NCBI GenBank assembly: GCA_002083485.1 | Contig: LWDK01000036.1 | Location: 36,680-100,679 of the forward strand | Length of the DNA stretch: 64,000 nt | Direction: 5' to 3' | Source: Proteobacteria bacterium SG_bin7 | Lineage (GTDB): Bacteria > Bdellovibrionota > Bdellovibrionia > Bdellovibrionales > SG-bin7 | Shown: positions 1 to 64,000 of the stretch, piece after piece | How the letters are laid out: each line of letters starts with the position of its first letter | Numbering within the stretch: position 1 is the first letter of the stretch | Translations under genes and position numbers: made by a program | Notes under the pieces: model-generated | Told to the model about the DNA's origin: nothing | Databases searched by the model: none | The model's input: the letters and a program-made list of their open reading frames with translations, nothing else

Positions 1-1682
1 GCTATTGAATTCATCAGGCGAGGATCGGTGGTTCCGGTAGTTCCCAGTATCCGCTCGATTCTTTCCACATAGCCTTGCGCTATCGCCAGGGGATTATTAA
101 TTTCGTGGCCCACACCAGCGACCATTTCTCCCAATGCTACTAACCGAGAGGACGTTTGCAACTGAGTCATCGCTAGTTTGCGCTCTGTAATATCAAATCG
201 AATTGCTAGGTACTGCCTCCGCCCATCCTCCCCTAAAATTGGCGTTATCGCCGAGTCCACCCAATACAAATCACCACTTTTTCGACGATTGCAAACCTCG
301 CCGTGCCAGATTTTACCAGACTTGATCGTGCTCCACATTTCCTTAAAATAGTCCGCTGGATGAAATCCCGAGTTAAGTATGCGGTGACTCCTGCCAATCA
401 GCTCCTCTTTGGTATATCCATTGATTTCGCAAAACTTATCGTTGACGTAAGAAATTATCCCTTTGTCGTCAGTTATTGAAACAATCGCCGATGCATCCAA
501 ACCGCGAAGAATCTCTAACCTTGATCTCGCCGCAATGTTAGCCTCTGTAACATCTCGAGCCACACTATAAAGTGAACCTGTCGTCAAATCTGGAAATGCG
601 GACCAGTTAAAATTCCGGTAAGAACCATTTTTACAGCGATAACGATTCTCAAAATTAATAACCGAATACCCCGCCGCCAATTTTTCTACTGCCGCAAGTG
701 TCGACGATACGTCGTTGGGATGAACAAAGTCCACAAAGGGTCTTGCTAAAAGTTCCTCCTCTGAATATCCGAGAACTCGTGTAAACGAAGCACTGAGTCT
801 CTTAAACATTCCATCGGTACCGGCAATACAGAGAAGATCTACCGATAGATTAAAAAATGTCTCTAAGGCGTCGGCAATTTCGCGACTAGCCTTAGCCTGC
901 TCGTGGGCTTCTTCTTTAGCAATCCTCAAATGTTTTTGAGAATTTTTCAGTTGAAGGTGAGTAGCTAACATGACCATGCCGAGAAAAATAAACAACCAAA
1001 TCGTGCTACTAGTAATGTAAAACTGCCCGATTAACAAAAAAAGGATTAATGAATAAATCTCGAGAAATTTATCTACCGAAAGAGATTCGGTCTGAACGTA
1101 AAGAACATAGCCAAATAATCCTAAGCCAAAACTTGCGTGAATCGCCATCCGCGAATACTGGCTCCACGATTCTACTAAATTCGAGCCAGTGAAATGGGCA
1201 AATATTGCAAGTGAGCCAATACAAAAAATAAAAATACCACTGTACTGGATAATTCTATTGGTCGTCTGATTCTTAAAAGGTAGGGCAAGCAAGGTCAATA
1301 CCGTAGCACCAAGGCTAAAACACAAGGCGGCTAAGGGGGACATTCGCCCCGGGGGATTAAGACCCGCCATATGGATACTATTGAAAAATAAAAAGTCAAT
1401 TTTATAACTTGTTCCAAATAAATACTGAGCAAAGGTGAGGTAACTGAGTATGCCCAATAAAAAAGTAGGAAGGAGTGAATATAGTTTATTTTTCAACTGC
1501 AACATGAAAACTGATATGCCACCCAAAACAAAACAAATTGCGAGATTAAATCTCATGGGTTCAAAATCAGGATGAATGCGCAATAAAATTTTCGAATCGA
1601 CCAACCATCCAATGATTACTATCACGCCCAAAATCATCATTAAGATCGAAATGGAAATACTTGTCCTTCGCTTCACATTCAT
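1..1682 (-). CDS. Membrane-anchored PAS-PAS sensor histidine kinase (C-terminus cut by window edge)
   Basis: My own minus-strand translation from ATG 1682 gives MNVKRRTSISISILMMILGVIVIIGW... with several hydrophobic helices. Two PAS-like blocks follow (LSVDLLCIAGTDGMFKRLSASFTRVLGYSEEELLARPF; IVSITDDKGIISYVNDKFCEINGYTKEELIGRSHRILNSGFH), then the H-box GEMVAGVGHEINNPLAIAQGY. The frame stays open to base 1, so it is absent from the closed-ORF track. Confidence 0.8.
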   Translation of the reverse strand, partial: MNVKRRTSISISILMMILGVIVIIGWLVDSKILLRIHPDFEPMRFNLAICFVLGGISVFMLQLKNKLYSLLPTFLLGILSYLTFAQYLFGTSYKIDFLFFNSIHMAGLNPPGRMSPLAALCFSLGATVLTLLALPFKNQTTNRIIQYSGIFIFCIGSLAIFAHFTGSNLVESWSQYSRMAIHASFGLGLFGYVLYVQTESLSVDKFLEIYSLILFLLIGQFYITSSTIWLFIFLGMVMLATHLQLKNSQKHLRIAKEEAHEQAKASREIADALETFFNLSVDLLCIAGTDGMFKRLSASFTRVLGYSEEELLARPFVDFVHPNDVSSTLAAVEKLAAGYSVINFENRYRCKNGSYRNFNWSAFPDLTTGSLYSVARDVTEANIAARSRLEILRGLDASAIVSITDDKGIISYVNDKFCEINGYTKEELIGRSHRILNSGFHPADYFKEMWSTIKSGKIWHGEVCNRRKSGDLYWVDSAITPILGEDGRRQYLAIRFDITERKLAMTQLQTSSRLVALGEMVAGVGHEINNPLAIAQGYVERIERILGTTGTTDPRLMNSI

Positions 1683-1773
1683 TTCTATAATTTTAATCGA
1701 AAACTCAGACTGCACTTAGTGAGTAATTGAAAAACCCGATTTAAGTCATGAGATCACGACATGAGTCTGGTAT

Positions 1774-2406
1774 TTAGATTTTTACCATCTTCGTATTTCC
1801 AGCATATTCTTTGTAAGACACCTTTTGGGCTGTGATTTCTTGAATTTTTTTTACAACCTCAGAAATTCGCCAAAGCGATCTGTTTAGCTTTTCATATTTA
1901 CTATTTGATTTTATATCTTGATCGTTCAAGCAGCCAATTGCAATTGTGAGTGGATTGTTAATCTCATGATTGTAGGTTGCGATCATTGCGTCTAGCGCCG
2001 CAACCTCCTTAAGCCGTCCCATTTCTTTGGACAGGTCAGATAGAGCCAAATGAGTTTTTATTCTAGAAACCATAATATCAAAATTAACCGGTTTACTTAC
2101 AAAGTCATTGGCCCCGTCGTGTAGGCAATTTACAACTTCTTGGGTGTCGGACTTTGCCGTCATCATAATTACAGGCAGCTCGATAACATTTGTATGACTT
2201 CTGATTTTCTTCAAAATATCGGTCCCCAGAGTCCCTGGCATCAGAATGTCTAATAGTATCAAGTCAACTTTTTCGAGCGATATAATATCGTAGCACTCTT
2301 TAGCGCTTCTTGCTTCGACGACCTCATATTCCCCTTTACGTTTTAGAACCTCCGCCATCACATCTCGATCAAAATCACTATCGTCAACAATCAAAATTTT
2401 TTTCAT
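1774..2406 (-). CDS. Response-regulator receiver fused to a DHp/HisKA-like H-box domain, with no ATPase domain
   Basis: REC motifs: KILIVDDSDFDRD, VDLILLDILMPG, VIMMTAKSD, SKPV. The H-box YNHEINNPLTIAIGCL follows and the protein ends about 60 aa later without N/G1/G2 boxes. It overlaps the upstream Hpt gene by 4 nt. Confidence 0.8.
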   Translation of the reverse strand: MKKILIVDDSDFDRDVMAEVLKRKGEYEVVEARSAKECYDIISLEKVDLILLDILMPGTLGTDILKKIRSHTNVIELPVIMMTAKSDTQEVVNCLHDGANDFVSKPVNFDIMVSRIKTHLALSDLSKEMGRLKEVAALDAMIATYNHEINNPLTIAIGCLNDQDIKSNSKYEKLNRSLWRISEVVKKIQEITAQKVSYKEYAGNTKMVKI

Positions 2407-2771
2407 TTCACTTCCAACATTGCTTCCAGAAGAACTTGGATTTCGTGCCGAAGCTCAGCTAAGATATTCTCACAACCTTTAAGGTCACCTGACTTTCCTA
2501 GCTTCTCAAGAGCTTCCGCTAAACGTCGGCATGGCTCCGCATGAAAGTGCGAAACCGCACCCTTTAAAGTATGTGCCGAAATTTCCAAATTTTTACTATT
2601 TTTTTCGCTTATGGCAGTATTGATTGCGGTCATCATTCCTGGAACCGTTCCTATAAAGTTGGTGATAACTTTAACCCCAAGATCTGTCATTCCGTGAAAG
2701 TTAGCAAAAAATGCATCGCGATCAAACGGGTAACCATTGATAAATTCTTTTGAGTTTCCTTTAGTAGTCAT
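2403..2771 (-). CDS. Stand-alone Hpt phosphotransfer protein
   Basis: 122 aa, helical, with the Hpt signature ISAHTLKGAVSHFHA (HxxKG). Confidence 0.8.
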   Translation of the reverse strand: MTTKGNSKEFINGYPFDRDAFFANFHGMTDLGVKVITNFIGTVPGMMTAINTAISEKNSKNLEISAHTLKGAVSHFHAEPCRRLAEALEKLGKSGDLKGCENILAELRHEIQVLLEAMLEVK

Positions 2772-2812
2772 GAACTCTCTTTGGTAATATTTCGGAGTTC
2801 TTAAACAAAATC

Positions 2813-3505
2813 TTAATTTTGTAGGATTTTTACCCGCTCAAGCAGTTCTTTAAATTGAAATGGCTTTGATATTGGCGAACTTCCAAGGGGGATAGTCGCC
2901 ATTTGATCTGAGGACGTATACCCCGACATGAACAAGACTTTTGGCATGTTTACAGTGAACAACCGAGAGAGCAAGAACTCCACTTCTGGCCCAAGAAGGT
3001 CTGGCATAAAGATATCCAAAATAACGACCCCAACCTCTTCTTGAACAATTAACTTAAGCGCTTCTGCCCCCATCGTTGAAGTATAAATCTGAAAACCATG
3101 ATCGTGAAGAAAAGCAGATAACAATTCAACCAAGTCAGGTTCATCATCAACAACCAAAACTTTTTTTCTATCTCGCAACAACTTTTTCTGAACTCCAAGC
3201 TGAGCGAAGCCCTTGAAAATATCAAGCGGAAACGGCACGAACTCACGACGAACTGGAGAGTATAACTTCAACTCTATGCGAGAGTCCAGAACACGAAAAG
3301 AAAACAAAGGACCGGTATCGACCCGCTGTTTGAAAAAATTTATTAAATCACTATTTCCAGTATCTTCAAAAAGAATCCATGACGCTGGCGAGGGCATATC
3401 AGTTACCACCGAACCATTTATTTTGTAAAACCAAACATTTTCACTAAATTCTTTGCGAAGAAGTTCTTGGCTGGTATCACTAGAGCAAAAAATATGGAAA
3501 TGCAT
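2813..3505 (-). CDS. Response regulator with a C-terminal receiver; the N-terminal ~110 aa are uncharacterised (possibly a degenerate receiver)
   Basis: C-terminal REC: KKVLVVDDEPDLVELL, VVILDIFMPDLLG, VLFMSGYT, SKPF. The N-terminal part (HFHIFCSSD...WILFEDTG) has a receiver-like beta/alpha pattern but lacks the acidic pocket. Confidence 0.7.
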   Translation of the reverse strand: MHFHIFCSSDTSQELLRKEFSENVWFYKINGSVVTDMPSPASWILFEDTGNSDLINFFKQRVDTGPLFSFRVLDSRIELKLYSPVRREFVPFPLDIFKGFAQLGVQKKLLRDRKKVLVVDDEPDLVELLSAFLHDHGFQIYTSTMGAEALKLIVQEEVGVVILDIFMPDLLGPEVEFLLSRLFTVNMPKVLFMSGYTSSDQMATIPLGSSPISKPFQFKELLERVKILQN

Positions 3506-3541
3506 TCGACAATTATGGCTGCCAAACCATCTCTTGACTAC

Positions 3542-4624
3542 TTATTTTTTACTTATAGACTGTTTTTTTGGAAGGGTCACGACAAACGAAGTATTTAAAG
3601 ACCCAGTATCTAAACTTATCCTGCCGCCGTGAGCTTCTATTAGCTTACGCGCTATACTCAGCCCCAAGCCAGTTCCACTCTGCCTTCCCTTGGTCGTAAA
3701 GAAGGGTGTCATTATTTGGTCAGCAAGATTCGAATCTATCCCAGTGCCAGAGTCGGTGACTCGAATGGTAACGACGCCGCTATCGCACTTTGCGGTAATC
3801 CAAAGGCGACGCTCAAAAAGTGTGCGAACGGCATCAATTGAGTTACCAATCAAATTAATAAGAGCATGGCATATTTCTACAGGTCGACATTCAAACTCAA
3901 ACTCATCTATATCAAGACAGACATTGAGACGAGAGGCCAAAAGTTTTGTTTGGGAGAGGTCTATAATATCATTGAAAAGTTCCCTGGAAGAGGTGTCTAA
4001 AAATGCATCCCTGGCACTTACGTAAGTCATAGCCTTAATTCCCTTGGCAATTTTTGAAATCCGAAAACATACTTGTTCTATTTTATTTACTGCTTCTATC
4101 GCCGCCGATTTTTCTCCCTCTAAATCCTGGATAGCAGATCTTAAGAAGTTTGCTTTTCCGACAATGACGGTTAGAGGACTGTTAATTTCATGGGCAATTT
4201 CTCCCGCCATCAGTCCTAAACTTGACAAATTTGCGACTCGTTCATTTTCCGGCATAAACAAAAGTCCTAAGGAACGTGAACTTATGGGAATTCCAACAGC
4301 CCCAACAATATTAGGCTCAATAAATTCAATAGCCGAAGTTTTTTGATCAACCAAAACTCTAATGAGAGGATATTTCAGGCGGCGTAATGGTGATATATCT
4401 GTAATTTCTGTTCCGACGGTTAACCTACCATCCAAAAAAAGGCGTTCGGCCATTTGATTGTAAGAGCGAAGGACTAAAGTCTTGGACTTTTCTGCCCTAA
4501 AAAAATCAAAAATACATATACCAAAAGGAAGGCCCATAATTAACGCTTCAAGCTCTGTTGCTTCTGAATTGACCGTATTGTACTTAAGTTTCATAGAAGT
4601 TATGCAACCGCCAACATTTGGCAT
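3542..4624 (-). CDS. Cytoplasmic sensor histidine kinase (PAS-like N-terminus, HisKA, HATPase_c)
   Basis: H-box AGEIAHEINSPLTVIVG, N-box ALINLIGNSIDA, G1 VTDSGTGI, G2 SGTGLGLSIA. An alternative ATG at 4594 would avoid the 25-nt overlap with cheB. Confidence 0.85.
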   Translation of the reverse strand: MPNVGGCITSMKLKYNTVNSEATELEALIMGLPFGICIFDFFRAEKSKTLVLRSYNQMAERLFLDGRLTVGTEITDISPLRRLKYPLIRVLVDQKTSAIEFIEPNIVGAVGIPISSRSLGLLFMPENERVANLSSLGLMAGEIAHEINSPLTVIVGKANFLRSAIQDLEGEKSAAIEAVNKIEQVCFRISKIAKGIKAMTYVSARDAFLDTSSRELFNDIIDLSQTKLLASRLNVCLDIDEFEFECRPVEICHALINLIGNSIDAVRTLFERRLWITAKCDSGVVTIRVTDSGTGIDSNLADQIMTPFFTTKGRQSGTGLGLSIARKLIEAHGGRISLDTGSLNTSFVVTLPKKQSISKK

Positions 4625-5664
4625 CTTTTTATAATTTCAGCAGCAATTCGATCGAGAGGAAGAATTTCGTGAACGGCACCCACATCGATTGCCACCTTAG
4701 GCATGCCGAACACAACACATGACTGTTCATTTTGTGCGATATTATAACTACCAGCCTCTTTCATCGCCAACAAACCCTCAGCGCCGTCTTTGCCCATTCC
4801 AGTTAACACTACACCAATCGCATTTGCGCCGGCATATTTAGAAACAGATTTCATCAAATAATCCGCTGCAGGCCGAACGCCGTGCAAAGCAGGTTCTTGA
4901 TGAAGCTTAACAAAATAGTAGGCTCCGCTGCGGGAAAGCTCCATATGAAAATTTCCCGGAGCAATTAAGGCCCGTCCTGGAAAGACCTTATCTCCGTCTT
5001 GTGCCTCTTTGACTTCAAATTGACATAGCTTTTGCAAATTATCGGCATAGGTTTTTGTAAAAACCGGGGGAAGGTGTTGAACAATCACAGTCCCAGGTAT
5101 GTCCGGAGGCAATAGGGGTAACACTCTTTTTAAGGCCTCAGTTCCCCCAGTTGAAGACGCAATCGCCAAAACCGAGTGAGTCGTTTTAGCAAGTGCCGTG
5201 GCTTTAACGTCGGTGGGTCGAGCCCGAACAATGGGAGACAGAGTCCTTTTTTCAGGTAAATTTGACTTTGCGACAACTTTTACGCGTGTGATAATTTCGT
5301 AACGAACGGCTTCCATGGATCGCGTCACATCGATCGCTGGTTTCGCCATCACATCTATCGCACCTACCTCAAAGGCCCGCAAAGTAGTGGCCGAACCTTG
5401 TGTCGATAAACTACTAATAATGAGAGTGCGAGTTGGTAAATGCTGCATAACCTTCTCGAGAAAAGTTACACCATCCATTTTCGGCATTTCTACGTCTAAC
5501 GTCATAACGTCCGGCTTTAACTTCGTAAGCATTTCACGCGCCACATAGGGATCAGGCGCAGAACCAACGACTTCGATTTCGGGGTCAGAACTTAAAAACT
5601 TTGTAAGTAAAGTTCTAATAATTGAAGAATCGTCGACAACAAGAACGCGAATTTTTTGATTCAT
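4600..5664 (-). CDS. cheB: Chemotaxis response regulator protein-glutamate methylesterase CheB
   Basis: The REC domain reads IRVLVVDDSSIIR and VMTLDVEMPKMDG. The esterase domain has intact triad contexts: AIASSTGGTEAL, VIVQHLPPVFT, LTGMGKDGAEG. Confidence 0.9.
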   Translation of the reverse strand: MNQKIRVLVVDDSSIIRTLLTKFLSSDPEIEVVGSAPDPYVAREMLTKLKPDVMTLDVEMPKMDGVTFLEKVMQHLPTRTLIISSLSTQGSATTLRAFEVGAIDVMAKPAIDVTRSMEAVRYEIITRVKVVAKSNLPEKRTLSPIVRARPTDVKATALAKTTHSVLAIASSTGGTEALKRVLPLLPPDIPGTVIVQHLPPVFTKTYADNLQKLCQFEVKEAQDGDKVFPGRALIAPGNFHMELSRSGAYYFVKLHQEPALHGVRPAADYLMKSVSKYAGANAIGVVLTGMGKDGAEGLLAMKEAGSYNIAQNEQSCVVFGMPKVAIDVGAVHEILPLDRIAAEIIKRCQMLAVA

Positions 5665-7208
5665 CAGGCAACTCTCTTATTTCTAATTTCCATAACCGTG
5701 TTGGCAAAATCACCCGCGCTTTTGACGTAGTCTACAATTCCCAAATTAATTGCCTGTTGAGGACCGTAAGGAAAAGCACATAAATCCGGATCTTCAACGA
5801 GAGTAACATTGCCACTGGCGCGCATAGCCGCCAACCCGTCAACACCGTCACGGCCGAATCCACTCATAAGCACTCCTAAAGCGCCACCGCGCTCACAACT
5901 TGCGATCGACGCCATCAGCACATCGCTTGATGGCTTTTGGCCATTTACTGGAGGGAGTTGTCGAAGTTTCGCATAAAAATTATTGGATTGAGTTTCAACC
6001 ACAATATGGTTGTCTGCGGGAGCAAAATAAACATTTCCAGAGGTCAAGTGTGTGTTTTCTTTAACAACCGAAAGTCTAACAGAAACATTTTTTTTAATTT
6101 TTTGAATGTAGGCTTCGATAAACGAAGATAATGTCGAGTTGGCAACAATAACCGGCGGCGTATCACTGTTTAGCGACTGAAGAAATGCTTTTAAACCGTC
6201 TTGCGACCCCGTATTTCCGCCCACGGCAATCAATTTTAAACCCTGAATCCCTAAACCACTTACGGCATATTCGACCTTGGTATCAGATTTTTTTTGAGAC
6301 CGATTTGCCAAAACTTTTTGACTAGCTGCCGCCTTCACTTTCTCAACTAACGTTTCTCCAAGTTGCTTGATAACGGCGGGATCATACTGCGATGGTTTGT
6401 GAATAAACTCAATCGCCCCTAGCTCCAGAGCTCTAAGAGCAGCCTCGCCCTGGCTTCCCAACGACGACACCATAACAACTGGCAGCGGCATGTGTTTCAT
6501 CAACTTCTCTAAAAAAACGACGCCGTTCATTTTTGGCATCTCGATATCCAAGGTAATAACATCAGGTTTATGTTTTACCAGCATTTCACGTGCCTGATAC
6601 GGATCGGCAGCAACACCAACCACGTCTAGACCGTGTTTTGAAAAGACATTTTGGAAAAGCGATCTTACCGTCGCCGAGTCGTCAACAATTCCGACTTTGA
6701 CTTTGCGGATGGGCTCTAACTTTATTCGCCCTGAAATATCCACTTGAGAATTCTCGTCTTGATTGATAAACCTATGTATGACATTGAAGTCCGACACATT
6801 GATAGTAATCTTTCGGCTAAGCTCTCCACCCACATTTTGCTCGACAACAGGAATTCCGAGATTGGCAAGCGTCTCAAATGCAAAGTCGATATTCTTTTTC
6901 CCGACGCCAATTCCAATCTGCACATCGGTAAGTACGGCCCCACCTCCGTAGACCTTTGCCTTTAAATTCCGCCGTGAGGCACCCAGTCGTTCCAATTCTT
7001 GGATTAGCATGGGAATAGCGCATTCACCATAGCGTCCACTTGCAACTTCTCCTTGAGGAAGTTTTGTCAAAAGATAGTGGTTAAGGCCAGCACACTTTGC
7101 TAGGGGATCATACAAAACCACCGATACACAAGAGCCAAGAATTGTTGTTAATTCAACAGGGTCCTTTGACACAGCCAAACGCCCCGGCAACACATAGAGA
7201 GTTTTCAT
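5664..7208 (-). CDS. Three-domain fusion: CheD deamidase, receiver, and a CheB-like domain with a degenerate catalytic triad
   Basis: CheD part: TILGSCVSVVLYD, AGLNHYLL, KAKVYGGGAVL. REC part: KVGIVDDSATVR, VITLDIEMPKMNG, HKP. The CheB-like part reads IAVGGNTGS / PVIVANSTL / MSGFGRDGVDG, against ASSTGGT / VIVQHLPP / GMGKDGAEG in the neighbouring CheB. Confidence 0.85.
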   Translation of the reverse strand: MKTLYVLPGRLAVSKDPVELTTILGSCVSVVLYDPLAKCAGLNHYLLTKLPQGEVASGRYGECAIPMLIQELERLGASRRNLKAKVYGGGAVLTDVQIGIGVGKKNIDFAFETLANLGIPVVEQNVGGELSRKITINVSDFNVIHRFINQDENSQVDISGRIKLEPIRKVKVGIVDDSATVRSLFQNVFSKHGLDVVGVAADPYQAREMLVKHKPDVITLDIEMPKMNGVVFLEKLMKHMPLPVVMVSSLGSQGEAALRALELGAIEFIHKPSQYDPAVIKQLGETLVEKVKAAASQKVLANRSQKKSDTKVEYAVSGLGIQGLKLIAVGGNTGSQDGLKAFLQSLNSDTPPVIVANSTLSSFIEAYIQKIKKNVSVRLSVVKENTHLTSGNVYFAPADNHIVVETQSNNFYAKLRQLPPVNGQKPSSDVLMASIASCERGGALGVLMSGFGRDGVDGLAAMRASGNVTLVEDPDLCAFPYGPQQAINLGIVDYVKSAGDFANTVMEIRNKRVA

Positions 7209-8161
7209 GCGGCAATAATCCTATCAACGTCGACGATCAAAACGGTTTTCTTTTCACTAATACTAATATGGCTGACCAAACTTTTTCCCGAACCGGACAA
7301 TCGATCATTTTTTTGAAAATTTCCAACATTAAGCTCATCAATTTGTTGAGCTTGTTCAATAGGAAATCCAAAACGAACCCCATCAACATTACAAATGACA
7401 ATAAAAGATTTTTCGAGATTCGTGCATTCCCCGAAAGTAAGTTTTAAATCCAGTATAGGCATGACCTCACCCCGCAGATTCATAAGGCCCATAAGATCAG
7501 CTCGATGCGCAGGCATTATATTCAGTTTTTTAAACTGCACCACTTCAACGACTTTGGTAACAGGAATTCCGAATTGTCGTCCTTGATTCACACATAGGAG
7601 GAAAACTCGCTTTTCTGGTAAAGCCTCCTTTTTCTCTAAAGGGGGAATTTCCTTAGCGACCCTATTATTAGGTGGGATAGGCTGACTGACTTTTTCTTCG
7701 GAAACGACAGCCTGAATTTGGTCGGCTTTTGTACTTTTAACCATCCAAGATGACAAATTGTTAAGTAACGGACTATAAGTTTCTAAGAGGGAAGCAGTAT
7801 CTTCGAGTGTATTTGATAGATCAATTAAATACTTTTCTACCGACTGTAAAACATTTGAGAGCTGAAACTCCAGATTCATTAGCGAGTCTGTTATTTTGTT
7901 AACCTCTGTGGCCGAGATTTCCTCTTTTATTTTGGTCAGTCGAGTTTCTATTTCGTGTACAAACTGTCCACAAAAACTAAAACCAACCGCCTGAACATTG
8001 CCTTTCAAACTGTGAAAGGACTTCATAACCTTATCAAGAACCTCTATAGGATTCTTAGACAGTTCGGGCAAAACCTCTCTTGCCTCAGTCACATACTCTT
8101 GGCTGTCCACAGCACATTGTTTCTGTAAGTCTTTTAAAAACCCGTCTTCCGCCGCTGTCAT
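7205..8161 (-). CDS. Hpt(P1)-CheW(P5) protein: CheA-like but without dimerisation and ATPase domains
   Basis: N-terminal P1-type Hpt motif MKSFHSLKGNVQAVGF. C-terminal CheW-like domain FLLCVNQGRQFGIPVTKVVEVV...LMNLRGEVMPILDL. No N/G1/G2 boxes anywhere in the 318 aa. Confidence 0.8.
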   Translation of the reverse strand: MTAAEDGFLKDLQKQCAVDSQEYVTEAREVLPELSKNPIEVLDKVMKSFHSLKGNVQAVGFSFCGQFVHEIETRLTKIKEEISATEVNKITDSLMNLEFQLSNVLQSVEKYLIDLSNTLEDTASLLETYSPLLNNLSSWMVKSTKADQIQAVVSEEKVSQPIPPNNRVAKEIPPLEKKEALPEKRVFLLCVNQGRQFGIPVTKVVEVVQFKKLNIMPAHRADLMGLMNLRGEVMPILDLKLTFGECTNLEKSFIVICNVDGVRFGFPIEQAQQIDELNVGNFQKNDRLSGSGKSLVSHISISEKKTVLIVDVDRIIAA

Positions 8162-8170
8162 GATTCACTC

Positions 8171-10279
8171 CTAAGCCGCATTGGCTGTCTGCTCTTTCGA
8201 TAGTAAAGTTATCATGTCCTCTGGAGACACCACATAAGCAATTTTTTCGTTCCCTAACATCGTCGTACCCTTAAACCCGGGAAGGCTTTTTACAATATTG
8301 TCAAAAGATCTCACCACGGCTTCAAGCTGGTCTTCGATGCGGTCGATCAACAGCCCAATAAACTTATGCTTATAACGAATGATGACCGCCGATTTGCTTC
8401 TCACCGACTCCACAGACTCGATATTTCTGTTCTCAAGGAGTTCATCAAAACTTCGCAATACAATAGTTTGGCCGTCAAATTCGCACATTCTCGTTTGATC
8501 AAGTTCTGTTAACTGAAGTTGATCACAAGACATAATTCTGGCTATCGAGGTCAGTGGAACCGCAAACACGGCGTCTTTCCAGGCCCCCAAAACTGTGTGC
8601 TCAACCATCACCGCCTTTGGAACCGGTATCTCAATGGTAAAAGTAGTTCCTTTACCAAGGGATGAGCCAATCTTTACGTTTCCAGCGTGTTGAAGTACGG
8701 AAGACTTAACGACATCCATTCCGACGCCACGACCCGACACGCCTGTGACCTTTTCAGCTGTAGAAAATCCTGGTAAAAAAATCAAATCAAACACTTCTGC
8801 GTCCGACATACCCTGTGACTTTTCTTTAGTTACAAGTTGATTTTGAATAGCTTTTGCAATGACCTTATCCCTAGGGATTCCGTTACCATCATCACTTACC
8901 ACGATGTTAATGACGCCTTGGCTTTCTGAAGCCTTGATATTAATGATTCCCTCTTCACTCTTCCCACGCTCTCGTCTTACCGATGGAGTTTCAAGACCGT
9001 GATCGATAGAGTTACGAACCATATGCACCAAACAACTTCCCAATGATTTGGCAATATTTTTATCAACTCCTAACTCTAACCCTTCGGTCGTAAATTTAAC
9101 TTTCTTTCCAACCTCTTGACTTGTCTGACGCACAATTCGATTCAACTTACTGAAAGCTTTCTCGAGAGAGACTTTTCGCACTGACATTATGTGTTCCTGG
9201 AGATGGTCAGTAATTTTATTCAGGCTATAAGCGAATTCTGCATGTTTTTTCTCGAGCTTTTGCGGATTATTTCTAATTTCATGATCGCGACTCATCATGT
9301 GAAAATGGTTCTTTAGTACAATGAGTTCTCCGGACAAAGCCATAAAAGAGTCAAGTTTTTCATTAGACACCCAGATCCCTTCATCTTCTTGTGTAAAGTC
9401 CTCTTTACCAGAATTGGATGAAGGGCTAGAATTAATCGTAGCCACTGCCATTGACTCAGGAACAGCCGCCTGATTCTTTTTTTCTTTCAGATCTTTTAGT
9501 TGCTCAATAACAGAATCTACTTTTTTTCGAAGCTCTGGATCTACTTGATCGTCGACTTTAATGATTTGAAGAAGTTTTAGCACCAAATCCGTAGATTCAA
9601 GGAAAGTATTAATCGCGTGTGCGTTTGGCTTAAACTCTCTCTTTTTTATAAGCGCCAGTACTGATTCAAATTCGTGTGCGAGTGTACTTAAAGTTTTTGC
9701 TTGCGGAATAGCTCCCGCTCCCCCCTTTACTGAGTGAACTTTGCGAAAAAGTGAATCTACAACCACAAGATCCAGCGGCTCTTCTTCAAGCCGAAGCACC
9801 AATTGATCAGCATCGCTCATGAGGTCATGGGATTCTTCAACGAAGAGTTGGGTAATCTCTAAAACCTCTTTCTTCTCTTGTTCAATGTCAGCAATTCTTT
9901 TTTGTGCATACTTAATGACTAAGGATCGCAACTGGTCTGACGGAATTGGCTTTTCAACAATATCGTTAACGCCCTGACTTAAACTGGCCATTGCCAACGT
10001 TTTATCGCTATAAGCGGTTACAAAGACAAAAGGTAGAGCCGGCAAAGTCTTACGCAACTCCTGACAAAAAACCAGCCCATCCATTCCCGGCATCTTAAAA
10101 TCAGAAAGAATCAGAAAAGGTACCGTGGACTTAACGGCTTCAATAGCATCTTTAGGATTAGAAAATGTACGTACGCGAATACCTGTCTCTTGAATTACCG
10201 CAGAGACTACCTGAAGGATTTCTTCTTCGTCATCAACAATAAAAACTTCTTCGTTTAGATTCAATTTTAACTGACTCAT
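8171..10279 (-). CDS. cheA: CheA histidine kinase with an N-terminal receiver domain (REC-P1-P3-P4-P5)
   Basis: REC: VFIVDDEEEIL, LILSDFKMPGMDG, FVTAYSD, EKPI. P1: FRKVHSVKGGAGAI. P4: HMVRNSIDHGLE, VSDDGNGI, GVSGRGVGMDVVK. C-terminal CheW-like domain present. Confidence 0.9.
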   Translation of the reverse strand: MSQLKLNLNEEVFIVDDEEEILQVVSAVIQETGIRVRTFSNPKDAIEAVKSTVPFLILSDFKMPGMDGLVFCQELRKTLPALPFVFVTAYSDKTLAMASLSQGVNDIVEKPIPSDQLRSLVIKYAQKRIADIEQEKKEVLEITQLFVEESHDLMSDADQLVLRLEEEPLDLVVVDSLFRKVHSVKGGAGAIPQAKTLSTLAHEFESVLALIKKREFKPNAHAINTFLESTDLVLKLLQIIKVDDQVDPELRKKVDSVIEQLKDLKEKKNQAAVPESMAVATINSSPSSNSGKEDFTQEDEGIWVSNEKLDSFMALSGELIVLKNHFHMMSRDHEIRNNPQKLEKKHAEFAYSLNKITDHLQEHIMSVRKVSLEKAFSKLNRIVRQTSQEVGKKVKFTTEGLELGVDKNIAKSLGSCLVHMVRNSIDHGLETPSVRRERGKSEEGIINIKASESQGVINIVVSDDGNGIPRDKVIAKAIQNQLVTKEKSQGMSDAEVFDLIFLPGFSTAEKVTGVSGRGVGMDVVKSSVLQHAGNVKIGSSLGKGTTFTIEIPVPKAVMVEHTVLGAWKDAVFAVPLTSIARIMSCDQLQLTELDQTRMCEFDGQTIVLRSFDELLENRNIESVESVRSKSAVIIRYKHKFIGLLIDRIEDQLEAVVRSFDNIVKSLPGFKGTTMLGNEKIAYVVSPEDMITLLSKEQTANAA

Positions 10280-10286
10280 TAAGGCC

Positions 10287-11198
10287 TCACATCTTTCTCA
10301 ATTTTTTATAAACTGCGTGACTTAAGGTTTTCACATCTTTAGACCTCATGGCACCCGACTCTGAATGGCCCAAAAATAGAAGGCCCTCAGGCGTAAGAAA
10401 ATGAAGCGCATTTTCAACAACCCTATGAGCAGTTTGAGGATCAAAGTAAATCAAAACATTGCGACAAAAGATAATGTCAAAGTTGCCCTTAAACGGATAA
10501 GGCTCGTCGACCAGATTTAAAGGTGCAAAACGCACAAATTTTTGAAAATCCGGCAGGATCTGAAAAAGTGTGCCTTCCACCTTTGTCAACTTTCTAAAAT
10601 ACTTCTGACGCATCAAAACAGGAACCCCTTCAATTTCCTTCTCACTATAAACGGCTTTACTCGCTTTTTGTAACACCTCGAGATCTATATCTGTTGCCAA
10701 AAAACGAAAATCCCAATTTTTTATAGAATCGCCAAAAAATTCAAGTATGGTAAGCAAAATAGAATAGACCTCTTGTCCTGTGCTAGCGGCGCCACACCAA
10801 ATACGTAGCTCACGAGAATTTTCTGCTTTCTTTCTTGCTAAAATTTCCGGAAGGACTGAAGTTAAGAAACTAAAATGAGCATTTTCACGGAAGAAATGAG
10901 TGGTATTGGTGGTGAGCGATTGCACAAAATTTCTTTTTATAACTTCGTCGCCGGTCTTCAGTCTCTTAACTAAATCTCCATATTTTGCAATTTTGTGACT
11001 CTTCATCAGTGACATCAATCGCGTTGCCATAAGCGAATGATTTTTGGGATTCGAAGCAAGATTAATTCCTGCATACCCTTTCAAAAGCAATGCGAGCTCA
11101 AGAAAGCCCTTCACATCAGATTGGAGGATAGCCAACATTTCTTGACTATCAGAAAGATATTCTGTCGCCGCAACCACCGCACTTTGATTAAATTTCAT
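10287..11198 (-). CDS. cheR: Chemotaxis protein methyltransferase CheR
   Basis: Reads FFRENAHF, then the SAM-binding block RIWCGAASTGQEVYSI, then FDIIFCRNVLIYF. Overlaps the upstream cheA by 4 nt. Confidence 0.9.
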   Translation of the reverse strand: MKFNQSAVVAATEYLSDSQEMLAILQSDVKGFLELALLLKGYAGINLASNPKNHSLMATRLMSLMKSHKIAKYGDLVKRLKTGDEVIKRNFVQSLTTNTTHFFRENAHFSFLTSVLPEILARKKAENSRELRIWCGAASTGQEVYSILLTILEFFGDSIKNWDFRFLATDIDLEVLQKASKAVYSEKEIEGVPVLMRQKYFRKLTKVEGTLFQILPDFQKFVRFAPLNLVDEPYPFKGNFDIIFCRNVLIYFDPQTAHRVVENALHFLTPEGLLFLGHSESGAMRSKDVKTLSHAVYKKLRKM

Positions 11199-12859
11199 AT
11201 AGCCTCTGGTCGAAGTTGTCCGACATCATTGTTAACCAAATCATGAAGGCCATAAGCATTAATGACCAATGCCACCCGCCCGTCACCCAAAATTGCCGCC
11301 CCAGAAATTCCCCGAACTTCTTTGAAATTGTTGCCGAGAGGTTTCAGGACAACTTGGGTTTGACCCACGACTTCATTGACACCAACGACAAGTTGTTTTT
11401 TGCCAGCTTCAAGAAGAACATACATTTGGGGAGGAGCATGCTGACTAACTGATTTACTAAAGGCTTGACCTAGATTCAAAATTCGAACTGCCACGCCTCG
11501 ATGATTTAAAGCCTGGAGTCCATCTTCAATAGAAATGAACTCCGCACCGGTGGGGTAAATCAGTTCCCGGATACAATCTAAAGGGATAATATAGTAGAGG
11601 CGACCGACACGCACAATGAGTCCGTCCGTTATCGAAGTTGTCAAAGGAATCGAAATCGTGATTTTCGTTCCAACGGACAGTTGGGAAGAAACCTCAACAG
11701 CGCCCTTCATCTTTTCGATGTTGGATTTTACAACATCCATACCGACACCGCGGCCAGAAACATCCGTTACAACTTCTGCCGTTGAAAATCCTGGTTCAAA
11801 AATAAATAGAAATATTTGCTGCTCAGAAAAAGATGAAAGCAATTGATCTTTGGCCACGAGACCCTTTTCCTTGGCCTTTTCGAAAATTTTCTCCGTGTTA
11901 ATTCCGGCTCCATCGTCGATGACTTCAATAGTAACACGATCCCCCTGTTGACGAGCCGAAACTTTTATTTTTCCAGTCGCGACTTTTCCGCGGCTCACTC
12001 TTGTCGAGGTTGGCTCGATTCCATGATCTAATGAGTTGCGTACAATATGCATAAGTGGATCGGCAAGCAGCTCTACCATTGACCGATCAATTTCAATATC
12101 TTCACCAGACATTTCCAGCTCGACCGATTTCGAAATTTTCACAGATAGATCGCGCACCAACCTCTGCATTTTTAAGAAAAGTGGCTTCAGCGGCATCATT
12201 CTTAAAATCAAAGTTTTCTCTTGAATTTCGCGAATGGCTTTATCAAGTTGCGAGACAATCGAAATAAGTCGGACATCTCCCAAATAATTTTGGCATTGAT
12301 TCAGTACCTGACTCTTAATGACGACGAGCTCGCCGACAGAATTCAACAGTGTTTCAACGACACCTGAATCTATTTTTATACTGCTTGCACCGGAATTAGT
12401 AGTCATGTGGGTCAGCTTAGCTACTTTCGCTTTTGGCTTCTCGTTTGATTCCGTGGGAATTTCAGCGCGAAGCTTTTCGATAAGTTTCTGCAATTCCAAA
12501 AATAGTTGCGAGTTATCCCAGATGGACCCATCGCGAGTCTTCAACATCGCAATTCGGGTTTTAAAAGCATCATCACATAGTAAAAGTAGTGATATTATCT
12601 CTGTGTTGATTTTTTCCGGACAAACACGTAATATGGCGAGAAGATCTTCAACAACATGGGCAAATGCGGATAAATCTGTAAACCCGACGGCAGCGCCAGT
12701 TCCCTTCATCGAATGAACAAGTCTAAATATCCGATTCAGTTCCTCAGTACGACTCTCAGGTTTTTCGAGGTTTAAATAGGACTCCTCACACTCTTCCAAC
12801 ATGAAAGTAATTTCATCTAAAAATTCTTTTTGAAACCCCTCAAGCGCAAATTCTTCCAT
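11195..12859 (-). CDS. cheA: CheA histidine kinase (P1-P3-P4-P5)
   Basis: P1: FRLVHSMKGTGAAVGF. P4: HIVRNSLDHGIE, VIDDGAGI, DVSGRGVGMDVVK. C-terminal CheW-like domain LIVRVGRLYYIIPL. Confidence 0.9.
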   Translation of the reverse strand: MEEFALEGFQKEFLDEITFMLEECEESYLNLEKPESRTEELNRIFRLVHSMKGTGAAVGFTDLSAFAHVVEDLLAILRVCPEKINTEIISLLLLCDDAFKTRIAMLKTRDGSIWDNSQLFLELQKLIEKLRAEIPTESNEKPKAKVAKLTHMTTNSGASSIKIDSGVVETLLNSVGELVVIKSQVLNQCQNYLGDVRLISIVSQLDKAIREIQEKTLILRMMPLKPLFLKMQRLVRDLSVKISKSVELEMSGEDIEIDRSMVELLADPLMHIVRNSLDHGIEPTSTRVSRGKVATGKIKVSARQQGDRVTIEVIDDGAGINTEKIFEKAKEKGLVAKDQLLSSFSEQQIFLFIFEPGFSTAEVVTDVSGRGVGMDVVKSNIEKMKGAVEVSSQLSVGTKITISIPLTTSITDGLIVRVGRLYYIIPLDCIRELIYPTGAEFISIEDGLQALNHRGVAVRILNLGQAFSKSVSQHAPPQMYVLLEAGKKQLVVGVNEVVGQTQVVLKPLGNNFKEVRGISGAAILGDGRVALVINAYGLHDLVNNDVGQLRPEAI

Positions 12860-12861
12860 GT

Positions 12862-13383
12862 TTATGCTCGCCTCTTTGTTATTAACATAGTTTTCTTCAT
12901 GACTAACAATTGGCGCTTAATATCTCTGACTTTTGCAAGTTGTATCGGGTCAAGATTTTGAAAGAGACTGTCTTTTCCACTCTCCTCCTCCAACGAACTT
13001 AACTGCTGTCCAAGTTCACATGATTTTTTAATGACCGAAAACAGTTCACTCTGTTGATATGGCTTTTCCAAAAAGTCAAAGGCTCCCAACTTCAAGGCTT
13101 CGATTACCTTCGCCTTATCACCATAGCCGGTCAAAAAAACAAAAGGGACGAAGTTATCCATCTCTCTTAAGTTTTTAAGCAGTTCGAGGCCATTCATTTC
13201 TGGCATATTGATGTCAGAAAGAATCGCGTCAATTGTGCGCTCTCCACCATTTACAATTTTAAGAGCGCTGGCACCATTCTCCGCCAAAACGATATTGATT
13301 GGAAGCAACTGGAGTTGCTCAAAGAGCACCTCCTGAAGATCATGATCGTCTTCCACAACTAGCAAAGTCGCCTTAGCATTCAT
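12862..13383 (-). CDS. CheY-like single-domain response regulator with a ~50-aa C-terminal helical extension
   Basis: REC: TLLVVEDDHDL, ILSDINMPEMNG, VFLTGYGD, EKPY. I placed the start at ATG 13383 (MNAKATLL), 13 nt after the cheW stop; the ORF-track start at 13428 overlaps cheW. Confidence 0.8.
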   Translation of the reverse strand: MNAKATLLVVEDDHDLQEVLFEQLQLLPINIVLAENGASALKIVNGGERTIDAILSDINMPEMNGLELLKNLREMDNFVPFVFLTGYGDKAKVIEALKLGAFDFLEKPYQQSELFSVIKKSCELGQQLSSLEEESGKDSLFQNLDPIQLAKVRDIKRQLLVMKKTMLITKRRA

Positions 13384-13396
13384 AAACCCTACATAT

Positions 13397-13870
13397 CTAC
13401 GCAGCGATATTTTGACTCGAAATCGCATTCTGAATCTTGGTCAGTTCGCTATGACCTAGAGCCTTTACGATATCTATCAAAATCACTACGGTGTTATCTA
13501 TTTTCCCCATCCCAATAACATACGAAATTTTGGATTCTTCTCCCATCGCAGGGCGCGGTTCAATTTGCTCCGCCGAGAGGTCTATTACCCCGCTCACTGA
13601 GTCCACTATCATTCCGACCTGCCCGGCGTCGCTCTCGATGACGATAATGCAAGTTTCTCGTGTATGAGGAACCGATGGAATCCCAAATTTCATTCTTAAA
13701 TCTACGACTGGAATTACCTTACCACGCAGATTTATAACTCCAGCCACAAAACCAGGTGTCTGAGGAACGGGAGTAATGTCGGTGACCCGATTAATCTCCC
13801 TTACCGAGCCAATGGGAACTCCATAGGGCTGGGACTTCAACGAAAATGTTAAAAATTGCTTTGTGGACAT
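13397..13870 (-). CDS. cheW: Chemotaxis coupling protein CheW
   Basis: CheW fold motifs: QFLTFSLKSQPYGVPIGSVREI, VINLRGKVIPVVDLRMKFG. ATG 13870 (MSTKQF) lies 4 nt after the MCP stop. Confidence 0.85.
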   Translation of the reverse strand: MSTKQFLTFSLKSQPYGVPIGSVREINRVTDITPVPQTPGFVAGVINLRGKVIPVVDLRMKFGIPSVPHTRETCIIVIESDAGQVGMIVDSVSGVIDLSAEQIEPRPAMGEESKISYVIGMGKIDNTVVILIDIVKALGHSELTKIQNAISSQNIAA

Positions 13871-13874
13871 CGTA

Positions 13875-15902
13875 TTAAAACCCATCTGTTGTTCCAACTT
13901 TATTGGCCACGTCCTCATCAAAAGGAATAGCCTGCGTAGCTGGAGTCGGGCGCTTCAATTTGCTAACGAACTTTTTTGCGGTGTTGATTGGCCGCACATC
14001 GTGATGACTAGCGACGGTCTTACCTTTTTCGTCGCCACGAGATGTTTCATTGTTGGTGCCCTGGATTAACAGGGTCATTTCAGATACAAGTCCTTTCAGG
14101 GTATCAGCCTGACTTGACATCTCGGTTGCCGATGCTGCGACTTCCTCAGATGCAGATGCATTTTGCTGAGTTGATTGATCTAATTCATTCATGGCTTTGC
14201 TGATCTGACCTATGCCATTGGCCTGTTCGGCACTTGCCGAGGCAATCTCACTATTTAAATCTGACACCTTCTTAACACTGGTCACGATATTTTTAAGAAC
14301 ATTTCCACTGGCGTCGGCGATTTTCGTACCACTTTCAATTTGTGAAACGCTATCTTTAATTAAAGCGGTAATATCTTTAGCTGCTGAAGCGCTTCTCTGT
14401 GCCAGGTTTCTTACGGCCTCTGCAACAACTGCAAACCCTTTGCCCTGTTCACCAGCTCGGGCAGCTTCCACAGCAGCGTTAAGCGCCAGCAAATTGGTCT
14501 GAAACGCAATATCGTCTATCACGTTTATAATTTCTTCGATTTTTTTCGAGCTTTGTGAAATTTCTTTCATCGACGAAATTAAATTTCTAATTTCTGTCTC
14601 GCCTTCTTCTGCAGACTTTGTACTCGTTTGAGAAAGTGAGGCGGCCTGTTTGGCATTGTCAGCATTGAGTTTTACCATGCTTGACAACTCTTCGATCGAA
14701 GAAACAGTTTCTTCAAGAGACGCAGCCGCTTCTGTAGATCCCGAAGATACTTGTTGACTCGCCGAAGAAAGTTGAGCGCTTGCCGAAGAGACTTGAACTC
14801 CCGACTCAGCGATCTGCTTAGTAATATCGGACAAGCGGTTGGCGATACGCACTGACAAAAACCAAGCCACAACCAAGAAGATCAAGGCCAGAGTTCCAGT
14901 AATAATTTGGAATTGCCATGCGGCTTTATCAATGGCCGCAAACACTTCATCAGAAGCGATACGCACCAAGGTTCCCCAACCTAAAGCATTCGCAAATTTA
15001 TCAGATGTTATCGGCCCATAACCTATAACTTGATCAATTCCCTTGCGTGCATGCCTTCCCGTCGTTGAGCCCGAGCGACCACCGACAATTTCCTTAGCAG
15101 CAAATACTCCGCGCTCCGCAAGATTAAGCTTTCCTAAAACACTGGAGTCGTGTTTTACTTCAAGGTTGCCACCATTAACCGAGGGATCATAATCGACAAT
15201 TACATTTCCAGCCTTATCAAGTATTGTTAGTTCAGCAGAACCAAGTTTCGCTGCCTTGAATCTTTTATATAAATCTACAACCTCATTCTCAACCCACCTG
15301 AAATTAGCGCGATTTGTAAGGACACCCATTGGCTTTCCAGTTGAATCTTTAACCAAGGCGCTAAAACTGTTGCCATAGATGTCTTTCTTTAATACCGCTG
15401 AACTAATAGGATCAAAATGAGCGCTTTCAACAAAAGTTCCAACTAAACCTTTTTTAGGATCTTCGGTTAAGTTGTTGTTGGACACAGCTTTGAACCAGGC
15501 CTCGCTATTATACATTTTGGATTGAAGGGGCGTGGTATCAATGGGCTTACCAGACGCATCGACTGCATTTGCCGCGATAAAGTGACCGGACATATCCACG
15601 AACATGACAACGTCGTAGATCCCGTAAAGCGTGACATACTCGTTAAAAGTTTTCGTCAAGATTTTTGAATCCTTAAGATTAAAAGCGTGATTTTTAGCGA
15701 AAGCCTGAACATCGAAATAGCGCTCGTAAAATTGTGACGCAATACCAAGTCCGAGACCTTCAGAGTGGGATCCGAAATTCTCTAGTATATTATTCCGTTG
15801 CTCATTGAGTGCCATTCGAAATTGAACAAAATTTGCGGCTCCGAAAACTAGCAGAACCCCAAACATCATCATAACTATTTTTGCTTTAAAACTTTTAAAC
15901 AT
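13875..15902 (-). CDS. Methyl-accepting chemotaxis protein with a large (~300 aa, double-Cache-like) periplasmic domain
   Basis: Two TM segments (aa ~9-27 and ~325-347). The highly conserved hairpin tip reads [37 protein letters not shown]. Candidate methylation heptads: [38 protein letters not shown]. Confidence 0.9.
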
Positions 15903-15931
15903 TTTTGCTCCTATTATTAATTGGATCCCAA

Positions 15932-15959
15932 CTTATCGAAATCTTAACGTTCAATCTAA
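15932..15959 (-). promoter_or_regulatory. Weak sigma-28 (FliA)-like promoter candidate for the chemosensory cluster
   Basis: The minus strand reads TTAGATTG-N11-TTCGATAAG about 29 nt upstream of the MCP ATG. The CGATAA core matches the -10 of the TAAA-N15-GCCGATAA consensus; the -35 match is poor. Confidence 0.25.
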
Positions 15960-16192
15960 AGGGTCTGATCCAAAAAAAATTTTGATGTGATTTCGGTAAC
16001 AATCACAGCCCCAGTATCAACTTCCTACCCCATAGGATGGACCCAAAATAAGACATAAAATAAAAATTTTTCGTAATCGCTGACCCAACTAAGGTCCAAT
16101 ATTTTTAAAATTTTCCTTAACTGTTTATTAACCTCTACATTTTTTGATTTTGTTCACCGAAAGCTTTATGAAATTTTTTAGGAGATAATTTA

Positions 16193-17533
16193 ATGAGCCC
16201 GTTTTTTGTGAAAAATAAAAGTTCTCAAATACTAATTTTTTGTCTGACAAATATTTTGATCTCATCACTCGTTTTTGCGCAGACAAGCACTACGACACCC
16301 CCGCAGACGCCAGCTCCCGCAGCTGCGCCAGTAGCAACACCGCAGCCAACTCCCCTTCTAATTAAAGGCTCATTTCGCATCCGTTCCGCACGCGAATCCT
16401 ACACAAATCTTACCACCGTAAGGGATTCAACCTTAATGCGCGCACGTATCGATCTTAAGTTTACCCCGAATTCTGAAATTGATGTTTTCCTTCAACCTCA
16501 GCTTTCTAAAGTTATGGGCGAACCCATAGTGACTACAACTGCGACAACGGGCGGAACAAGTAGCGCGACCTCTAGTACAAGCGGTAACGTCGTTGATGCC
16601 GGAATGGTGATGCATCAAGCTTACTTTGATTATCACCCTTATAGTTGGCTAAAGCTTCAGGCTGGCCGCCAAGTCCTGTCTTATGGAGATGAACTCGTAA
16701 TCGGTGGCCTCGAGTGGCATAATGTGGGCCGAACCTTTGATGCTGTACGCGTAAAAGCCAATTACTCCTTTGGCTGGAGCGAGCTTTTTACCTCAAAACT
16801 TGTCGATAACTCGGTGAGCTCGAGCGCCACGAATGGCGATAGGGACCTACATGGATTCTACAATAGTTTTAGCCCATTTACCTGGTTGAAGAATTTTGAC
16901 CTCTATTATTTTTATCAAGACGACTACACACTCGTAAATACAACAGGCAAGACTGATTTGAAAGCTTTTGGGGTTCGCCTTGCGTCTACAATTGGTGGAC
17001 TTGATTACCGGCTCGAATATACAAAAGAAAATGGTACGGCTGTGACTAAAGAGAGCGAAGCCTATCAGGGCGACATCGAAGTTGGATACAAATTTAACGA
17101 AGTCTCTTGGAAGCCTAGAATTAGTTTAGAAAGTTTCACGGCCGGAAGTAGTTATAATCAATTGTATCCAACAGTTCATAAATGGTTAGGATATGCGGAT
17201 CTCTTTGGGCGAAGAAACATCTCGGGATTTGTTGTTCATACCAGCTTTGAAGTCGGAGGCGTTTCCACGATGATCGATTTCCATCAATTTACCCGCTCCG
17301 ACAGTACCGTCTCAGTTTTCAAACTCGACGGAACAACCGCATTAGGTACCGCCGGCGGTTCAACGTCTAATGACCTAGGCACCGAAATTGATTTGACCGT
17401 GAAATGGAAAGCTAATCCCAATTTGGCAGTCATGGCCGGAGCATCCACTTTTGAACCTGGAGCCTATTTGGCTAATCAGTTTTCTGGCATAAAACCAGAT
17501 TTTTATTTCTTACAAATGGAATCGACGTTTTAA
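16193..17533 (+). CDS. Outer-membrane beta-barrel porin, alginate-export (AlgE-like) family candidate
   Basis: It has a signal peptide ending SLVFAQ, a T/P/A-rich linker (TSTTTPPQTPAPAAAPVATPQPTP), an amphipathic strand pattern and a C-terminal ...LQMESTF. The family call is from memory, not searched. Confidence 0.6.
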   Translation: MSPFFVKNKSSQILIFCLTNILISSLVFAQTSTTTPPQTPAPAAAPVATPQPTPLLIKGSFRIRSARESYTNLTTVRDSTLMRARIDLKFTPNSEIDVFLQPQLSKVMGEPIVTTTATTGGTSSATSSTSGNVVDAGMVMHQAYFDYHPYSWLKLQAGRQVLSYGDELVIGGLEWHNVGRTFDAVRVKANYSFGWSELFTSKLVDNSVSSSATNGDRDLHGFYNSFSPFTWLKNFDLYYFYQDDYTLVNTTGKTDLKAFGVRLASTIGGLDYRLEYTKENGTAVTKESEAYQGDIEVGYKFNEVSWKPRISLESFTAGSSYNQLYPTVHKWLGYADLFGRRNISGFVVHTSFEVGGVSTMIDFHQFTRSDSTVSVFKLDGTTALGTAGGSTSNDLGTEIDLTVKWKANPNLAVMAGASTFEPGAYLANQFSGIKPDFYFLQMESTF

Positions 17534-17546
17534 TTAGGAGATATTT

Positions 17547-17765
17547 ATGGAAGCAGCATTTCTTTTATCAGCGCTGATGATGGTATTTTTTGGAGCCACA
17601 CAAAACTCGCGAAATGTCGCTGCTGTATCAACGGCGACTCCTCCCGCGGCTGTTATTGAAGCTCCCGCTAAAAAGGAAAAAGAAAAAAGTGAAGATCAGA
17701 AACCGCCCGAGACAAAAGCAGTATCTCCCGCCAAAAAGTCAACTCTACCTAGTGGGTGGAAATAA
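17547..17765 (+). CDS. Small secreted Pro/Ala/Lys-rich protein
   Basis: 72 aa with an N-terminal hydrophobic segment and low-complexity PAKKEKEKSEDQKPPETK. An AGGAG Shine-Dalgarno (SD) sequence lies upstream, 13 nt after the porin stop. Confidence 0.45.
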   Translation: MEAAFLLSALMMVFFGATQNSRNVAAVSTATPPAAVIEAPAKKEKEKSEDQKPPETKAVSPAKKSTLPSGWK

Positions 17766-17770
17766 GCCTT

Positions 17771-18382
17771 CTATTTTTTACAGCAATCGGGGATGTGTTT
17801 ACGAATAGTCTGACTTGCCTTCGTGATTTTCACTAAAAAGTCCTCTTCGCTATCAATAAAAAACCGGTTGGGATGGCCTTCCCATGCTTGCACTATACGT
17901 TTATCAATTTCCGCAGCCTCAATATCTGTTTCGATTCGCAAAGGATTTTGTCTGTTATAGCCATTCGACTTTTTTGGTGGATGCAAGTGAATAACTGCGG
18001 CGTACTTGCTGAGTTCTTTTTCTTTGGTCGTATTTAAATCCTCCCAAAACAACGATTCACTGAGCGGCCAATAGGCCAAACTATCTAGGGTACCACGGTC
18101 ACATAGCGCAACGACTGTATTATTTTCTTCAGTGATAAGATTTTCAATTTCATTTTGCACAAAATAAATCGCACGTTGGGCCGCCTTTCGGCCTGGAATT
18201 GAATTGTGACGCCAAAATCCCCCGCCAAAAATTATTCCCGCCGCCTCGGGCAAAACTGCTACATGCTGACAGAATTCTTTTTTTGTTGTTTCTAAGAGTG
18301 CTGTTTTGCCTGCGCCTGGGCCGCCTGTAATTACAATTTTTTTTAGTTGATGATGTTTTACTTCGCAAGAACAAATGTTCAT
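17771..18382 (-). CDS. P-loop NTPase (AAA_28/NadR-like ATPase family candidate)
   Basis: Walker A IVITGGPGAGKTALLE and a Walker-B-like VVALCDRG. ATG 18382 overlaps the stop of the upstream CBS gene (ATGA). Confidence 0.7.
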   Translation of the reverse strand: MNICSCEVKHHQLKKIVITGGPGAGKTALLETTKKEFCQHVAVLPEAAGIIFGGGFWRHNSIPGRKAAQRAIYFVQNEIENLITEENNTVVALCDRGTLDSLAYWPLSESLFWEDLNTTKEKELSKYAAVIHLHPPKKSNGYNRQNPLRIETDIEAAEIDKRIVQAWEGHPNRFFIDSEEDFLVKITKASQTIRKHIPDCCKK

Positions 18383-18609
18383 AAAGCTAGCTCCCTGAGT
18401 TCCCACGCAGGGTAATGCTCTAAAACTTTGATATCACGATCACTAACAATCCCAACTGGAATATTGTTTTCAACTACTGGAATATGTCGAATACCGTTGG
18501 TACTCATAAGCTCTTTAACTTTACTAAGCGGGGTGTTTCTCTGAACTACTATAGGACACGGCGTAGTAAATTCTTCTATAGATATATTGTGTGCTGAAGA
18601 GATCTTCAT
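18379..18609 (-). CDS. Single-CBS-motif protein (76 aa)
   Basis: It has one CBS repeat, VKELMSTNGIRHIPVVENNIPVGIVSDRDI; the second half of a Bateman pair is absent. Confidence 0.65.
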   Translation of the reverse strand: MKISSAHNISIEEFTTPCPIVVQRNTPLSKVKELMSTNGIRHIPVVENNIPVGIVSDRDIKVLEHYPAWELRELAL

Positions 18610-18627
18610 TACTTCCCCTTGTAAACT

Positions 18628-19074
18628 TCAAATCATGTAGTCTGGACTATTCCAAGCAAGATGTAGCATCTTAATTTTAGAATGGTCATGTTTACCTAGA
18701 AGCCGACACAGTAAGTTGAGGGCGTCGATTGTCGTAAAAATTCCTACGATTTCGTTGCTTTCATCGACCACAATGGCGCAACCATATTTTTTTTCTGCCA
18801 TTTCGGCGATAACACGCACCAGATACTGGTCCTGATGAACTTGATAGACATTTGTACTCATCAAATCCCGGAGTGGTTTGGCGTTGTTCTGAGCGATGAG
18901 GTCTCTTTCACTCACGATCCCGATAACTTTATTTTTATCAACCACAGGTAAATGACGAATTCCCCATTTTTCCATGGCCGCTTTGGCCTTTTCTACCGTT
19001 GTTCCCGGAAAAGCAACTTCCGGAAAACGTGTCATAGTCTCATTCACTTTTACGCTCGACATTAGTCCCTCCAT
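18628..19074 (-). CDS. CBS-pair (Bateman) domain protein
   Basis: Two CBS repeats: MEKWGIRHLPVVDKNKVIGIVSERDL and MAEKKYGCAIVVDESNEIVGIFTTIDAL. Confidence 0.85.
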   Translation of the reverse strand: MEGLMSSVKVNETMTRFPEVAFPGTTVEKAKAAMEKWGIRHLPVVDKNKVIGIVSERDLIAQNNAKPLRDLMSTNVYQVHQDQYLVRVIAEMAEKKYGCAIVVDESNEIVGIFTTIDALNLLCRLLGKHDHSKIKMLHLAWNSPDYMI

Positions 19075-19156
19075 TTATTGATAGAAAATTAAATTGCAAT
19101 GCTGACGCCAGCACCATTATGCATTTATTTGAATTGATAGTGATTCTCGAGCAAGT

Positions 19157-19175
19157 TTGGCAAGCCGAATGCCAA
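19157..19175 (+). promoter_or_regulatory. TTGGCA-N7-TGCCAA palindrome that also fits sigma-54 -24/-12 spacing (TGGCAAGCCGAATGC)
   Basis: GG and GC are spaced exactly as in TGGCACG-N4-TTGC. It lies about 150 nt upstream of the 19321 operon. The perfect 6-bp inverted arms make a transcription-factor operator an equally good reading. Confidence 0.35.
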
Positions 19176-19216
19176 CTTGGCAAAATCTCCGATCTTAGTT
19201 TGAGATCACGGGACAT

Positions 19217-19253
19217 AATGACATCTCGTCATTGTAAAATGACATCATGACAC
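19217..19253 (+). promoter_or_regulatory. Cluster of ATGACAT repeats (candidate operator array)
   Basis: AATGACatctcGTCATT is an inverted repeat, followed by AATGACATCATGACAC. ATGACAT recurs at 19219 and 19239, 20 nt apart, which is two helical turns. Confidence 0.35.
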
Positions 19254-19320
19254 AAAACTTATGCTCAAATCTCTTTTAGAGGAAATGAAGATGGCCTTAA
19301 CCTTGCTCTTCTATTAATTT

Positions 19321-19689
19321 ATGAAAAACTCGATTTTAATCTTAATATTCGTGGCAACGCCGACAAATATACTCCATGCTCAGGACTTCCGCGATAACCA
19401 GGAATTAATCCAATTCTTTGAAAATCAATCGGGCCTCTTTCAAGTAAAACTCGTTCCGGGTGATAAAGCAGTCAAAATCTATATTACGGGGGTAGAAAGT
19501 GCCAAAGTTGAACTCGATAAACTAGGTCTTGAGGCATCGATCTCTATTGCCGGTTCAACTCATAAATTAAAAGTTAGTCGCGACAAAGATCACTTTAATA
19601 TCTTCAGAACCACGAAAGAACCAATAAAACTTGATCTTAAAATCAATGGACCCGACAAAGCCAGTACTTTGCGGTTTGATGTCCCGTAA
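19321..19689 (+). CDS. Hypothetical secreted protein
   Basis: It has a signal peptide (ILILIFVATPTNILHAQ) and is the first gene of a tightly spaced plus-strand operon. Confidence 0.55.
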   Translation: MKNSILILIFVATPTNILHAQDFRDNQELIQFFENQSGLFQVKLVPGDKAVKIYITGVESAKVELDKLGLEASISIAGSTHKLKVSRDKDHFNIFRTTKEPIKLDLKINGPDKASTLRFDVP

Positions 19690-19703
19690 ATAAGGAGTAT
19701 CGG

Positions 19704-20852
19704 ATGCGAACAGTATTTTATACGATCACATTGATTTCTCTCGCATGCACTTCGGCAGAGCAAAAACCTCTCAATCAATCTGAGTGGCAATTGCGCATGA
19801 GGGAAATCTCGGTCGCCTTTGCAAAACTCGTTCGACTTTCCTATTTACGCTCCAGTGAAACAACAACTTTTGAAAAAGAAGCAAAAGAGTTGGCGCGGAT
19901 TGCTCAAGAAATTGATAGACATGGACAAAATCTAAAATTCGATAAAGATCCAGTTCTCAAATTTGTAGCACGCGATTTTAGCGCCGACATGCAGTCGGCC
20001 TACTTATCAGCAAAAAGTGGAAACGTGGGAGTCGCAAAATCCATCATTCGCTCGACTTCCAACTATTGCATCAGTTGTCACACCCGTAATGACCAAGGAA
20101 TACAAGACACCGCTGGTTTTTTGTCAGTTGATGTCGGGGATCTCAAGGGAATTGAAAAAGCTGACTACTTCGCGGCCGTACGCCAGTTCCTTCCCGCTTT
20201 AAATGCCTACGATCAAGTATTAACAAGTCCGCGTTTTTCAGAAACAAACACCAAAGAATGGACGACAGGCATGAAAAAATCTTTAGCAATTGCTGTCAGA
20301 GTCGAACGCAATCCTTCGCTTACACTGGAGTTAATCAGCCGGGTATTTGACGCCAAATCAGTCCCCCTAAGTTTCCGTGAAGCCGCTCTGACTTGGCGGC
20401 GCGCAACTAAGGAATGGCGTGACACGGAGAAAAAGGAAACGGCTATGAACAATGCCGCCAAAGTCAAAGAGGCACGGCTTCTTGTGCACAAAGGCCAACT
20501 CGCCATTCAAGAAACATGGAATAGCGAGGCGGGGCTAATTTACTTTTTACGTGCCTCTTCTCTTCTTAATGATATCGTTACAAAACAAAAGGAAATATCA
20601 GACTATTCTGAAGTTCTTTATCTTTCTGGTCTCGCTGCCGAAGCCCTTCGCGATGTCAACCTTTGGACTTTTGATGAAATTTATTATGAAAGTTGTATTC
20701 GCGCCAAACCACATTCTGAAAATTCTAGAAAATGTTTCACTCGTTATGAGGCTTTGCAATTTTTAGGTGAATCATACCACCTTGACGAAAACACCACCAT
20801 AGAACCTGCACAAATAACAAAACTTAAGCAACTAAAAGAACTCGCACTTTAA
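19704..20852 (+). CDS. Lipoprotein with a single c-type haem-binding motif
   Basis: Lipobox LISLAC, one CxxCH motif (NYCISCHTRND), and a helical repeat-like remainder. A GGAG SD sequence lies upstream. Confidence 0.6.
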   Translation: MRTVFYTITLISLACTSAEQKPLNQSEWQLRMREISVAFAKLVRLSYLRSSETTTFEKEAKELARIAQEIDRHGQNLKFDKDPVLKFVARDFSADMQSAYLSAKSGNVGVAKSIIRSTSNYCISCHTRNDQGIQDTAGFLSVDVGDLKGIEKADYFAAVRQFLPALNAYDQVLTSPRFSETNTKEWTTGMKKSLAIAVRVERNPSLTLELISRVFDAKSVPLSFREAALTWRRATKEWRDTEKKETAMNNAAKVKEARLLVHKGQLAIQETWNSEAGLIYFLRASSLLNDIVTKQKEISDYSEVLYLSGLAAEALRDVNLWTFDEIYYESCIRAKPHSENSRKCFTRYEALQFLGESYHLDENTTIEPAQITKLKQLKELAL

Positions 20853-20866
20853 AACAGGAGGAATTT

Positions 20867-21253
20867 ATGTCGGCATTAGTAACTTGGATCAACTCTCACG
20901 AGGCTAGAATTTTTAAATTCAAACCTACTGGAGTTGAGATCAGCAAAGTCGAAAGCCATGGCCCCCGCCACCAAGCCGAAGTGCATGGCAAAAATCATAC
21001 GAAAGCAGAGGGAGACATGGAGAAGTTTTATCGTGAAGTTATTAAAACTCTAGGAACCGAAAAAGACTCGCAGTGGTTAATTCTTGGTCCTAGTCTAGCC
21101 CACACCCATCTCAAGCACATAATAGACAAAGATTTTCCCCACCTCAGAAAATGTATCGTTGCCGTGGAACCTATGGACAACGCCACTGACGGACAAATTC
21201 AAGATTACGCCCGAAAATTTTTTAAACATCGAGGCGTCTTTGAGGCTTTATGA
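20867..21253 (+). CDS. Small cytoplasmic protein, Host_attach / bacterial eRF1-like family candidate (function uncertain)
   Basis: 128 aa. The pattern ARIFKF...H...EKFYREVIKTLG...WLILGPSLAHTHLKHIIDKDFPHLRKCIVAVEPMD resembles the host-attachment-protein family as I remember it. A strong AGGAGG SD sequence is present, and the gene overlaps the next gene by ATGA. Confidence 0.55.
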   Translation: MSALVTWINSHEARIFKFKPTGVEISKVESHGPRHQAEVHGKNHTKAEGDMEKFYREVIKTLGTEKDSQWLILGPSLAHTHLKHIIDKDFPHLRKCIVAVEPMDNATDGQIQDYARKFFKHRGVFEAL

Positions 21254-21708
21254 AACACATTAGCCTTGACAAAGCGATGACCCGCCATCCCTACATTGCA
21301 AATCGCAAGATGACTGCAGCTGTGGCCGGAAAGTTCATGCATCAGCACAATATTCGTCATTTGCCGGTCCTTGAGGGAAGTCAAATCATAGGTATGGTGA
21401 CGGAGCCTATAGTAAAATTAGCGGATGTATTTCAGGGGCCAGGTTCACTCTTAGTAGAAGACATTATGGATACAAATCCCTTGTGCATCGACGAAGCCGC
21501 ACCACTTTTAAAAGTAATCCAGTCGATGGCAGAAACAAAACGCGATTATGTGCTGGCGCTAAATGTAAGCGGGCAAGTTGTCGGAATTTTTACGACGGTA
21601 AATGCACTGGACCTACTGACTTGGCATCTGAGTACAGCAGACGATCAAACAAATTTGTGTTATCATTACGATAGTTTCCTAAATAAGGGGCAGAGGATAA
21701 AAACCTGA
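21250..21708 (+). CDS. CBS-pair domain protein
   Basis: Two CBS repeats: MHQHNIRHLPVLEGSQIIGMVTE and MAETKRDYVLALNVSGQVVGIFTTVNAL. Confidence 0.85.
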   Translation: MKHISLDKAMTRHPYIANRKMTAAVAGKFMHQHNIRHLPVLEGSQIIGMVTEPIVKLADVFQGPGSLLVEDIMDTNPLCIDEAAPLLKVIQSMAETKRDYVLALNVSGQVVGIFTTVNALDLLTWHLSTADDQTNLCYHYDSFLNKGQRIKT

Positions 21709-23090
21709 ATAGTCTAGAGTTAAATTTCTTAGGGGCGATTGATACGGTCACAGGAAGTCGTACGCAGATTTCTTACAACGGCAAAAAATACCTCATCGAC
21801 TGTGGCTTATTTCAAGGACCTAAAGAAATTAGAAACAAAAACTGGGCTGGTATTCCCAACGCCAAAGAAATTTCTGCAGTCATTCTTACACATGCTCATG
21901 TCGATCATGTCGGTCTCATCCCGGTTCTTGTAAAAAATGGATTCCAGGGTAAGATTCTTTGTTCTCAGGCCACGGCCGATCTCTGCAAAATAATACTACC
22001 CGACTCTGGCCGCCTGCAAGAGGAAGATGCCCATTTTGCTAACTCCAAAGGGTATTCAATTCATAGTCCCGCACTCCCATTGTATACCGAAAAAGAAGCC
22101 ATTGATAGCCTTAGGTTTCTCTTGCCACAAAATTGCAATGAGTGGTTACCCTTAGATAAGGGATTAAAATACCGCCTGAGCCGATCTGGACACATTTTAG
22201 GCTCTACTTTTGTTGAAATTGGTTATGATAATCACGTCGATTCAAGAACTCTCTTATTTTCTGGAGACCTTGGCCGCCCTAATCCAATTCTACTCAAAGA
22301 ACGAATGCAGATAGTCGAAGCCGACGATGTTGTTATCGAATCAACATATGGCGATCGCGTACATAGCAAAGATGATATCATGGAGCAATTGGCCTCCACA
22401 ATTAACAAAGTACTAAAACGCGAAGGTACATTGGTTATACCGGCTTTTTCTGTAGGTCGCACCCAAGACATTCTATTTATGATTCGTACGCTAGAAGCGG
22501 AAGGCAAAATCGATTCTGTCAAAGTTTATCTCGACTCTCCGATGGCACTAAGGGCGTCCGAGCTCTACTTAAAATATGAAAGTGAAATAAAACCCAAATG
22601 GTCAGAAGATCAAATTCGCTCTTCCTTTAATTGGAAAAACTTTATTCCCGTTAACTCAACTGACGATTCAATGCTACTTTGCATGGATGACTCTCCTAAG
22701 ATTGTTGTTTCGGCCTCAGGAATGTTAAGTGGTGGACGCGTACTTCACCATCTTAAAGCCAAACTTCCGGGCACAAAAAATGGAGTACTTTTTGTCGCCT
22801 ATCAACCCCCGGGAACAAAAGGTTATCTCTTGAAGAATGGCTTAAATAAAATTCGTATTCACCACCAACAGATAGACGTTGAAGCGGAAATATCATCGAT
22901 TGAAAGCCTGTCGGCTCATGCCGACAGCAACGAAATCATTGATTGGTTAAGGGCGTTTCGTAAAAAACCTAAGCGCGTTTTTATCAATCACGGTGAACCA
23001 AATTCACGGCGAGCGTTAGCCTACAGAATCAAAAATGAGCTGAGCCTAAATCCTGTAATACCGGCTGAAAACGAAGCGATAAAGTTGTAG
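21705..23090 (+). CDS. Metallo-beta-lactamase / beta-CASP family hydrolase (RNA-metabolising MBL type), apparently CTG-initiated
   Basis: My own translation upstream of the track ORF (22080) stays in frame: LNSLELNFLGAIDTVTGSRTQISYNGKKYLIDCGLFQG...VILTHAHVDHVGLIP (HxHxDH). The track portion carries ESTYGDR, PAFSVGRTQ and SAHAD. The frame is closed by TAA at 21684, and the only plausible start is CTG 21705, with GAGG 8 nt upstream. Confidence 0.8.
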   Translation: MNSLELNFLGAIDTVTGSRTQISYNGKKYLIDCGLFQGPKEIRNKNWAGIPNAKEISAVILTHAHVDHVGLIPVLVKNGFQGKILCSQATADLCKIILPDSGRLQEEDAHFANSKGYSIHSPALPLYTEKEAIDSLRFLLPQNCNEWLPLDKGLKYRLSRSGHILGSTFVEIGYDNHVDSRTLLFSGDLGRPNPILLKERMQIVEADDVVIESTYGDRVHSKDDIMEQLASTINKVLKREGTLVIPAFSVGRTQDILFMIRTLEAEGKIDSVKVYLDSPMALRASELYLKYESEIKPKWSEDQIRSSFNWKNFIPVNSTDDSMLLCMDDSPKIVVSASGMLSGGRVLHHLKAKLPGTKNGVLFVAYQPPGTKGYLLKNGLNKIRIHHQQIDVEAEISSIESLSAHADSNEIIDWLRAFRKKPKRVFINHGEPNSRRALAYRIKNELSLNPVIPAENEAIKL

Positions 23091-23102
23091 CCAAGGGACG
23101 AT

Positions 23103-23405
23103 TTAGCAATCACAGCGGGCCGACCAATATCCATATTCATGGTATGGGCCAGGAAGTCGCAAAGCTCTTGAGTTCGTCGTAGGATTCCAAATCGGTTGCG
23201 TGATACTTCGTAAATCTTTCCATCTTTTGTAACCATACAAACATCGGCAGCGCCAGCCCTTAGTAGGAGAAGATTTAGAAAATAGAATGGCCGCCAGAAG
23301 CAGAAATGGTGTGGTTGGCAAGATGGGAGTAAAAATGCCAATAATTCCTATAATTAAAAACGTGATGCCTAAGATAAAAAACAAAGTGCTCATCCCCTTG
23401 CCCAC
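23103..23405 (-). pseudogene. DUF454/YbaN-like membrane protein, apparently only the N-terminal half conserved
   Basis: MSTLFFILGITFLIIGIIGIFTPILPTTPFLLLAAILFSKSSP matches the YbaN-type N-terminus. The remaining ~55 aa are hydrophilic and Cys/Arg-rich, and none of the three frames contains the expected two further TM helices. Confidence 0.4.
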
Positions 23406-23475
23406 CGCCCCTCTCTAACACTTTAGTCCAGAAAAGATTGCTCACCTGCTGTGTAAAGGTTAGCCTAGTATACGC

Positions 23476-24189
23476 GTGAACAAATCCAAAATAAATTCTT
23501 TGCTAATCGAAGATAACTTAAGCTCACAAGCGTTAGTAAAATCGGCGCTTCAAGGAGTTTCAGAAATTACTACCTTGGATCACGGCAATAAGGCGATAGA
23601 AACTTTAAAGACACAGCTTTTTGATCTGTTATTACTCGACGTCGACCTACCTGACGTCGATGGTTTCCATCTTTGTACCCTAATCCGAAACGACCCTCAA
23701 TTAAGTCGACTTCCTATCATTTTGCTCACTGGGAAATCTGGCGACACTGATCGCATCATGGGGTTGACCCTTGGAGCCGATGACTATATTACAAAGCCAT
23801 TTCACCCCGGCGAATTGAGAGCGCGAGTTTTGGCTTTAATTCGGCGTACAATGACTTTGGACCCATCTACAACATCCACCAAAAACCTAAAAGTTGGAAA
23901 CTTAAAACTTAGTATTGAAACACAGCGCGCACTCGTAAGCGAAAGTGAAATCGAACATCTCGTAAACCTAACCACCATAGAGTTTAAAATTTTAAAGCTG
24001 CTCATGGGTTCAATTGACAGAGTGTTTTCACGAAATGAGATTATCGACCTCGTCTGGGGCAATAGCACTTTTATCACAGAGCGTACCGTCGACACGCACA
24101 TGAGTAACCTGCGTAAGAAATTAAAGTCAGCCGGTGAACTCGTAAAGTCGGTACATGGATCCGGCTACCGACTTTCTAACAGTAATTAA
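23476..24189 (+). CDS. OmpR/PhoB-family response regulator (REC plus winged-helix)
   Basis: REC: SLLIEDNLSS, LLLLDVDLPDVDG, ILLTGKSGD, TKPF. Winged helix: TTIEFKILKLLM, RTVDTHMSNLRKKL, VHGSGYRL. GTG start. Confidence 0.9.
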   Translation: MNKSKINSLLIEDNLSSQALVKSALQGVSEITTLDHGNKAIETLKTQLFDLLLLDVDLPDVDGFHLCTLIRNDPQLSRLPIILLTGKSGDTDRIMGLTLGADDYITKPFHPGELRARVLALIRRTMTLDPSTTSTKNLKVGNLKLSIETQRALVSESEIEHLVNLTTIEFKILKLLMGSIDRVFSRNEIIDLVWGNSTFITERTVDTHMSNLRKKLKSAGELVKSVHGSGYRLSNSN

Positions 24190-24551
24190 GAATTTAGTTT
24201 TCTAAGCTCAGAGACAATCGGATCAAGCTGCTCTTCTACAATCTTTAGCCATCCAGAGAGCATGGCCTCGTTTGGCGTCGCTCCTTCAAGAGAAGCTAAG
24301 TGTTCTTCTATTTTCGCCAATGCCTCGGACATTGCCATTGCACCCAAACCGCCAGCCGTGGATTTTAGGCTATGAGCTGACGTCTCTAAAGACGAAAAGT
24401 CCCGACTATCAAAGTAGGATCTTAGCTGTTTTATTTCGCCTGGAACGGTACTAATAAAAATTTCTGTCAAAGTATCAAGCAAACACTTACCTTCTTTATC
24501 TATATAAGTTCGTAAGGTTTTAATTGTTTCTGCGTCTAAAATTGAATTCAT
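24186..24551 (-). CDS. Stand-alone Hpt phosphotransfer protein
   Basis: Hpt motif ETSAHSLKSTAGGLGA; 121 aa, helical. Confidence 0.8.
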   Translation of the reverse strand: MNSILDAETIKTLRTYIDKEGKCLLDTLTEIFISTVPGEIKQLRSYFDSRDFSSLETSAHSLKSTAGGLGAMAMSEALAKIEEHLASLEGATPNEAMLSGWLKIVEEQLDPIVSELRKLNS

Positions 24552-24566
24552 TGTAACCCTCTCTTC

Positions 24567-24974
24567 TTATGAGTTTAAAGATCGATTCACCTGTCGCACC
24601 AAATGAGCTATGTTTTCACCCTTTTTCCAGTGCCCGCAATAACGTAACCGCTTAAGTTCGGGTATTTCGCTTAGGCTTAAATTCTGTCCTGAGTAAATAA
24701 ATAATTTGGAAACGCTTCCAGAGTAAAATTTCTGTAGATGTTTTTCAATAAGTAGAACTATTTCCTGGCCTGAATGCGGTGGTACGGTCCAGTCTATTAT
24801 ATAGTAGTCGTACTTTTCTTTTAAAATCACGTTCTCGAAATTCTTATAAGAAAATACGTAGCAAACGTTCATTTTGAGATTCTCCAAGATGGAAACGATT
24901 GGCACCATTGCTGACACCTGATCTTCTATAACCAAGACCTTTTTAGATTCATCATTCTTATATTTCATATTCAT
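24567..24974 (-). CDS. Atypical receiver-like protein
   Basis: It reads KKVLVIEDQVS, YYIIDWTVPPHSG and LFIYSGQ. The fold pattern is REC-like, but the conserved Lys region is unclear. Confidence 0.55.
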   Translation of the reverse strand: MNMKYKNDESKKVLVIEDQVSAMVPIVSILENLKMNVCYVFSYKNFENVILKEKYDYYIIDWTVPPHSGQEIVLLIEKHLQKFYSGSVSKLFIYSGQNLSLSEIPELKRLRYCGHWKKGENIAHLVRQVNRSLNS

Positions 24975-25169
24975 CCTCCTGATGCTCTATTGTCTTCAAT
25001 CAACGTTAAATAGGATCAAACAGGATGTTATGCAGATGTGAATTTTTCTGTTTCAATATGAGAATAGCCCCACACTTTCTTGAAATCTTCCTAATCACCT
25101 CTTCACGTATCTAATTTAAGCTATATTTATTGATACAAACATATTATCGCGGAACGTAGGTAGGTAATT

Positions 25170-25892
25170 ATGAACAAACTCATTCAAAATGTACTTATAG
25201 TTGACGATAACCCAAGCGATATAGCGATCGCTAAGCACTGTGCGGAAAAGCTCGGTATGAACGCCGTATCGGCAAACGGAGGATTTGAAGCCCTGGAACT
25301 TCTAGGTCAATATCATTTTGATATTTATGTTGTTGACCTACAGATGCCTAAAATGTCGGGAATAGACTTGCTAAAACGCATTAAACCCATCGCTGAACAG
25401 TCTAAAGGATCAGTACTTGTCATGAGCGGAAGGTCCCGCCCGACTGACATCGAGCAAGCAGTCCGCGTAGGTGCGAAAGATTATATCGTTAAACCCATTG
25501 ACTTGATGATTTTAGAAAGTAAACTTATAAGTCTTGCTAACTTACACCAAAAAGACTGGGTTGAATACTCTGTGGAAGACATGAATGATTCTACTGCTGA
25601 GCTTTGTTTACCGGCGCAAATTATGTCGATCAGCGAAGTGGGACTTACATTTCATTCCTCAAGCGCTCTTAAGGCTGGACAAGTCGTCACTTTAAATGCG
25701 GAACTATTAACTAAAGTTGGCGTACCCTCGGTGGCCGTGCGCGTGGCTGAAGAGATTGGCGATCTCAATAATATTCGAACTTACAAAAGTTTTTTTATTG
25801 GACTCAAGGAAGAACACCTAAGAAAAATAAGACTTCTATGTAAAAATCTATGGACCACGCAGATGACTAAGAAAAATGGGGTGACGGTATGA
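25170..25892 (+). CDS. Response regulator: receiver plus PilZ-like beta-barrel domain with degenerate c-di-GMP motifs
   Basis: REC: VLIVDDNPSD, IYVVDLQMPKMSG, VLVMSGRS, VKPI. The C-terminal region AELCLPAQIMSISEVGLTFHSSSALKAGQVVTLNAEL...YKSFFIGLKEEHLRKIRLL fits the PilZ pattern, but RxxxR is absent and the D/N of DxSxxG is Ser. Confidence 0.65.
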   Translation: MNKLIQNVLIVDDNPSDIAIAKHCAEKLGMNAVSANGGFEALELLGQYHFDIYVVDLQMPKMSGIDLLKRIKPIAEQSKGSVLVMSGRSRPTDIEQAVRVGAKDYIVKPIDLMILESKLISLANLHQKDWVEYSVEDMNDSTAELCLPAQIMSISEVGLTFHSSSALKAGQVVTLNAELLTKVGVPSVAVRVAEEIGDLNNIRTYKSFFIGLKEEHLRKIRLLCKNLWTTQMTKKNGVTV

Positions 25893-26434
25893 AAGGCATA
25901 GTATTTACCGAGTTTCTAGAAATGGTCGAAGAAAAGTTTGGCCTTGAAACTGCTGACAAAGTCATTACAACATCGAAAGTAGAAAACGGTGGAGCCTATA
26001 CGGCCGTCGGTACCTACAATCATAAGGACATTCTAGAGATGGTAACGGCATTGGCGTCCCTCATTAACAGCCCCGTATCGCCTCTGGTAAAAGTATTTGG
26101 GCATCACCTTGCCAAAGTGTTTGTTAAAAAATTTCCAGATTTCTTTTCGTCTCAAAAGACCCTATTTGATTTTCTAATTTCAATAGATGGCTATATTCAT
26201 GTCGAGGTTCGAAAACTTTATCCTGAAGCCGAATTACCGACTTTTTCGCACAGAAAAATACGCGAAAATTGTCTCGAGCTCACCTATAAGTCGCAACGCC
26301 CGTTTGCAGATCTCGCCTCTGGACTTATCGATGGTTGCATCGAACACTATGGAGAAAAAATTAAAGTTAGCTACCAAGATTTGGATGACAATGGCTGCCA
26401 TAGGCGATTCACGTTAGTTAGGGAATTAATATGA
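25889..26434 (+). CDS. hnoX: H-NOX (haem NO/O2-binding) sensor protein
   Basis: N-terminus [18 protein letters not shown], proximal His context [13 protein letters not shown], and the YxSxR haem-propionate motif [13 protein letters not shown] overlaps on both sides. Confidence 0.85.
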
Positions 26435-28182
26435 ATCATGATACTTTGATTCGAAAAATAGAGCGAGAGATTGCCGCCCGACGTGAAGCTGAGAATTTGC
26501 TAGAAAAGAAGAGTCGCGAGCTTTACGATGCAAATAAAGAGCTTTCCCATTTAAATAAGAATCTAGAATCACTCGTGGAATCGCGAACTATCGAACTGGT
26601 CCGAGCCAAAGAAGAAGCTGAAGCCGCCAATCATGCGAAAAGCCAATTCTTAGCTAACATGAGTCACGAAATTCGCACGCCACTCAATGGCGTGATTGGT
26701 CTCATTTCCATTCTTCGTCAATCTACTCTTAACCCTACCCAAAAAGAGTATTTAGATCTCATTGAGCATTCCAGTGAATTACTGTTATCTATAATAAATG
26801 ATATTCTTGAGTTTTCAAAAATAGAAGCCGGAAAAGTTGAACTAGAAAGGCGCGAATTTAATCTTGTTAAGTCTCTTGAGGCTTTAGCTGACGTTATGGC
26901 TCCTCACGCCTATCGCAAGGGTTTGGAGTTTCCCGTGATGATCTCACAAAACATTCCCACAAAAGTCACAGGTGATGAGACGCGACTTCGACAAGTTCTA
27001 TTGAACCTAATTGGAAACGCTATTAAGTTTACGCCAACCGGAGAAGTAAGTCTCAGTGCCGAGTTAATCGAGTTCAATGCGGAAAAAAATGTAAAAATAA
27101 AATTTATAGTTAAAGATACAGGAATAGGAATACCACAAGACAGAATAGGTACTATATTTGAGGCTTTTTCTCAGGTGGACATTTCGGACACAAGAAAATA
27201 TGGTGGCAGTGGCCTGGGGCTAACTATTTCGAAGGAAATCATTCAAGCTATGAATAGTGACATTCAGGTACTAAGCAAAGAAGGCGAAGGATCACAATTT
27301 TCTTTCGAACTCGTTTTACCAACAGCCTCTGTACCCAAACCACCTCAATCTGAAATTGGTAACAATATTAAACAAGCTTATCTCTGCGTAAACAACGATA
27401 CCAACTTTTACCACTTGAAGTTATTTTTTGAAAAAAATAATATTGATTGTTCACGAGTCCCCAATCTTTCGTCAGTGATAAAGATAATAAATGAAAACAG
27501 TCACTCTATGATTCTTGCCGATTGGGTCTTTGCTCTGGATTTGACAGATGGCGAAAAAACCATTTTAAAAAAACAGACGAATGACGCTCGCTTAATTCTT
27601 GCAGTTCCCCAAACGCAGAAGGTAGAGGCTGAGCAAAGGCTGGATGGTCTTGTAGCCGATCTTATTAGCAAACCAATAAAGACTCGTGAAATAACCGAGA
27701 TCTTGAAAAAACCAACCACGTCCATTGGTGTGAGTGCTAATTTAAGTTTAGAGTCCGATAAAAGAGATCGGGCAAATCTCAAAAAACAAAACAGTGAGTT
27801 TAGTATTCTAGTTGTGGAAGATAACTTGGTAAATCAAAAAGTACTCCAAACCATGCTCGCAGATGAAGGCTATACTTTCACCCTTGCAAAAGATGGCCAA
27901 GAGGCAGTGGACAAAGCAAAGAGCCAAAGCTTTGCAATGATTCTTATGGATTGTCAAATGCCAGTTATGGATGGCTATGATGCCACAAAAATTATTCGCG
28001 AAAACGAAGGACCTAACAAAAACACCCCCATTGTCGCTTTAACAGCAAATGCCCTTCGAAAGACAAAAGAAAAATGTTTTGAAGTGGGAATGTCAGACTT
28101 TTTGACGAAACCATTTAAGCCAAATGATTTGAAAAAAGTGATTGAAAGTTTTAAAATTAAATCCACTGCAAAAGGAGCATAG
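26431..28182 (+). CDS. H-NOX-associated hybrid histidine kinase (coiled coil, HisKA, HATPase_c, pseudo-receiver, receiver)
   Basis: H-box [19 protein letters not shown]-box [13 protein letters not shown]1 VKDTGIGI, G2 [10 protein letters not shown]. The middle domain lacks the DD pocket (YLCVNNDTN...ILADW...SKPI). The terminal REC reads [27 protein letters not shown]. Confidence 0.9.
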
Positions 28183-28183
28183 T

Positions 28184-28924
28184 ATGGATTGGCAGGTTTT
28201 TGGATTTGGATTCGTGTTAGGAGCTTTTCTGTTCTCGGTCATTTTCTCCGCCCAACCCCGTATAAAAGTAAAACGTCAAAAAACGGTTTTTGATTTGAGT
28301 AAATCGGCCCAGGCTCAACGCGCAATCGAAGAAACAAAATATATTTTCGAGATGGCACCAAGGCTTATTGATCAGCTCCAAGAGGTATTAGGCACATTTG
28401 AGTTGGCGGCCCAAAAAACTGCTGATTCTGATCTCAAAAAAGATTTAGATGAAGGAATCGAGCGCATTCTGACTCTTCGGCAAAGTTTTCAGGAGGTATT
28501 ACGTCTTACTTCCAACGAAAAGGGTCCAACAGATAAATCAGGACCCGATATCAAAATTGTAAAGGATTTGCCAGCGCTCGTTGTCGACGATAACGCCGTT
28601 GTCAGAAAAACCTCAGAAACACTATTATCGGCTTTAGGCTTTGAATGCGAAACCGCCGAAAATGGAGCCAAAGCGTTAGAAGTTTTAAGTCAAAAGCAGT
28701 TTGGTGTTATTTTACTCGACATTTCAATGCCAGGAATCGACGGCGTTAGCGTAACAAAGCAAATAAGGCAGGGATCCGGGCCAAATAAAAATACCGCCAT
28801 CGTGGCCGTCACCGGCCTTGCTCGGCGTGGAGATCGCGAAAAATTACTTTCTGAAGGAATAAACGGCTATCTAGCGAAACCGATTAAGATAGACGAGCTA
28901 AGAAATTTGCTCGCAAAAGGTTAG
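28184..28924 (+). CDS. Membrane-anchored single-receiver response regulator
   Basis: ATG 28184 (MDWQVFGFGFVLGAFLFSVIF, one TM) is preceded by AAAGGAG and follows the kinase stop by 1 nt. A coiled-coil linker leads to the REC: ALVVDDNAVVR, ILLDISMPGIDG, AKPI. Confidence 0.8.
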   Translation: MDWQVFGFGFVLGAFLFSVIFSAQPRIKVKRQKTVFDLSKSAQAQRAIEETKYIFEMAPRLIDQLQEVLGTFELAAQKTADSDLKKDLDEGIERILTLRQSFQEVLRLTSNEKGPTDKSGPDIKIVKDLPALVVDDNAVVRKTSETLLSALGFECETAENGAKALEVLSQKQFGVILLDISMPGIDGVSVTKQIRQGSGPNKNTAIVAVTGLARRGDREKLLSEGINGYLAKPIKIDELRNLLAKG

Positions 28925-28977
28925 AGGAACAATCAATTTCACCTTTACAATAAAATTAAGTCGACTATCCTGCTAAT

Positions 28978-30342
28978 GTGAATATTCTATTAGGAGGACC
29001 GATGATACTTCTATTCGTAGCTATTTTTACGCTCCTTCAATCTTTGGCTTTTTCTGATATTCTTCCACACGACGACAGGGATTTTAAGTGCATTGAAAAA
29101 TCTGAGGCTCAGCGAATGGTCCAAGATTTTAACATTGATGTTAAGTCATTTGGCGGAGCAGAGCTTTGTGATGCATCCATCGATTTTAAAAAGCTAGCTA
29201 ATGATCTTATCCTGTTAAAAGAAGGGCGCTTCACAGACAGTGGCGAAAATATTTTCATCCGCAACTTTATAGATTCTAAAGAATATTATTCGTGGCTTTT
29301 ATCTATGACCCGCGGAATCGACCGGCGCAACGATGTAACTACCGCAACGGCCTACAATAGCGGTGGATACTTCACTATGCAAAATGGGTGGGCCAAGCTA
29401 CCTACTCTCGCCCGCGTCGGTATTTTAATTCATGAAGCACGACATACAAATTTTTATAGTCATATTCAATGTAATCAAGGGCCTTACATGAATTCAGCGG
29501 CGGCGGCCTGTGACTGGGACTACAATTCCGGAGGAGCTCACGCTGTTGAAATGGAATATTATGCCCGAGTTTCTGTCTTGGGAGAAAACTTTCACCCCGT
29601 CTACAAAAGTATGGCGAGACTGATGGCGATGGCTCGAAGCAATTTTGTCTTCAATAATTCTCCGATTAAGAGGCGCGAAGCTCTTTTTGCGATCTTAAAA
29701 AATGGACAAGGTGCTCTTTACGAAATTGAGAAGCCTTTGCGACGGGAGATTCCAAGTGTCGACGGCACATTAAAGAGAACTTCATTTGGAGCTGCCATTT
29801 TTACAAACGACAAGGCTTACCCTATAGAAATGTACGGGAGTACGGATGCACTACCGGGTATTACCGACATTTTTTCTTATTACAAACTGATATTAAATAC
29901 CCGGTTAAAATTGTTAGATTATGAAGAGTTCGATACCAATCAAAGGCGTTATGTTGTCGCAATTACAGAAGGCAACTCATCAACTTCGTACAATTTTCTA
30001 GAAAGTCAATGGAGCAAAGAAAAGCTGCTCACCTTTCAACCCGCAAAAAGTGCGACAACATTAGAAACTGGGGAGCAAGGGTACTTTCTGATAGATCAAA
30101 ATCATGATATTTATTCCTTCAATGTAAATCGAAACTCTTTTGAAAAATCTTTTTCATTTAAGTGGAACCCAGAATTTAAAAATATTGCCAAGGTAGAAAG
30201 TCACCTCCTTATACTTAAAAACGATAGTAAAATTTATGAAAGAACTGGAAATGGCGACATCATAGCTTCTCCCGTCTATAAAGGGAATTATAAAGATATG
30301 GTGGCGATCCCTCTTTATGACGGATTTGCGGTGGAGCCATAA
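28978..30342 (+). CDS. Secreted protein with a metzincin-spaced zinc motif (putative metallopeptidase)
   Basis: It has an N-terminal signal/TM segment and the motif ILIHEARHTNFYSH, which equals HExxHxxxxxH with Phe where metzincins have Gly. I recognise nothing else in it. Confidence 0.5.
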   Translation: MNILLGGPMILLFVAIFTLLQSLAFSDILPHDDRDFKCIEKSEAQRMVQDFNIDVKSFGGAELCDASIDFKKLANDLILLKEGRFTDSGENIFIRNFIDSKEYYSWLLSMTRGIDRRNDVTTATAYNSGGYFTMQNGWAKLPTLARVGILIHEARHTNFYSHIQCNQGPYMNSAAAACDWDYNSGGAHAVEMEYYARVSVLGENFHPVYKSMARLMAMARSNFVFNNSPIKRREALFAILKNGQGALYEIEKPLRREIPSVDGTLKRTSFGAAIFTNDKAYPIEMYGSTDALPGITDIFSYYKLILNTRLKLLDYEEFDTNQRRYVVAITEGNSSTSYNFLESQWSKEKLLTFQPAKSATTLETGEQGYFLIDQNHDIYSFNVNRNSFEKSFSFKWNPEFKNIAKVESHLLILKNDSKIYERTGNGDIIASPVYKGNYKDMVAIPLYDGFAVEP

Positions 30343-30351
30343 ATAGCATAA

Positions 30352-30999
30352 ATGAAAAAAATAATTTTATTTTCTCTTTGTAGCATCATTTTTGTCGTAG
30401 CTCTCAAAATGGATATAGCGAACAAAGCTGATGTACTCTCCGAAAAAAATGATGTGATGACCAATGATCTTAGTCCAACAGAATCAAATTCAGCCATACA
30501 AAAAAGGTCTAGTATCCATTTACTGTTAAAAACAGAGTCGGCCAAAATCGGAATGGTCGACGAACTTCCTGACCAAACTGAAATAAGGTTAAAAAATTTA
30601 GCCATGGGACTTGGCTATTCTGATCTTATTAAACTAAGAGAGAATTCGCTCGATACTAGTTTAAGTGGCGAAGAACGTATGTTGTCTGTTTATCTACTTG
30701 GCTTATCTCAGCATGAATACGTGGCAACATTTTTAGAAGAGATCGCATTAACTCCCACAAATTCCAATGAAAACAGTTATTCTAATAACTTCGAAGCTAT
30801 AATACGCTTGCAGGCCATTGAAGGAATCCAAAACCGAAGTGACAAATCTCAAAGCGTCAGAAGCTTATATTATGTGGCTTCAAGAATTTCAGATTCACAG
30901 CTTCTCGATCGTACTCAAAGAGCTATTTCTCATTATACTAAGGGCAGTGACAATCTCGAAACCCAAGATCTTAAAGCCCTAAAGAAATTGATTCGGTAA
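30352..30999 (+). CDS. Hypothetical secreted helical-repeat protein
   Basis: It has a signal peptide (LFSLCSIIFVVALK) and an alpha-helical, HEAT-like C-terminal half. It begins 9 nt after the previous gene. Confidence 0.5.
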   Translation: MKKIILFSLCSIIFVVALKMDIANKADVLSEKNDVMTNDLSPTESNSAIQKRSSIHLLLKTESAKIGMVDELPDQTEIRLKNLAMGLGYSDLIKLRENSLDTSLSGEERMLSVYLLGLSQHEYVATFLEEIALTPTNSNENSYSNNFEAIIRLQAIEGIQNRSDKSQSVRSLYYVASRISDSQLLDRTQRAISHYTKGSDNLETQDLKALKKLIR

Positions 31000-31015
31000 C
31001 CTTGATAATACCGGA

Positions 31016-31420
31016 CTAAATGGGTAAAACTTTTTGTAACACTTCGGCCAATATATCTTTTGCTCCCGTCATCCCAATAAGCCTGTTGGCCTTGTCTACG
31101 ACGGGAAGGTGGCGAATGTTTCGAGTAGCTGTCAGCAAATACGCATCTTCAATCGAGGTGTCCTCAGCCACCGTAACGACGGGTTTCGTCATTACGCTTG
31201 AAACCGAAGTGTTTTTGTAGTCAATCTCTTCAGCTACTACACGATAGGCAAGGTCACGTTCCGTAAAAATCCCTAAAATTTTTGAATTTTCCACGATCAC
31301 TAGAGATCCGATATTTTTGTTCTTTAGAATTTTTACGGCCTCAAAAATTGGAGTATCGGGAAGAATAGTTTCAACATTTTTCGACATTATTTCTCCAACT
31401 TTTTGGTTTTTAAATGGCAT
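31016..31420 (-). CDS. CBS-pair domain protein
   Basis: Two CBS repeats: LKNKNIGSLVIVENSKILGIFTERDL and TATRNIRHLPVVDKANRLIGMTGAKDIL. Confidence 0.85.
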   Translation of the reverse strand: MPFKNQKVGEIMSKNVETILPDTPIFEAVKILKNKNIGSLVIVENSKILGIFTERDLAYRVVAEEIDYKNTSVSSVMTKPVVTVAEDTSIEDAYLLTATRNIRHLPVVDKANRLIGMTGAKDILAEVLQKVLPI

Positions 31421-31716
31421 CTTTTTCTCCTCCTGATTGCTCTTCTGGAAAACCTGATGGGGTTGATTTTATACTAACCCCGTTAAGTCAACAACCAGAC
31501 TAGACCTCGCAATTCGAAAGCTCCCCGGAACTTTAGAAATCCATGATCGCCTTGATTACTTGATGATACAAAACTATGCATAACTTATAATACCAATAAT
31601 ACTATAATCGTATTGTTTTAAACGATAAAAATCATCATATTTATCCATTTTAACAATTCTAATAATTTCCGTAAGATTTACTAATGCTTTTTACTTTCAA
31701 CTTTAGGAGGACAGTA

Positions 31717-32082
31717 ATGAGACAGCTTCAAAACGCCATTCAAGTGAAGTTTAAAAATTTGGCAAGATCAGAAATGGCTCGGGAAGCGGTATACGAAAGG
31801 ATCGGTGCGCTCGTTGAGAAGTTTCCTGATTTAAACAAAAGTAAAATTCAAGTTACTCTCACGATGGAAAATTCACCCCTGCAAGCGGGGCCCGACCTTT
31901 TTATAGTTAAACTCTTTGTGGCCAGCGGAAGATATGACGGCGTCACCATTGAAAAATCGGATTCAAATCTCTACGTAGCTTTGGCCGAAGTCGTTGATCA
32001 TATGCTAGAAGTTCTTAACCGACATGGCGATAAAGTTCGTGTCAAAGAAAGAAAAAAAGCTCGAGAATTAGTTCGCGAATAA
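31717..32082 (+). CDS. Ribosome hibernation / RaiA-HPF family protein candidate
   Basis: ATG 31717 is preceded by TAGGAGGA. The pattern IQVKFKNLARSEMAREAVYERIGALVEKFP...KIQVTL...SDSNLYVALAEVVDHMLEVLNRHGDKVRVKERK matches the YfiA/HPF beta-alpha-beta3-alpha layout. Confidence 0.55.
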   Translation: MRQLQNAIQVKFKNLARSEMAREAVYERIGALVEKFPDLNKSKIQVTLTMENSPLQAGPDLFIVKLFVASGRYDGVTIEKSDSNLYVALAEVVDHMLEVLNRHGDKVRVKERKKARELVRE

Positions 32083-32104
32083 ATTCATAAAAATTGGAGG
32101 AAAA

Positions 32105-32782
32105 ATGCAAAAATTAGTTCGTGGTATTAAAGCGTTTCAAGAGAAGACATTTGCGGAGAATAAGGAACTCTTTGAGAGTTTGGCTGAAGGACAAAAACCC
32201 GAAGCTTTGTTTATTACCTGCTCGGACTCTCGCCTAAATCCCAACCTGCTCACGCAGACACAGCCGGGAGAAATATTTATTATTAGAAATGCCGGGAATC
32301 TCATTCCGACACATGGAGGTCCTATCGGTGGCGAAGCCGGGACCATCGAATTTGCCTTATTAGGTTTGGGCATTCGTGAAATAATCGTTTGTGGGCATTC
32401 GCATTGTGGAGCCATGAAAGGTGTTTTGGAGCCTTCACTATTAAAGGAATTACCCACTACGGCAACCTGGCTAAAAAATGCCGACTCTACCCAAAGAATT
32501 ATGAAAGAAAACTATAAACATCTTGGCGGTGAGCAACTCTTAAACGCCACCATTCAGGAAAATGTCTTGGTACAGATTGAAAATTTAAAGACTCATCCAG
32601 CGGTCGCTGCCCTCCTCGCACGAGGCGAACTCCAGATTCACGCCTGGGTTTACAAGTTCGAAACCGGTCAAGTTTTTTCTTTCGATCCTCAAGAAGGTCA
32701 GTTTGTTTTACTGGAAGAGGCGACGCCATTACTTTCACAAAAACGCCAACTTCAACCAGTAACTCATAAATCGTACAATTAG
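32105..32782 (+). CDS. Beta-class carbonic anhydrase
   Basis: Zinc-ligand motifs FITCSDSRLNP and VCGHSHCGAM. Confidence 0.9.
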   Translation: MQKLVRGIKAFQEKTFAENKELFESLAEGQKPEALFITCSDSRLNPNLLTQTQPGEIFIIRNAGNLIPTHGGPIGGEAGTIEFALLGLGIREIIVCGHSHCGAMKGVLEPSLLKELPTTATWLKNADSTQRIMKENYKHLGGEQLLNATIQENVLVQIENLKTHPAVAALLARGELQIHAWVYKFETGQVFSFDPQEGQFVLLEEATPLLSQKRQLQPVTHKSYN

Positions 32783-32789
32783 CATAGAG

Positions 32790-34259
32790 GTGCTTATGGA
32801 AAAATTCGTTCTTCCCAAGTCCAGTGATTTCATGGCGTCAATCGTCGTATTTTTGGTAGCACTTCCTCTATGTTTAGGAATTGCAATCGCCTCAGGCCTT
32901 CCTCCCGCGGCAGGCTTAATTACCGGGATCGTAGGCGGTCTCGTGGTGGGTCTTCTAGCGGGCTCACCACTTCAGGTCAGCGGCCCTGCTGCGGGTCTGT
33001 CGGTAATGGTCTGGCAAGCAGTCGAGACGCATGGCCTCAAATCTCTTGGAATAATAGTTTTGATCGCAGGAATATTGCAGATGTTGGCTGCAGGGGCCCG
33101 AGCGGGACAGTGGTTTAGAGCCGTATCTCCAGCTCTCATTCGAGGAATGTTAGCCGGCATTGGAGCTCTTATCCTATTCTCTCAGTTTCATGTGATGATG
33201 GATAAGGCCCCCCTGGGATCTGGTATTAGAAATCTTTTGGCTATTCCAACTCAATTCATGGAGCTGATATCGGGAACAAACGGACAATTCCGATCTGCTT
33301 TTTTTGTCGGCGTTTTGGTTATCTTGACGATGGTTCTATGGGATAAATTCAAACCCAAATTCGCCAAATCCGTTCCAGGGCCGCTGGTAGGAGTTCTTTT
33401 GGCAGTCGGTGCAACCACGACTCTCGGTTTACCGATAAAAATGGTTCAAGTTCCCACCGATTTAACCGACGCGATTCAATGGCTAAGCTTTTCCAACTTA
33501 TTTAATCAGATGAGTTTTGGACTATTAGGAACTGCCATCGCCATTGGAATAGTAGCAAGCGCCGAAACCCTGCTTTGCTCAACTGCGACCGACCAAATGC
33601 ATAAAGGCGAAAGGACCAAATACAATAAGGAACTATTCGCTCAGGGAGTAGGAAACTTCATTTGTGGAATTTTAGGCGCTCTTCCGATGACTGGTGTGAT
33701 TGTTAGAAGCACCGCCAATATTCAAGCGGGAGCCCAAACACGTTGGTCGGCAGTATTTCACGGACTGTGGCTGCTTATTTTTGTCGTAGCACTTCCGCAA
33801 ATTTTAGGATTGATTTCTACCGCTGCCTTGGCGGCAATACTGGTGCTGACAGGTTATAAGCTTTTAGATCTTGGTCAAATCAAACGCTTCTGGCAAAAAG
33901 ATCGTTGGGAGTGCGCGGTCTTTATAACGACGTTTGTGACAATATTAAGTTTTGACTTACTGACCGGCGTTATTATTGGCTTTGGTGTGTCTCTGTTCAA
34001 AACCACTATTCAAAGAGTGAATCTCAATATCGAAAAAAACGAAGACAAAGACCTTATCGAGATTCGACTTTCTGGAGCCGCATCGTTTTTAAATATTCCG
34101 AAACTTGCGGCAGCGTTAGATGAGGTTCCACTCGATCGAAGACTTATCATCGACATCGGTAGATTGGACTACATCGATTTTGCTTGCCAAAATATTTTTG
34201 ACTCCAGAGTCCAACTTACCCCACAAACTGTAATTAGGAGAGCCACTCAGGTCGCGTAA
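32790..34259 (+). CDS. SulP-family anion (sulfate/bicarbonate) transporter with a C-terminal STAS domain
   Basis: It is polytopic (more than 10 TM segments) and has the SulP pattern ...TANIQAGAQTRWSAV... with a soluble C-terminal STAS-like tail. It is adjacent to the carbonic anhydrase. The internal ATG at 32796 is a likely start. Confidence 0.85.
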   Translation: MLMEKFVLPKSSDFMASIVVFLVALPLCLGIAIASGLPPAAGLITGIVGGLVVGLLAGSPLQVSGPAAGLSVMVWQAVETHGLKSLGIIVLIAGILQMLAAGARAGQWFRAVSPALIRGMLAGIGALILFSQFHVMMDKAPLGSGIRNLLAIPTQFMELISGTNGQFRSAFFVGVLVILTMVLWDKFKPKFAKSVPGPLVGVLLAVGATTTLGLPIKMVQVPTDLTDAIQWLSFSNLFNQMSFGLLGTAIAIGIVASAETLLCSTATDQMHKGERTKYNKELFAQGVGNFICGILGALPMTGVIVRSTANIQAGAQTRWSAVFHGLWLLIFVVALPQILGLISTAALAAILVLTGYKLLDLGQIKRFWQKDRWECAVFITTFVTILSFDLLTGVIIGFGVSLFKTTIQRVNLNIEKNEDKDLIEIRLSGAASFLNIPKLAAALDEVPLDRRLIIDIGRLDYIDFACQNIFDSRVQLTPQTVIRRATQVA

Positions 34260-34275
34260 GCATCATTACGGAGTT

Positions 34276-34302
34276 TGCGCAGAGGCCATGAGCTTCTGCG
34301 CA
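34276..34302. terminator. Hairpin between convergent genes (TGCGCAGA-N11-TCTGCGCA)
   Basis: It has a perfect 8-bp GC-rich stem and lies 17 nt after the SulP stop. There is no clear U-tract on either strand. Confidence 0.4.
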
Positions 34303-34359
34303 TAAGCCTTCCACATAAAAGGCATCATGATGAATACGACAGTTTTTTATATCCACAAG

Positions 34360-34932
34360 TCACTTAGCTGAGGATCTCAACTCGGGATAAAAATGCACGC
34401 CTATCGATGGCGTAAAAATCGTGCCTGACACGTCGTTATTGAGATAAATATTTCTGATTGCAATTTCAGGAGCCAAACTCACGATCCCGACAGGAAACTC
34501 CCACCCCAAACCAAGATAGTAGCCCCATCCCCACAAAACGCCATATGTACCTTTAGTATCGAGAGCATGCCAAGACAATCCCAAACGAGTAAATCCCCTT
34601 TTATCTGGGCCATAGGGAAAATACTTTCCCTCTACTCCCAGAACCCATAATTTTATTTCGCTGCCAATCTCGGTTGAAACAGCCCCCTTAGATCGCGCTG
34701 CCCCTATAATTGGAGAAAACGCGAGCCCCAGAGAATACCGAAAAGGACGCTCGTGCCAGATATTTAGCGTATTTGTTAGACCACCTAGTTCATAATCACC
34801 GCTGTTTAACTTGTACTTATGTGTCTCGAAATGCTCGCGAGCCCGAATGGCCCATCCGTCAGCGAGACAAATATTAATTGGACAAAATCCAATACAAAAA
34901 AGAATTATTTGAGATACTAATTTTCTCGACAC
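34360..34932 (-). CDS. Hypothetical small outer-membrane beta-barrel-like protein
   Basis: It has a signal peptide with Cys and an alternating aromatic/Gly strand pattern (WGWGYYLGLGWEF). Confidence 0.5.
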   Translation of the reverse strand: MSRKLVSQIILFCIGFCPINICLADGWAIRAREHFETHKYKLNSGDYELGGLTNTLNIWHERPFRYSLGLAFSPIIGAARSKGAVSTEIGSEIKLWVLGVEGKYFPYGPDKRGFTRLGLSWHALDTKGTYGVLWGWGYYLGLGWEFPVGIVSLAPEIAIRNIYLNNDVSGTIFTPSIGVHFYPELRSSAK

Positions 34933-34995
34933 TACATGCCTCGCCTGGAAAAGAACAAATTTACCAAGATGATTTCAGGACGTCACGAAATAACT

Positions 34996-35802
34996 TTATG
35001 GAATTTTGCTTTCAGAAATAAAAGGCTGAACAAGAAGCCAATGAAGGTTTAGAAACTTCTTCTCTCGAAACTGATTAATCCCAATTTTCATTTGAGTCTG
35101 CCCGTCTTTAGGTTGGCCCCGATACGTTCCAAAAAGCCGATCCCAAACCGATATATTAAAACCAAAATTGCTGTTAGCCTCCTCAATGAGAATTGAATGA
35201 TGAATTCTGTGCATGTCAGGTGTTACAAGTATTTTACGCAAAATCCGATCAAAATTGAGTGGCAAATAAATATTTCCATGATTAAACATCGCGGTTGCGT
35301 TTAAGAGAATTTCGAAAATTAGAACTGATGCGGCAGACGCGCCCAGAAAAGCAATAGCCAAAAATTTAATTCCCATAGAAAGTAATATTTCTAGTGGATG
35401 AAAACGATTGCCAGTGGAAACATCAAAATCCAAATCCGCATGATGAACCTTGTGGAGCCGCCAAAGAACTGGAACGAAATGAAACATGGCATGCTGAAAA
35501 TAAATTATTAAATCTAGGAAAATTACCGAAACTACCATCTCAAACCCAAAAGAAATTTGAGTGTAGTTAAATAATCCCCATCCGTTTTTCTGACCTAAAT
35601 AAGCAAATCCCACCGCTGAAATCGGAAACACAAGACGCAGCGCAAGTGCGCTAATGGCAACTAGACCAAGATTCGAATACCAACGAACTAATTTATCTTG
35701 GGTGAGTTTTCGTCGAGGCCAAAGTAACTCCCAAACAGAAATTACGCTCAAAACTGAAAAAAAAATTCCCAAACGAACAAAAAATTCGTATTGCGTGTTC
35801 AT
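34996..35802 (-). CDS. Fatty-acid hydroxylase / sterol desaturase superfamily membrane protein
   Basis: Histidine boxes FQHAMFH, LHKVHHAD and MHRIHHS, plus four or more TM helices. Confidence 0.85.
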   Translation of the reverse strand: MNTQYEFFVRLGIFFSVLSVISVWELLWPRRKLTQDKLVRWYSNLGLVAISALALRLVFPISAVGFAYLGQKNGWGLFNYTQISFGFEMVVSVIFLDLIIYFQHAMFHFVPVLWRLHKVHHADLDFDVSTGNRFHPLEILLSMGIKFLAIAFLGASAASVLIFEILLNATAMFNHGNIYLPLNFDRILRKILVTPDMHRIHHSILIEEANSNFGFNISVWDRLFGTYRGQPKDGQTQMKIGINQFREKKFLNLHWLLVQPFISESKIP

Positions 35803-35882
35803 TTAACAACCAATCGTATTCTTACAAACAAGTTTACATCTCGGCCTTTTGAAAGGAATATTATAAACAAGGAAACAGCATT

Positions 35883-38021
35883 ATGACAAAGAAATTGGCC
35901 TCACGAGTCGCGCTAATTGTGTTTATCACCATTTCGGCGGTCGCCTATAAATGGTTTGAGTTAGATCAGTACGTCTCCCTGGAAAACCTTAAATTTCACC
36001 GGGCATCTATTCATTCTTATTACTTAATGAATCCAATACGTCTGGGTGGAGCCTACGTGCTTATTTATATCCTTTCAACGGCCCTCTCTTTACCCGGCGC
36101 CACCATACTAACTCTTGGCGCCGGTGCGATTTTTGGCTTTAAACTTGGGTTCGTCCTTGTTTCATTTGCCAGCACTATTGGAGCAACATTGGCATTCTTA
36201 GCTTCTCGTTTCCTTTTTCGCGATCTCATTCGAAGCAAGTTTAAAAATAATCTGGCAAGCATCAACGAAGGCATAAAAAAGGATGGACCCTTTTACCTTT
36301 TCACCTTGCGACTAGTTCCGATTTTTCCATTTTTCCTCATCAATTTAGTTATGGGTGTCACCGAAATAAGCACTCTTACTTTCTATTTTGTGAGTCAGAT
36401 GGGAATGCTCGCAGGCACCGCCGTCTATGTTAACGCCGGAACCCAGTTGGCGCAAATCGAATCTGTTCATGACATTTTGTCAGCTAAGCTTTTACTTTCG
36501 TTTGCTCTCGTAGGGGTGTTACCTATTTTTTCAAAATGGGTAGTTGAGTCTGTCAGGTCACAAAAACATCGGCGCAAATATAAAAAGCCCAAACACTTTA
36601 CCTACAATATGATAGTAATTGGTGGAGGTTCCGCAGGCCTGGTTTCGGCCTACATTGCTGCTGCGGTGAAATCTAAAGTGGCTCTCATTGAAAAACACAA
36701 AATGGGTGGAGATTGCTTAAATACAGGCTGCGTCCCGAGCAAAGCATTTATCCGTTCGGCAAAGATTTTTAACGAGATTAAGCGGTCTCGTGAATTCGGT
36801 ATTGAGACGTCAGTGAACAAAATTGATTTTTCTAAAGTTATGGAACGCGTGCATCGAGCCATAAAAGATATTGAGCCGCATGACTCGATAAATCGCTACA
36901 CAGGTTTAGGAGTTGAGTGCATTCAAGGAGAAGCAAAAATCCTCACACCTTATGAAGTCGAAGTAAATGGTCAAATCCTAACTACAAAAAATATTGTAAT
37001 CGCCACCGGCGCATCACCTCTTATTCCGCCAATTCCTGGATTATCGGAAATTAAGTATCTAACAAGCGAAAATGTTTGGGCACTACGTGATCTTCCCAAA
37101 TGCTTGTTGGTATTAGGTGGAGGCCCCATAGGTTGCGAGCTGGCACAGAGTTTCTCACGATTCGGTTCAAAAGTGACGATCGTTGAAAGGGCTCCGAGAA
37201 TTCTAGCTCGCGAAGATGAAGATGTTTCTAATATCCTAACAACGGAGCTACTTAAAGAGGGTGTAACTGTATTGACAGAACACCATGCGCTTCGGGTAGA
37301 TGCTGGCGCAAAAGTGCTTATTTGCGAATACCACGGGAAAGAGGTTAGAGTTCCATTCGATGAAATTTTGCTTGCTATTGGCCGTCAAGCAAATATTAGA
37401 GGCTTCGGACTTGAAAATCTAGGTATTGAGATTTCAATGCAAGGAACCATAGTTGCCGACGAATACTTGAGAACTAACTATTCCAATATTTATACCTGTG
37501 GTGATGTGACAGGGCCTTATCAATTCACTCATACAGCAGGTCATCAGGCGTGGTATGTTGCCGTGAATGCTCTTTTTAGCCCATTTAAAAAATATAAGGT
37601 TGATTATCGTGTGATTCCTTGGTGCACATTTACAGATCCAGAAGTCGCTCATGTAGGGCTCAGCGAACAAGAAGCCACGGAAAAAGAAATTCCCTATCAC
37701 GTGTCACGCTATGAGATTGCCGATCTCGATCGCGCCATTGTCGAAGGAGAAGCACGTGGATTCGTAAAAGTGCTGACTGTACCGGGGACCGACAGAATCC
37801 TTGGTGTTACTATCGTCGGCAGTCGCGCCGGTGAAATTATCATCGAATATATTACGGCAATGAAGAATGGGTTTGGGATCAATAAGATTCTCAGCACTAT
37901 TCATATTTATCCGACATTTTCAGAGGCAAACAAGTATGCGGCGGGAGTATGGAAAAAAGCAACTGCTCCGAAAAAGGCCTTAGAACTCTTGGCGAAATAT
38001 CACACCTGGAGGCGCTCTTGA
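35883..38021 (+). CDS. Fusion of a DedA/SNARE-associated (TVP38/TMEM64) membrane domain with a pyridine-nucleotide-disulfide oxidoreductase
   Basis: The N-terminal ~230 aa are polytopic. They are followed by IVIGGGSAGL (FAD), the redox CxxxxC motif GGDCLNTGCVPSK, LVLGGGPIGCE (NAD), and a dimerisation domain (TIHIYPTFSE). Confidence 0.85.
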   Translation: MTKKLASRVALIVFITISAVAYKWFELDQYVSLENLKFHRASIHSYYLMNPIRLGGAYVLIYILSTALSLPGATILTLGAGAIFGFKLGFVLVSFASTIGATLAFLASRFLFRDLIRSKFKNNLASINEGIKKDGPFYLFTLRLVPIFPFFLINLVMGVTEISTLTFYFVSQMGMLAGTAVYVNAGTQLAQIESVHDILSAKLLLSFALVGVLPIFSKWVVESVRSQKHRRKYKKPKHFTYNMIVIGGGSAGLVSAYIAAAVKSKVALIEKHKMGGDCLNTGCVPSKAFIRSAKIFNEIKRSREFGIETSVNKIDFSKVMERVHRAIKDIEPHDSINRYTGLGVECIQGEAKILTPYEVEVNGQILTTKNIVIATGASPLIPPIPGLSEIKYLTSENVWALRDLPKCLLVLGGGPIGCELAQSFSRFGSKVTIVERAPRILAREDEDVSNILTTELLKEGVTVLTEHHALRVDAGAKVLICEYHGKEVRVPFDEILLAIGRQANIRGFGLENLGIEISMQGTIVADEYLRTNYSNIYTCGDVTGPYQFTHTAGHQAWYVAVNALFSPFKKYKVDYRVIPWCTFTDPEVAHVGLSEQEATEKEIPYHVSRYEIADLDRAIVEGEARGFVKVLTVPGTDRILGVTIVGSRAGEIIIEYITAMKNGFGINKILSTIHIYPTFSEANKYAAGVWKKATAPKKALELLAKYHTWRRS

Positions 38022-38173
38022 GACACCTTGGCCACAGGGAAACTCACCAACTCGTCGGCCCACTCCTGAGTGCCAAAAAAATATATGTCGATACCCAGCA
38101 AATCGCAAAAAGCCACATGATCTTTATCCATAAGGGCACGCCCGATTCATCAATCTGCGGATTTTCATTTTGA

Positions 38174-38407
38174 CTATGACTCATGTCTCTCTCCCTCAGC
38201 TTCAAAAACTTTATATGAAGTTTCTTCGGAGTCCTTAAATCCTCCAGAACTCTTATGTGCTAGAAATAACGCAAACATTCCTAATGAAATGAATCCTAAA
38301 AACGTTACGATAAAAATTGCAGTTGCTGTGCCACCGTAGTCACAAAATGGACAAGCACGGGCAGTTTGAGTTACCAACAATACGAATAAAAAGATCAAAT
38401 TTCTCAT
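38174..38407 (-). CDS. Small membrane protein, CcoS/FixS-like C-terminal half preceded by a CPFC-bearing extension
   Basis: A hydrophobic N-terminus is followed by ARACPFCDYGG. A TM helix then leads to FLAHKSSGGFKDSEETSYKVF, which resembles the CcoS motif (W-A-x-K-S-G-Q-F-D-D-x-E). It starts 1 nt after the ccoO/P stop. Confidence 0.45.
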   Translation of the reverse strand: MRNLIFLFVLLVTQTARACPFCDYGGTATAIFIVTFLGFISLGMFALFLAHKSSGGFKDSEETSYKVFEAEGERHES

Positions 38408-38408
38408 C

Positions 38409-39578
38409 TCACAGATCCTTGTTATTTAAACCTGTAATGTATGCTGACAATGATTCCAAGTCCTCGTTGCTAAAACCAGGAAAGGGTGGCATAGCACTTC
38501 CGGGTACACCTTGCTGCAAAATTTCTTTCAAGTAACTTGTTTTAAATAATCGGCGTGTAAAATCCTTTGGCCGTGGATTCAACGCCATTCCCGCCGGTCC
38601 ATCGCCCGCTCCCATATTACCATGGCATACTGCACATGACGTTTTAAAAATTGTCTCACCTTTTTTCTGATCTATGTTTCCCAACGCCTTCATTTGCGTC
38701 TGGGTTTCATTTCCTAAAAATGCCACGTACTCCGCCAATGCCCACAAGTCTTTTTCTGGCATTTCACGAAAACTCGGCATCGCCGAACCCAATATCCCGC
38801 GATTTAAAATCGCGTACGCTTCTGACGGAGAAATAAACCGGTCAACAAGGTTGGCAGGTTTCGGTTTTAAAAATGGTGCCGCTCTTCCATTTCCCTTGCC
38901 GGTATCCGCATGACAACCTATGCAATTTTGCACAAAAAGTTCTTTGCCGCGTTCTCTATCTATCTCTCCCCCACTCGGAAAACCACTCACTTTAAATGTT
39001 TTTGGGTATACGATGTTTTGAATCTGCTCTTTGTACCCATGCCCCAAATATTGTAAATACGCGACTAAATCTGTGGCTTCTTCTTTCGGTTTAGTTTCCC
39101 CGCCACTTTTTTCAAATAGCCATGGGTAACTTGGCATCACCGATTCGGGCGTCGTAAAGCGCGGATTGTAGAGATGCGCTAAATGCCAGTCGTCAGAGCG
39201 CCGGCCCGATTCACGACTAAGGTCGGGGCCAATTCGGCGGGTACCATAGGTTTGTGGCACATCATACATACTTTCCCAAGCTTTGCTCGGAGGTCCGTAG
39301 CGATATGGCTCGCCGGCAACGGGCCTTACAAATTGTGAATGGCAATGAAAGCACGCCTCACGGATATAAATTTTTCTTCCCCGTCCCACACTCGTGATTT
39401 TGCCATCACCATCAATATAGGGATTTCCTTCGTTCTGCGAAGCTGCGATCACCGTGTTAAGTGAGGTCCACGGGGCAAGCCCCATAGCCAATAGGGATAG
39501 AACAAAACATCCTACTCCGGCTATCAAAAGAAAAAATATTGGCCTTTCAAATTTTGAACCCGAATTCACATTAGACAT
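38409..39578 (-). CDS. ccoO: cbb3-type cytochrome c oxidase: fused mono-haem CcoO and di-haem CcoP-like subunit
   Basis: CcoO block IYIREACFHCHSQFVRP...YGTRRIGPDLSRESGRRSDDWHLAHLYNPR...VMPSYPWLF, followed by two more CxxCH motifs (NCIGCH, SCAVCH). It overlaps ccoN by 8 nt. Confidence 0.85.
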   Translation of the reverse strand: MSNVNSGSKFERPIFFLLIAGVGCFVLSLLAMGLAPWTSLNTVIAASQNEGNPYIDGDGKITSVGRGRKIYIREACFHCHSQFVRPVAGEPYRYGPPSKAWESMYDVPQTYGTRRIGPDLSRESGRRSDDWHLAHLYNPRFTTPESVMPSYPWLFEKSGGETKPKEEATDLVAYLQYLGHGYKEQIQNIVYPKTFKVSGFPSGGEIDRERGKELFVQNCIGCHADTGKGNGRAAPFLKPKPANLVDRFISPSEAYAILNRGILGSAMPSFREMPEKDLWALAEYVAFLGNETQTQMKALGNIDQKKGETIFKTSCAVCHGNMGAGDGPAGMALNPRPKDFTRRLFKTSYLKEILQQGVPGSAMPPFPGFSNEDLESLSAYITGLNNKDL

Positions 39579-40941
39579 TTTGCTTCTCCTCGATTACTTT
39601 TTGACGTGGCATCATATTTATCACCATAAGAAATACACCCAACATTAACATCACTCCCGACAGTGCTCTCGGAATCCAAAAGGGTTGCGAAGCGACAAGA
39701 GAATCAATAAACGGCAAGCCCCGTAACCACGCAAAGCCCTGCATTAGCCCAGCAATGGTATCGGGAATATAATAGAAAATATAGAAGCCAATAAACGTTA
39801 ACCAGAAATGCCATTCGGAAAGCGTTTTCGAACGCATTTCTCGACCCGCCACCTTTGGCCATGCAAAATAAATAAATGCGTAAATCCACCAAGAGAAAAC
39901 ACCGAAGAGAGCCAGGTGAGCGTGGGCCACCACCCAATCAGTAAAATGAATTACTCGTTGAACACTAAAGAGTGCATGAAATGGACCTTGGGTACAAGTA
40001 ATGATGTACGAGAAAATTCCAAACGTTAAAAAGCGTAATGACATATTTTCCGTAAAAAGCGACCATCGCCCCTTCATTGTCGCGAAGAAATTATAAACGA
40101 CAGTATAAACAACAAAGATCAAAGCACTCGTTAATGGTACGGCGAGCGACTGTAACCACCAAGGCACCGGACTATAAAAATAGTGATGCGATCCACCGAG
40201 TGGATACAAAATTGCCAAAGTCCAAAAGCCTAACAGCGAAAGTTTGTGACTAGCAATAGGTCGCTTTACCAAAATGGGTAAAAGATAATAACAAATCGCC
40301 ACACCCATCGGCGTCACCCAAAGACCAACGGCATTGTGAATCCATAACCCCGAGAGGGCCGCCCCAGCAGCCCCAGGAGCTACATGCGCCACTATCGTAT
40401 TTGCCATAATAAAATTAAGCGCGGTAAAAGTAAAACCAAGTATGAGATACCACACCGAGACGTAGAGTTGGCCAATATTTTTGGCCACAAACACCGTACC
40501 TAGACTACAGACAATTTGAAATACAAAAGCAAGCGCGAAAAAGACATCGCACCACCATGGAGCTTCGGCGTACTCAACGCCTTCTGCATAACCAGTGAGG
40601 AGAGCAAATGCCCCCAAGATCAAAGCAAGTTGAGTGAAGTATACATTGAACTTCGCTAGTTTTGGTAAAAATAATTTTTGATTAAGAAGTTTTGGAATTG
40701 CGTAATATGAAAAAGCAAAAAAACCATTCGTTAGCCATCCAAAAATGACAGTGTGAGTATGAAACATTCTAATGCGACCAAAGTTAAGCCATTCTATATT
40801 TTGAAGGAACTCTGCCGCCTGCGGTGAAATCAGGCGATAAGCCAGGGTCAAACCACCTAACATACCAAAGAGCAACCAGCCGATGGCAATCATCAGATGC
40901 GCCCTTACCAGGTAGTAGGTCTCTTTTTCATGTACTTGCAT
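39571..40941 (-). CDS. ccoN: cbb3-type cytochrome c oxidase subunit I (CcoN)
   Basis: It has 12-TM haem-copper oxidase topology with conserved His clusters (MFHTHTVIFGW, GGSHHYFYSP, WVVAHAHLALFG) and sits immediately upstream of ccoO. Confidence 0.85.
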   Translation of the reverse strand: MQVHEKETYYLVRAHLMIAIGWLLFGMLGGLTLAYRLISPQAAEFLQNIEWLNFGRIRMFHTHTVIFGWLTNGFFAFSYYAIPKLLNQKLFLPKLAKFNVYFTQLALILGAFALLTGYAEGVEYAEAPWWCDVFFALAFVFQIVCSLGTVFVAKNIGQLYVSVWYLILGFTFTALNFIMANTIVAHVAPGAAGAALSGLWIHNAVGLWVTPMGVAICYYLLPILVKRPIASHKLSLLGFWTLAILYPLGGSHHYFYSPVPWWLQSLAVPLTSALIFVVYTVVYNFFATMKGRWSLFTENMSLRFLTFGIFSYIITCTQGPFHALFSVQRVIHFTDWVVAHAHLALFGVFSWWIYAFIYFAWPKVAGREMRSKTLSEWHFWLTFIGFYIFYYIPDTIAGLMQGFAWLRGLPFIDSLVASQPFWIPRALSGVMLMLGVFLMVINMMPRQKVIEEKQNV

Positions 40942-40951
40942 TCTCTTGCTC

Positions 40952-41956
40952 CTAAAGAAAATTATTATCTAACTTTGAATTTACGAAATTGTTGGCATTG
41001 GAAATTGTCGTCTCAGCAATTTGTCCAAGCGCTTCCTGGGTTAGAAATGCCTGGTGCGATGTGATTAACACATTCGGGAATGTCATTAATCTGACCAGGA
41101 TGTCATCATCGATGATGTCCTCAGAATGATCTTTAAAAAAAATATTTTCCTCTTCTTCGTAAACATCCAAGGCTGCTCCTGCTAACTTCTTTGCCTTCAG
41201 TGACTTTATAAGAGCCCTCGTGTCGACTAACCCGCCCCGCGAGGTATTAATCAAAAAAGAATGGTGTTTCATCTTCGAAAAAGTTTCGCTATTTAGAATA
41301 GCTTTAGTACTTGAGTTTAATGGAACATGCAAACTAACGACGTCGGATATATTTAACAAGAAAGATAAGTCAACATATTCGACCTCATGCTCTTTTGCCC
41401 AGACACGATCGGGAGAAATATCACAGGCCACGACCTTAGCTCCAAATCCGCGAAATATTTGTGCTGTCTTTTTGCCGATATTTCCAGTACCCAAAATACC
41501 AACTACTTGGTTACTTACATTCAAGCCCACCAAGCCGCTTAAAGAGAAATTTCCCTCGCGAATGCGGTCATGGGCTTTATGAATTTTTCGGTTGAGACAC
41601 AGATACAGCGCAACTGCGAACTCCGCGACCGCCTCCGGAGAGTATTTTGGCACACGAGCTACTTTCATTCCAAATCTTTTCGCGGCCTCCACATCGACGT
41701 GATTGAAACCAGCGCTTCTCAACAATAAAAGTGAAACACCGTATTCCCTTAATTTTTGCAAACAAGAAGCATCCAGCTTATCAGTGACAAAAACACAAAC
41801 GGCCTGATAGCCACGCACGATTTCTGCCGTCTCAGTTTTCAGAAAGGCATCCGTAAACGTCCACTGAATATCAGATTCATCAATCGACTTAGGCAGACAC
41901 CTTGAAAAGGCCTCTTCTTCAAAAGGCTTTGTCGACGTCACCAATACTCTAAACAT
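40952..41956 (-). CDS. ldhA: D-lactate dehydrogenase (D-isomer 2-hydroxyacid dehydrogenase)
   Basis: It reads RSAGFNHVDVEAAK, VGILGTGNIGKKTAQIF, LINTSRGGLVD, LDVYEEEE and ITSHQAFLT, colinear with E. coli LdhA as I recall it. ATG 41956 (MFRVLV) overlaps the usp stop (TAATG). Confidence 0.8.
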   Translation of the reverse strand: MFRVLVTSTKPFEEEAFSRCLPKSIDESDIQWTFTDAFLKTETAEIVRGYQAVCVFVTDKLDASCLQKLREYGVSLLLLRSAGFNHVDVEAAKRFGMKVARVPKYSPEAVAEFAVALYLCLNRKIHKAHDRIREGNFSLSGLVGLNVSNQVVGILGTGNIGKKTAQIFRGFGAKVVACDISPDRVWAKEHEVEYVDLSFLLNISDVVSLHVPLNSSTKAILNSETFSKMKHHSFLINTSRGGLVDTRALIKSLKAKKLAGAALDVYEEEENIFFKDHSEDIIDDDILVRLMTFPNVLITSHQAFLTQEALGQIAETTISNANNFVNSKLDNNFL

Positions 41957-42879
41957 TAATGAACCACCCACGTCGCGCAGTCGCCATAGCGAACGACCTG
42001 CCGAGTGATCCCGCCGGTAAGCATATTTTCAACGGGTCCAGAGATGGATGCCATCGCCACAAGTTTGATTTTTTTTGTTTTAGCAACGCGAAGAATTTCG
42101 TCCGTTATAGATTTTGTCGTAATTACAAAAATTCCTTCGCATGTCACGCCTGATTTTTGACAGCGCTTCACTAACTTATCGAGCCTTGTTTTAGAATCGC
42201 TCTTCATCTTATCCAGCATTCCGTCGTAATAGTCGTAGGTAATGCCGCTAAGCTCGACGGACGCCCAGTTTGCCTGGGTATTTCCAAAAACATGCAGCAC
42301 GTAAAGCTTAGATCCCAGTTTTTTTGCCATTGGTAAAACCTTTAGAAGAGATTTAACCGAGCGAATACTGAGATCTGTTGGAAATAATATTGAGGTGATA
42401 CTGGTGGCACTTTTTGTATTCGGATTGAGAGATATCACGGGAACAGGCGAATGCATAAGCAGCGTTTCCACAAAGCTTCCCAACCAAAAGCGCGGCAATC
42501 CCCGGCGCGCATGCGTGGTCGCGAATATGCAAGTCGCCTTTTCATCTTTTGCATTAGCAATAAACGTATCAACGGATCCTCGAAGTGAATTGGAGTTATC
42601 GGTCAAGACAATCCCCGGTAAAAAGTAGGCCGACTTAAATTGTTTTAATGCTTCATCAAGCTTAGCTTGAGCCTTTTGTACAAAGTCGAGCTCATCAGGA
42701 GGAATGAAGTAGTCCATTGGCAAAAAAAACATATAGGGACTCAATATATACGTTGGCTTAACTACCGCACCTAAATCTCGCGCCAGCTTTTCCAGGTAAA
42801 TCACAGATTTGGTAAGTAGGTTTTTTTCAGTCTTAAATGGATCAATTGCCCAAATTATCATCGCTTTGCTTCTAGACAT
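41956..42879 (-). CDS. Tandem universal stress protein (UspA-UspA)
   Basis: Two Usp-like halves, each ending in a ...G(S)x(9)...V(V)V(H)-type motif (ATTHARRGLPRFWLGSFVETLLMHSPVPVISL; MASISGPVENMLTGGITRQVVRYGDCATWVVH). Confidence 0.75.
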   Translation of the reverse strand: MSRSKAMIIWAIDPFKTEKNLLTKSVIYLEKLARDLGAVVKPTYILSPYMFFLPMDYFIPPDELDFVQKAQAKLDEALKQFKSAYFLPGIVLTDNSNSLRGSVDTFIANAKDEKATCIFATTHARRGLPRFWLGSFVETLLMHSPVPVISLNPNTKSATSITSILFPTDLSIRSVKSLLKVLPMAKKLGSKLYVLHVFGNTQANWASVELSGITYDYYDGMLDKMKSDSKTRLDKLVKRCQKSGVTCEGIFVITTKSITDEILRVAKTKKIKLVAMASISGPVENMLTGGITRQVVRYGDCATWVVH

Positions 42880-42958
42880 TATGTCCCCTCTTGTATTTTA
42901 ATTATTTTCTAAAGTGCAATACTTCGACCTAGCCAAAAATGAACTAATTAGATCTAAT

Positions 42959-43001
42959 GAAAAAAAGATGACAGCCTGTCCAGGACTCAGGACAAACCGT
43001 C
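42959..43001 (-). terminator. Rho-independent terminator after the 254-aa secreted protein gene
   Basis: The minus-strand RNA reads GACGGUUUGUCC-UGAGUCC-UGGACAGGCUGUC, a 12-bp stem counting G-U pairs. It is followed by AUCUUUUUUUC and begins 14 nt after the stop. Confidence 0.7.
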
Positions 43002-43014
43002 ATAAAGTATTAGC

Positions 43015-43779
43015 CTAATATCCCCCGCCTCTAACATCGGTAACATCGGGCAGAATGCTAAACATACGGCTTAGGCCTTGTCCGTTCATGCTTCGCACAT
43101 GAACCATGTAGCGGCCAGCCTTTAATTTTCCTAACGATATAATTTTTTCAAGTGGCCATGGGGTAATTGAACAAAACTTGGTACTTACAATTTGCATTTT
43201 TGGCTTTACCACAATGATATCATTAAACCGCTCGATCTCGACACTCTTCCAATCCAAACAACGCGAACCAATTACACCAGTTAAAACAATTTGAACGCTC
43301 TCAGTCTCGTCCATCATTTCGGGAACAAAAAAGTTGGATACAGGGGCATAAATTTCGTCGTCCGTGGATTCAGTTTGAGTTTCGCTAACGACAAAGGAGC
43401 GACTTGACCAACCACTACTGCCTCGAAATTCGACTCTATATTCCCCTGGCGACAAAACTCCGAAGGAAATTTCTTTGCTAAAATAACCTGGCAATCCCAA
43501 ATGCCTTGGTAGGGGCGAACGATGGCACTCTTTGGTCGATCGTACTCTTGCCATCTGGCGAACATAGAAAACTTTGTTTTCAGAATCAAAGCGCACGTCC
43601 GTATCAGAAACCTGCTGGCATTGATTGGCCAGGGTTCCGTCCAACATAACCAGAACATTGTCATTGCTATCGAAACCCGTTGGCGGAACAAAAACTTTTT
43701 CAACCAGTGTTTCAACGGTGTGATCTGCACCCGAGTTTAATGCTATCATCGTGACTGCAAAAAATAATATTTTTTTCAT
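43015..43779 (-). CDS. Secreted protein built from two ~110-aa internal repeats
   Basis: It has a signal peptide. The halves VFVPPTGFDSNDNVLVMLDGTLANQC...GEYRVEFRG and FFVPEMMDETESVQIVLTGVIGSRC...GRYMVHVRS are colinear, each with two Cys. Confidence 0.6.
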   Translation of the reverse strand: MKKILFFAVTMIALNSGADHTVETLVEKVFVPPTGFDSNDNVLVMLDGTLANQCQQVSDTDVRFDSENKVFYVRQMARVRSTKECHRSPLPRHLGLPGYFSKEISFGVLSPGEYRVEFRGSSGWSSRSFVVSETQTESTDDEIYAPVSNFFVPEMMDETESVQIVLTGVIGSRCLDWKSVEIERFNDIIVVKPKMQIVSTKFCSITPWPLEKIISLGKLKAGRYMVHVRSMNGQGLSRMFSILPDVTDVRGGGY

Positions 43780-43798
43780 TTTCTTCTCCTTATGTTAG

Positions 43799-45307
43799 TT
43801 AATGTTTGTTACTAATTTCTACTAAACTATTTAAAATTTTGGCGAGAGGCTGAGAGCGTACTGCTGCTTCCTCGGCGTGCTTTTTCCATGCATCAGAAAG
43901 TGCCGATTTACCATCCCAATTGGGCTGGCCCAGTAAGTAGTAGTCATTTTTTGCCAAAGCCTTTGCGTCTTTTGTCGGCGTCCACAAAAAATCAGGGTGC
44001 GGTGTTTTGTACCACTCGCCACCTAATATATTTCCATTAGAATCAAGTTCTAAGTCATAAACATATAAAACAGTTCGCGAAAGGTCGTTCTCCGGCACAT
44101 CACTTTCAGAATGAGTTGGTGACGTCTCCACGCCGTAGGTTACCTGCATCGTAACTCCCACTATGGAACTCGCTTCGCGCGACCTATGTTTTGCGAACTT
44201 ATCATTGGGGAAATTTGCAACATCAATTCTGGCTTCGTCTAGCTTCGCCACCTTCATGGTCTGAGGATTGAAATAACTATAAGAGTACTTTATTATCGGC
44301 TGATTCCAAACTTGATAGTCAAAAGTTGCATCCAACACGAAACTCTGCTTGCTCAAACCAACTCTATTAACAATAGTATTGTGCCAGGTGGCTGGATTAC
44401 TGTCACGACACTCGGATTTTTTTGGTCGGCCATTTTCATCAAGAGGAGGATTCCTATCATTACAACGTTCACCTGCAAAAAGTGTCTGCGTTCGCGTATT
44501 GGCCCATAGCAAAGACTGCAAAGCCTTAATGTCATCTGGAAAGAATTTGATTTTAGTTTTTCCATCGAAAGCCAAAACTTCGATGGCTTTCTTCGGACGC
44601 GGCGACATGTAAGAGGCGGCAGCCCAACCATGACAAATTCCCATCCATGCTTCTACCTTTCCGTGAGCTTTGTAGTAGTATTCGCCTTCTTCCCAAAGAG
44701 CCTTCGTAAGTGAACCTGATTTTTCATTTACTAAAAGGTCATATTTTTCCGCAGGAGATAGGTTGTCGATAGAAGTGCGGACCGAACTTTCAAAAACTAT
44801 GTAAAAAGGATTCTTAGAAACGTAATCAAAATTTTCATTCCACTCTGAAGAGTTAGGAAACTTATCGTCATTATAGCGGGCCGCTGGCCCCCCTTTATGA
44901 TGTGGCCAATAATCATCAGACCAGGGCTTATTGTAAACCTCTCCTTTTTGCAAACCGTGTTTTTCCATTTCAAGTATTGAATCAGTGTAAGCGTCTCCCT
45001 CTATGAGAGCTCTGGGATTGTCATTTCTTTCGGGCTCGGAGTAAAAATAATCTGCCGACATGACCCTTCGCGAGTTCAATTTTTGCTTAACAAATTCGGT
45101 CGTCAAAACTTCATCGCTGCTAAAAATTCCACCTGTATCTCTTATTATCTTTCCTCGGTTATCTTTTTTTGGATAAAGCGTATTAACGGGAAGTGATGAC
45201 TCCCCTAAATAACTATTTAACTCCTCTTGAATTTCCTTCGAACTAAAATCACTTGCCCAAACACCTGGCACAAAAAAACAAAGCAACACTTTTATAAAAA
45301 TGTTCAT
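43799..45307 (-). CDS. Large secreted hypothetical protein
   Basis: It has a signal peptide (LLCFFVPGVWAS). I could assign no family. The conserved-looking block WMGICHGWAAASYM might hold a catalytic Cys/His, but this is unverified. Confidence 0.6.
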   Translation of the reverse strand: MNIFIKVLLCFFVPGVWASDFSSKEIQEELNSYLGESSLPVNTLYPKKDNRGKIIRDTGGIFSSDEVLTTEFVKQKLNSRRVMSADYFYSEPERNDNPRALIEGDAYTDSILEMEKHGLQKGEVYNKPWSDDYWPHHKGGPAARYNDDKFPNSSEWNENFDYVSKNPFYIVFESSVRTSIDNLSPAEKYDLLVNEKSGSLTKALWEEGEYYYKAHGKVEAWMGICHGWAAASYMSPRPKKAIEVLAFDGKTKIKFFPDDIKALQSLLWANTRTQTLFAGERCNDRNPPLDENGRPKKSECRDSNPATWHNTIVNRVGLSKQSFVLDATFDYQVWNQPIIKYSYSYFNPQTMKVAKLDEARIDVANFPNDKFAKHRSREASSIVGVTMQVTYGVETSPTHSESDVPENDLSRTVLYVYDLELDSNGNILGGEWYKTPHPDFLWTPTKDAKALAKNDYYLLGQPNWDGKSALSDAWKKHAEEAAVRSQPLAKILNSLVEISNKH

Positions 45308-45345
45308 TATAATTCCCCCATTTTTTATTTACGGTTTTGCAATTT

Positions 45346-45361
45346 TGCAAATAGGGTGCCG
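45346..45361 (-). promoter_or_regulatory. Sigma-54 (RpoN) promoter candidate
   Basis: The minus strand reads CGGCACCCTATTTGCA, against the consensus TGGCACG-N4-TTGCA: GGCAC and TTGCA are both intact with correct spacing. It lies 38 nt upstream of ATG 45307, with a GGGGGA SD sequence in between. Confidence 0.65.
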
Positions 45362-45366
45362 TAGCC

Positions 45367-45396
45367 TTTTGTGTCTCAGTTCGAGATGACACAAAA
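45367..45396 (-). other. 9-bp perfect inverted repeat TTTTGTGTC-N12-GACACAAAA
   Basis: It lies between the stop of the upstream kinase gene (45453) and the sigma-54 promoter. It could be a weak terminator or a regulator-binding site. Confidence 0.35.
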
Positions 45397-45452
45397 CATT
45401 TGGACAACTTGGCAAATAGCAACCACTGCTACCTGACAATCTGACAACAAGA

Positions 45453-46943
45453 TTAAGCGTTCTTTAAACGAAGTTTAAATAGAGTTCCCTGACCGATGCG
45501 GCTAGAGACATCCATCGACCCACCCCACGACTGTACAATTTTATAGGACGTTGCCAAACCCAAACCCGTACCCACGCCGACATCTTTCGTGGTAAAAAAC
45601 GGTTTGAAGAGATGTTTTAAGTTTTTTTCTTCAATACCATTACCAGTATCTTCAACTAAAATAATTTTCGCCAACCCATCATTTTCAACCCGAATGCTAA
45701 TTTTATGGCCGTCTTTACGATCTTTTTTCTTAGCTTCGTCGATAGCGTAAACCGAGTTGACAAGCAAATTCAAAAGGACTTGCCCCAGCGGACCGGCTTC
45801 CGCCAGAACACTTTGGTCTTTACCGCAAACTACATCAAGTTTTATGTCACTTCTTTCTAGCTCATGTTTAAGAAGCCTTGTGACATCGTCAAGCACCAAA
45901 GCGACATTCACCGGAATAGCCACTGAGGATTTTTTCTCACGTGCAAGATTTAAAAGTGAATTTACCAGCTTTGAAATGCGATCGATTTGCGAAGTGATAA
46001 GGCCCATATCTTCTTTGATGGTCATTTCTTTAGATCTATCAGAAATAAACTGCGCCCGACCCCGGATAACTCCAAGAGGAGTTCCTATTTCGTGAGCTAA
46101 ACTCGAAGCTAAAAGCCCGAGCGACGCTAATCGGTCCTGACGCAAGATCTGCGCTTCCATTTGTTTTCTTTGCGAGACATCACGGATGGCAACAAGAATT
46201 GCATTTTCACTCTGTAAAACCAAGTTTCGACTCGCGACCAGTAGCGGAACCTCAGTTCCATCTTTTTTTACTCCAATACATTCAAGTCCCGTCGTTCTAT
46301 TTTCTAAAATGTCCTTCTTAAACACATCACGACGATCTGTGCGAATCAAATCGATCAATTGAGTGTTTAACATTTCCTTTGGCGACACACCAAAAATACT
46401 ACCCGCCGCCTCATTAACATCTTGGATAAGCCCGTCTCTAATTACAAAGATACCTTCGAAGGTAGAGTTGAAGAGTGTTTTAAAGTTTTCTTTTTGCTCT
46501 CGTAAGGCCTTAATATCCTGACCGCGCTTATGCGCGTACCGAATAGATTTCTCCAGTACCGGTCCAATTAACTTTTCTTTTACCAAATAATCCGCGGCAC
46601 CCATCCGCATGGCTTTTAAATCAAGCTCCATGTCGCCAAAACCCGTCAGCAAAATAATAGGACAGAAATCAGAGTTCAGCTTCTCTAAGAGATCAAGCCC
46701 ACTCTGCTCACCCAATTTAAAATCAAGAAGGCAGATATCGTAGTTTTTGGAGTTTAGCGCCTCTAGGCCGCTTTCGTAACTCGACTTCCAAGTTAAAATA
46801 TATCTATAGGTATTGATCTCTCTTAAAAGGTCGCGAATAATGATATAGTCGTCTTCGTCATCATCGATAAGTAAAACTCGTAGGTCAGGTTTCTGCAAGC
46901 AAACCTCTACATCTTGTTCGGTAAACGAACTATATCGAACCAA
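45453..46943 (-). CDS. Hybrid sensor kinase: REC-PAS-HisKA-HATPase_c
   Basis: REC: RVLLIDDDEDD, ICLLDFKLGEQSG, VKEK. A PAS domain follows. H-box LASSLAHEIGTPLGVIRG, N-box LLNLLVNSVYA, G1 VEDTGNGI, G2 GTGLGLATS. An alternative TTG start at 46898 would avoid the 37-nt overlap. Confidence 0.85.
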   Translation of the reverse strand: MVRYSSFTEQDVEVCLQKPDLRVLLIDDDEDDYIIIRDLLREINTYRYILTWKSSYESGLEALNSKNYDICLLDFKLGEQSGLDLLEKLNSDFCPIILLTGFGDMELDLKAMRMGAADYLVKEKLIGPVLEKSIRYAHKRGQDIKALREQKENFKTLFNSTFEGIFVIRDGLIQDVNEAAGSIFGVSPKEMLNTQLIDLIRTDRRDVFKKDILENRTTGLECIGVKKDGTEVPLLVASRNLVLQSENAILVAIRDVSQRKQMEAQILRQDRLASLGLLASSLAHEIGTPLGVIRGRAQFISDRSKEMTIKEDMGLITSQIDRISKLVNSLLNLAREKKSSVAIPVNVALVLDDVTRLLKHELERSDIKLDVVCGKDQSVLAEAGPLGQVLLNLLVNSVYAIDEAKKKDRKDGHKISIRVENDGLAKIILVEDTGNGIEEKNLKHLFKPFFTTKDVGVGTGLGLATSYKIVQSWGGSMDVSSRIGQGTLFKLRLKNA

Positions 46944-47356
46944 TAGTGTCCAAGGGCCTTCATGACTTCAACTAGAGACGCAAACTGAACGGGTTTGGTA
47001 ACGAAGGAATTAACACCCAAATTGTAAGAGCGAAAAATATCCTCCTCAGCTTTCGACGTTGTCAGAATCACAACTGGAATTTGCCGCAGACCAGGGTTGC
47101 TTTTGATTTCCTGTAAGGCTTCACGCCCATCTTTACGTGGCATATTTAAATCCAAAAGAATAAGGCCGGGCATTGGAAATTTCTTGTCGTCGTTATAATG
47201 ACCTTGGCGCTCTAGATATCTCATGAGTTCTTCGCCGTCTTTGACAAAAAACAACTCATTGAGGAGGCGACTTTCCTGCATGGCCTCTTTAATCATAAGT
47301 TGATCATCTTGATCGTCATCAGCAACCAATATGGGGATTGATTTTTTAATAGTCAT
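46907..47356 (-). CDS. Single-domain response regulator
   Basis: REC: ILVADDDQDD, ILLDLNMPRKDG, VILTTSK, TKPV. Confidence 0.85.
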   Translation of the reverse strand: MTIKKSIPILVADDDQDDQLMIKEAMQESRLLNELFFVKDGEELMRYLERQGHYNDDKKFPMPGLILLDLNMPRKDGREALQEIKSNPGLRQIPVVILTTSKAEEDIFRSYNLGVNSFVTKPVQFASLVEVMKALGHYWFDIVRLPNKM

Positions 47357-48495
47357 AACTTGTCTCCAAGATTTTGCTTAATAGGCAAACTAATTGAAAA
47401 GGTTGAACCCTGGCCCAATTTCGACCGTGCCGTCACCATTCCATTGTGGCGATCAACGATCTTCCGACATACGGCTAATCCTATCCCTGTCCCCTCATAC
47501 TCATGTCGACCGTGCAAACGTTGAAAAATTGTGAAAATGCGGTCAAGGTACTTTTCATCGAATCCAATTCCGTTGTCAGTGATAGAAACCTGACAAGCTG
47601 GAACGCCATTGACATAAATGCCCTCTAAAACCTTTCCCTCCACCTTTACAACCGGATCAATGCCTTTTCTATGAAATTTCAAAGCATTGCCAATAATATT
47701 TTGGAAAAGCTGACGCATTTGAGTTGGGTCAGCCATAATTGTTGGTAAATTTCCAACCTCAACCAGTCCCTTAGTTTGTTCAATTCTCACTTCCAAATCC
47801 GATATCACATCTTTTAAAACTCGATTTAAATCAACTTTTATAAAAGGCTGCGCTCTTGTTGTCACTCGCGAATATGAAAGCAAATCATCAATGAGCGTCT
47901 GCATTCGGCTGGCCGAGTTTTGTACGCGAGCGATGTAGTCTTTGACTTCTTCATCTAATTTGTCGCTAACTTTTAATTTAATTCGGTCCAAGAAAGTTAA
48001 AATTTTTCTTAAAGGTTCTTGCAGGTCATGAGCTGCTATCGAGGCAAAATCCTGCAGCTCCCTGTTGCTAATTTCTAATTTCTTCGAATTAATTTTTAGA
48101 TTCTCTTCAGCCAATTTGCGCTCGGTAATTTCATAGCGTACAGCCACATAGGCTTCGGGCCTTCCCTGCTCATTCATAAAGGGAACAATTGTCGTATTCA
48201 CCCAATAAAGGTTCCCGGATTTGGCGCGATTACAAATTTCGCCCTCCCAAACTTTACCTGAAGAAATTGTCTTCCACATACTTACAAAATAATCTTTAGA
48301 ATGATAACCGGAGTTTACGATCCGATGATTACTCCCAATAAGCTCATCTTGCGCATACCCCGAAATTGAACAAAACTTCTTGTTAGCGTAAGTGATAACT
48401 CCTTGCCTGTCAGTAATGGCAACGATTGCCGCCTCATCGATCGCGGATTTTAAAAAAGACATATTTTGATGCGAAAGCCCTTGATTTTTTGTCAC
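47353..48495 (-). CDS. PAS sensor histidine kinase
   Basis: PAS: IVAITDRQGVITYANKKFCSISGYAQDELIGSNHRIVNSGYH. H-box FASIAAHDLQEPLRKI, N-box LFQNIIGNALKF, G1 ITDNGIGF, G2 GTGIGLAVC. Confidence 0.9.
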   Translation of the reverse strand: MTKNQGLSHQNMSFLKSAIDEAAIVAITDRQGVITYANKKFCSISGYAQDELIGSNHRIVNSGYHSKDYFVSMWKTISSGKVWEGEICNRAKSGNLYWVNTTIVPFMNEQGRPEAYVAVRYEITERKLAEENLKINSKKLEISNRELQDFASIAAHDLQEPLRKILTFLDRIKLKVSDKLDEEVKDYIARVQNSASRMQTLIDDLLSYSRVTTRAQPFIKVDLNRVLKDVISDLEVRIEQTKGLVEVGNLPTIMADPTQMRQLFQNIIGNALKFHRKGIDPVVKVEGKVLEGIYVNGVPACQVSITDNGIGFDEKYLDRIFTIFQRLHGRHEYEGTGIGLAVCRKIVDRHNGMVTARSKLGQGSTFSISLPIKQNLGDKL

Positions 48496-48498
48496 TCT

Positions 48499-49884
48499 CT
48501 AATCCTCAGTAGGCTCGGGGACCTCTGCCGAAACCATCCCGTACTCTCTTTCTTTGCGATAAAGAGTGCGGCGACTAACTCCTAAAATTTTCGCGGCCTT
48601 TTCCTTTTCAAAATTTACTTGGCTCATAATACGTTTGATATAGTGCTCCTCTAACTTCTCAAGCGTTGGGTTTCCCTCGAAGAGTTTCTCGATAGAACTT
48701 TTCGCTGATTCGAGTGCACCGCTAAAAATATCTTTGGCGTCGATAACCTTACTCCGGCTCAATATTACTGCACGTTCGATAACCCCTTCAAGCTCCCGCA
48801 CGTTTCCTGGCCAAGGGTGCGCCAACAACATCGCCATCGCTTCTGATGAAACCCCTGAAACGATAGAATTGTTTTGAAGCGCGAATTTTTTAACAAAGTT
48901 TTCGACAAGCAAAGGAATATCTTCAACCCGCTCGCGTAGGGCTGGAACACGAACTGGAATAACTTTTAAACGATAATACAAATCTTCCCGAAACTTACCA
49001 TCTCTGACCATAGTTTCTAAATCTCGATGAGTCGCCGCGATTACTCTGACGTCAACTTGTTTAAGCTTTCCATCTCCCACAGGACGGATTTGCTTATCCT
49101 GCAAAACACGTAGTAACTTCCCCTGAAGTGGCGGAGTTAAATCACCAATTTCATCAAGAAAAATGGTGCCGCCATTTGCCTCCTCGAACAAACCCTTTTT
49201 GTCATTTACGGCACCCGTAAACGATCCTTTGATATGACCAAAAAGCTCACTCTCTAAGAGTTGCTCGGGAATAGCGGTGCAATTGATAGGAACAAAGGCT
49301 TTCCCTCGGCGGGGACCTAAACTATGAATCGCACGCGCGATAAGTTCTTTTCCAGAACCACTCTCGCCGGTAATTAGGATAGTGGCATTAGCTGAGGCAA
49401 TTCTCTTTACCATATCAAAAACTTCTAAGATTGCTGGACTTTTTCCGATAATGGATTCTAAAGAAAAGGAGTGTTTCAACTCTCTTTTTAAAATCTTATT
49501 CTCTTGCGTAAGCACCGATCTTTCCAGAGCCCTCTCAACCAATAAGACCATCTCTTCATTTTTGAAGGGTTTCACGATGTAGTGGTAGGCTCCAGCTTTC
49601 ATCGCCTCGATGGCCGTTTCAATCGAGCCAAAAGCTGTCATCATAATGGTCGTAACACTTGAATAATCGGCTTGAAGTTTTTTTAGAAACATCATGCCAT
49701 CGATTTCTTTCATTTTCAGGTCAGTGATTACTACATCAGGGAGGTCTTTTTTGAATTGAACCAGAGCTTCCGAAACAGACGAATACGCCTGAGCCTCGTA
49801 GCCTTCATTAATTAGAATATCTTTAACAAGACGACCCATTTCAAAATCGTCATCCACGACGGCGATCTTTCGACTACCCTTCAT
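48499..49884 (-). CDS. NtrC-family sigma-54-dependent response regulator (REC, AAA+, Fis-type HTH)
   Basis: REC: IAVVDDDFEMG, VVITDLKMKEIDG. Walker A GESGSGKE, GAFTGA-type loop ESELFGHIKGSFTGA, Walker B IFLDEIGDL, HTH AAKILGVSRRTLYRK. Confidence 0.9.
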   Translation of the reverse strand: MKGSRKIAVVDDDFEMGRLVKDILINEGYEAQAYSSVSEALVQFKKDLPDVVITDLKMKEIDGMMFLKKLQADYSSVTTIMMTAFGSIETAIEAMKAGAYHYIVKPFKNEEMVLLVERALERSVLTQENKILKRELKHSFSLESIIGKSPAILEVFDMVKRIASANATILITGESGSGKELIARAIHSLGPRRGKAFVPINCTAIPEQLLESELFGHIKGSFTGAVNDKKGLFEEANGGTIFLDEIGDLTPPLQGKLLRVLQDKQIRPVGDGKLKQVDVRVIAATHRDLETMVRDGKFREDLYYRLKVIPVRVPALRERVEDIPLLVENFVKKFALQNNSIVSGVSSEAMAMLLAHPWPGNVRELEGVIERAVILSRSKVIDAKDIFSGALESAKSSIEKLFEGNPTLEKLEEHYIKRIMSQVNFEKEKAAKILGVSRRTLYRKEREYGMVSAEVPEPTED

Positions 49885-50112
49885 ATGTCTCCATTTTGAG
49901 AAATTCAGTTAATTTTAGTCGTCTTAAATTATACTTCAATGCGTATGCCATGGCGTATTCAACTGTGTTTACAGTATGGTTCTACAAATATGACAAATTG
50001 TCCATTTCTTAAAATTTCGGGCCAAGTTGTCACGGTATGGGAAGTCTACCCGGAATCCTGACGAATTTCTAAGCTTGCGTGTGCCCCCTGGAAAGTCGGA
50101 TCGCCTCAATAT

Positions 50113-50418
50113 TTATGATTTATGCGCCTCAACGTCATAGGAAGGCCTGCTCGACCTGAGAACACCCCGTAACTGATCAAGACACTGCATACCTGAAATT
50201 AGGTTCTCGGGAGCGACGCCATAACCTAAAACCGTAAACACATCGGCCTGGAGTTGCTGCCAAAATTAACGCATGCGAGTTTTGAGTTGATTGATGATTG
50301 TCGGAGTATCTTTTCGTCCCACGGGTACATAGTCACGAAAGATTTGGGACGTTCTAATTCCGACAAAAATTGTGATAGCCAATAAACAAATTGTAAAAAA
50401 TGAGTTCGCAAAGAGCAT
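50113..50418 (-). pseudogene. Possible decayed small gene: 50-codon ORF, an in-frame TAA, then 50 further open codons
   Basis: My own translation gives MLFANSFFTICLLAITIFVGIRTSQIFRDYVPVGRKDTPTIINQLKTRMR-TAA-FWQQLQADVFTVLGYGVAPENLISGMQCLDQLRGVLRSSRPSYDVEAHKS-TAA. It is below the track's size cut-off and I recognise no family. Confidence 0.25.
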
Positions 50419-50567
50419 TCCGACTTTTAGTGAATATATAACGTTTTCATATTGAGCTTCTATCTAGGGTTTTTGAGATCGTCTAAAAGTTTGACAAGGT
50501 CCAACTTAACGCCTCAAGAAAAGTTGGGTGCCGGTATATGTTCGATAAAAAGAACCTGGAACCTTTT

Positions 50568-52058
50568 CTAGGAAATGCTATAGCTCGTGGAGCGACCGGA
50601 GCCATGACGAATAAGTAGTCCGTGTTCAGTCGCCAGTGTTAGCATTCGGGACGCAGATCGCCCCGGTAACTTTAATCTCTCGACTACCGCCCTTAGTGAA
50701 AAGTTTTGGGTGAGACTGTTTTCTAGTAAAAGTTTTAAAAAATCGTCTAAACGCGAGTGAATTTTCATAGACCCATCTACCTTAAGTATGTATCCATTTT
50801 TGGATCGAAGTCGATAACCACCGTATCCACGAATTACCTGTAAATCTATTTCGCGGTTTTCGAACCACTGATTAAGTCTCTTCACGGCTTCATAAACTTG
50901 TTGTCGAGAGGTGTGGGGATTAAAATATACACCCCTGAACACAATTGAAAAAATTCGAGTCGTAGAAAATGGCGCATAGAAGTCAGTTGTTAAACACTGG
51001 ATCAGCCTATGCAGTGTCTTTCCGACCTTGAGCTGATGCCTAGAGTTCAAGTCCAACCCCTTCGAAATATCGAAAATGTTTTTCGGACGATCCTGCTTTA
51101 CGCCAATAAATTTTTCATAGCTAATCACTAAAGGCAGCGGCTTTCCCCAGAACGCAAGTATTCTTTTTCGATACTCTGGATATGGAGTCCCGTAGTATAG
51201 GTCATAGATTTTTTTAATATCATTAGTGGCGATGGCAGATAAAAGTTCAATGTCACGAAGTGTATTCCAGTCTCTAATGTTTGCCGCTTGAGATCTTAAG
51301 GCAATTAATCCCCTAATCGCCGGTTTCGAATTGTTCTCCATTAATAATTGGCTCATAGCTCTGACTTTATCAATGTAAAGTATATAGCGGGGGTTAGAAA
51401 TACCCATGTAAGTACTAGCTTCATTTAACAGTTTTGTTGCACAGGGAAAGTCTCTTTTAAGTACGTAAGCTTGCCCGAGAAGTTCGAGAGCATTTCCACA
51501 CAACAAATGAAAGCGACTCTTTTTCGCCCGACTCAAGAGGTGTTCCAAAATTTTTATCGCCTTATCAGGCTCATTTGTATGTACGTAGGTCGCGCCCAAG
51601 TTCAGTTCACCAACACGTCGTCGATATTCGGGAATGGCTGGACACGCCAAGAATTTGTGAAGATGTTCGCGTGCGAAAAGGTATTCCCACTTAGTCATAT
51701 ATGCAGCTGCGCGCTCAAAATGTAACTCCGGTGAACTCTCATCTCGTACCGAATTGAGAAGCTCAATACTTTCATCGCACAAATTGAGTTTGGTCAAACA
51801 CGCAGCGTACTCTATTATCTCGAGATTACTTGGCGACTGCATCGAATTTCGTATGATTGGATTTAAAAGCTTGAGGGCATTATACGAACCTCCCATTCGC
51901 CTTAGGAGGTTTGCGTATCTAAATATTAATGATCGCGGAATCCCCTTAGGACTAACAGCAGCAACAAGATCCTTTACCTTCGGGGCTTGATTTAAACGCA
52001 GCCGGTTTTCAAGATCATCTAAAAATGAAACATCAACCTTTATTTTACCTCTAATCAT
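50568..52058 (-). CDS. Putative transcriptional regulator: TPR-like helical repeats followed by OmpR-type and a second winged-helix domain
   Basis: Helical repeats span roughly aa 40-290. FSIVFRGVYFNPHTSRQQVYEAVKRLNQWFENREIDLQVIRGYGGYRL resembles a trans_reg_C wing, and the C-terminus RSASRMLTLATEHGLLIRHGSGRSTSY resembles a wHTH. It is divergent from the LamG gene. Confidence 0.55.
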   Translation of the reverse strand: MIRGKIKVDVSFLDDLENRLRLNQAPKVKDLVAAVSPKGIPRSLIFRYANLLRRMGGSYNALKLLNPIIRNSMQSPSNLEIIEYAACLTKLNLCDESIELLNSVRDESSPELHFERAAAYMTKWEYLFAREHLHKFLACPAIPEYRRRVGELNLGATYVHTNEPDKAIKILEHLLSRAKKSRFHLLCGNALELLGQAYVLKRDFPCATKLLNEASTYMGISNPRYILYIDKVRAMSQLLMENNSKPAIRGLIALRSQAANIRDWNTLRDIELLSAIATNDIKKIYDLYYGTPYPEYRKRILAFWGKPLPLVISYEKFIGVKQDRPKNIFDISKGLDLNSRHQLKVGKTLHRLIQCLTTDFYAPFSTTRIFSIVFRGVYFNPHTSRQQVYEAVKRLNQWFENREIDLQVIRGYGGYRLRSKNGYILKVDGSMKIHSRLDDFLKLLLENSLTQNFSLRAVVERLKLPGRSASRMLTLATEHGLLIRHGSGRSTSYSIS

Positions 52059-52100
52059 GCCAACTTTCTCGGTTTTTTTTTATTTGAAGTTAAGACATAA

Positions 52101-53630
52101 TTGATGTTGGGGGTTGTAATGATTTGGTGGGACCTTAATTCCGCTATTAAAAAACATTTGTGGTTGTGGCCAGTCCTGCTCTTAACAACCGTGGCGCTAA
52201 AATTTCAAAACTGTACGGGCGGTGAAAACACAGTCTTATTTTCGAATATAAGAGGTTCCATTGAGTCGAGCTCTATGCAGGGAGGCAGTTATGATGGCAA
52301 GCCCTCATCTGGTTCTTATTGTAGAGTTTACGATGATCTCACTTGCCAGTCAAATGTTCCCGGGCTTCAGAGTTTGTTAACAGTTAATGATAAAGGCATT
52401 CATTTAGTACAAGATAATTGCGCGAGCGCGACGACAAACTTTCTTTTCAATGATGTCGCTATAAAATTCTCCACTTTATTACCAGACTATATCGGAGTGA
52501 GTCGCGGAATATTTGTAAAATGTGAACTAGATACCAACAATCTACCCAAAATACCAGAAGCAATGCCTGACGCTTATTGTGTTTCGCAAGACAATCGCAT
52601 CGCGGCGATTGTAAATAAAAATCTCATAACTTCCCAGATGAATTTATCCTTAACATTTGACTTAAACGGTCCGCTTCGACGAGCGAAAGCCGACAACCTT
52701 ATTAAACGCATTGCTAACAATGGCGACATTATATATTCCTCAATAGAATCTGATCTTGATTTAACAATTACGAAATCAACCTCCCAGACATCTTCGGGAT
52801 CGATGAGGGTTGTCGTTGACGATTTAGTAATTGAAAAGAAACTTAATTGCCGCACGTCGAGTCCATTACCAACTGTTATTGTCGAAAGCGATATGGAATT
52901 ATCTTCAACATGGATAAATACCACGCAGTTAGTGGGATATTGGAAGTTGAATGAAGCCAATGCCGTCGAAGGTACAACGATAGTTGATTCTTCAAGTTTC
53001 GCAAACTCAGGTATTTTAGAAACTGGCAGCGACGGATTGGTTAAGAGCAATTCAACTGCGAAAGGTGGTGCCATCGCTTTTGATGGAGTCAACGACAATA
53101 TTCGAATAGCTGATCCCATGGATGGACGATTTGATTTTGGAATGGGATCATTTTCTTACATGGTATGGATAAAAAAATCAGGCAATGTGGGGGCTTTCGA
53201 TATTGCGCTATCTCATGGTAACGGCGGTGGAGTTAATCAACGTTTTTTTGATATCGAGTGCGGTTCGGCATGCTACGCCGCAATTAGCGATGGGACTGGT
53301 AACCAAAACCGATCATCTGCTATGGCAAGATTTGCAGCCGTTGGCGCGCCTACTTTTGTTGGTCAATGGACTTTTTTGCTTGCTGTGGTCGATAGATCTA
53401 CCCAACAGTTTCGGGCCTACGTCAACGGGGTTTTAGTTTGGACAACAGATATTTCTCAAATTGGAAGTGTCACTAGTGCGAGTCAAGGAAATACTCGAAT
53501 AGGTGGAATAGTAAATGACGGTTCCTATCCCTTCTTTGGTCTCATCGACGACGTTGCTATTTGGAACCGTGCTTTGTCTGATTCTGAGATAACTGAAATC
53601 TTTCAACGACTGCGGCCTAAGTTTTATTAG
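52101..53630 (+). CDS. Lipoprotein with a C-terminal LamG / concanavalin-A-like lectin domain
   Basis: Lipobox ALKFQNC. LamG_3 pattern: GYWKLNE...DSSSFANSG...GGAIAFDGVNDNIRI...FSYMVWIK...WTFLLAVVD...FRAYVNGVLV...FFGLIDDVAIWNRALSDSEI. Confidence 0.75.
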   Translation: MMLGVVMIWWDLNSAIKKHLWLWPVLLLTTVALKFQNCTGGENTVLFSNIRGSIESSSMQGGSYDGKPSSGSYCRVYDDLTCQSNVPGLQSLLTVNDKGIHLVQDNCASATTNFLFNDVAIKFSTLLPDYIGVSRGIFVKCELDTNNLPKIPEAMPDAYCVSQDNRIAAIVNKNLITSQMNLSLTFDLNGPLRRAKADNLIKRIANNGDIIYSSIESDLDLTITKSTSQTSSGSMRVVVDDLVIEKKLNCRTSSPLPTVIVESDMELSSTWINTTQLVGYWKLNEANAVEGTTIVDSSSFANSGILETGSDGLVKSNSTAKGGAIAFDGVNDNIRIADPMDGRFDFGMGSFSYMVWIKKSGNVGAFDIALSHGNGGGVNQRFFDIECGSACYAAISDGTGNQNRSSAMARFAAVGAPTFVGQWTFLLAVVDRSTQQFRAYVNGVLVWTTDISQIGSVTSASQGNTRIGGIVNDGSYPFFGLIDDVAIWNRALSDSEITEIFQRLRPKFY

Positions 53631-53677
53631 TTCACAAATTTCGTGAGCTCAAATTGAGACATATTAAAACATCTCTA

Positions 53678-53695
53678 GGCGCAGATTTCTGCGCC
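53678..53695 (+). terminator. Hairpin GGCGCAG-ATTT-CTGCGCC after the LamG gene
   Basis: It has a perfect 7-bp GC-rich stem, lies 48 nt after the stop, and is followed by a pyrimidine-rich tract (CAAGTCTTATCTTCTCTCC) rather than a clean U-run. Confidence 0.45.
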
Positions 53696-53812
53696 CAAGT
53701 CTTATCTTCTCTCCTTGTTGTTTAATCATGCCAACTTTATTAGACGACTAGCGCGTCTCAAAGGAGGATATTTAAGTAAGAGGCTTGAGAGTATTTATAA
53801 ATAGGGGGTAAA

Positions 53813-55189
53813 GTGAAAAAGAAGACATTACTAATTCTATTTAGTTTATTAATGCCCATAATAGGTTTCCAGAACTGCGGCCAAAGCGCATTTCAGTCCA
53901 GAATGCCTAGCAGCGAATTGCAAGTCTCCGAAAGTTTAAATGGCGACTCGGAACAAATCAGCAGTTCTTTGCCGATCTCTCCAAGTGGTGTCGCCCGATC
54001 GGCTCTAGTGCCCGTGCTAAATGGAAAAAAATACTATGTTGCAAAGACGGGGCTTGATACAAATGATGGCTCAATAACAAAACCACTAAAGACCTTTAAA
54101 AATGCAATATCTCGCATGAAAGCGGGCGACAGTCTGTTTATTCGCGGCGGCCTGTACACAGAGCAGATTGATTTTCAAGGTCCAAACAAAACTGGCACCG
54201 CCAGCGCTTGGATCAAAGTAGCTGGATATCCTGGCGAAGTCGTCACAATTCAGTATACTGATCCAAATCCCAATGATGGAAAGCCCGGCTATGGTCCGAT
54301 TAGGGCTCGTGGAAATCGAGGATACTTTAATTTTGAGAATCTAATTCTTGACGGCATACATGCTAAACGAAACTCGACATGGGAAATTCGCGACGGCAAC
54401 CATCATTTTGTCCTTCGTAAAATTGAAATGAAAAATTTCTTTGGTAGTCCTTTGAAAGTAGCAGGATCCTATGTCGAAGTCTTAAATTCCAAATTTCACG
54501 ACCAAACTCGCGTCAGCACCAGCAGACTCTACTGTATGTATATTAGTAAAGGGAGCAATATAGTAATTGACGGAAACGAATGCTATAAGAACATCGGCGG
54601 CGGAATCCATTTGTATTACGGGCCTTTAGTGAACGTGGTGATACGGAACAATATAGTCCGTCATAATAGTTTCATGGATACCATCGTAGGTGGCATTCTG
54701 GTTTGGGGAGTTTTGAGCGGCTCAAATGGTAACGGGAATGTCGACGGCGTTCAGATTTACAATAATCTTGTGTACTCGAACTGTGTCAATCAGCCGCCGG
54801 GAAGCCCAGTATGCGGTGGAATTTTAGTCTCTGGTACAAGTACCAAGAATGTTAAGGTTTGGAACAACACGGTTTATGGGAACCGAAGTTACGGCATATC
54901 CATCGCTCCTTACAATGGTGTAAAGCCAGTCAATACAGTTGTTCAAAACAACATTGTGTACGGAAATAAAAATGCCCAAATTATCAATGATGGTTTGAAC
55001 TCTGTTATTGATCATAATTTAACTACCGATCCGCAATTTGTGAGCACTACAGCAAGTAATTTTCGCTTAAAATCGTCAAGCCCGGCTGTGAACAAAGGAA
55101 GATCGATTTCCAGCATAAAAACCGATATCACCGGAACTGCAAGACCTAAAGGTGGATTCTTCGACATCGGCGCTTACGAATCATATTAA
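53813..55189 (+). CDS. Right-handed parallel beta-helix (pectate-lyase fold, DUF1565-type N-terminus) lipoprotein, copy 1
   Basis: GTG start with a GGGGG SD sequence and lipobox IGFQNC. It reads YYVAKTGLDTNDGSITKPLKTFKNAISRMKAGDSLFIRGGLYTE, has repeated ~22-aa coils (IRNNIV, IYNNLVY, VWNNTVY, VQNNIVY), and ends DIGAYES. Confidence 0.8.
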   Translation: MKKKTLLILFSLLMPIIGFQNCGQSAFQSRMPSSELQVSESLNGDSEQISSSLPISPSGVARSALVPVLNGKKYYVAKTGLDTNDGSITKPLKTFKNAISRMKAGDSLFIRGGLYTEQIDFQGPNKTGTASAWIKVAGYPGEVVTIQYTDPNPNDGKPGYGPIRARGNRGYFNFENLILDGIHAKRNSTWEIRDGNHHFVLRKIEMKNFFGSPLKVAGSYVEVLNSKFHDQTRVSTSRLYCMYISKGSNIVIDGNECYKNIGGGIHLYYGPLVNVVIRNNIVRHNSFMDTIVGGILVWGVLSGSNGNGNVDGVQIYNNLVYSNCVNQPPGSPVCGGILVSGTSTKNVKVWNNTVYGNRSYGISIAPYNGVKPVNTVVQNNIVYGNKNAQIINDGLNSVIDHNLTTDPQFVSTTASNFRLKSSSPAVNKGRSISSIKTDITGTARPKGGFFDIGAYESY

Positions 55190-55224
55190 TCTCGTCAAAT
55201 GTTAGATTGAAAAAGGAGTCCTAT

Positions 55225-56619
55225 ATGTACCGACAAACTTCTTCACTTTATCAGCTATTGGTTGTTACCACTGTGATACTTGTATTTTTTCAAAATTGCG
55301 GACAAGAAGGCTTTAATGCCAGCTTCCTTGCAGCCACTGACCTAAACAGCTCAGTTGCGACTATCGACAACGGAACTTCACTGCAAGAAGCTTTATCTGC
55401 CAGCACTCTAGTTTCAGCGGTGCTGCCGCCACTGCCTGGCAAGACCTATTTTGTCGCGCCAAATGGAGTGGATACGAATAATACTTCCGGCTCAATTGCC
55501 AAACCGTTTAAAACTTTTAAAAATGCAATATCTCGCATGAAGGCTGGAGACACGCTACTTATTCGCGGAGGCACTTATACCGAGCAATTGGATTTTCAGT
55601 CCCCCGTTCGAAAAACCGGGACAGCAAGTGCGTGGATCAGAGTCGCCGGGTATCAAAGTGAAAAGGTAACAATACGCTTTGCCGATAGCATAGAATATGG
55701 CTATGGCCCAATTCGCGTGCGCGGGGCCAGCGCTTATTTCTTATTTGAAAATCTAATTCTCGATGGCACAAACGGATCTTATTCCTCTGGCTGGCAAATT
55801 CGCGATGGCAATCATCATTTCACTCTTAGAAACCTAGAATTCAAAAATTTTAAGACTTCGGGTCTAATGATTAAAGCCAGCAACATTCAAATTATCAACT
55901 GTAAAATACACGACAGTACTGTAGATACTAGGCAGTCACCGCCGAGTCGTCGCTATGGGATTTATGCCTCCTTTGGAAGTAACATTCTTATTGAGGGGAG
56001 CGAAATCTACAATCAGCCTGGAGGTGGTATCGTGATATATCCAGGTCCTCTCCATAATGTAATTGTTCGAAACAACATTATTCACCACAACAATGACATG
56101 AAAACCTCTGCTAATCCAGGTATTCAGATTTGGGCCTCAGTATTGAAAGATGTGCCCGGTTCTGGCGTCATTGATGGAACGCAGGTTTATAACAACGTTG
56201 TCTATTCGAATGGAGTGAATCAGCCAGCTGGTAGTGCGCAAGGTGGTGGTATTGAAGTCACCAACGGCGGTTCATCTAATACAAAGATTTGGAACAACAC
56301 CATTTACGGGAACAGGGGTTATGGAATTCGGCTTTTTGCAGGTACACTCGGGCCCTCCAAAAATACCGTCGTACAAAACAACATAGTATATGGAAACACA
56401 GCTACGCAAATTATTAATAACGGCGTAAATTCGACTATCGACCACAACCTAACGACAAATCCACTCTTTGTAAATGCATCTGCCAGAAATTTTCGTTTGA
56501 CTGCCGCAAGTCCAGCCGTCAACAAAGGAAGATCGATTTCAAGTGTAAAAACTGATATTACTGGAACAGCAAGGCCTAAAAGCGGATATTTCGATATCGG
56601 TGCCTACGAATCCTTCTAG
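55225..56619 (+). CDS. Right-handed parallel beta-helix lipoprotein, copy 2 (tandem paralogue)
   Basis: ATG 55225 is preceded by AAAAGGAG; lipobox VFFQNC. It is colinear with copy 1 (KPFKTFKNAISRMKAGDTLLIRGGTYTE ... SPAVNKGRSISSVKTDITGTARPKSGYFDIGAYES). Confidence 0.8.
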   Translation: MYRQTSSLYQLLVVTTVILVFFQNCGQEGFNASFLAATDLNSSVATIDNGTSLQEALSASTLVSAVLPPLPGKTYFVAPNGVDTNNTSGSIAKPFKTFKNAISRMKAGDTLLIRGGTYTEQLDFQSPVRKTGTASAWIRVAGYQSEKVTIRFADSIEYGYGPIRVRGASAYFLFENLILDGTNGSYSSGWQIRDGNHHFTLRNLEFKNFKTSGLMIKASNIQIINCKIHDSTVDTRQSPPSRRYGIYASFGSNILIEGSEIYNQPGGGIVIYPGPLHNVIVRNNIIHHNNDMKTSANPGIQIWASVLKDVPGSGVIDGTQVYNNVVYSNGVNQPAGSAQGGGIEVTNGGSSNTKIWNNTIYGNRGYGIRLFAGTLGPSKNTVVQNNIVYGNTATQIINNGVNSTIDHNLTTNPLFVNASARNFRLTAASPAVNKGRSISSVKTDITGTARPKSGYFDIGAYESF

Positions 56620-56635
56620 CTCCTGAGCTTCAAAT

Positions 56636-56662
56636 AAAGCGCAAGGCTTCGCCCTGCGCTTT
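56636..56662. terminator. Bidirectional rho-independent terminator between convergent genes
   Basis: AAAGCGCAAGG-CTTCG-CCCTGCGCTTT pairs at 10 of 11 stem positions. A/T runs flank it on both sides (CAAATAAAGCG...CGCTTTATTAAC). Confidence 0.75.
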
Positions 56663-56674
56663 ATTAACATATAA

Positions 56675-57193
56675 CTAGAGCTTACGTTTGAAGTTAAAAA
56701 TAACAGTATCTTTTTTCTTACCGTTATCAAAACTCGTCCACTCATGCGTTACAGCATCGTCGCTGTCAAAAGTAATTTTCATCGCGTGCATATGTGGTTC
56801 TTTCATGGAAGAAACTCCAATGGATTTTTTCATTTCAAATGAAATTGCCTTATCATCAGCTTTCAGCAAATTCATTTGGGGATGATTGCCAAGCGCACAG
56901 AAATGAGTCATAGCCAGAGATTTTCCATCTTTATGGTAAATAGAAACCATTTCCATGGGAGTGCCGGCACCCAATTTTTCGGTGATGACAGTGCCGTTGC
57001 TTGTAAGTTCATAAGTTACCGTCGTCTTTTCTTCTTTATCACCCATTTTTGTAGTGCCTTCCCAGGTACCAACCAATTTTTTTAGCATTTCAAATTCTTT
57101 GGGCATCGCTACAGGAGCGTGCTTCGGGTGATCAGGGGTTGCAAATACAAACTGTGAAAAAACGACCGTTAAAAATACAAAAAATACTTTCAT
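56675..57193 (-). CDS. Secreted DUF1579-like protein
   Basis: ATG 57193 (MKVFFVFLTVVFSQFVFA) is preceded by AAGGAG. The motif LVGTWEGTTKMGDKEE...MVSIYH is as in the DUF1579 family (from memory). Confidence 0.6.
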   Translation of the reverse strand: MKVFFVFLTVVFSQFVFATPDHPKHAPVAMPKEFEMLKKLVGTWEGTTKMGDKEEKTTVTYELTSNGTVITEKLGAGTPMEMVSIYHKDGKSLAMTHFCALGNHPQMNLLKADDKAISFEMKKSIGVSSMKEPHMHAMKITFDSDDAVTHEWTSFDNGKKKDTVIFNFKRKL

Positions 57194-57563
57194 AGAATCT
57201 CCTTTTCTTTTGTGCTCATTGAAAATGGTAGATGAGAAATTTCCCCGACTCAATCTTATTAATTAAATAGTCAGCCAGTTTTGTTAGCATTTTTGACCTA
57301 GCGGAATAGTGATTGCAACTAGACCCAAGCCTTTTAAGAGGAGGCAAAAAAGTCTCTGGTGTTTTTTCCGATGGATAATTATGGCACACGTTTTAATAGC
57401 GGGGACCCACAATGCCTTTCTAATGAATGGACAGTTCTCAAACGTTGATTGTCCAGGAGTCGCATACCTGGCGGCGTATTGGCTCGGCCGAGTTAACGAA
57501 TTTATCTCTGGCGAAGAATAAAGGAACGCGAATTGCATCTCTGCTCTTTTTGGGGGGTGAGAG

Positions 57564-57845
57564 ATGCAAAAGGCAGTTGAGAAATTCATTAATAATTTAC
57601 AAGATATTTCGGATCCCGATTACGGTGACTTCATGCGGAAAGCAAATGTCTATTTGAACGATTTGAAAACAGATTTGACTCCGATGAAACAGGATGTCCG
57701 CGCTAAGATATTTGAAATCCAGCTGTATCTACAATTCATTTCGAGTTGGGAAATCGAGCCTACACGACGAAGAATTATTCGCGACGCTTTGTATTTGAAC
57801 GATCTCTTAAAGTCGCATGACGAAGTTCTTTTTCCAGCAGGCTAA
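57564..57845 (+). CDS. Hypothetical helical protein (93 aa)
   Basis: It has a GGGGGGTGAGAG SD-like tract directly upstream of the ATG and a plausible helical composition. Confidence 0.5.
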   Translation: MQKAVEKFINNLQDISDPDYGDFMRKANVYLNDLKTDLTPMKQDVRAKIFEIQLYLQFISSWEIEPTRRRIIRDALYLNDLLKSHDEVLFPAG

Positions 57846-57910
57846 TGGAGCCTGAGAAAAATAATCTCGGTTGGGTCGGGATTTTTGCCACAATTTAGAG
57901 GAGTTTTTTT

Positions 57911-58111
57911 ATGAGAGCCATAAGAGAAAAGTTGCACCTAGCGGTTCTCTTGCTCACATTCCCGATTTTAGTGATTGTTTGTACGTTTGCTTCCTGGCTT
58001 GCAATTATACTGGCGACGATAGAAAGCTTCATAAATCCGGTTCCAAATCCTGAAAAAGAACCACCTATTAGCGAAAAACAACACCCGAGCGGAACCCCCA
58101 CGGCCAGTTAA
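57911..58111 (+). CDS. Hypothetical small membrane protein (66 aa)
   Basis: An AGAGGAG SD sequence lies 8 nt upstream. It has one long hydrophobic segment (LAVLLLTFPILVIVCTFASWLAIILATI). Confidence 0.5.
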   Translation: MRAIREKLHLAVLLLTFPILVIVCTFASWLAIILATIESFINPVPNPEKEPPISEKQHPSGTPTAS

Positions 58112-58192
58112 CGGTCTAACTTTTAAGCAAAGTTTTATAGTCTTTGCCAATCTTTTTCACTCGCGCTATCCCTATAAGACCAGGGGAAATCC

Positions 58193-59293
58193 ATGCAAAT
58201 TAATTTTATCGATCTGCAGAAGCAGTATAAAGCTATTGAAACTAAAGTAAATGCACGCATTAATAAAGTTTTAAACCACGCAGGATTTATTTTAGGGCCC
58301 GAAGTCGACGAGTGTGAAAGAAATCTCGCGGCTTATATTGGTTCAAAACATGCCATCACCTGCGCCAGTGGTACCGACGCGTTGATCATGGCACTTATGG
58401 CTTTAGATATTAAGGCTGGCGACGAAGTCATCACAACACCATTCACATTTGTTGCAACCGCTGAGGCAATTGTACTCGTTGGCGCCACTCCTGTCTTTGT
58501 AGATGTTGAACGTGACACCTATAACATCGATCCAAAGCTCATTGAAAAAGCTATTACCGCACGCACCAAAGCCATCATGCCCGTGAGTCTTTACGGACAA
58601 ACTCCTGATATGGACGAGATCAACGCGATCGCAAAAAAACATAAACTCATTGTCATTGAAGACGCTGCGCAAAGCTTCGGCGCTGAATTTAAAGGTAAGA
58701 AAAGCTGTAATCTGTCTGACATTGGCTGCACAAGTTTCTTTCCCGCTAAACCATTGGGATGCTACGGCGACGGTGGGGCAATTTTTACTAACAACGATAC
58801 ATGGGCAACCGCAATGAAGGAGATTCGTGTGCACGGCCAAAGCGCACGCTATTTTCATCCCCGCTTGGGAATTAATGGGCGCCTCGATACAATTCAGTGT
58901 GCTATCCTAATCGAAAAGCTCGCCCGCTTCCCGTGGGAAGTTGAACGCCGAGTAGAGTTGGGCGCACGCTACACAAAGTCTTTCACTGACCTGGGAAGCA
59001 AAGTTACGGCTCCGAAAGTTATGCCGAATCGCCTTCACGTTTATGGTCAATACACTTTAGTGGTCAACAATCGTGAAAAATTCCAGGCGGACTTAAAAGA
59101 AAAAAACGTTCCCACTGCAGTTCATTACCCGCGGCCTTTGAATAAACAACCGGCTTACGAAAAATATTCGAATGGAAATTTTGCAGTCTCAGAGGAATTA
59201 AGTAACAAAGTTGTGAGTCTTCCCATGTATCCAGACATGGACACCGCAACGCAAGACTATATTATTTCGGCCGTTAAAGATGTGCTTCGTTAA
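58193..59293 (+). CDS. DegT/DnrJ/EryC1/StrS-family sugar aminotransferase (WbpE/WlbC-like)
   Basis: It reads ILGPEVDECERNLAAYIG, SGTDAL, IEDAAQSFGA, CTSFFPAKPLGCYGDGGAIFTN (PLP Lys region) and TAVHYPRPLNKQPAY. Confidence 0.85.
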   Translation: MQINFIDLQKQYKAIETKVNARINKVLNHAGFILGPEVDECERNLAAYIGSKHAITCASGTDALIMALMALDIKAGDEVITTPFTFVATAEAIVLVGATPVFVDVERDTYNIDPKLIEKAITARTKAIMPVSLYGQTPDMDEINAIAKKHKLIVIEDAAQSFGAEFKGKKSCNLSDIGCTSFFPAKPLGCYGDGGAIFTNNDTWATAMKEIRVHGQSARYFHPRLGINGRLDTIQCAILIEKLARFPWEVERRVELGARYTKSFTDLGSKVTAPKVMPNRLHVYGQYTLVVNNREKFQADLKEKNVPTAVHYPRPLNKQPAYEKYSNGNFAVSEELSNKVVSLPMYPDMDTATQDYIISAVKDVLR

Positions 59294-59321
59294 ATTAGCC
59301 AGTGCACCGTCAATAATTTAG

Positions 59322-60119
59322 ACGATATGCCCATGTTGAGTCAAAGGGCTTGGAAAAACATACATCCCAAAGGTATATGCTGATCACCTCGGTCTTCCGT
59401 TCGTGAGAATTAATTTGGGAGATTATGGCGGTAAAACTGCCGAGTCACTCCTTAAAGAAATTGGTGGCGCGCTTAGAAAGAATGCCTTCACGGTTTTCTT
59501 ATTTGACGAGGTTGAAAAAGCCCCTCGCTACATACAAGAGGCATTACTATCTGTCATGGACAGCGATACCATGACTTTGGCGGAATCGCTTAACGGCTCG
59601 CAGGCTGATGGTCCAAAATCCTTTACAAAAATAAAGACGATTAATGCAAGTATGTTCTTTGCCACGAATGCGGGCCAAGACAAGATTTTAACTCATTCGA
59701 ATATTGATCCATTAGAGCTTCGTAACGCCATGGTCGCCGATGGCTTTTCAGAGTTCCTTCTGGATCGCTGTCGAGATATTCATGTATTTTTTCCTCCGAA
59801 AACAAGGGAAGAGTTTCGCGCTGTCGCACAAGTAACGATGCGCGCTCGCATTAAATCTCTTGAGGAACAAAAAAACATGAGATTTTCTATAAGTAACGAA
59901 GACGAATTTTTGTCGAGTCTTACGGATAAATATTTTAACCCAAGATCTGGATTTCGCGGTGTTTTAACGGAAGTTGATAACGTAATTTCATTATCGCTTG
60001 CTAACAAGATTGCAGCAAGCAGTAAACCACAATGCTCTTTTCTTTTTGATTCTCTTGTACTTGAATCCGTAGCTCCAAAATTTAATATTATGCCGCGAGG
60101 AGTAGGCTTTCATAATTAA
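59322..60119 (+). pseudogene. Decayed Clp/Hsp100 D2-type AAA+ ATPase module (5-prime truncated, TGA inside the P-loop)
   Basis: The in-frame reading is TAG-T-I-C-P-C-TGA-VKGLGKTYIPKVYADHLGLPFVRINLGDYGG...FLFDEVEKAPRYIQEALLSVMD...NPRSGFRGVLTEVDNVISLSLANKI. The TGA at 59337 sits where the first Gly of GxxGxGKT belongs. The track ORF starts only at GTG 59403. Confidence 0.6.
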
Positions 60120-61045
60120 AGACCCCAGGCTATTCGCTCAAGAGTCTCTACCTCCTCGGCCCACCAGTTATAGCTACGAAAGTCAGGAAACAGCTGCAGA
60201 AAAGAAGGATCTGTCCAACGCTGAGCAATCCAGGCCGAATAATTTAATATTCTTAAACCTCGAAGCGGCTCAAAAAGGTCAATATCGCTTTCATCGAAAT
60301 CACGAAACTCATTGTATCCTTCTAATAAAAATTCTAAATCCTCAGCGCGCTGCTCTTCTTCTGGAGGAAGCAACATCCAAATATCCTGTGCCACTGGTCC
60401 GGTTCCACAGTCATCGAAATCGACAAAGAAAAATTCTTTTCCCGTAGATAAAATATTCCCGCGATGACAGTCGCCGTGAATACGCTGGAACTTATTCGCA
60501 CTTAAGTTCTTGTTTAAGTACGAAACTATTTTGTTTCCGGCAATTCGATAACGCTCCCAGACCTCACGGGCTACCCAATTTTCTAAAACCTTTAAACTGT
60601 CCGAACCACGCGCCGGCATTTTCCAATTTGGGCGAACTCTAAAGTTCTTTTGTACTCCGACATTGTGAATTTGGCCCAGTTGCCTGCCAATGCTTTTCAA
60701 ATCATTTGGCAAAAGCTCATCAAGCATTCGACCTTGAACTTTGGGCCAAACTGAAAAATACATACCGTCAAACTCATCAAGATTTTTTGCCTGTACGACA
60801 GTAATACCATTTTCTGCCAAGTCACTTAAGAAGCCATGTTCTTCCTTAATTTGTTCTTTTGTCCACCGGCTGGGGCGATAAAATTTTACGACAACACGCC
60901 CTGGATCACCTTCAATCTCAAGATCAAAAACCCGATTCTCATAAGAGTTTAACTGCCAATAACGCCCGGTCGGTTTGAATTTTAATTTTTCAACCGCTAG
61001 TAGTACTGAATTGGGATCTAAATGGTAAAAGGAATTTTTAGCCAT
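60116..61045 (-). CDS. srkA: Stress-response Ser/Thr kinase SrkA (YihE/RdoA family)
   Basis: It reads LNSYENRVFDLE, VVKFYRPSRWTKEQIKEEHGFL, IHGDCHRGNIL, FVDFDDCGTGPVAQDIWML and EPLRGLRILNYSAWIAQRW, colinear with E. coli YihE. The start is taken at ATG 61045 (MAKNSFYHL). Confidence 0.85.
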   Translation of the reverse strand: MAKNSFYHLDPNSVLLAVEKLKFKPTGRYWQLNSYENRVFDLEIEGDPGRVVVKFYRPSRWTKEQIKEEHGFLSDLAENGITVVQAKNLDEFDGMYFSVWPKVQGRMLDELLPNDLKSIGRQLGQIHNVGVQKNFRVRPNWKMPARGSDSLKVLENWVAREVWERYRIAGNKIVSYLNKNLSANKFQRIHGDCHRGNILSTGKEFFFVDFDDCGTGPVAQDIWMLLPPEEEQRAEDLEFLLEGYNEFRDFDESDIDLFEPLRGLRILNYSAWIAQRWTDPSFLQLFPDFRSYNWWAEEVETLERIAWGL

Positions 61046-61481
61046 GAGCTCGGCCGTAGCGCGACAAACAGAATATACGATCAAGCGATGATTCCTCACG
61101 CTCGCAATAATTGCGCTCGCCATCAGAATATTCCTTGTTTCTCAAGGCCATCAAACAAAGCCGCAAATATTTGGTGTCATGGCCGGCACATAAGCTCATC
61201 ATATTTGTTTGAAATACTGCATTCTTAATTTCGTTTAAGCAAATAAAATCAATTTCCCCGCCGTGAGAAACACAAAAATTTGCCGCCAAAAGATCAAAAC
61301 GCGACCCTGACAAGATCGTACTACATTTTTTTTTCAAGTTTTTAGGAAGACCAGCGCAAAAGTCCTCGCCCTTTAATGGCAGGGTTTGCGCCCGTTTTTG
61401 TAAGGATTGAATGCGCTCCAGATAGGTAAACGCCGATAATATAACCATTAGTATAATAAAATGGCGAAAGGCCGAACCCAT
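61038..61481 (-). CDS. Hypothetical secreted Cys-rich protein
   Basis: It has a signal/TM segment (FIILMVILSAFTY) and eight Cys in repeated FC/LC contexts. It overlaps the srkA start by 8 nt. Confidence 0.5.
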   Translation of the reverse strand: MGSAFRHFIILMVILSAFTYLERIQSLQKRAQTLPLKGEDFCAGLPKNLKKKCSTILSGSRFDLLAANFCVSHGGEIDFICLNEIKNAVFQTNMMSLCAGHDTKYLRLCLMALRNKEYSDGERNYCEREESSLDRIFCLSRYGRAHG

Positions 61482-61583
61482 TACGCATTCCTCAGCAAAT
61501 TTTGTGCCTTAGCACTCGCCTTTCGACTAGAATAAACTGCCGGGCCTGGTTTACAGAAAAAGCCATGATTTATCATATTTACT

Positions 61584-62720
61584 ATGGCAGCAAAGACGAA
61601 TGAAACAGCCCTTGTTCTTTCTGGCGGCGGGGCACGCGGAGCATATCAAGCAGGAGTCATCAAAGCATTATCTGAAATTGGAGCGAAAAACAAAATTGAA
61701 AACCCTATGCCAATTATCGCCGGGACTTCAGCAGGCTCAATCAATGCCGCATTTTTAGCAGCTCACGCTGAAGATCTTAGATCCGCGGGAGAAAAAATTT
61801 GTCAGATTTGGGGAAGTTTACAATCTCATCAAGTCATACGCACCGATACCATTTCATTCACACGGATCGGCTTTCGCCTCTTAAAAGAATTAACAACCGG
61901 TTCTTTTGTTAAACGCAAAAAAACGTTAGGGTTACTTGATACCACTCCCCTCAAAAACCTCTTGACTGAAAGCATTCCCTTTCAAAAGATTCAACACAAT
62001 ATCGATAGCGGATTTCTCCGTGCGCTAGCCATCACAGCCACGAACTATGCAAATTCTGATCGAGTCACTTTTGTCCAAGGGAAGAGCGATATTAAACCCT
62101 GGAAAAAAGTTCGCCGCCGCTCTGAAATGGGACCGATCGAATCCAGTCACGTAATGGCCTCGACCGCCATCCCGATTTTTTTTCCACCTATTCAAGTTGG
62201 AACAGCTTTTTACGGCGATGGCTGTTTACGCAATTTAACACCGTTGAGTCCCGCCATAAAATTGGGCGCAAAGAATCTTATTGTTGTCGGCGTGCAAAAA
62301 GAAATTCGCCTTCACGACCCAAGCGATGGCACTCTTATCATGCCGACACTCGCGCGTGTCGTTTCAGTTGTTACCAACGCCATTTTAATGGACAACGTGT
62401 ATATGGACATTGAACGTTTAAATCGCATCAATGAAACTGTGAAGGTTGTAGAACCCACGGCGACATCTTTTCGCCCCATTAACATAGTTCATATACGTCC
62501 CAGTCAAGACATCGGTAAAATCGCCTTTGAAGAAAGCGAAAAACTTCCGGCCACCCTAAAGTTTTTAATTGATGGACTCGGTTCAAGGCGGGAGGCCGCT
62601 GAACTTATTAGTTACCTGATGTTTGAAGGCCCTTATTGTCAGCGACTTATCGATATGGGTTACCAAGACGCGCTCGCTCAAGAAAAAGAAATATGCGATA
62701 TTTTGTCAGCGCCATCCTGA
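61584..62720 (+). CDS. Patatin-like phospholipase (cytoplasmic, RssA-like)
   Basis: Oxyanion hole LSGGGARGAYQAG, nucleophile elbow IAGTSAGSINA, and catalytic Asp in FYGDGCLRN. There is no signal peptide. Confidence 0.85.
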   Translation: MAAKTNETALVLSGGGARGAYQAGVIKALSEIGAKNKIENPMPIIAGTSAGSINAAFLAAHAEDLRSAGEKICQIWGSLQSHQVIRTDTISFTRIGFRLLKELTTGSFVKRKKTLGLLDTTPLKNLLTESIPFQKIQHNIDSGFLRALAITATNYANSDRVTFVQGKSDIKPWKKVRRRSEMGPIESSHVMASTAIPIFFPPIQVGTAFYGDGCLRNLTPLSPAIKLGAKNLIVVGVQKEIRLHDPSDGTLIMPTLARVVSVVTNAILMDNVYMDIERLNRINETVKVVEPTATSFRPINIVHIRPSQDIGKIAFEESEKLPATLKFLIDGLGSRREAAELISYLMFEGPYCQRLIDMGYQDALAQEKEICDILSAPS

Positions 62721-63556
62721 TTTTATTTTTTACTTTTAGTTTTCAATTGGTACGCGCAGAAGAAGAAATTGCGGACTTACGCCTACCTTCTTCTATCAAT
62801 GTGGATTTGACATCCGACTCCAATAAAAATACCAGCTCCGCAATTTTTGCTGATCTTGGTTTAGCCAGCGGCAAAAGATTTTTAATTGGGGCTAGCCGCT
62901 CGACGTCTGGCGATCCAACAACCGGTTATAACCCCAGCGGGATCACAATAGGTTTAGGAACTGACCCTCTAGAAACTTGGACTTATACCTTTATGATTAA
63001 CACCTGGAGGATTCCTGACGAAGTCTCAGCAAATTCTCTTTCGATGAGTGCAAAGTACCTGGCTGACAAATGGGACATACAGGGCTCACTCCGCTTTCGC
63101 AAAATAATCGGTACGCTCGCCATACCGACTAGGACTGAATTTATGGTTACAAATACAGCGCTGATTTTAAGTTTTAATTACTACCTCAATAAAAGATGGT
63201 CGCTATTTATGTCTATCGAGACGGACGGCTACGACAATCGCTTACAGCGACTAAAATCGAACATCGACATCGTCACCGCTTTGGCACCAAATTTCGGAAC
63301 AATGTCACAATCGTTTCTGCAAAGCCTTGGAGTCATCGAGGTTCTTTATAGTCTTTCTAAATGGGCGTTTGCACTGGAGTCCCAATCTGGTAAAACCGCA
63401 ATCTCACAGAGTTCTTTTATCACCACAACAACGCGCATCTCATACCGTTTTAACAAAGTATTTTCTTTAGAAGTCTCAGGCGGAAATACAAAAGATGTTG
63501 AAGACACCTACGGCACAATTCGTTTTGGAGGGATTGCCGGCACGTTCTCATTTTAA
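62693..63556 (+). CDS. Hypothetical outer-membrane beta-barrel protein
   Basis: ATG 62693 (MRYFVSAILILFFTFSFQLVRAEE signal peptide), an alternating strand pattern, and a terminal ...IAGTFSF. It overlaps the patatin gene by 28 nt. Confidence 0.6.
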   Translation: MRYFVSAILILFFTFSFQLVRAEEEIADLRLPSSINVDLTSDSNKNTSSAIFADLGLASGKRFLIGASRSTSGDPTTGYNPSGITIGLGTDPLETWTYTFMINTWRIPDEVSANSLSMSAKYLADKWDIQGSLRFRKIIGTLAIPTRTEFMVTNTALILSFNYYLNKRWSLFMSIETDGYDNRLQRLKSNIDIVTALAPNFGTMSQSFLQSLGVIEVLYSLSKWAFALESQSGKTAISQSSFITTTTRISYRFNKVFSLEVSGGNTKDVEDTYGTIRFGGIAGTFSF

Positions 63557-63709
63557 AGTACCTAACTAACTGAAATTGTGTCAGTAATGGTATCAAAACA
63601 CCCCCAAATTATCTGGTATGTAGCTTGCAATTTTTCCATATAGGGGTTTACCGGGCTCATTTCGGTAACCTTATGGCTCCATAAAAGAGCCAAAAGAAGG
63701 GGGCGGAGA

Positions 63710-64000
63710 ATGAGCGAACTTGATCTTTCTAAAAAGGTAGCTTTACTCGCGAAATCACAAAATATTACGCAAAAGCAAATCGCTGAGCACTGCGAGATTT
63801 CTCGCATCACCGTGCACCGTTTTTTCTCTGGAAAAACAGAGGTTCGCTCATCTGATTTCGTAAAGATGCTAGAACTTATGGGCATTAATATTTCGGGACA
63901 GTTAGAGAATCGCCTGTCGAATGGCTTATCTAATGGAAGTACGACTCTACCTTCTCATAGCTCTGACCCTGTATTTGAAGACATCGCGGTCGTATTAAAT
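63710..64000 (+). CDS. XRE/Cro-family helix-turn-helix regulator (3-prime end beyond window)
   Basis: My own translation gives MSELDLSKKVALLAKSQNITQKQIAEHCEISRITVHRFFSGKTEVRSSDFVKMLELMGINISG..., preceded by AAGGGGG. The frame is open to base 64000. The track ORF 63562..63885 (-) is its antisense shadow. Confidence 0.7.
   Translation, partial: MSELDLSKKVALLAKSQNITQKQIAEHCEISRITVHRFFSGKTEVRSSDFVKMLELMGINISGQLENRLSNGLSNGSTTLPSHSSDPVFEDIAVVLN

Follow-up and report, generated by a model that had tools for sequence, protein, structure and literature searches.

Thirteen co-directional genes lie on the minus strand from position 15902 to position 1774 of the window, by which we mean the whole 64,000-nucleotide stretch of DNA that was analysed. 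ORF listing and Pfam scans reproduced the gene order of the first-pass annotation, with domains exactly as first listed. The genes and their flanking features follow in the direction of transcription, with the evidence for each in brackets.

15903..16192, minus strand: divergent intergenic region of 290 nt upstream of the MCP gene (ORF listing), likely the operon promoter region
13875..15902, minus strand: MCP, a transmembrane chemoreceptor of 675 aa (MCPsignal, E 8e-52)
13397..13870 (longest ORF to 13921), minus strand: CheW coupling protein (CheW, E 3e-39; 38% identity to E. coli CheW)
12862..13383 (longest ORF to 13428), minus strand: CheY-like protein, a single receiver (REC) with a helical C-terminal tail of ~55 aa (Response_reg, E 7e-27)
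11195..12859, minus strand: CheA1 kinase with Hpt (P1, His49), H-kinase_dim (P3), HATPase_c (P4) and CheW (P5) domains (Pfam scan)
10287..11198, minus strand: CheR methyltransferase (CheR, E 8e-52; 36% identity to E. coli CheR)
8171..10279, minus strand: REC-CheA2 kinase, REC(D60)-P1(H182)-P3-P4-P5 (Pfam scan)
7205..8161, minus strand: Hpt-CheW (P1-linker-P5) with a predicted phosphorylatable His50 (Hpt and CheW domains)
5664..7208, minus strand: CheD(C27/H44)-REC(D221)-CheB* fusion (Pfam; alignment to Salmonella CheB 1A2O)
4600..5664, minus strand: canonical CheB methylesterase with REC Asp57 and intact catalytic residues Ser171/His197/Asp293 (Pfam; residue reading and alignment)
3542..4594 (longest ORF to 4624), minus strand: soluble histidine kinase (HK) with H-box AHEINSPL, HATPase_c and an N-terminal domain of ~130 aa (Pfam)
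2813..3505, minus strand: x-REC, a receiver (D164) preceded by an alpha/beta domain of 115 aa (Pfam)
2403..2771, minus strand: stand-alone Hpt (His67) (Hpt, E 2e-12)
1774..2406, minus strand: REC-DHp, a receiver (D53) and a DHp-type hairpin with H-box TYNHEINNPL (His147) (weak HisKA H-box match)
1..1682, minus strand: membrane histidine kinase with two PAS domains, truncated at the edge of the window, after a 91-nt gap (domain scan)

Taken between longest ORFs from the MCP gene onward, the successive junctions measure -47, -32, +2, -4, +7, +9, -4, -1, -25, +36, +41, -4 and +91 nt. The ATGA overlaps (2403-2406, 7205-7208 and 11195-11198) and the TAATG overlap (at 5664) reported in the first-pass annotation were confirmed, but its 25-nt overlap is probably a longest-ORF artefact, because the HK probably starts at ATG 4594, 5 nt after cheB. 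This start was corrected from the onset of homology and from gene calls in a 90%-identical relative (L084), as were those of CheW (probably ATG 13870, 4 nt from the MCP gene) and the CheY-like protein (probably ATG 13383, a 13-nt gap). The MCP ATG is preceded at 6 nt by an AGGAG ribosome-binding site, and a consensus scan of the upstream region gave only weak sigma-70-like matches. Gene spacing suggests transcription as a single operon; a simple promoter and terminator scan, which yielded fewer sites than shuffled sequence and detected no terminator between the genes, is compatible with this but not proof of it. The membrane PAS kinase, which indeed begins at 1682 and runs off the window, probably lies outside the unit, since L084 has an opposite-strand gene at that position.

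The composition first described also holds: one receptor, one CheR and one stand-alone CheW accompany two complete CheA kinases, a third P1 domain, two CheB-type proteins and a His-Asp-His-Asp relay. Read directly from the sequences, the phospho-acceptor residues are all there: a His in each of the three P1 domains, in the stand-alone Hpt and in two H-boxes, and an Asp in each of the six receivers. Flagellar and pilus genes, already reported as absent nearby, were not found within the 64-kb window (39 ORFs scanned across 16-64 kb).

The receptor has one transmembrane segment at about residues 8-27, a periplasmic domain of ~300 aa and a second transmembrane segment at ~331-353, and it lacks HAMP. 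Its ligand-binding domain matches dCache_1 below threshold (E 0.023), and PF02743 is present in two homologues. The signalling domain aligns without gaps to E. coli Tsr 276-517, as against a 28-residue length difference from the 44H receptor TM1143, and we therefore place the MCP in class 36H. Its best NCBIfam model is Vibrio Aer2, followed by the E. coli MCPs Tcp, Tar, Tap and Tsr. Identity to E. coli CheA is 41.6% for the CheA1 core and 32.7% for CheA2, and CheA1 scores 401 bits with PRK10547 versus 360 with CheA_Halo. The N, G1, F and G2 boxes are intact in both kinases, neither of which has a P2. In a neighbor-joining (NJ) tree CheA1 is sister to the E. coli and Aer2-type CheAs, and its core groups with the CheAs of Aer2-type clusters such as a reference locus (L130; CheY-CheA-CheW-multiPAS MCP-CheR-CheD-CheB), while CheA2 falls in a separate clade with the kinases of the Bdellovibrio triads. 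CheB is 50% identical to its E. coli counterpart.

The F7 pathway uses 36H receptors by preference (PMC6943060, PMC7184735). Given the 36H receptor and the E. coli- or Aer2-like CheA1 and CheB, the cluster looks like a classifiable F7/Aer2-type operon with added parts, its CheA1, CheB, CheW and CheR being closest to E. coli-type proteins; the class assignment was made by proxies (signalling-domain alignment, NCBIfam, identities and NJ tree) rather than MiST class HMMs. The first-pass annotation, which could not match the composition to Wsp, Frz, Che3 or Chp, was right about these four, as the cluster has no C-terminal-REC CheA, GGDEF output, multi-Hpt ChpA or pil genes, but it overlooked the F7/Aer2 affinity of the backbone.

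The synteny search in relatives that it had proposed shows that the nine-gene unit from MCP to CheB is conserved in at least seven lineages, and that linkage of the last four genes is variable. The nine-gene order was found again in L084 (90% identity), L001, L089, L093 and L085/L002, and in rearranged form in L088. REC-CheA2, Hpt-CheW and the CheD-REC-CheB* fusion (the triad) are adjacent in every locus compared, and their position between cheR and cheB is constant in at least seven lineages that have diverged to ~50% identity. In B. bacteriovorus (L081) the triad genes stand alone and in reduced form, without the CheA2 REC and the Hpt domains, and such minimal triads all fall within one Bdellovibrio clade of the NJ tree. 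Because the B. bacteriovorus triad has no neighbouring MCP, CheR or CheB, it can work with components encoded elsewhere, and the triad in the window thus need not serve the adjacent receptor.

That independence, together with the closeness of the backbone to E. coli-type proteins, the deep paralogy of the two CheAs and the autonomy of the relay genes in other loci, could mean that two or three unrelated neighbours are assembled here: an F7 operon controlling flagellar rotation through the CheY-like protein, a triad operating with receptors elsewhere and a relay forming an independent two-component system. We consider this unlikely. The triad sits inside the backbone in at least seven lineages with junctions that overlap or are shorter than 10 nt, which speaks for joint expression and a common receptor array, and the locus encodes four P5/CheW-like domains but just a single MCP and a single stand-alone CheW. 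The CheY-like receiver, besides carrying a C-terminal tail, best matches FixJ/NtrC-type models in NCBIfam rather than CheY. Furthermore, the P1 domain of CheA1 and the CheY-like gene co-occur, being present together in six lineages and lost together in L085, where the CheA2 receiver, too, shows a decayed acidic pocket (DD to AT). This correlated decay suggests cross-talk between CheA1 and CheA2.

The CheY-like gene was seen only in lineages where CheA1 carries P1, and both CheA1 and CheY are absent from L087/L095, L104 and the Bdellovibrio triads; the CheY-like protein is a candidate output regulator of CheA1. The active-site residues of the CheA2 receiver are kept in eight of nine lineages. 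Since this receiver is intact in L087/L095 though CheA1 is missing there, CheA1-P1 cannot be its sole donor. Phosphotransfer partners, all of which we infer, as we do the cellular output, are assigned from gene co-occurrence, and several of these patterns may be single evolutionary events.

The N-terminal domain of Hpt-CheW aligns to the P1 domain of T. maritima CheA, and its His is conserved in seven lineages. Alternatively to separate kinases, CheA1, CheA2 and Hpt-CheW might form one mixed complex. Each of the three P1 domains could then be phosphorylated in trans by any P4, and the P1 domains would differ only in the receiver that they serve, as in R. sphaeroides CheA3/CheA4. Hpt-CheW shares the P1-P5 architecture of CheA3 (PMC3591291), the His is conserved in all three P1 domains, and the CheA1 of L085/L002 consists of P3-P4-P5 only, like CheA4, so that it must phosphorylate a P1 in trans. 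In the window, however, both kinases own a P1 and do not require trans-phosphorylation, Hpt-CheW lacks the long phosphatase region of CheA3, and the 254-aa Bdellovibrio homologue has lost its Hpt domain while the triad was kept nonetheless. We regard such a composite kinase as a possibility to be taken seriously, but one that is probably incorrect.

The asterisk given to CheB* in the first-pass annotation was justified, as alignment to 1A2O places N332 and S357 at the catalytic Ser and His positions and retains Asp454. Across the family (121 sequences) the Ser is replaced by Asn in every member, the His is kept in none and the Asp is invariant, and from this residue loss the domain is predicted to be a catalytically dead esterase. 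The CheD Cys/His pair and the REC residues, including the receiver Asp, are invariant in the same 121 sequences. The fusion is 100% identical to a protein of 'Proteobacteria bacterium SG_bin7'. Among the homologues listed, the best 120 show full-length identities of 46-90% and all contain CheD, REC and CheB; the named ones are from Bdellovibrio, Bdellovibrionota or Oligoflexia. In the B. bacteriovorus triad the receiver of the fusion is the only one in the module, which is our basis for pairing CheA2 with the fusion. The four candidate methylation sites of the MCP (E391, E398, E405 and E587) are all Glu, leaving a deamidase without an obvious substrate on the one encoded receptor; CheD may thus act on other receptors or by binding alone.

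Judged by its relatives, the set of the last four genes is an instance of an autonomous relay cassette. The N-terminal domain of its HK has no Pfam match, and that of x-REC is conserved in L084 but was modelled with low confidence from the single sequence. Hpt orthologues adjoin REC-DHp in L087, L095, L161, L162 and L164, and relatives have the first two or three relay modules fused as one hybrid kinase. REC-DHp has an invariant H-box and no ATPase domain; in its AlphaFold model (pLDDT 83) helices span residues 109-160 and 168-193, and one long helix joins the receiver to the hairpin.

The first-pass annotation suggested a Che-like pathway with a non-motility output that feeds this relay, and the entire locus might accordingly be one integrated system, in which the Che kinases pass phosphoryl groups into HK-REC-Hpt-REC-DHp as its output. 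The cassette does follow cheB by 5 nt in the window and L084 (a 25-nt overlap by longest ORF), and it adjoins che clusters in three arrangements (window/L084, L087/L095 and L164). Moreover, four P1/Hpt donors and six receivers exceed the needs of a simple pathway, and flagellar or pilus genes are missing from the 64 kb. Against this, the relay opens with a complete kinase of its own, making Che input unnecessary, and two of the loci sampled, L161 (Fluviispira vulneris) and L162, have the cassette (hybrid HK, Hpt and REC-DHp) on its own, with no che genes beside it. It was not found within 10 kb of the nine-gene cluster in L085, L088 and L089, and, L084 aside, REC-DHp of the window is closer to copies such as that of che-free L162 (55-58% identity) than to those of che-linked L087/L095 (41-45%). 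Feeding of the relay by the Che pathway is thus possible, given an autonomous cassette that recurs beside che genes, but its own kinase, its che-free copies and the cassette-less lineages weaken the claim, and we judge full integration improbable.

From what the analysis established (the domains, the state of their catalytic residues, conservation, synteny and class affinity), we lean slightly towards two same-direction units, a nine-gene chemosensory operon (15902-4600) that is conserved in Bdellovibrionota, among relatives of predatory bacteria, and an autonomous relay cassette (4594-1774), working as follows. The backbone of the first would descend from an F7/Aer2-type cluster with the order cheY-cheA-cheW-mcp-cheR-cheD-cheB. 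Its single 36H transmembrane receptor would build arrays with CheW and CheA1, whose P1 would pass phosphoryl groups to the CheY-like protein, as output, and to CheB, with CheR and CheB adapting the receptor. The triad would be a second module inserted between cheR and cheB, whose CheA2 and Hpt-CheW might dock on the same array through their P5/CheW domains. The fusion's receiver would then take its phosphoryl group from CheA2, either straight from the kinase or by way of the additional P1 on Hpt-CheW; R. sphaeroides CheA3/CheA4 offer a precedent for trans-phosphorylation of a P1-P5 protein (PMC3591291). Once phosphorylated, this receiver might control access of the active CheD deamidase or receptor-binding domain to receptors, much as B. 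subtilis CheY-P, by strengthening CheC-CheD binding, governs CheD on receptors (PMC3513319), with the dead CheB* domain as a scaffold, either for receptor docking or for autoinhibition. Cross-regulation from CheA1-P1, Hpt-CheW or the relay Hpt could enter through the receiver at the N terminus of CheA2. The second unit would be a His-Asp-His-Asp cassette under its own soluble sensor kinase, in which the His of the terminal REC-DHp may hand the phosphoryl group on or work as a phosphatase under regulation. Co-transcription with the first unit is probable, and the two may be functionally coupled.

In this cluster an E. coli-type chemoreceptor pathway is extended by a second kinase, an extra phosphotransfer adaptor and a receptor-modifying enzyme whose esterase domain is dead, and a separate four-step phosphorelay follows. 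Its design appears unusual and so far undescribed, a variant built of known signalling parts. The nearest named class is the F7 Aer2-type (P. aeruginosa Che2 and V. cholerae cluster III; 'stage 1/2' of Ortega et al. 2020, PMC7184735), with which it shares the 36H signalling domain, the presence of CheD, the preserved order cheY-cheA ... cheR-cheD-cheB, and CheA1, CheB, CheW and CheR proteins nearest to those of E. coli or Aer2 clusters. In contrast to the soluble PAS-HAMP Aer2, however, its receptor is transmembrane, with a ~300-aa periplasmic domain and no HAMP; STAS/anti-sigma antagonist and phosphatase genes are absent from the cluster, REC-CheA2 and Hpt-CheW are placed between cheR and cheD, and CheD is the first part of a fusion that continues with a receiver and an inactive CheB domain.

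R. sphaeroides CheOp3 likewise has two CheA-type proteins (CheA3 and CheA4) in one operon with one receptor set, and CheA4 resembles the P3-P4-P5-only CheA of L085. Its P1-P5 protein is docked in the array and phosphorylated only in trans (PMC3591291), a likeness to Hpt-CheW by shared domains alone; unlike in CheOp3, both kinases in the window are complete and Hpt-CheW is without the CheA3 phosphatase region. As in the CheC-CheD-CheY-P branch of B. subtilis, CheD keeps its Cys and His and may be under the control of a phosphorylated receiver (PMC3513319), but here the receiver is fused to CheD, a dead CheB is attached and CheC is absent. Finally, the cassette resembles classical phosphorelays (hybrid kinase, Hpt and regulator; Spo0F-Spo0B type) in having the HK His, REC Asp, Hpt His and REC Asp. 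It differs from them in that REC-DHp carries, in place of a DNA-binding or enzymatic output, a DHp hairpin whose H-box His is invariant and which has no ATPase domain beside it, and the relay may therefore go on by another His step or act as a phosphatase.

ORF listing and Pfam scans bore out the gene order reported in the first-pass annotation, with 13 co-directional genes lying on the minus strand between 15902 and 1774:

15902-4600, minus strand: nine-gene chemosensory cluster, encoding the receptor (MCP), CheW, a CheY-like protein, CheA1, CheR, CheA2 with an N-terminal receiver (REC), Hpt-CheW, a CheD-REC-CheB* fusion and CheB
4594-1774, minus strand: phosphorelay cassette, encoding a histidine kinase (HK), a receiver with an N-terminal domain (x-REC), a stand-alone Hpt and REC-DHp

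The membrane double-PAS kinase that had been placed next to these genes is present as a fourteenth gene, starting at 1682 after a gap of 91 nt; it was rejected as a member of the cluster for lack of conservation in the 90%-identical relative (L084). The junctions had been described as ranging from a 25-nt overlap to a 41-nt gap. Both values are obtained from the longest ORFs (in order, -47, -32, +2, -4, +7, +9, -4, -1, -25, +36, +41 and -4 nt), but so are overlaps of 47 and 32 nt, and only the 41-nt limit is retained when later starts are used. Such starts are suggested for three genes (CheW, ATG at 13870; the CheY-like gene, ATG at 13383; HK, ATG at 4594) by the onset of homology and by the gene calls in the same relative, and with them all junctions would fall within a 4-nt overlap to a 41-nt gap. 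A consensus scan detected no terminator in any gap, and promoter-like sites in that scan were not enriched, being fewer than in shuffled sequence. Near-identical H-boxes occur in three proteins, namely the PAS kinase (1-1682, GHEINNPLA), REC-DHp (1774-2406, NHEINNPLT) and the relay HK (3542-4624, AHEINSPLT).

Read directly from the translations, CheA1 is organized as P1(H49)-P3-P4-P5 and CheA2 as REC(D60)-P1(H182)-P3-P4-P5; the N, G1, F and G2 boxes are present in both, a P2 domain in neither. Hpt-CheW consists of P1(H50), a linker and P5, without P3 or P4, and its N-terminal domain aligned to the P1 domain of T. maritima CheA across the phosphorylated His, which is conserved. The acidic pocket, phospho-acceptor Asp, Thr/Ser and Lys are kept in all six receivers, and the Ser/His/Asp triad of the stand-alone CheB is intact.

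The N-terminal domain of the fusion matches the 2F9Z CheD structure and the CheD models of both Pfam and NCBIfam. CheB* had been marked with an asterisk, and this proved correct throughout the family, with the catalytic Ser and His replaced in all 121 sequences. In the alignment to Salmonella CheB (1A2O, E 6e-62), Asn332 stands at Ser164 and Ser357 at His190, and Asp454 is kept. Across the family the Ser position is Asn in 121 of 121 sequences and the His position is His in none, being occupied by Ser, Ala, Gly, Pro or Cys. The CheB* Asp, the five receiver active-site residues and CheD Cys27 and His44 (the catalytic pair in T. maritima CheD) are invariant in these 121 sequences. CheB* thus has no Ser-His-Asp triad, and its fold-level homology to CheB is clear. 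Because Ser and His are both lost in every sequence, CheB* is predicted to be a conserved, selected and catalytically dead CheB fold, and by the same residue analysis the CheD domain is probably active and the receiver phosphorylatable. On L164, a Bdellovibrionota-like contig, a CheD-REC-CheB fusion (16076-17677) keeps the Ser/His/Asp triad intact and adjoins a REC-DHp cassette as well as additional che genes; this fusion plausibly represents the active precursor state of the pseudo-CheB fusion.

We fetched conservation contexts from genomes and metagenomes. The fusion of the window matches a protein of the MAG 'Proteobacteria bacterium SG_bin7' at 100% identity. The best 120 homologues of the fusion listed show 46-90% full-length identity, with the CheD-REC-CheB architecture in all, and the names among them are Bdellovibrio, Bdellovibrionota, Oligoflexia or Pseudobdellovibrionaceae. 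More distant apparently full-length matches (L106-L134, 33-39% identity) were rejected, as they consist of adjacent separate cheD and canonical cheB genes. A synteny comparison of these contexts, along the lines that the first-pass annotation had called for, showed that the gene unit recurs, in three grades.

Grades of the chemosensory cluster among the loci compared
Grade 1, nine-gene cluster: MCP-CheW-CheY-CheA1-CheR-REC-CheA2-Hpt-CheW-fusion-CheB; the window, L084, L001, L089 and L093, rearranged in L088
Grade 1 variant: without the CheY-like gene, and CheA1 without P1; L085, L002, L091 and L092
Grade 2, single-kinase form: CheR-REC-CheA2-Hpt-CheW-fusion-CheB, with MCP and CheW nearby; L087 and L094/L095
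L104: CheA2 the only kinase; arrangement different, and neither CheR nor canonical CheB detected nearby
Grade 3, minimal triad: CheA2 (no REC)-X-CheW (no Hpt)-fusion; Bdellovibrio, L081, L090 and L096-L105

Among the genomes with the minimal triad is an HD100-type B. bacteriovorus, in which it lies at about 535.4-539.5 kb of CP160490.1. The triad of CheA2, adaptor and fusion is the invariant core of the clusters compared, and the two-kinase arrangement is kept in at least seven lineages, among which identity between the fusion proteins has fallen to about 50%.

The MCP has two transmembrane segments and a periplasmic domain of about 300 aa, with no room for a HAMP domain. Its cytoplasmic domain aligns with residues 276-517 of E. 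coli Tsr with zero gaps, and its length differs by 28 residues from that of the 44H receptor TM1143, which has the extra residues; on these grounds it is a class 36H receptor. The positions equivalent to the Tsr methylation sites (391, 398, 405 and 587) are all Glu, with no Gln, so the sole receptor of the cluster offers no obvious substrate for a CheD deamidase. The ligand-binding domain is probably dCache-like: the periplasmic region gave a sub-threshold Pfam match to dCache_1, and two homologues carry dCache_1, the homology search having returned four hits.

Class affinity was judged by proxies (heptad counting, NCBIfam scores, identities to E. coli and an NJ tree) and not by MiST class HMMs, with F-class rules drawn from PMC6943060, PMC7184735 and PMC11253619. 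Receptors of class 36H are preferred by the F7 pathway (MiST3 paper, PMC6943060), and the Aer2-like F7 receptors of Ortega et al. are all 36H (PMC7184735); the single 34H receptor of P. syringae is assigned to an F8 cluster (PMC11253619). The top NCBIfam models for the MCP are Vibrio Aer2 and then E. coli MCPs, over equal lengths. E. coli models also rank first for CheW, CheR and CheA1, and for CheA2 a haloarchaeal CheA model outscores the E. coli model. Identity to the E. coli K-12 proteins is 41.6% for the CheA1 core, 32.7% for CheA2, 50% for CheB, 38% for CheW and 36% for CheR, and CheA2 is 25-33% identical to CheA1 and F7-type CheAs. In the NJ tree of P3-P5 cores, the CheA1 clade is sister to E. 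coli CheA together with the CheAs of Aer2 clusters, and all CheA2 proteins and Bdellovibrio triad kinases form a separate clade. F7 membership does not extend to every kinase of the cluster, CheA2 lying outside.

The distant metagenomic loci found with the fusion alignment are Aer2-type (CheY-CheA-CheW-multiPAS/HAMP MCP-CheR-CheD-CheB, with cheD and cheB separate); their CheA proteins are 39-41% identical to CheA1, and their MCP signalling domains mostly 50-63% identical to that of the window. The ancestral stage 1/2 F7 order is cheY-cheA-cheW-aer2-cheR-cheD-cheB, flanked by STAS or phosphatase genes (PMC7184735), and the Aer2-type order was also taken from one of these loci (L130). In the window cheY-cheA1, cheR, cheD and cheB stand in this relative order, but the operon is led by mcp-cheW and has two genes inserted, and Pfam scans found no STAS or phosphatase genes at the cluster. 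The simplest reading of these sequences is an F7/Aer2-type operon that would have gained a second kinase and an Hpt-CheW gene between cheR and cheD, and in which cheD would have been joined to sequences for a receiver and a CheB-like domain.

All residues of a His-Asp-His-Asp pathway are present downstream of cheB (HK AHEINSPL, x-REC D164, Hpt H67 and REC-DHp D53), and HK, x-REC, Hpt and REC-DHp are predicted to form such a phosphorelay. The family of REC-DHp counts more than 115 proteins, about 210-220 aa long and 44-58% identical to the one in the window. An H-box (TYNHEINNPL) and the receiver residues are invariant in this family. The H-box His147 does not vary in an alignment of 53 sequences and reaches at least 90% conservation in 116, and PF00512 is recorded for many homologues. 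An AlphaFold model of REC-DHp (pLDDT 83) has helices at 109-160 and 168-193, such that the last helix of the receiver extends as one long helix past His147 and is followed by a second helix. From the H-box and this predicted helical hairpin, the C-terminal part is modelled as a DHp hairpin without an ATPase domain; a Foldseek search with the model returned receiver domains only. The N-terminal domains of x-REC and HK have no Pfam match, and a single-sequence AlphaFold model of x-REC had a mean pLDDT of 61.

The REC-DHp cassette is a regulator type widespread in the phylum, for which we know of no described function. In L161 (Fluviispira vulneris) and L162 it consists of a hybrid HK-REC, Hpt and REC-DHp and stands free, no che gene lying within 10 kb; it is therefore autonomous, with its own sensor kinase. 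Its copies next to che genes show three different arrangements. In the window and L084 it forms four separate genes directly after cheB, and in the single-kinase loci L087/L095 a fused hybrid kinase and REC-DHp lie one gene away from the che cluster. The cassette of L164 has a CheA/CheR-REC/REC operon on one side and a CheW-MCP-CheR-CheD-CheB operon on the other. In L085, L088 and L089 the nine-gene cluster has no cassette beside it. L093 was rejected as a third che-linked case, its match being a full REC-HisKA-HATPase kinase. We consider the chances for and against functional coupling of the relay to the che system to be about even.

Because the receiver of the fusion is the only receiver in the Bdellovibrio triad, CheA2 would most simply be its kinase. 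The P1 domain of CheA1 and the CheY-like gene have been gained or lost jointly across several lineages, which would pair CheA1 with the CheY-like protein. In the lineage of L085 (6953-9034; also L002, L091 and L092) the CheA2 receiver has AT in place of DD in its acidic pocket, this decay coincides with the loss of CheA1 P1 and the missing CheY-like gene, and an extra 142-aa receiver follows cheB. The joint loss of P1, CheY and the pocket hints that CheA1-P1 might also talk to the CheA2 receiver. As this receiver is intact in L087/L095, which have no CheA1, it must have a further donor, either Hpt-CheW or the relay Hpt. The CheA2 receiver and the adaptor Hpt are both present in all non-Bdellovibrio lineages checked (leaving out the L104 adaptor) and both absent in the Bdellovibrio clade, and their joint absence may represent a single evolutionary event. 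All phosphotransfer partners, as well as the cellular output, we infer from synteny and residue conservation.

A more comprehensive model, which we offer as possible though rather doubtful, is that these clusters constitute a new Bdellovibrionota branch in which CheA2, aided by the P1-P5 adaptor, phosphorylates the CheD-REC-pseudoCheB fusion. Receptor deamidation or receptor binding would thereby come under kinase control, as an output or as a feedback step, the dead esterase domain would be reused as a receptor-recognition module, and the REC-DHp relay would couple the chemosensory system to a second, cytoplasmic sensor kinase. Since B. bacteriovorus carries the minimal triad, this hypothesis is testable genetically in a cultured predator, and the reduced triad would, if the model is true, allow direct tests for a role in predation or lifestyle switching.

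Multi-kinase chemosensory pathways are poorly understood, and the role of ancestral F7/Aer2-type systems is still obscure. The cluster presents a conserved natural design in which a single receptor is shared by two paralogous CheA kinases and an additional P1-P5 protein, with a CheD modifier hard-wired to a receiver and to a dead CheB domain, the latter maintained by selection across more than 100 sequence clusters. If the wiring is as proposed, it would provide a new mode of receptor-modification control and exemplify a pseudo-enzyme at work in bacterial chemotaxis. We found no description of the cluster, the CheD-REC-pseudoCheB fusion or the REC-DHp cassette in the literature searched, coverage of which was incomplete, and nothing relevant there on CheD-CheB fusions, Bdellovibrio che clusters or Bdellovibrio class assignments.

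Several other genes in the window were recorded:

16193-17533, plus strand: Alginate_exp-family outer-membrane porin gene, divergent from the MCP gene
22080-23090, plus strand: beta-CASP and RMMBL ORF, 336 aa, start codon TTG
25170-28924, plus strand: four-gene operon encoding a receiver, an H-NOX protein (HNOB, E 8e-41), a hybrid histidine kinase-receiver and a receiver with an N-terminal extension
32105-32782: beta-carbonic anhydrase gene
43799-45307, minus strand: ORF with a TGase_elicitor domain (E 1e-41)
45453-49884, minus strand: signalling cluster of a sigma-54-dependent response regulator, a PAS kinase, a single receiver and a REC-PAS kinase

The Alginate_exp family is also found near the che cluster of L087 (415-2082), in which a beta-carbonic anhydrase gene adjoins cheW, and L093 has an OprB porin gene (2675-3835) between cheW and cheY; these porin and carbonic anhydrase neighbours may be the remnant of a conserved neighbourhood. 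The H-NOX operon looks like an NO- or haem-linked phosphorelay. The TGase_elicitor family is known mainly from oomycetes and would be unusual in a bacterial genome. An N-terminal metallo-beta-lactamase domain is usual in the beta-CASP/RMMBL family, but the ORF at 22080-23090 gave no match to it and may be mis-started, frameshifted or truncated. As the first-pass annotation had noted, flagellar and pilus genes are missing nearby: there are none among the 39 ORFs across 16-64 kb, nor any gliding genes, in a scan that covers the right side of the cluster, the left side lying beyond the window edge.

The same annotation had been unable to match the composition to Wsp, Frz, Che3 or Chp-type clusters, and it does not match them; the backbone, by our proxies, fits F7/Aer2. 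In Wsp-type ACF systems the receiver of CheA is C-terminal and the output is a GGDEF response regulator, whereas the receiver of CheA2 is N-terminal and the cluster has no GGDEF domain. Chp/Tfp systems have a multi-Hpt ChpA with a C-terminal receiver, PilG/PilH and pil genes nearby; the window kinases differ in having one Hpt each, and there are no pil genes in the 64 kb. Frz is characterized by the CheA-CheY fusion FrzE, the dual-receiver protein FrzZ and a cytoplasmic receptor, and none of these architectures was found, the window receptor having its two transmembrane segments. There are precedents for the proposed wiring: in B. subtilis, CheY-P controls CheD on receptors via CheC (PMC3513319), and in R. 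sphaeroides the P1-P5 protein CheA3 receives its phosphoryl group in trans from CheA4 (PMC3591291). Hpt-CheW resembles CheA3 in being a P1-P5 protein without P3/P4, but unlike in the CheA3/CheA4 split both window kinases keep a P1 domain with its His, and a P1-less partner kinase occurs only in the related L085/L002 lineage. All parts of the cluster are known domain types, and its backbone, by the proxies used here, fits a known class.

What the first reader, a model, noticed from the sequence alone, without database searches (positions are those of the whole stretch)
5664..7208. CheD deamidase fused to a receiver and a catalytically degenerate CheB domain
One 514-aa ORF joins three modules that normally occur in two or three separate proteins.
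- The CheD part keeps its Cys/His context (LGSCVSV, GLNHYLL).
- The receiver keeps the DD, D, S and K positions.
- The C-terminal domain aligns position for position with the genuine CheB encoded immediately downstream. At the nucleophile it reads GGNTGS instead of SSTGGT (Ser to Asn). At the triad His it reads VIVAN instead of VIVQH (His to Asn). Only the Asp (GRDG) is kept.

This looks like a phosphorylation-gated deamidase tethered to receptors through a pseudo-esterase receptor-binding module, with a functional CheB paralogue next door. I do not recognise this architecture as described.
Basis: partly seen in the sequence, partly recalled or inferred. Interest (0 to 1): 0.8.

Follow-up and report, generated by a model that had tools for sequence, protein, structure and literature searches.

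The report
CheD deamidase fused to dead CheB
This gene encodes a real, conserved bacterial chemotaxis protein, found where named only in Bdellovibrio and its relatives, that joins an intact receptor deamidase (CheD) and a phosphorylation switch to a CheB esterase domain that has lost two of its three catalytic residues yet is still kept by selection.

Summary
Window 5664..7208 (minus strand) is one 514-aa ORF with CheD, receiver and CheB_methylest domains, all above Pfam thresholds.
- **CheD** keeps Thr22/Cys27/His44.
- **Receiver** keeps Asp176/Asp177/Asp221/Ser249/Lys271.
- **CheB-like domain** has Asn332 for Ser164 and Asp454 for Asp286.

It is not an artefact. All 145 relatives that cover the site have Asn at the nucleophile position, none has His at the His190 position, and all keep the Asp. 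dN/dS of the dead domain is 0.04. The HD100 orthologue (Bd0580) is detected in a published proteome.

The architecture is not unique. All named members are Bdellovibrionota, and three fusion types occur: both enzymes intact, dead CheB (this one), and dead CheD with live CheB. The last type occurs elsewhere in the same MAG.

The dead-CheB type always follows its own CheA and a CheW-like gene. It is most likely that kinase's response regulator, with CheD as the active output and the pseudo-esterase as a docking or autoinhibitory module. That mechanism is inferred, not shown.

I found no paper describing it. I rate it a new variant of a known kind, of moderate interest.

The parts
5664..7208 (-). 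Whole gene: CheD-receiver-CheB-like fusion, 514 aa plus stop
   Evidence: ORF list and translation; three Pfam domains; 100% match to OQW49165.1 of 'Proteobacteria bacterium SG_bin7'.
6729..7208 (-). CheD deamidase domain (residues 1-160). Catalytic-type residues: Thr22 (7143-7145), Cys27 (7128-7130), His44 (7077-7079).
   Evidence: Pfam PF03975, 80 bits. Foldseek to T. maritima CheD 2F9Z_C: TM 0.87, rmsd 1.7 A. T22, C27 and H44 are present in 140/140 family members that cover the site.
6708..6728 (-). CheD-receiver junction (residues 161-167), following the conserved VD[VI][ST]GF motif at residues 155-160
   Evidence: D157 is at least 90% conserved and G160 is invariant. The motif aligns with the C-terminal D[VI]ELF of stand-alone gammaproteobacterial CheDs. 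Model confidence is lower here, pLDDT about 66-76.
6354..6707 (-). Receiver (REC) domain (residues 168-285). Asp176/Asp177 (6678-6683), phospho-acceptor Asp221 (6546-6548), Ser249 (6462-6464), Lys271 (6396-6398).
   Evidence: Pfam PF00072, 81.5 bits. The acidic pair, phospho-acceptor Asp and Lys are present in every member that covers the site, and Ser249 in 141 of 145. This is the most conserved part: mean column identity 0.85 and dN/dS 0.012.
6234..6353 (-). CheB-type interdomain helix and linker (residues 286-325)
   Evidence: Long helix 277-304 in the model, then a low-confidence loop. Aligns with the CheB linker of 1A2O.
5694..6233 (-). CheB-like pseudo-esterase domain (residues 326-505). 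Asn332 (6213-6215) replaces Ser164, Ser358 (6135-6137) replaces His190, Asp454 (5847-5849) equals Asp286.
   Evidence: Pfam PF01339, 115 bits, against 209-221 bits for the catalytically intact CheB domains scanned. Foldseek to CheB catalytic domains 3SFT (TM 0.94, rmsd 1.4 A) and 1CHD (TM 0.90). Asn 145/145, His 0/145, Asp 145/145. dN/dS 0.040.
7205..8161 (-). Conserved upstream partner: Hpt + CheW-like protein (318 aa). Its stop overlaps the fusion's start (ATGA).
   Evidence: Pfam; junction sequence. A CheW-like gene sits in this position in all nine other dead-CheB fusion loci examined.
8171..10279 (-). Conserved upstream partner: CheA kinase with N-terminal receiver (702 aa), here called 'CheA2'
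   Evidence: Pfam. Orthologue of the CheA that heads the B. bacteriovorus three-gene operon: 41% identity, E 2e-149, against 28% for the other CheA in the window.
4600..5664 (-). Canonical CheB (REC + methylesterase, Ser/His/Asp intact), start overlapping the fusion's stop (TGATG)
   Evidence: NCBIfam PRK00742: 426 bits against a cut-off of 293.
10287..15902 (-). Rest of the che cluster: CheR (10287..11198), CheA1 (11195..12859), CheY-like REC (12862..13428), CheW (13397..13921), MCP (13875..15902)
   Evidence: Pfam. The MCP has consensus modification sites SASQQVSSG at residue 380, ASLEETVSS at 394 and SASEEVAAS at 583.

Best explanation
The gene encodes a genuine single-chain CheD-receiver-CheB-like protein. 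It belongs to a family whose named members are all Bdellovibrionota (orthologue Bd0580 / Q6MQ99 in B. bacteriovorus HD100).

**Shown**
- The CheD domain keeps its Thr/Cys/His catalytic set.
- The receiver keeps every phosphorylation residue.
- The CheB-like domain keeps the CheB fold and the triad Asp. It carries a fixed Asn at the Ser164 nucleophile position and no His at the His190 position, so it cannot work as a Ser-His-Asp methylesterase.
- The dead domain is under strong purifying selection.
- In all ten loci examined the gene sits directly behind its own CheA and a CheW-like gene.

**Inferred**
- The protein is the response regulator of that dedicated CheA.
- Phosphorylation of Asp221 alters the receiver/CheB-like packing, as it does in CheB.
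- That change controls what the CheD domain does on chemoreceptors: deamidation of Gln at methylation sites, and/or CheD-type receptor binding that tunes kinase activity.
- The pseudo-esterase has been retained as a non-catalytic module. It either docks on the receptor's modification helices or acts as the autoinhibitory partner of the receiver.
- True demethylation is left to a separate canonical CheB: next door in this window, Bd3467 in HD100.
For: - **Architecture and residues:**
- **Family-wide fixation**: Asn332 145/145; no His at position 358 (0/145); Asp454 145/145; CheD T22/C27/H44 140/140; receiver D176/D177/D221/K271 in all.
- **Remodelling rather than decay**:
  - Conserved-but-different sites cluster in the active-site loops: S164N, G167S, M283F, A288V, E306P, V311F.
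  - The loop glycines and prolines (G162, G166, P183, P184, P258, S259, G282, G284, G287) are shared with real CheBs.
- **Selection:** dN/dS against a 90%-identical relative is CheD 0.078, REC 0.012, CheB-like 0.040, compared with 0.016 for the neighbouring real CheB catalytic domain.
- **Model:** AF2 pLDDT 88, pTM 0.86. Full-length CheB 1A2O/6YMZ superposes at TM 0.78-0.81 over about 350 columns. Receiver and CheB-like domain are therefore predicted to pack roughly as in inactive CheB.
- **Synteny:** CheA - (Hpt)CheW - fusion in all ten loci. In the three Bdellovibrio-type operons examined the fusion carries the only receiver detected. The operon CheA is the orthologue of the window's CheA2.
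- **Translational coupling:** overlapping start and stop codons at both ends of the gene.
- **Candidate substrate:** the cluster's MCP has a Gln-Gln pair in a consensus modification site.
- **Expression:** Bd0580 / Q6MQ99 appears in the HD100 predation proteome tables, which also list a separate CheB (Bd3467) and a solo CheD (Bd2829) (supplement of PMC12546842).
- **Precedent for a non-enzymatic CheD role:** in B. subtilis, CheD's receptor and CheC binding matter more for chemotaxis than its deamidase activity (PMC3513319).
Against: - No biochemical datum exists for any family member.
- Phosphotransfer from CheA2, receptor binding by either domain and deamidase activity are all inferred from homology and gene order.
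- I could not inspect the model's coordinates or inter-domain error. Where the CheD active site sits relative to the receiver and CheB-like domain is therefore unknown.
- The window has two CheAs and several other receivers, so the phosphodonor is not unique here.
- NCBIfam CheD equivalog models score well below their cut-offs (114 against 223 bits), so this CheD domain is divergent.
- In B. subtilis CheD is regulated by CheC, and no CheC was found in these clusters. The analogy is functional only.
Confidence: 0.55

Rival explanations
1. Substrate trap or competitor. The pseudo-esterase is the main functional part. It binds methylated or amidated receptor sites without turning them over. In a phosphorylation-dependent way it shields them from the real CheB or CheR, or reports methylation state. 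The CheD domain acts as an independent constitutive enzyme.
For: Invariant Asn at the nucleophile position and conserved active-site loops suggest a preserved ligand pocket. A real CheB is encoded next door in the deeper lineages, giving something to compete with.
Against: Bdellovibrio-type operons keep the fusion without an adjacent CheB or CheR. The CheD catalytic residues are just as invariant, so CheD is not a passenger. There are no binding data.
Confidence: 0.15
2. Structural relic. The CheB-like domain no longer touches receptors at all. It survives only because the receiver needs its old partner domain to fold and to transmit the phospho-signal to the fused CheD domain.
For: The receiver/CheB-like arrangement is predicted to resemble inactive CheB. 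A reciprocal family keeps a dead CheD domain in front of a live CheB. This shows that a dead domain can be retained in these fusions for non-catalytic reasons.
Against: A pure scaffold would not be expected to hold the former active-site loops invariant (GGN.G, G.G.DG, P-S) or to fix Asn in 145/145 sequences.
Confidence: 0.2
3. Neo-enzyme. The domain has evolved a different catalytic mechanism, for example using Ser335, Ser358, Asp454 or, in most Bdellovibrio, Cys357. It would still hydrolyse receptor esters or amides, or some new substrate.
For: Several polar residues are conserved in the pocket: S335 85%, S358 82%, D349 97%, D454 100%. Cys occupies position 357 in 90/145 members.
Against: No residue is His, Lys or Cys in 90% or more of the family's CheB-like domain. 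Position 357 is Asn in this window and varies (C/N/V/D/I/S/A). Asn is not a nucleophile. The Pfam score is roughly half that of active CheBs.
Confidence: 0.05
4. Artefact or decaying pseudogene. A frameshift or assembly error joined cheD to cheB, or the gene is dead.
For: cheD and cheB are adjacent separate genes in many other bacteria, so a sequencing error could mimic a fusion.
Against: The same uninterrupted layout occurs in more than 140 distinct sequences, including a complete genome. dN/dS is 0.05 overall. The HD100 orthologue appears in a published proteome's tables.
Confidence: 0.01

Closest known systems
CheB methylesterase/deamidase (Salmonella CheB, PDB 1A2O; Pectobacterium CheB 6YMZ)
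   Same: Receiver + linker helix + CheB catalytic fold. E 6e-62 by sequence. TM 0.78-0.81 for the full length and 0.90-0.94 for the catalytic domain. Asp286 equivalent and most loop Gly/Pro kept.
   Different: Ser164->Asn and His190->Ser, so there is no catalytic triad. Extra N-terminal CheD domain. NCBIfam CheB model scores below its cut-off, 258 against 293 bits.
CheD receptor deamidase (T. maritima CheD, PDB 2F9Z chain C; B. subtilis CheD)
   Same: Fold (TM 0.87, rmsd 1.7 A) and the Thr/Cys/His catalytic set. Pfam CheD above threshold.
   Different: Covalently joined to a receiver and a CheB-like domain. No CheC partner found in the cluster. Below the NCBIfam equivalog cut-offs.
Unfused cheR-cheD-cheB gene order of F7-type chemosensory clusters (V. 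cholerae, P. aeruginosa; Ortega et al. 2020, PMC7184735)
   Same: cheD immediately precedes cheB. I found this adjacency as two separate ORFs in Vibrio, Pseudoalteromonas, Cellvibrionaceae, Clostridium and others.
   Different: Here the two genes are one reading frame and the CheB half is catalytically dead. In this window a CheA and a CheW-like gene lie between cheR and the fusion.
Intact CheD-REC-CheB fusions of Bdellovibrionota (for example P0147, P0273, P0352, P0195)
   Same: Same three-domain order and length, 28-35% identity. All named members are from the same phylum.
   Different: They keep G[AS]STGG / QH / GMGxDG. They sit in cheA-cheW-mcp-cheR-fusion clusters as the only esterase. 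They form a separate clade from the dead-CheB family.
B. subtilis CheC-CheD-CheY-P adaptation module (Yuan et al. 2012, PMC3513319)
   Same: A working analogy. CheD's engagement with receptors is put under control of kinase-derived phosphorylation.
   Different: There the control is through a separate protein (CheC) and free CheY-P. Here a receiver is fused in cis. No homology between CheC and the CheB-like domain is claimed.

Membership tests
CheB protein-glutamate methylesterase | CheB_methylest fold / Pfam PF01339 above the gathering score | tested here: met
   115 bits against a cut-off of 24. TM 0.90-0.94 to 1CHD and 3SFT.
CheB protein-glutamate methylesterase | Catalytic triad Ser164-His190-Asp286 (Salmonella numbering) | tested here: not met
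   Asn332, Ser358 and Asp454 in the gapless alignment to 1A2O/1CHD. The same holds in 145/145 relatives.
CheB protein-glutamate methylesterase | NCBIfam CheB subfamily model (NF001965) above its curated cut-off | tested here: not met
   258.4 bits against a cut-off of 293. The neighbouring CheB scores 426.
CheB protein-glutamate methylesterase | N-terminal (here internal) phosphorylatable receiver domain | tested here: met
   Pfam PF00072, 81.5 bits. D176, D177, D221, S249 and K271 present and conserved.
CheB protein-glutamate methylesterase | Methylesterase or deamidase activity on MCPs | not testable with these tools
   Needs an enzyme assay.
CheD chemoreceptor glutamine deamidase | CheD fold / Pfam PF03975 above the gathering score | tested here: met
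   80.3 bits against a cut-off of 25. TM 0.87 to 2F9Z_C.
CheD chemoreceptor glutamine deamidase | Cys-His-Thr catalytic residues. The T. maritima numbering Cys27/His44/Thr21 is recalled from Chao et al. 2006, which was not read here. | tested here: met
   Thr22, Cys27 and His44 lie in TxLGSC and NH motifs that align with stand-alone CheDs. They are present in all 140 family members that cover the site.
CheD chemoreceptor glutamine deamidase | NCBIfam CheD equivalog cut-off | tested here: not met
   The best model, NF010013, scores 114 bits against a cut-off of 223. These models are built on stand-alone CheDs.
CheD chemoreceptor glutamine deamidase | Deamidase activity on MCP Gln residues | not testable with these tools
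   Indirect only: the cluster MCP has a QQ pair in a consensus site.
Bdellovibrionota dead-CheB fusion family (Bd0580 / Q6MQ99 type; uncharacterised) | Single chain CheD-REC-CheB-like with GGN.G[SAC] and no His; encoded after a CheA and a CheW-like gene | tested here: met
   39-90% identity over the full length to 140+ members. Monophyletic, NJ bootstrap 99-100. Synteny in ten loci.

The most novel reading that the evidence does not exclude
The CheA2 / CheW-like / CheD-REC-CheB* trio would be a self-contained chemosensory circuit whose only output is the receptors themselves.

- The dead CheB domain would act as a phosphorylation-gated 'reader' that recognises the methylation or amidation state of MCP modification helices.
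- It would position the live CheD domain on them, giving Bdellovibrionota a third, kinase-controlled adaptation or cross-array tuning arm.
- The phylum would have split an ancestral bifunctional CheD-CheB enzyme into reciprocal half-dead paralogues, CheD-REC-CheB* and CheD*-REC-CheB. In each, the dead half serves as the targeting module for the live half.
Probability: 0.2. Interest if true: 0.75.

Novelty: new variant of a known kind. Interest (0 to 1): 0.55.

Why it matters
CheB and CheD are the two enzymes that edit chemoreceptor glutamates and glutamines. What CheD does in bacteria that lack CheC is still poorly understood.

This is a natural construct with three useful properties:
- CheD is hard-wired to a CheB-type phospho-switch.
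- The esterase chemistry has been deleted but the pocket is preserved.
- The gene has its own dedicated kinase.

It offers a clean system for asking two questions. Do adaptation enzymes have non-catalytic, receptor-binding roles? How is CheD controlled by phosphorylation?

The reciprocal family, dead CheD plus live CheB in the same genome, provides a built-in comparison. It is also a tidy example of pseudoenzyme evolution after gene fusion.

There is a practical point too. Hundreds of these proteins are annotated as 'CheB, glutamate methylesterase', an activity they almost certainly lack.

Tried and rejected
**Hypotheses tested and rejected**
- **Frameshift or assembly join.** Rejected: the layout is conserved in more than 140 sequences and one complete genome, with low dN/dS.
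- **Shifted Ser or His.** I looked for any residue that is His, Lys or Cys in 90% or more of the family's CheB-like domain and found none. His401 (82%) lines up with the His of the FHME/KHME motif in the neighbouring CheB and Salmonella CheB; I take that His to be non-catalytic (my reading, not tested).
- **Recent tandem duplicate of the neighbouring CheB.** Not supported: only 33% identity. The neighbour CheBs form their own clade (bootstrap 100), and a dead-CheB + neighbour grouping gets only 25%.

**Left unresolved**
- **Single or independent origin of the dead-CheB and intact fusions.** NJ bootstrap gives 10% or less for any deep grouping of the CheD parts, and 1% for grouping all fusions on the REC-CheB part. 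The dead family sits on a long branch.

**Searches that led nowhere or were limited**
- **Genome-contig scan with the single protein.** Its peptide patterns were too specific to recover Bdellovibrio genomes.
- **AlphaFold DB Foldseek (afdb50).** Not available.
- **Literature.** Seven full-text searches for a CheD-CheB fusion, inactive CheB or the accession numbers found nothing describing it. Wuichet & Zhulin 2010 is not held in the library, so a passing mention there cannot be excluded.
Full report
**1. What is in the sequence**

Window 5664..7208 holds one ATG-initiated ORF of 514 codons on the minus strand. Pfam finds three domains, all well above their gathering scores:
- CheD, residues 55-144, 80 bits
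- Response_reg, residues 173-274, 81.5 bits
- CheB_methylest, residues 327-503, 115 bits

The gene is tightly packed between its neighbours. Its start overlaps the stop of the upstream gene (GC**ATGA**AA). Its stop overlaps the start of the downstream CheB gene (C**TGATG**AA).

**2. The catalytic positions**

The REC+CheB part aligns with the CheB encoded immediately downstream (4600..5664, minus strand) at 33% identity, E 6e-62. It aligns with Salmonella CheB (1A2O) at E 6e-62, and the catalytic domain aligns with 1CHD without gaps. Window residue number minus 168 gives Salmonella numbering.

| Salmonella CheB | This protein |
|---|---|
| Ser164 | Asn332 |
| Gln189 | Asn357 |
| His190 | Ser358 |
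| Asp286 | Asp454 |

The His is replaced by Ser and the preceding Gln by Asn. The conclusion is unchanged: nucleophile and general base are gone, and the Asp is kept.

The neighbouring CheB has ASSTGG / VQH / GKDG and passes the NCBIfam CheB cut-off (426 against 293 bits). The fusion does not (258 bits).

The other two domains look functional:
- The CheD domain has Thr22, Cys27 and His44, in TxLGSC and NH motifs that align with stand-alone CheDs.
- The receiver has Asp176/Asp177, Asp221, Ser249 and Lys271.

**3. Real, conserved and under selection**

- A word-indexed search of 5.8 billion proteins returned 120 best hits. All carry the same three Pfam domains, are 507-542 aa long and are 46-100% identical. 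Those with a name were Bdellovibrio, Bdellovibrionota, Oligoflexia or Pseudobdellovibrionaceae. The 100% hit is OQW49165.1 of 'Proteobacteria bacterium SG_bin7'.
- In a 146-sequence alignment, Asn332 is present in 145/145 sequences that cover the site. No sequence has His at position 358 (S 119, G 10, A 9, and others). Asp454 is 145/145.
- In the same alignment, CheD T22/C27/H44 are 140/140. Receiver D176/D177/D221/K271 are present in every sequence that covers them.
- Against a 90%-identical relative (L089), Nei-Gojobori dN/dS is 0.078 (CheD), 0.012 (REC) and 0.040 (CheB-like). The real CheB catalytic domain next door gives 0.016. The dead domain is being kept.
- I compared 129 dead domains with 150 sampled from 328 intact CheB domains.
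  - The loop glycines, prolines and serine around the old active site are shared: G162, G166, P183, P184, P258, S259, G282, G284, D286, G287.
  - A small set of sites is conserved in both groups but with different residues: S164N, G167S, M283F, A288V, E306P, V311F.
  - This looks like a remodelled pocket, not decay.
- The AF2 model is confident (pLDDT 88.2, pTM 0.86).
  - Its parts match CheB catalytic domains (3SFT TM 0.94, 1CHD 0.90), CheD (2F9Z_C TM 0.87) and the CheB receiver (3T8Y 0.86).
  - Full-length CheB superposes at TM 0.78-0.81. That is more than one domain alone could give, so the receiver is predicted to pack on the CheB-like domain roughly as in inactive CheB.
- The B. bacteriovorus HD100 orthologue is CAE78548.1 / UniProt Q6MQ99 / Bd0580. 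It is annotated 'cheB, glutamate methylesterase' by NCBI and 'Probable chemoreceptor glutamine deamidase CheD' by UniRef.
- Bd0580 appears in the quantitative predation proteome of Commun Biol 2025 (PMC12546842, supplementary tables). Those tables also list a canonical CheB (Bd3467) and a solo CheD (Bd2829).

**4. Gene neighbourhood**

In the window the minus-strand cluster reads: MCP - CheW - CheY-like REC - CheA1 - CheR - REC-CheA2 - Hpt/CheW hybrid - fusion - CheB. A histidine kinase, REC, Hpt and REC follow.

I examined nine further loci carrying the dead-CheB fusion.
- **Deeper lineages** (L083 Oligoflexia, L087, L088, L089, L006 Oligoflexus) have CheR - REC-CheA - (Hpt)CheW - fusion. A canonical CheB lies beside it.
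- **Bdellovibrio-type genomes** (L081, L082, L085, L086) have only CheA - CheW - fusion. There is no adjacent CheB, CheR, MCP or CheY.

The Bdellovibrio operon CheA is the orthologue of the window's CheA2 (41% identity, E 2e-149), not of CheA1 (28%). Its CheW-like protein matches the window's Hpt/CheW hybrid (E 1e-14) but has lost the Hpt histidine.

The constant unit is therefore CheA2 + CheW-like + fusion. In the Bdellovibrio-type operons the fusion carries the only receiver detected.

**5. The architecture is not unique: three versions in one phylum**

An exhaustive HMMER scan of 1.84 billion cluster representatives gave two tiers of full-length matches.
- **Tier 1** (372-552 bits, 39-52% identity, about 21 full-length representatives): the dead-CheB family. 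Every member carries Asn at the Ser164 position in the family alignment.
- **Tier 2** (195-262 bits, 28-35% identity, about 35 representatives of 492-545 aa): CheD-REC-CheB fusions. Most have an intact G[AS]STGG / QH[IMF] / GMGxDG.

Searching with two tier-2 members returned well over a hundred more. Every named one is also Bdellovibrionota: Bdellovibrionales, Bdellovibrio sp. 28-41-41, Oligoflexia, Oligoflexus, Bacteriovoracaceae.

The intact fusions sit in cheA-cheW-mcp-cheR-fusion clusters. That is the F7-like order cheR-cheD-cheB (Ortega et al. 2020, PMC7184735) with the last two genes fused.

Outside the phylum, cheD and cheB occurred as two adjacent ORFs in Vibrio, Pseudoalteromonas, Cellvibrionaceae, Clostridium and others, always with an intact triad. 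One representative (P0153) has the reverse order, CheB-CheD.

A third version emerged. Many 'REC + CheB' proteins of 450-500 aa have an unannotated N-terminal extension of 100-170 residues.
- Profile-profile comparison of 58 such N-termini with the CheD domains of the fusions gives 97.4% probability, E 9e-12, over 122 columns.
- The column aligned with the catalytic Cys is Gly in 39/58. None has a GSC or NH motif.
- Their CheB halves are intact.
- One of them, P0456 (A4S09_14285), comes from the same MAG as this window. It sits in a cheA-cheW-mcp-REC-cheR-fusion cluster.

This organism therefore carries both CheD-REC-CheB(dead) and CheD(dead)-REC-CheB.

In NJ trees of the REC-CheB part:
- The dead-CheD proteins nest within the intact fusions (bootstrap 71 for the joint clade).
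- The dead-CheB family is monophyletic (bootstrap 100) on a long branch of unresolved position.
- Grouping it with the other fusions gets 1%, and with the neighbouring CheBs 25%.
- The CheD part resolves nothing deeper.

Whether the dead-CheB fusion shares the fusion event of the others is therefore open.

**6. How it most likely works**

*Shown.* This is a phosphorylatable receiver flanked by a CheD domain with all catalytic residues and a CheB fold without a usable triad. It is retained by selection, co-transcribed with a dedicated CheA and CheW-like protein, and detected as a protein in a cultured relative.

*Inferred.*
- CheA2 phosphorylates Asp221.
- As in CheB, this loosens the receiver's grip on the CheB-like domain.
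- The change is passed to the CheD domain or to a receptor-docking surface.
- CheD's action on receptors therefore becomes kinase-dependent. That action could be deamidation of sites such as the QQ pair at MCP residues 384-385, or the kinase-stimulating receptor binding known from B. subtilis (PMC3513319).

The pseudo-esterase would be either a docking module for the modification helices or the autoinhibitory partner of the receiver. Its fixed Asn and preserved loops favour a retained ligand pocket.

I give the general scheme about 0.55. The specific 'receptor-docking pseudo-esterase' version is perhaps half of that. Rivals are a substrate-trap competitor of CheB/CheR, a pure structural relic, a neo-enzyme and an artefact.

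**7. Comparison with the known, and novelty**

It works like a CheB-type response regulator whose effector has been swapped from the esterase to CheD.

It is not a member of the functional CheB family: the defining triad was tested and not met. It does meet the sequence and fold criteria for CheD and REC.

The three-domain layout is already in the databases under routine names. No paper in the searchable library describes the fusion, the dead triad or the reciprocal dead-CheD family. The key comparative paper, Wuichet & Zhulin 2010, could not be read.

I rate it a new variant of a known kind. It would surprise a chemotaxis specialist moderately and is a good experimental handle on non-catalytic roles of adaptation enzymes. 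It is not a new kind of system.

Noticed in passing
L092 10001-11464 (protein P0456, A4S09_14285, same MAG as the window): A reciprocal paralogue. It is a 487-aa protein with an N-terminal domain homologous to CheD (hhalign 97.4%, E 9e-12) that lacks the catalytic Cys and His. A receiver and a fully intact CheB follow. It sits in a cheA-cheW-mcp-REC-cheR-fusion cluster. At least 58 similar proteins exist.
   Followed up: yes
window 7205..8161 (-): A 318-aa hybrid of an Hpt domain (His in SFHSLKG) and a CheW-like domain, with no kinase core. The B. bacteriovorus counterpart (L081 9237-10001) keeps the CheW part, but the motif reads LKTLKG, so the His is lost. It is reminiscent of split CheA proteins.
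   Followed up: partly
window 8171..10279 (-): A CheA with its receiver domain at the N-terminus (REC-Hpt-dimerisation-HATPase-CheW). I believe the usual position is C-terminal (my recollection, not checked here). The Bdellovibrio orthologue lacks the receiver.
   Followed up: partly
window 13875..15902 (-); L006 13759-15888: The cluster MCPs end in ...[17 protein letters not shown] (window) and ...IPFGDEGDEPPAKISSTAGF (Oligoflexus). The shared IPF[DG][ED] and terminal [ST]xxGF could be a docking tail for an adaptation enzyme, like the NWETF pentapeptide but without Trp.
   Followed up: no
window 1774..4624 (-): Directly after the canonical CheB come four genes: a cytoplasmic histidine kinase, a 230-aa protein with a C-terminal receiver and an unknown N-terminal half, a stand-alone Hpt (122 aa), and a receiver followed by an H-box-like NHEINNPL segment. 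The same four genes follow in L089. This may be a phosphorelay output of the cluster.
   Followed up: partly
window 6138..6140 (residue 357); family alignment: The position before the lost His (Gln189 in CheB) is Cys in 90/145 family members and Asn in 35, including this window. It is a lineage-specific conserved Cys beside the old active site, of unknown meaning.
   Followed up: partly
window 6729..6743 (residues 156-160) and stand-alone CheDs in L001, L002, L011, L014, L017: The conserved linker motif VD[VI][ST]GF after the CheD domain aligns with the extreme C-terminal D[VI]ELF of stand-alone gammaproteobacterial CheDs. This hints that the fusion arose by read-through of such a cheD stop codon.
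   Followed up: no
window 16193..17533 (+); L088 415-2082; L090 12326-13636: An Alginate_exp-family outer-membrane porin gene lies next to the che cluster in the window and in two other Bdellovibrionota loci. One of those carries an intact fusion.
   Followed up: no
window 25170..28924 (+): An H-NOX (haem-NO-binding) gene is flanked by a receiver protein, a hybrid histidine kinase and another receiver protein. This looks like a nitric-oxide-sensing two-component module about 10 kb from the che cluster.
   Followed up: no
proteins P0153; P0405-P0408, P0417-P0425: Other fusions of adaptation enzymes turned up: a 593-aa REC-CheB-CheD in the reverse order, and CheB-CheR fusions of about 790-830 aa, one named Silvanigrella.
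   Followed up: no

What the first reader, a model, noticed from the sequence alone, without database searches (positions are those of the whole stretch)
7205..10279. P1-P5 pseudo-CheA next to a receiver-capped CheA: possible split-kinase or trans-phosphorylation design
The 318-aa protein has a CheA-type P1 (FHSLKGNVQAVGF) and a CheW-like P5, but no dimerisation or ATPase domain. It is encoded 9 nt downstream of a CheA whose receiver sits at the N-terminus rather than the usual C-terminal CheA-CheY position.

In Rhodobacter sphaeroides, a P1-P5 protein (CheA3) is phosphorylated in trans by a P1-less kinase (CheA4). Here both neighbouring kinases keep their own P1, so the cluster has three competing P1 substrates. 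The N-terminal receiver could gate kinase access.
Basis: partly seen in the sequence, partly recalled or inferred. Interest (0 to 1): 0.6.

Follow-up and report, generated by a model that had tools for sequence, protein, structure and literature searches.

The report
CheW adaptor carrying an extra P1 domain
This small chemotaxis protein joins the phosphate-accepting head (P1) of a CheA kinase to a CheW scaffold domain; it probably gives the receptor-kinase lattice of Bdellovibrio-like bacteria an extra phosphate carrier fed by a neighbouring kinase, which makes it a new variant of the rare 'split CheA' design rather than a new kind of system.

Summary
Window 7205-8161 (-) encodes a 318-aa protein with three parts: a five-helix CheA-type P1 domain, a disordered 45-aa linker and a CheW fold. 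It has no P3 or P4. It starts 9 nt after a 702-aa CheA whose receiver domain is N-terminal.

The interpretation needs revision. The C-terminal domain is CheW-type, not P5-type. The protein is therefore a CheW that gained a P1, not a CheA that lost its core.

It belongs to a family of about 60 clusters at 50% identity. In all 13 independent loci examined it sits in the trio REC-CheA -> P1-CheW -> CheD-REC-CheB. Named relatives are all Bdellovibrionales MAGs. The P1 His and its K/H/E partners are kept in about 90% of members.

The second kinase of the operon, CheA1, has lost or degraded its own P1 in 5 of 9 relatives but keeps intact ATP-binding boxes. Phosphorylation of a P1 on another polypeptide must therefore occur in this system family.

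Six family members lost the His yet keep the domain, so a phospho-independent role also exists.

Verdict: new variant of a known kind, moderate interest. The mechanism is inferred, not shown.

The parts
7205..8161 (-). Gene for the 318-aa P1-linker-CheW protein (P1-CheW)
   Evidence: ORF. Pfam Hpt plus CheW. Identical to NCBI MAG protein A4S09_03625. The family has about 60 clusters at 50% identity.
7742..8161 (-). P1 domain (aa 1-140), a five-helix CheA-type phosphotransfer domain. It carries His50 (codon 8012-8014), Lys53, His69 and Glu72.
   Evidence: AF2 helices at 3-33, 38-58, 62-83, 91-118 and 123-137. Best PDB sequence hits are T. maritima CheA P1 2ld6/1tqg. Fold hits are 1i5n and 3kyi. 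H50, K53, H69 and E72 are invariant in the 7 closest homologues and kept in 50-55 of 59 family representatives.
7613..7741 (-). Flexible linker (aa 141-183)
   Evidence: pLDDT 26-43. Only 14% mean identity across the family, length 31-114 aa, rich in A/E/P/S.
7208..7612 (-). CheW-type domain (aa 184-318) with the GLMNLRGE motif and a C-terminal -IIAA tail
   Evidence: Pfam CheW at 84 bits. Foldseek hits to CheW 6s1k_C, 2qdl and 2ch4. It scores higher with a CheW HMM than with P5 HMMs (48.2 vs 38.5 and 7.7 bits). BLAST hits the operon's CheW and not either P5.
8168..8172 (-). Shine-Dalgarno AGGAG for the P1-CheW gene, overlapping the stop codon of REC-CheA2
   Evidence: Sequence read.
8171..10279 (-). 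REC-CheA2, 702 aa: REC (9917-10246), P1 (9470-9859), P3 (9179-9370), P4 (8618-9037), P5 (8207-8575)
   Evidence: Pfam. The P1 His motif VHSVKGG..AHEFES and the REC residues D-D-D-T-K are intact. About 45 full-length orthologues; the named ones are Bdellovibrionales or Bdellovibrionaceae MAGs.
5664..7208 (-). CheD-REC-(pseudo)CheB fusion, 514 aa, translationally coupled to P1-CheW through an ATGA overlap
   Evidence: Pfam CheD, Response_reg and CheB_methylest. Overlap read. The CheB catalytic Ser and His are replaced in all 10 orthologues, while the CheD Cys/His and the REC residues are intact.
11195..12859 (-). CheA1, 554 aa, P1-P3-P4-P5 with no P2. This is the second kinase of the operon.
   Evidence: Pfam. 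Orthologues lack or have degraded P1 in 5 of 9 loci.
4600..5664 (-). Canonical REC-CheB methylesterase, 354 aa
   Evidence: Pfam at 209 bits. The catalytic motifs STGG, QHLPP and GKDG are present.
10287..11198 (-). CheR methyltransferase, 303 aa
   Evidence: Pfam CheR at 176 bits.
12862..13428 (-). CheY-like single receiver with a C-terminal extension, 188 aa
   Evidence: Pfam Response_reg at 94 bits.
13397..13921 (-). Stand-alone CheW, 174 aa, ending in -NIAA
   Evidence: Pfam CheW at 134 bits.
13875..15902 (-). Transmembrane MCP, 675 aa, first gene of the operon, C-terminus GTTDGF
   Evidence: Pfam MCPsignal at 176 bits. The C-terminal motif is conserved in orthologues.

Best explanation
The 318-aa protein is the dedicated CheW-type coupling protein of the REC-CheA2 kinase, and it has acquired an N-terminal CheA-type P1 domain on a flexible tether.

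Proposed mechanism:
1. Its CheW domain occupies a CheW position in the receptor-kinase lattice, binding the receptor tip and CheA P5.
2. This holds an extra P1 domain within reach of the P4 catalytic domains.
3. His50 is phosphorylated in trans by the P4 of CheA2 and/or CheA1.
4. The phosphoryl group passes to a receiver domain. The most likely acceptors are the adaptation proteins encoded immediately downstream (CheD-REC-pseudoCheB, CheB), or the CheY-like REC188.

The lattice then has a second, separately tuned phosphodonor beside the kinases' own P1 domains.

**Shown:**
- the domain anatomy;
- the CheW-type identity of the C-terminal domain;
- conservation of the His/Lys/His/Glu set;
- the invariant gene trio;
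- the existence of P1-less but otherwise intact CheA1 kinases in relatives.

**Inferred:** lattice incorporation, trans-phosphorylation of His50, and the identity of the acceptor.
For: 1. Anatomy is P1, disordered linker, CheW fold, with nothing else.
2. The P1 is CheA-type. Its best PDB sequence hits are T. maritima CheA P1. It has five helices. H50, K53, H69 and E72 have the same spacing (+3, +19, +22) as E. coli CheA H48, K51, H67 and E70 (established knowledge of P1). These four residues are invariant down to 30% identity and kept in 53, 55, 50 and 54 of 59 representatives.
3. P1 and CheW are equally conserved (33% and 35% identity), while the linker is not (14%, length 31-114 aa). This is the signature of two functional domains on a tether.
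4. The C-terminal domain is CheW-type in 59 of 59 members. In L023 a plain 157-aa CheW sits in the same slot after a REC-CheA, and its best match is this domain.
5. The gene order REC-CheA2 -> P1-CheW -> CheD-REC-CheB holds in every locus recovered: window, L001, L004, L006, L009, L011, L016, L017, L019, L021, L022, L024, L025. This holds down to 19% identity. The junctions have an SD site and an ATGA coupling.
6. CheA1 orthologues are bare P3-P4-P5 cores in L001/L008/L014, L019 and L024, and have a His-less P1 in L004 and L011. All keep the ATP-binding boxes. Phosphorylation of a P1 on another polypeptide is therefore required in these lineages.
7. A liberated P1 is a competent substrate, and CheA4 phosphorylates CheA3 P1 in R. 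sphaeroides (PMC10782961).
Against: - No experiment or expression data exist for any family member.
- In the window both kinases keep their own P1, so the extra P1 is not needed to complete a kinase.
- Six of 59 representatives lost His50 yet keep the domain.
- In L019 the His is lost although CheA1 is also P1-less. There the P1-less core must use CheA2's P1. A CheA2 P1 with an intact His is present in every locus where the CheA2 P1 region could be read.
- There is no clear complementarity between CheA1 P1 loss and P1-CheW His retention. The counts are 4 lost/intact, 1 lost/lost, 4 intact/intact and 0 intact/lost, from only 9 loci.
- The acceptor receiver is a guess from gene adjacency.
Confidence: 0.5

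Rival explanations
1. The protein is a phospho-independent scaffold or regulator. It is a CheW whose P1-like domain works by binding rather than by carrying phosphate. It might dock the receiver of CheD-REC-pseudoCheB or CheB at the array, substituting for the missing P2 domain. Alternatively it might occupy the P1-binding site of P4 as a competitive brake on the kinase.
For: - His-less members keep a folded-looking P1-like domain and the same synteny: P0043/L025, P0046/L019, P0048, P0051, P0059/L021 and P0131/L022.
- Neither CheA has a P2 domain, so a docking site for receivers is otherwise missing.
- The REC of CheD-REC-CheB stays intact in the His-less lineages, so it is served by another P1 there.
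Against: - In the window and in about 90% of the family, the His and also K53, H69 and E72 are conserved. These residues tune the His for phosphorylation by P4. Pure docking would not need them.
- The two roles are not exclusive.
Confidence: 0.25
2. The protein is a phosphorelay node. The N-terminal receiver of CheA2 is phosphorylated by CheA2's own P1 and then passes the phosphoryl group to His50 of P1-CheW, which feeds a downstream receiver. This is a His-Asp-His-Asp relay, as within P. aeruginosa ChpA.
For: - The two genes are adjacent and co-conserved.
- ChpA is a precedent for REC-to-Hpt transfer, as described in bioRxiv 10.1101/2022.05.07.491035 and PMC10782961.
- In L021 the loss of the CheA2 receiver coincides with loss of the P1-CheW His.
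Against: - In L001 the CheA2 receiver has lost its acidic pocket (DD to AT), yet the P1-CheW His set is intact.
- In L019 the receiver is intact while the His is lost.
- The domain is a five-helix CheA P1 with the Glu72 partner, not a generic four-helix Hpt like the operon's own Hpt122.
Confidence: 0.1
3. The protein is a decaying remnant of a third CheA that lost P3-P4 by deletion, that is, a non-functional pseudo-kinase.
For: The order of domains, P1 then a CheW-like domain, is what an internal deletion of a CheA would leave.
Against: - The family has about 60 clusters at 50% identity, with both domains conserved and fixed synteny.
- The C-terminal domain is CheW-type, not P5-type.
- The P1 is not a recent copy of either neighbour's P1. 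It scores 36 bits against CheA1 P1, at most 26 against CheA2 P1, and 44-46 against unrelated CheA P1 domains.
- The gene has a good SD site and translational coupling.
Confidence: 0.02

Closest known systems
Rhodobacter (Cereibacter) sphaeroides split kinase CheA3 / CheA4
   Same: - Both are kinase-dead proteins with an N-terminal phosphorylatable P1 and a C-terminal CheW-like domain, encoded in one operon with a CheA kinase.
- In relatives of this window (L001, L019, L024) the partner CheA1 is a bare P3-P4-P5 core, like CheA4.
- The fold of the P1 matches CheA3 P1 (3kyi, TM 0.64).
   Different: - CheA3 is about 1100 aa and has a 794-aa middle region. That region holds degenerate Hpt, P2, P3 and P4 domains (PMC10782961). 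Its CheY6-P phosphatase activity comes from the literature and was not examined here. The window's protein has only a 45-aa disordered linker.
- The C-terminal domain here is CheW-type rather than P5-type.
- A second, complete REC-CheA is always present here.
- The lineage is Bdellovibrionales-like, not Rhodobacteraceae, which indicates an independent origin.
- In the window itself CheA1 still has its P1.
[quoted passage not shown]
   Same: A P1/Hpt lies on a polypeptide other than the one carrying the catalytic domain, in the same operon. Hpt...CheW proteins without an ATPase domain are catalogued.
   Different: - Those surveys list architectures only. The CheW-like domains of CheA.XI/XII were assigned to the CheA class (Class 3).
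- Here the domain is CheW-like, and the P1 is additional to, not a replacement for, the kinases' own P1.
- The family, its trio synteny and its lineage were not described in the papers I could search.
CheV (CheW domain fused to a receiver domain)
   Same: Both are coupling proteins of the CheW type that carry a phosphotransfer module into the receptor-kinase lattice as an accessory adaptor alongside plain CheW.
   Different: CheV carries a C-terminal receiver (a phospho-acceptor Asp). Here an N-terminal P1 (a phospho-His donor) is fused instead. This is a resemblance in logic only.
CheA-CheY hybrid kinases (for example H. pylori CheAY, ChpA) as a comparison for the 702-aa REC-CheA2
   Same: All four CheA core domains are present together with a fused, apparently functional receiver. 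The usual proposed role of such a receiver is a phosphate sink or intramolecular relay.
   Different: The receiver here is N-terminal, directly before P1. It is C-terminal in most of the ~34% of CheAs that have one, and N-terminal placement is reported for only 'several cases'.

Membership tests
CheA histidine kinase (core = Hpt + H-kinase_dim + HATPase_c + CheW, per PMC10782961) | Hpt/P1 domain with the conserved phospho-His | tested here: met
   Pfam Hpt at 28.3 bits. Aligns to T. maritima CheA P1 with His on His. His50 is invariant in close homologues.
CheA histidine kinase (core = Hpt + H-kinase_dim + HATPase_c + CheW, per PMC10782961) | P3 dimerisation domain | tested here: not met
   No H-kinase_dim hit. 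Only a 45-aa disordered linker lies between the two domains.
CheA histidine kinase (core = Hpt + H-kinase_dim + HATPase_c + CheW, per PMC10782961) | P4 HATPase_c catalytic domain | tested here: not met
   No HATPase_c hit. No GHKL fold among the Foldseek matches. There is no room for it in the 318 aa.
CheA histidine kinase (core = Hpt + H-kinase_dim + HATPase_c + CheW, per PMC10782961) | C-terminal P5 (CheA-class CheW-like domain) | tested here: not met
   A CheW-like fold is present, but it is CheW-class. In 59 of 59 members it scores higher with a CheW HMM than with two P5 HMMs. BLAST finds the operon's CheW and not either P5.
Split CheA of the R. sphaeroides CheA3/CheA4 type | Kinase-dead protein with P1 and a C-terminal CheW-like domain | tested here: met
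Split CheA of the R. sphaeroides CheA3/CheA4 type | Partner kinase in the operon lacking its own P1 (P3-P4-P5) | tested here: not met
   In the window CheA1 and CheA2 both have an intact P1. The feature is met only in relatives L001, L019 and L024. P1 is degenerate in L004 and L011.
Split CheA of the R. sphaeroides CheA3/CheA4 type | Long central region with degenerate Hpt/P2/P3/P4 domains and phosphatase activity | tested here: not met
   The linker is 45 aa and disordered. It is 31-114 aa across the family.
Split CheA of the R. sphaeroides CheA3/CheA4 type | Trans-phosphorylation of the P1 His by the partner's P4 | not testable with these tools
   Needs an in vitro phosphorylation assay.
CheW coupling protein | CheW fold and a CheW-class sequence profile | tested here: met
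   Pfam CheW at 84 bits. Foldseek hits to CheW structures with TM 0.63-0.78. CheW HMM outscores P5 HMMs. The GLMNLRGE motif is present.
CheW coupling protein | Single-domain protein of about 150-170 aa | tested here: not met
   318 aa, with an added N-terminal P1 and a linker.
CheW coupling protein | Binds the receptor tip and CheA P5 in arrays | not testable with these tools
   Needs pull-down, two-hybrid or cryo-ET experiments.
CheA-receiver hybrid kinase (for the 702-aa neighbour) | Complete CheA core plus a fused receiver with the phospho-acceptor Asp | tested here: met
   Pfam REC, Hpt, dimerisation, HATPase_c and CheW. The motifs DD..SDFKMP..T..K are present.
CheA-receiver hybrid kinase (for the 702-aa neighbour) | Receiver at the C-terminus (the usual position) | tested here: not met
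   The receiver is at residues 12-121, N-terminal to P1. This placement is conserved in about 35 full-length orthologues.

The most novel reading that the evidence does not exclude
P1-CheW would define a new class of coupling protein that places a phosphorylatable P1 at CheW positions of the chemoreceptor lattice.

Kinase cores could then phosphorylate a lattice-tethered P1 in trans. This would include the naturally P1-less CheA1 of several lineages. Phosphoryl groups would be routed specifically to a receiver-gated CheD fused to a catalytically dead CheB domain.

The whole module would be a Bdellovibrionota-specific adaptation circuit. Its components would also carry conserved C-terminal Ala-Ala tails for ClpXP-type turnover during the life cycle.
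Probability: 0.25. Interest if true: 0.7.

Novelty: new variant of a known kind. Interest (0 to 1): 0.5.

Why it matters
Split or bipartite CheA kinases are rare. A survey cited in PMC3591291 found 11 among 481 CheAs, and only the R. sphaeroides CheA3/CheA4 pair has been studied.

This family offers a second, independently evolved and much simpler version: P1, tether and CheW, with no relic domains. It also comes with natural variants. Some lineages have an intact CheA1 P1 and others lack it. Some have the P1-CheW His and others lack it. Some have the CheA2 receiver and others lack it.

These variants make three questions directly testable:
- How does a P4 domain choose among competing P1 substrates in an array?
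- Can CheW positions carry signalling domains?
- How is phosphate partitioned between motor and adaptation outputs?

The family is also a candidate defining feature of a chemosensory module specific to Bdellovibrio-like bacteria.

Tried and rejected
- **Cryptic kinase domain.** Rejected by Pfam and NCBIfam, the AF2 model and Foldseek against the PDB.
- **Recent duplication of a neighbour's P1.** Rejected. The P1-CheW P1 HMM scores unrelated CheA P1 domains (44-46 bits) at least as high as CheA1 P1 (36) and CheA2 P1 (at most 26).
- **Strict complementarity.** The idea was that P1-CheW keeps its His exactly where CheA1 lost P1. It is not supported, because L019 lost both. The sample is only 9 loci.
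- **Word-indexed homologue search with the 59-sequence profile.** It returned only 10 proteins because of the candidate cap.
- **Locus scans.** A scan with the wide alignment failed for lack of a conserved stretch. Narrower scans gave only 1 GTDB locus and 6 metagenome loci. A wide phyletic census could therefore not be completed.
- **AFDB fold search.** The library was unavailable.
- **Literature searches.** A search for 'Hpt-CheW' found nothing and a search for a CheD-CheB fusion found nothing relevant.
- **Cluster-member look-up for organism names.** It gave no names.
- **Promoter and terminator scan inside the operon.** Hits were at or below the shuffled expectation. This is consistent with a single transcription unit but does not prove it.
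- **CheA class (F1-F17, ACF, Tfp).** This was not determined.

Full report
**1. Observation**

The region holds two tightly packed minus-strand genes inside a long chemotaxis operon that runs from 15902 down to at least 4600.

The gene order is as follows:
- MCP (13875-15902)
- CheW (13397-13921)
- a CheY-like receiver, REC188 (12862-13428)
- CheA1 (11195-12859; P1-P3-P4-P5, no P2)
- CheR (10287-11198)
- REC-CheA2 (8171-10279)
- the 318-aa protein (7205-8161)
- a CheD-REC-CheB fusion (5664-7208)
- CheB (4600-5664)

These are followed by a small HK / REC / Hpt / REC set (1774-4624).

The 318-aa protein has a Pfam Hpt hit (residues 21-93, 28.3 bits) and a CheW hit (188-317, 84.4 bits). It has no dimerisation or ATPase hit. 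The 9-nt spacer contains AGGAG 6 nt before the ATG, and the stop codon overlaps the next start as ATGA. The window is identical to a contig of the MAG 'Proteobacteria bacterium SG_bin7'.

**2. Structure**

An AlphaFold2 model was built on seven homologues (mean pLDDT 77). It gives five helices at 3-137 (pLDDT about 90), a disordered segment at 144-181 (pLDDT 26-43) and a CheW-like beta domain at 184-317.

Foldseek against the PDB matches the C-terminal domain to CheW and P5 structures (TM 0.63-0.79). It matches the N-terminal domain to Salmonella CheA P1 (1i5n, TM 0.68-0.75) and R. sphaeroides CheA3 P1 (3kyi, TM 0.64). No GHKL fold appears.

By sequence, the best solved relatives of the N-terminal domain are T. 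maritima CheA P1 (2ld6, 1tqg), with His aligned on His. There is neither sequence, fold nor space for P3 or P4.

**3. The phospho-site**

His50, Lys53, His69 and Glu72 have the spacing of E. coli CheA His48, Lys51, His67 and Glu70. That hydrogen-bond network is known from the CheA P1 literature; this is my knowledge, not a tool result.

The four residues are invariant in seven homologues down to 30% identity. In 59 representatives of 50%-identity clusters they are kept in 53, 55, 50 and 54 members respectively. P1 and the CheW domain are equally conserved (33% and 35% mean identity to the window protein). The linker is not conserved (14%) and varies from 31 to 114 residues, rich in A, E, P and S. 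This is the pattern of two selected domains on a flexible tether.

**4. CheW, not P5**

- BLAST of the C-terminal domain finds the operon's stand-alone CheW (E 8e-11) and neither P5 domain.
- An HMM of eight co-operonic CheW proteins scores all 59 family members higher (median 44.6 bits) than HMMs of generic P5 (23.0) or CheA2 P5 (11.5).
- The domain carries the CheW motif G-L-M-N-L-R-G-E.
- In locus L023 (a Bdellovibrionales MAG), a REC-CheA is followed in the same slot by a plain 157-aa CheW. Its best match is this domain.
- The P1 is not a recent copy of either neighbour's P1.

The protein is therefore best read as the dedicated CheW of REC-CheA2 that acquired a P1, not as a CheA that lost its core.

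**5. Family and context**

The word-indexed search found only seven homologues. The exhaustive profile search of 1.84 billion representatives found about 60 proteins of 280-400 aa that match the profile end to end.

In every independent genomic context I could recover, the order REC-CheA2 -> P1-CheW -> CheD-REC-CheB holds, even at 19-25% identity. The contexts are the window, L001/L008/L013/L014, L004, L005/L006, L009/L010, L011, L016, L017, L019, L021, L022, L024 and L025. In L022, a 1-Mb marine scaffold labelled Bdellovibrionaceae, the trio stands alone.

Full-length orthologues of REC-CheA2 form a sharply bounded group of about 45 clusters. All the named ones are Bdellovibrionales or Bdellovibrionaceae MAGs.

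**6. Natural experiments on the P1 domains**

The status of CheA1's own P1 across loci:

| CheA1 P1 status | Loci |
|---|---|
| Intact | window, L006, L009, L017 |
| Absent | L001 (407 aa; seen in three independent assemblies), L019 (406 aa), L024 (508 aa) |
| Present but His-less | L004 (His to Arg, Lys to Asn), L011 |

All of these CheA1 proteins keep the N, G1, F and G2 boxes. A catalytically equipped kinase without a substrate domain must phosphorylate a P1 on another chain. Trans-phosphorylation is thus an inferred necessity in this system family, as with CheA4 acting on CheA3.

CheA2's P1 His is intact in every locus where the CheA2 P1 region could be read. P1-CheW's His is intact in the window, L001, L004, L006, L009, L011, L016, L017 and L024. 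It is lost in L019, L021, L022 and L025.

L019 lacks both the CheA1 P1 and the P1-CheW His. The P1-less core there must use CheA2's P1. P1-CheW must therefore also have a function that does not need phosphorylation.

**7. Most likely mechanism**

(Confidence about 0.5; the steps are marked in the structured field.)

The CheW domain inserts the protein into the lattice next to CheA. The tether keeps P1 near the P4 domains. His50 is phosphorylated in trans. The phosphoryl group then goes to a receiver, most plausibly one of the adaptation proteins encoded just downstream.

Rivals are a phospho-independent docking or braking role (0.25), a REC(CheA2)-to-Hpt relay like ChpA (0.1) and a decayed CheA remnant (0.02).

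The relay idea is weakened by two loci. In L001 the CheA2 receiver has lost its acidic pocket but the P1-CheW His set is intact. L019 shows the reverse.

**8. Comparison with the known**

The closest functional analogue is CheA3/CheA4 of R. sphaeroides, which Berry et al. call a unique case restricted to Rhodobacteraceae. The differences are as follows:
- There are no relic domains between P1 and the CheW-like domain.
- The C-terminal domain is CheW-class.
- A complete REC-CheA is always present.
- The lineage is different.

Separate Hpt genes ('bipartite CheA') and ATPase-less 'CheA.XI/XII' architectures are catalogued. I found no description of this family or its trio.

N-terminal receivers in CheA are reported only as 'several cases'. 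The protein fails the membership tests for CheA (no P3 or P4) and for CheA3-type proteins (no central region; no P1-less partner in this window). It passes the fold and profile tests for CheW.

**9. Verdict**

This is a new variant of a known kind (split or accessory P1 in chemosensory kinases). It is of moderate interest, mainly because the family supplies natural variants that make P1 choice by P4 experimentally tractable. Nothing about function has been shown experimentally.

Noticed in passing
window 7205-8161, 8171-10279 and 13397-13921; also 4600-5664, 5664-7208 and 12862-13428; loci L001-L024: Conserved C-terminal Ala-Ala (or -VA/-SA) tails on the chemotaxis proteins only.
- In the window, 3 of 58 ORFs of at least 120 aa end in -AA, and all three are che genes: CheW ..NIAA, REC-CheA2 ..ANAA and P1-CheW ..IIAA.
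- Across nine related loci, 22 of 66 che proteins end in -AA and 41 of 66 end in A. Among neighbouring genes the counts are 1 of 72 and 7 of 72, and the single -AA case is a CheX.
- Most of the 59 P1-CheW family members end in -AA.
- This resembles ClpXP-type non-polar C-terminal degrons. Caulobacter chemoreceptors McpA and McpB are ClpXP substrates (PMC8973945).
- It suggests regulated turnover of the array.
   Followed up: partly
window 5664-7208 (-), with orthologues in L001, L004, L006, L009, L011, L017, L019, L021 and L022: The CheD-REC-CheB fusion has a catalytically dead CheB domain in all 10 orthologues.
- The active-site Ser (STGG) is replaced by Asn, and the His (QHxPP) by Asn, Cys or Val. 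The Asp is kept.
- The CheD Cys/His pair and the receiver residues D-D-D-S-K are intact.
- It looks like a phosphorylation-gated receptor deamidase that uses a pseudo-esterase domain.
- I found no description of such a fusion.
   Followed up: partly
L001 5784-7007 (same in L008 and L014); L019 5659-6879; L024 5460-6986; L004 5273-6967; L011 6111-7904: Orthologues of the window's CheA1 are naturally P1-less P3-P4-P5 cores (407, 406 and 508 aa) or carry a His-less degenerate P1 (L004, L011). All keep the ATP-binding boxes. These are CheA4-like kinases outside Rhodobacteraceae.
   Followed up: yes
window 13875-15902 (-), with MCP orthologues in L001, L004, L009 and L017: The operon's MCPs end in a conserved GTTDGF (GTTDEF in L009). 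This recalls the C-terminal pentapeptide tether for CheR and CheB in other chemoreceptors. It was not tested.
   Followed up: no
L001 7903-9984 (REC-CheA2 orthologue): The N-terminal receiver has lost its acidic pocket (DD to AT) and the conserved Thr, so it is a probable pseudo-receiver. The same lineage also lacks the REC188 gene and the CheA1 P1. Several other CheA2 orthologues lack the receiver altogether: L021 at 613 aa, and P0173, P0188, P0195-P0197 and P0200.
   Followed up: partly
L023 9001-11569: In Bdellovibrionales bacterium RIFOXYC1_FULL_54_43, a REC-CheA is followed by a plain 157-aa CheW instead of P1-CheW. That CheW is most similar to the P1-CheW C-terminal domain. It is either the ancestral state or a secondary loss of P1.
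   Followed up: partly
window 1774-4624 (-): A histidine kinase (360 aa), a receiver protein (230 aa), a stand-alone Hpt (122 aa) and a REC protein with a HisKA-like stub (210 aa) directly follow CheB. The kinase ORF overlaps the cheB end by 25 nt. This tail is not present in most related loci. It may be a lineage-specific phosphorelay output of the operon.
   Followed up: no
window 53813-55189 and 55207-56619 (+): Two adjacent ORFs of similar size (458 and 470 aa) have near-identical C-termini (..DIGAYESY and ..DIGAYESF). The first has a right-handed beta-helix domain. They are probably a tandem duplicate.
   Followed up: no
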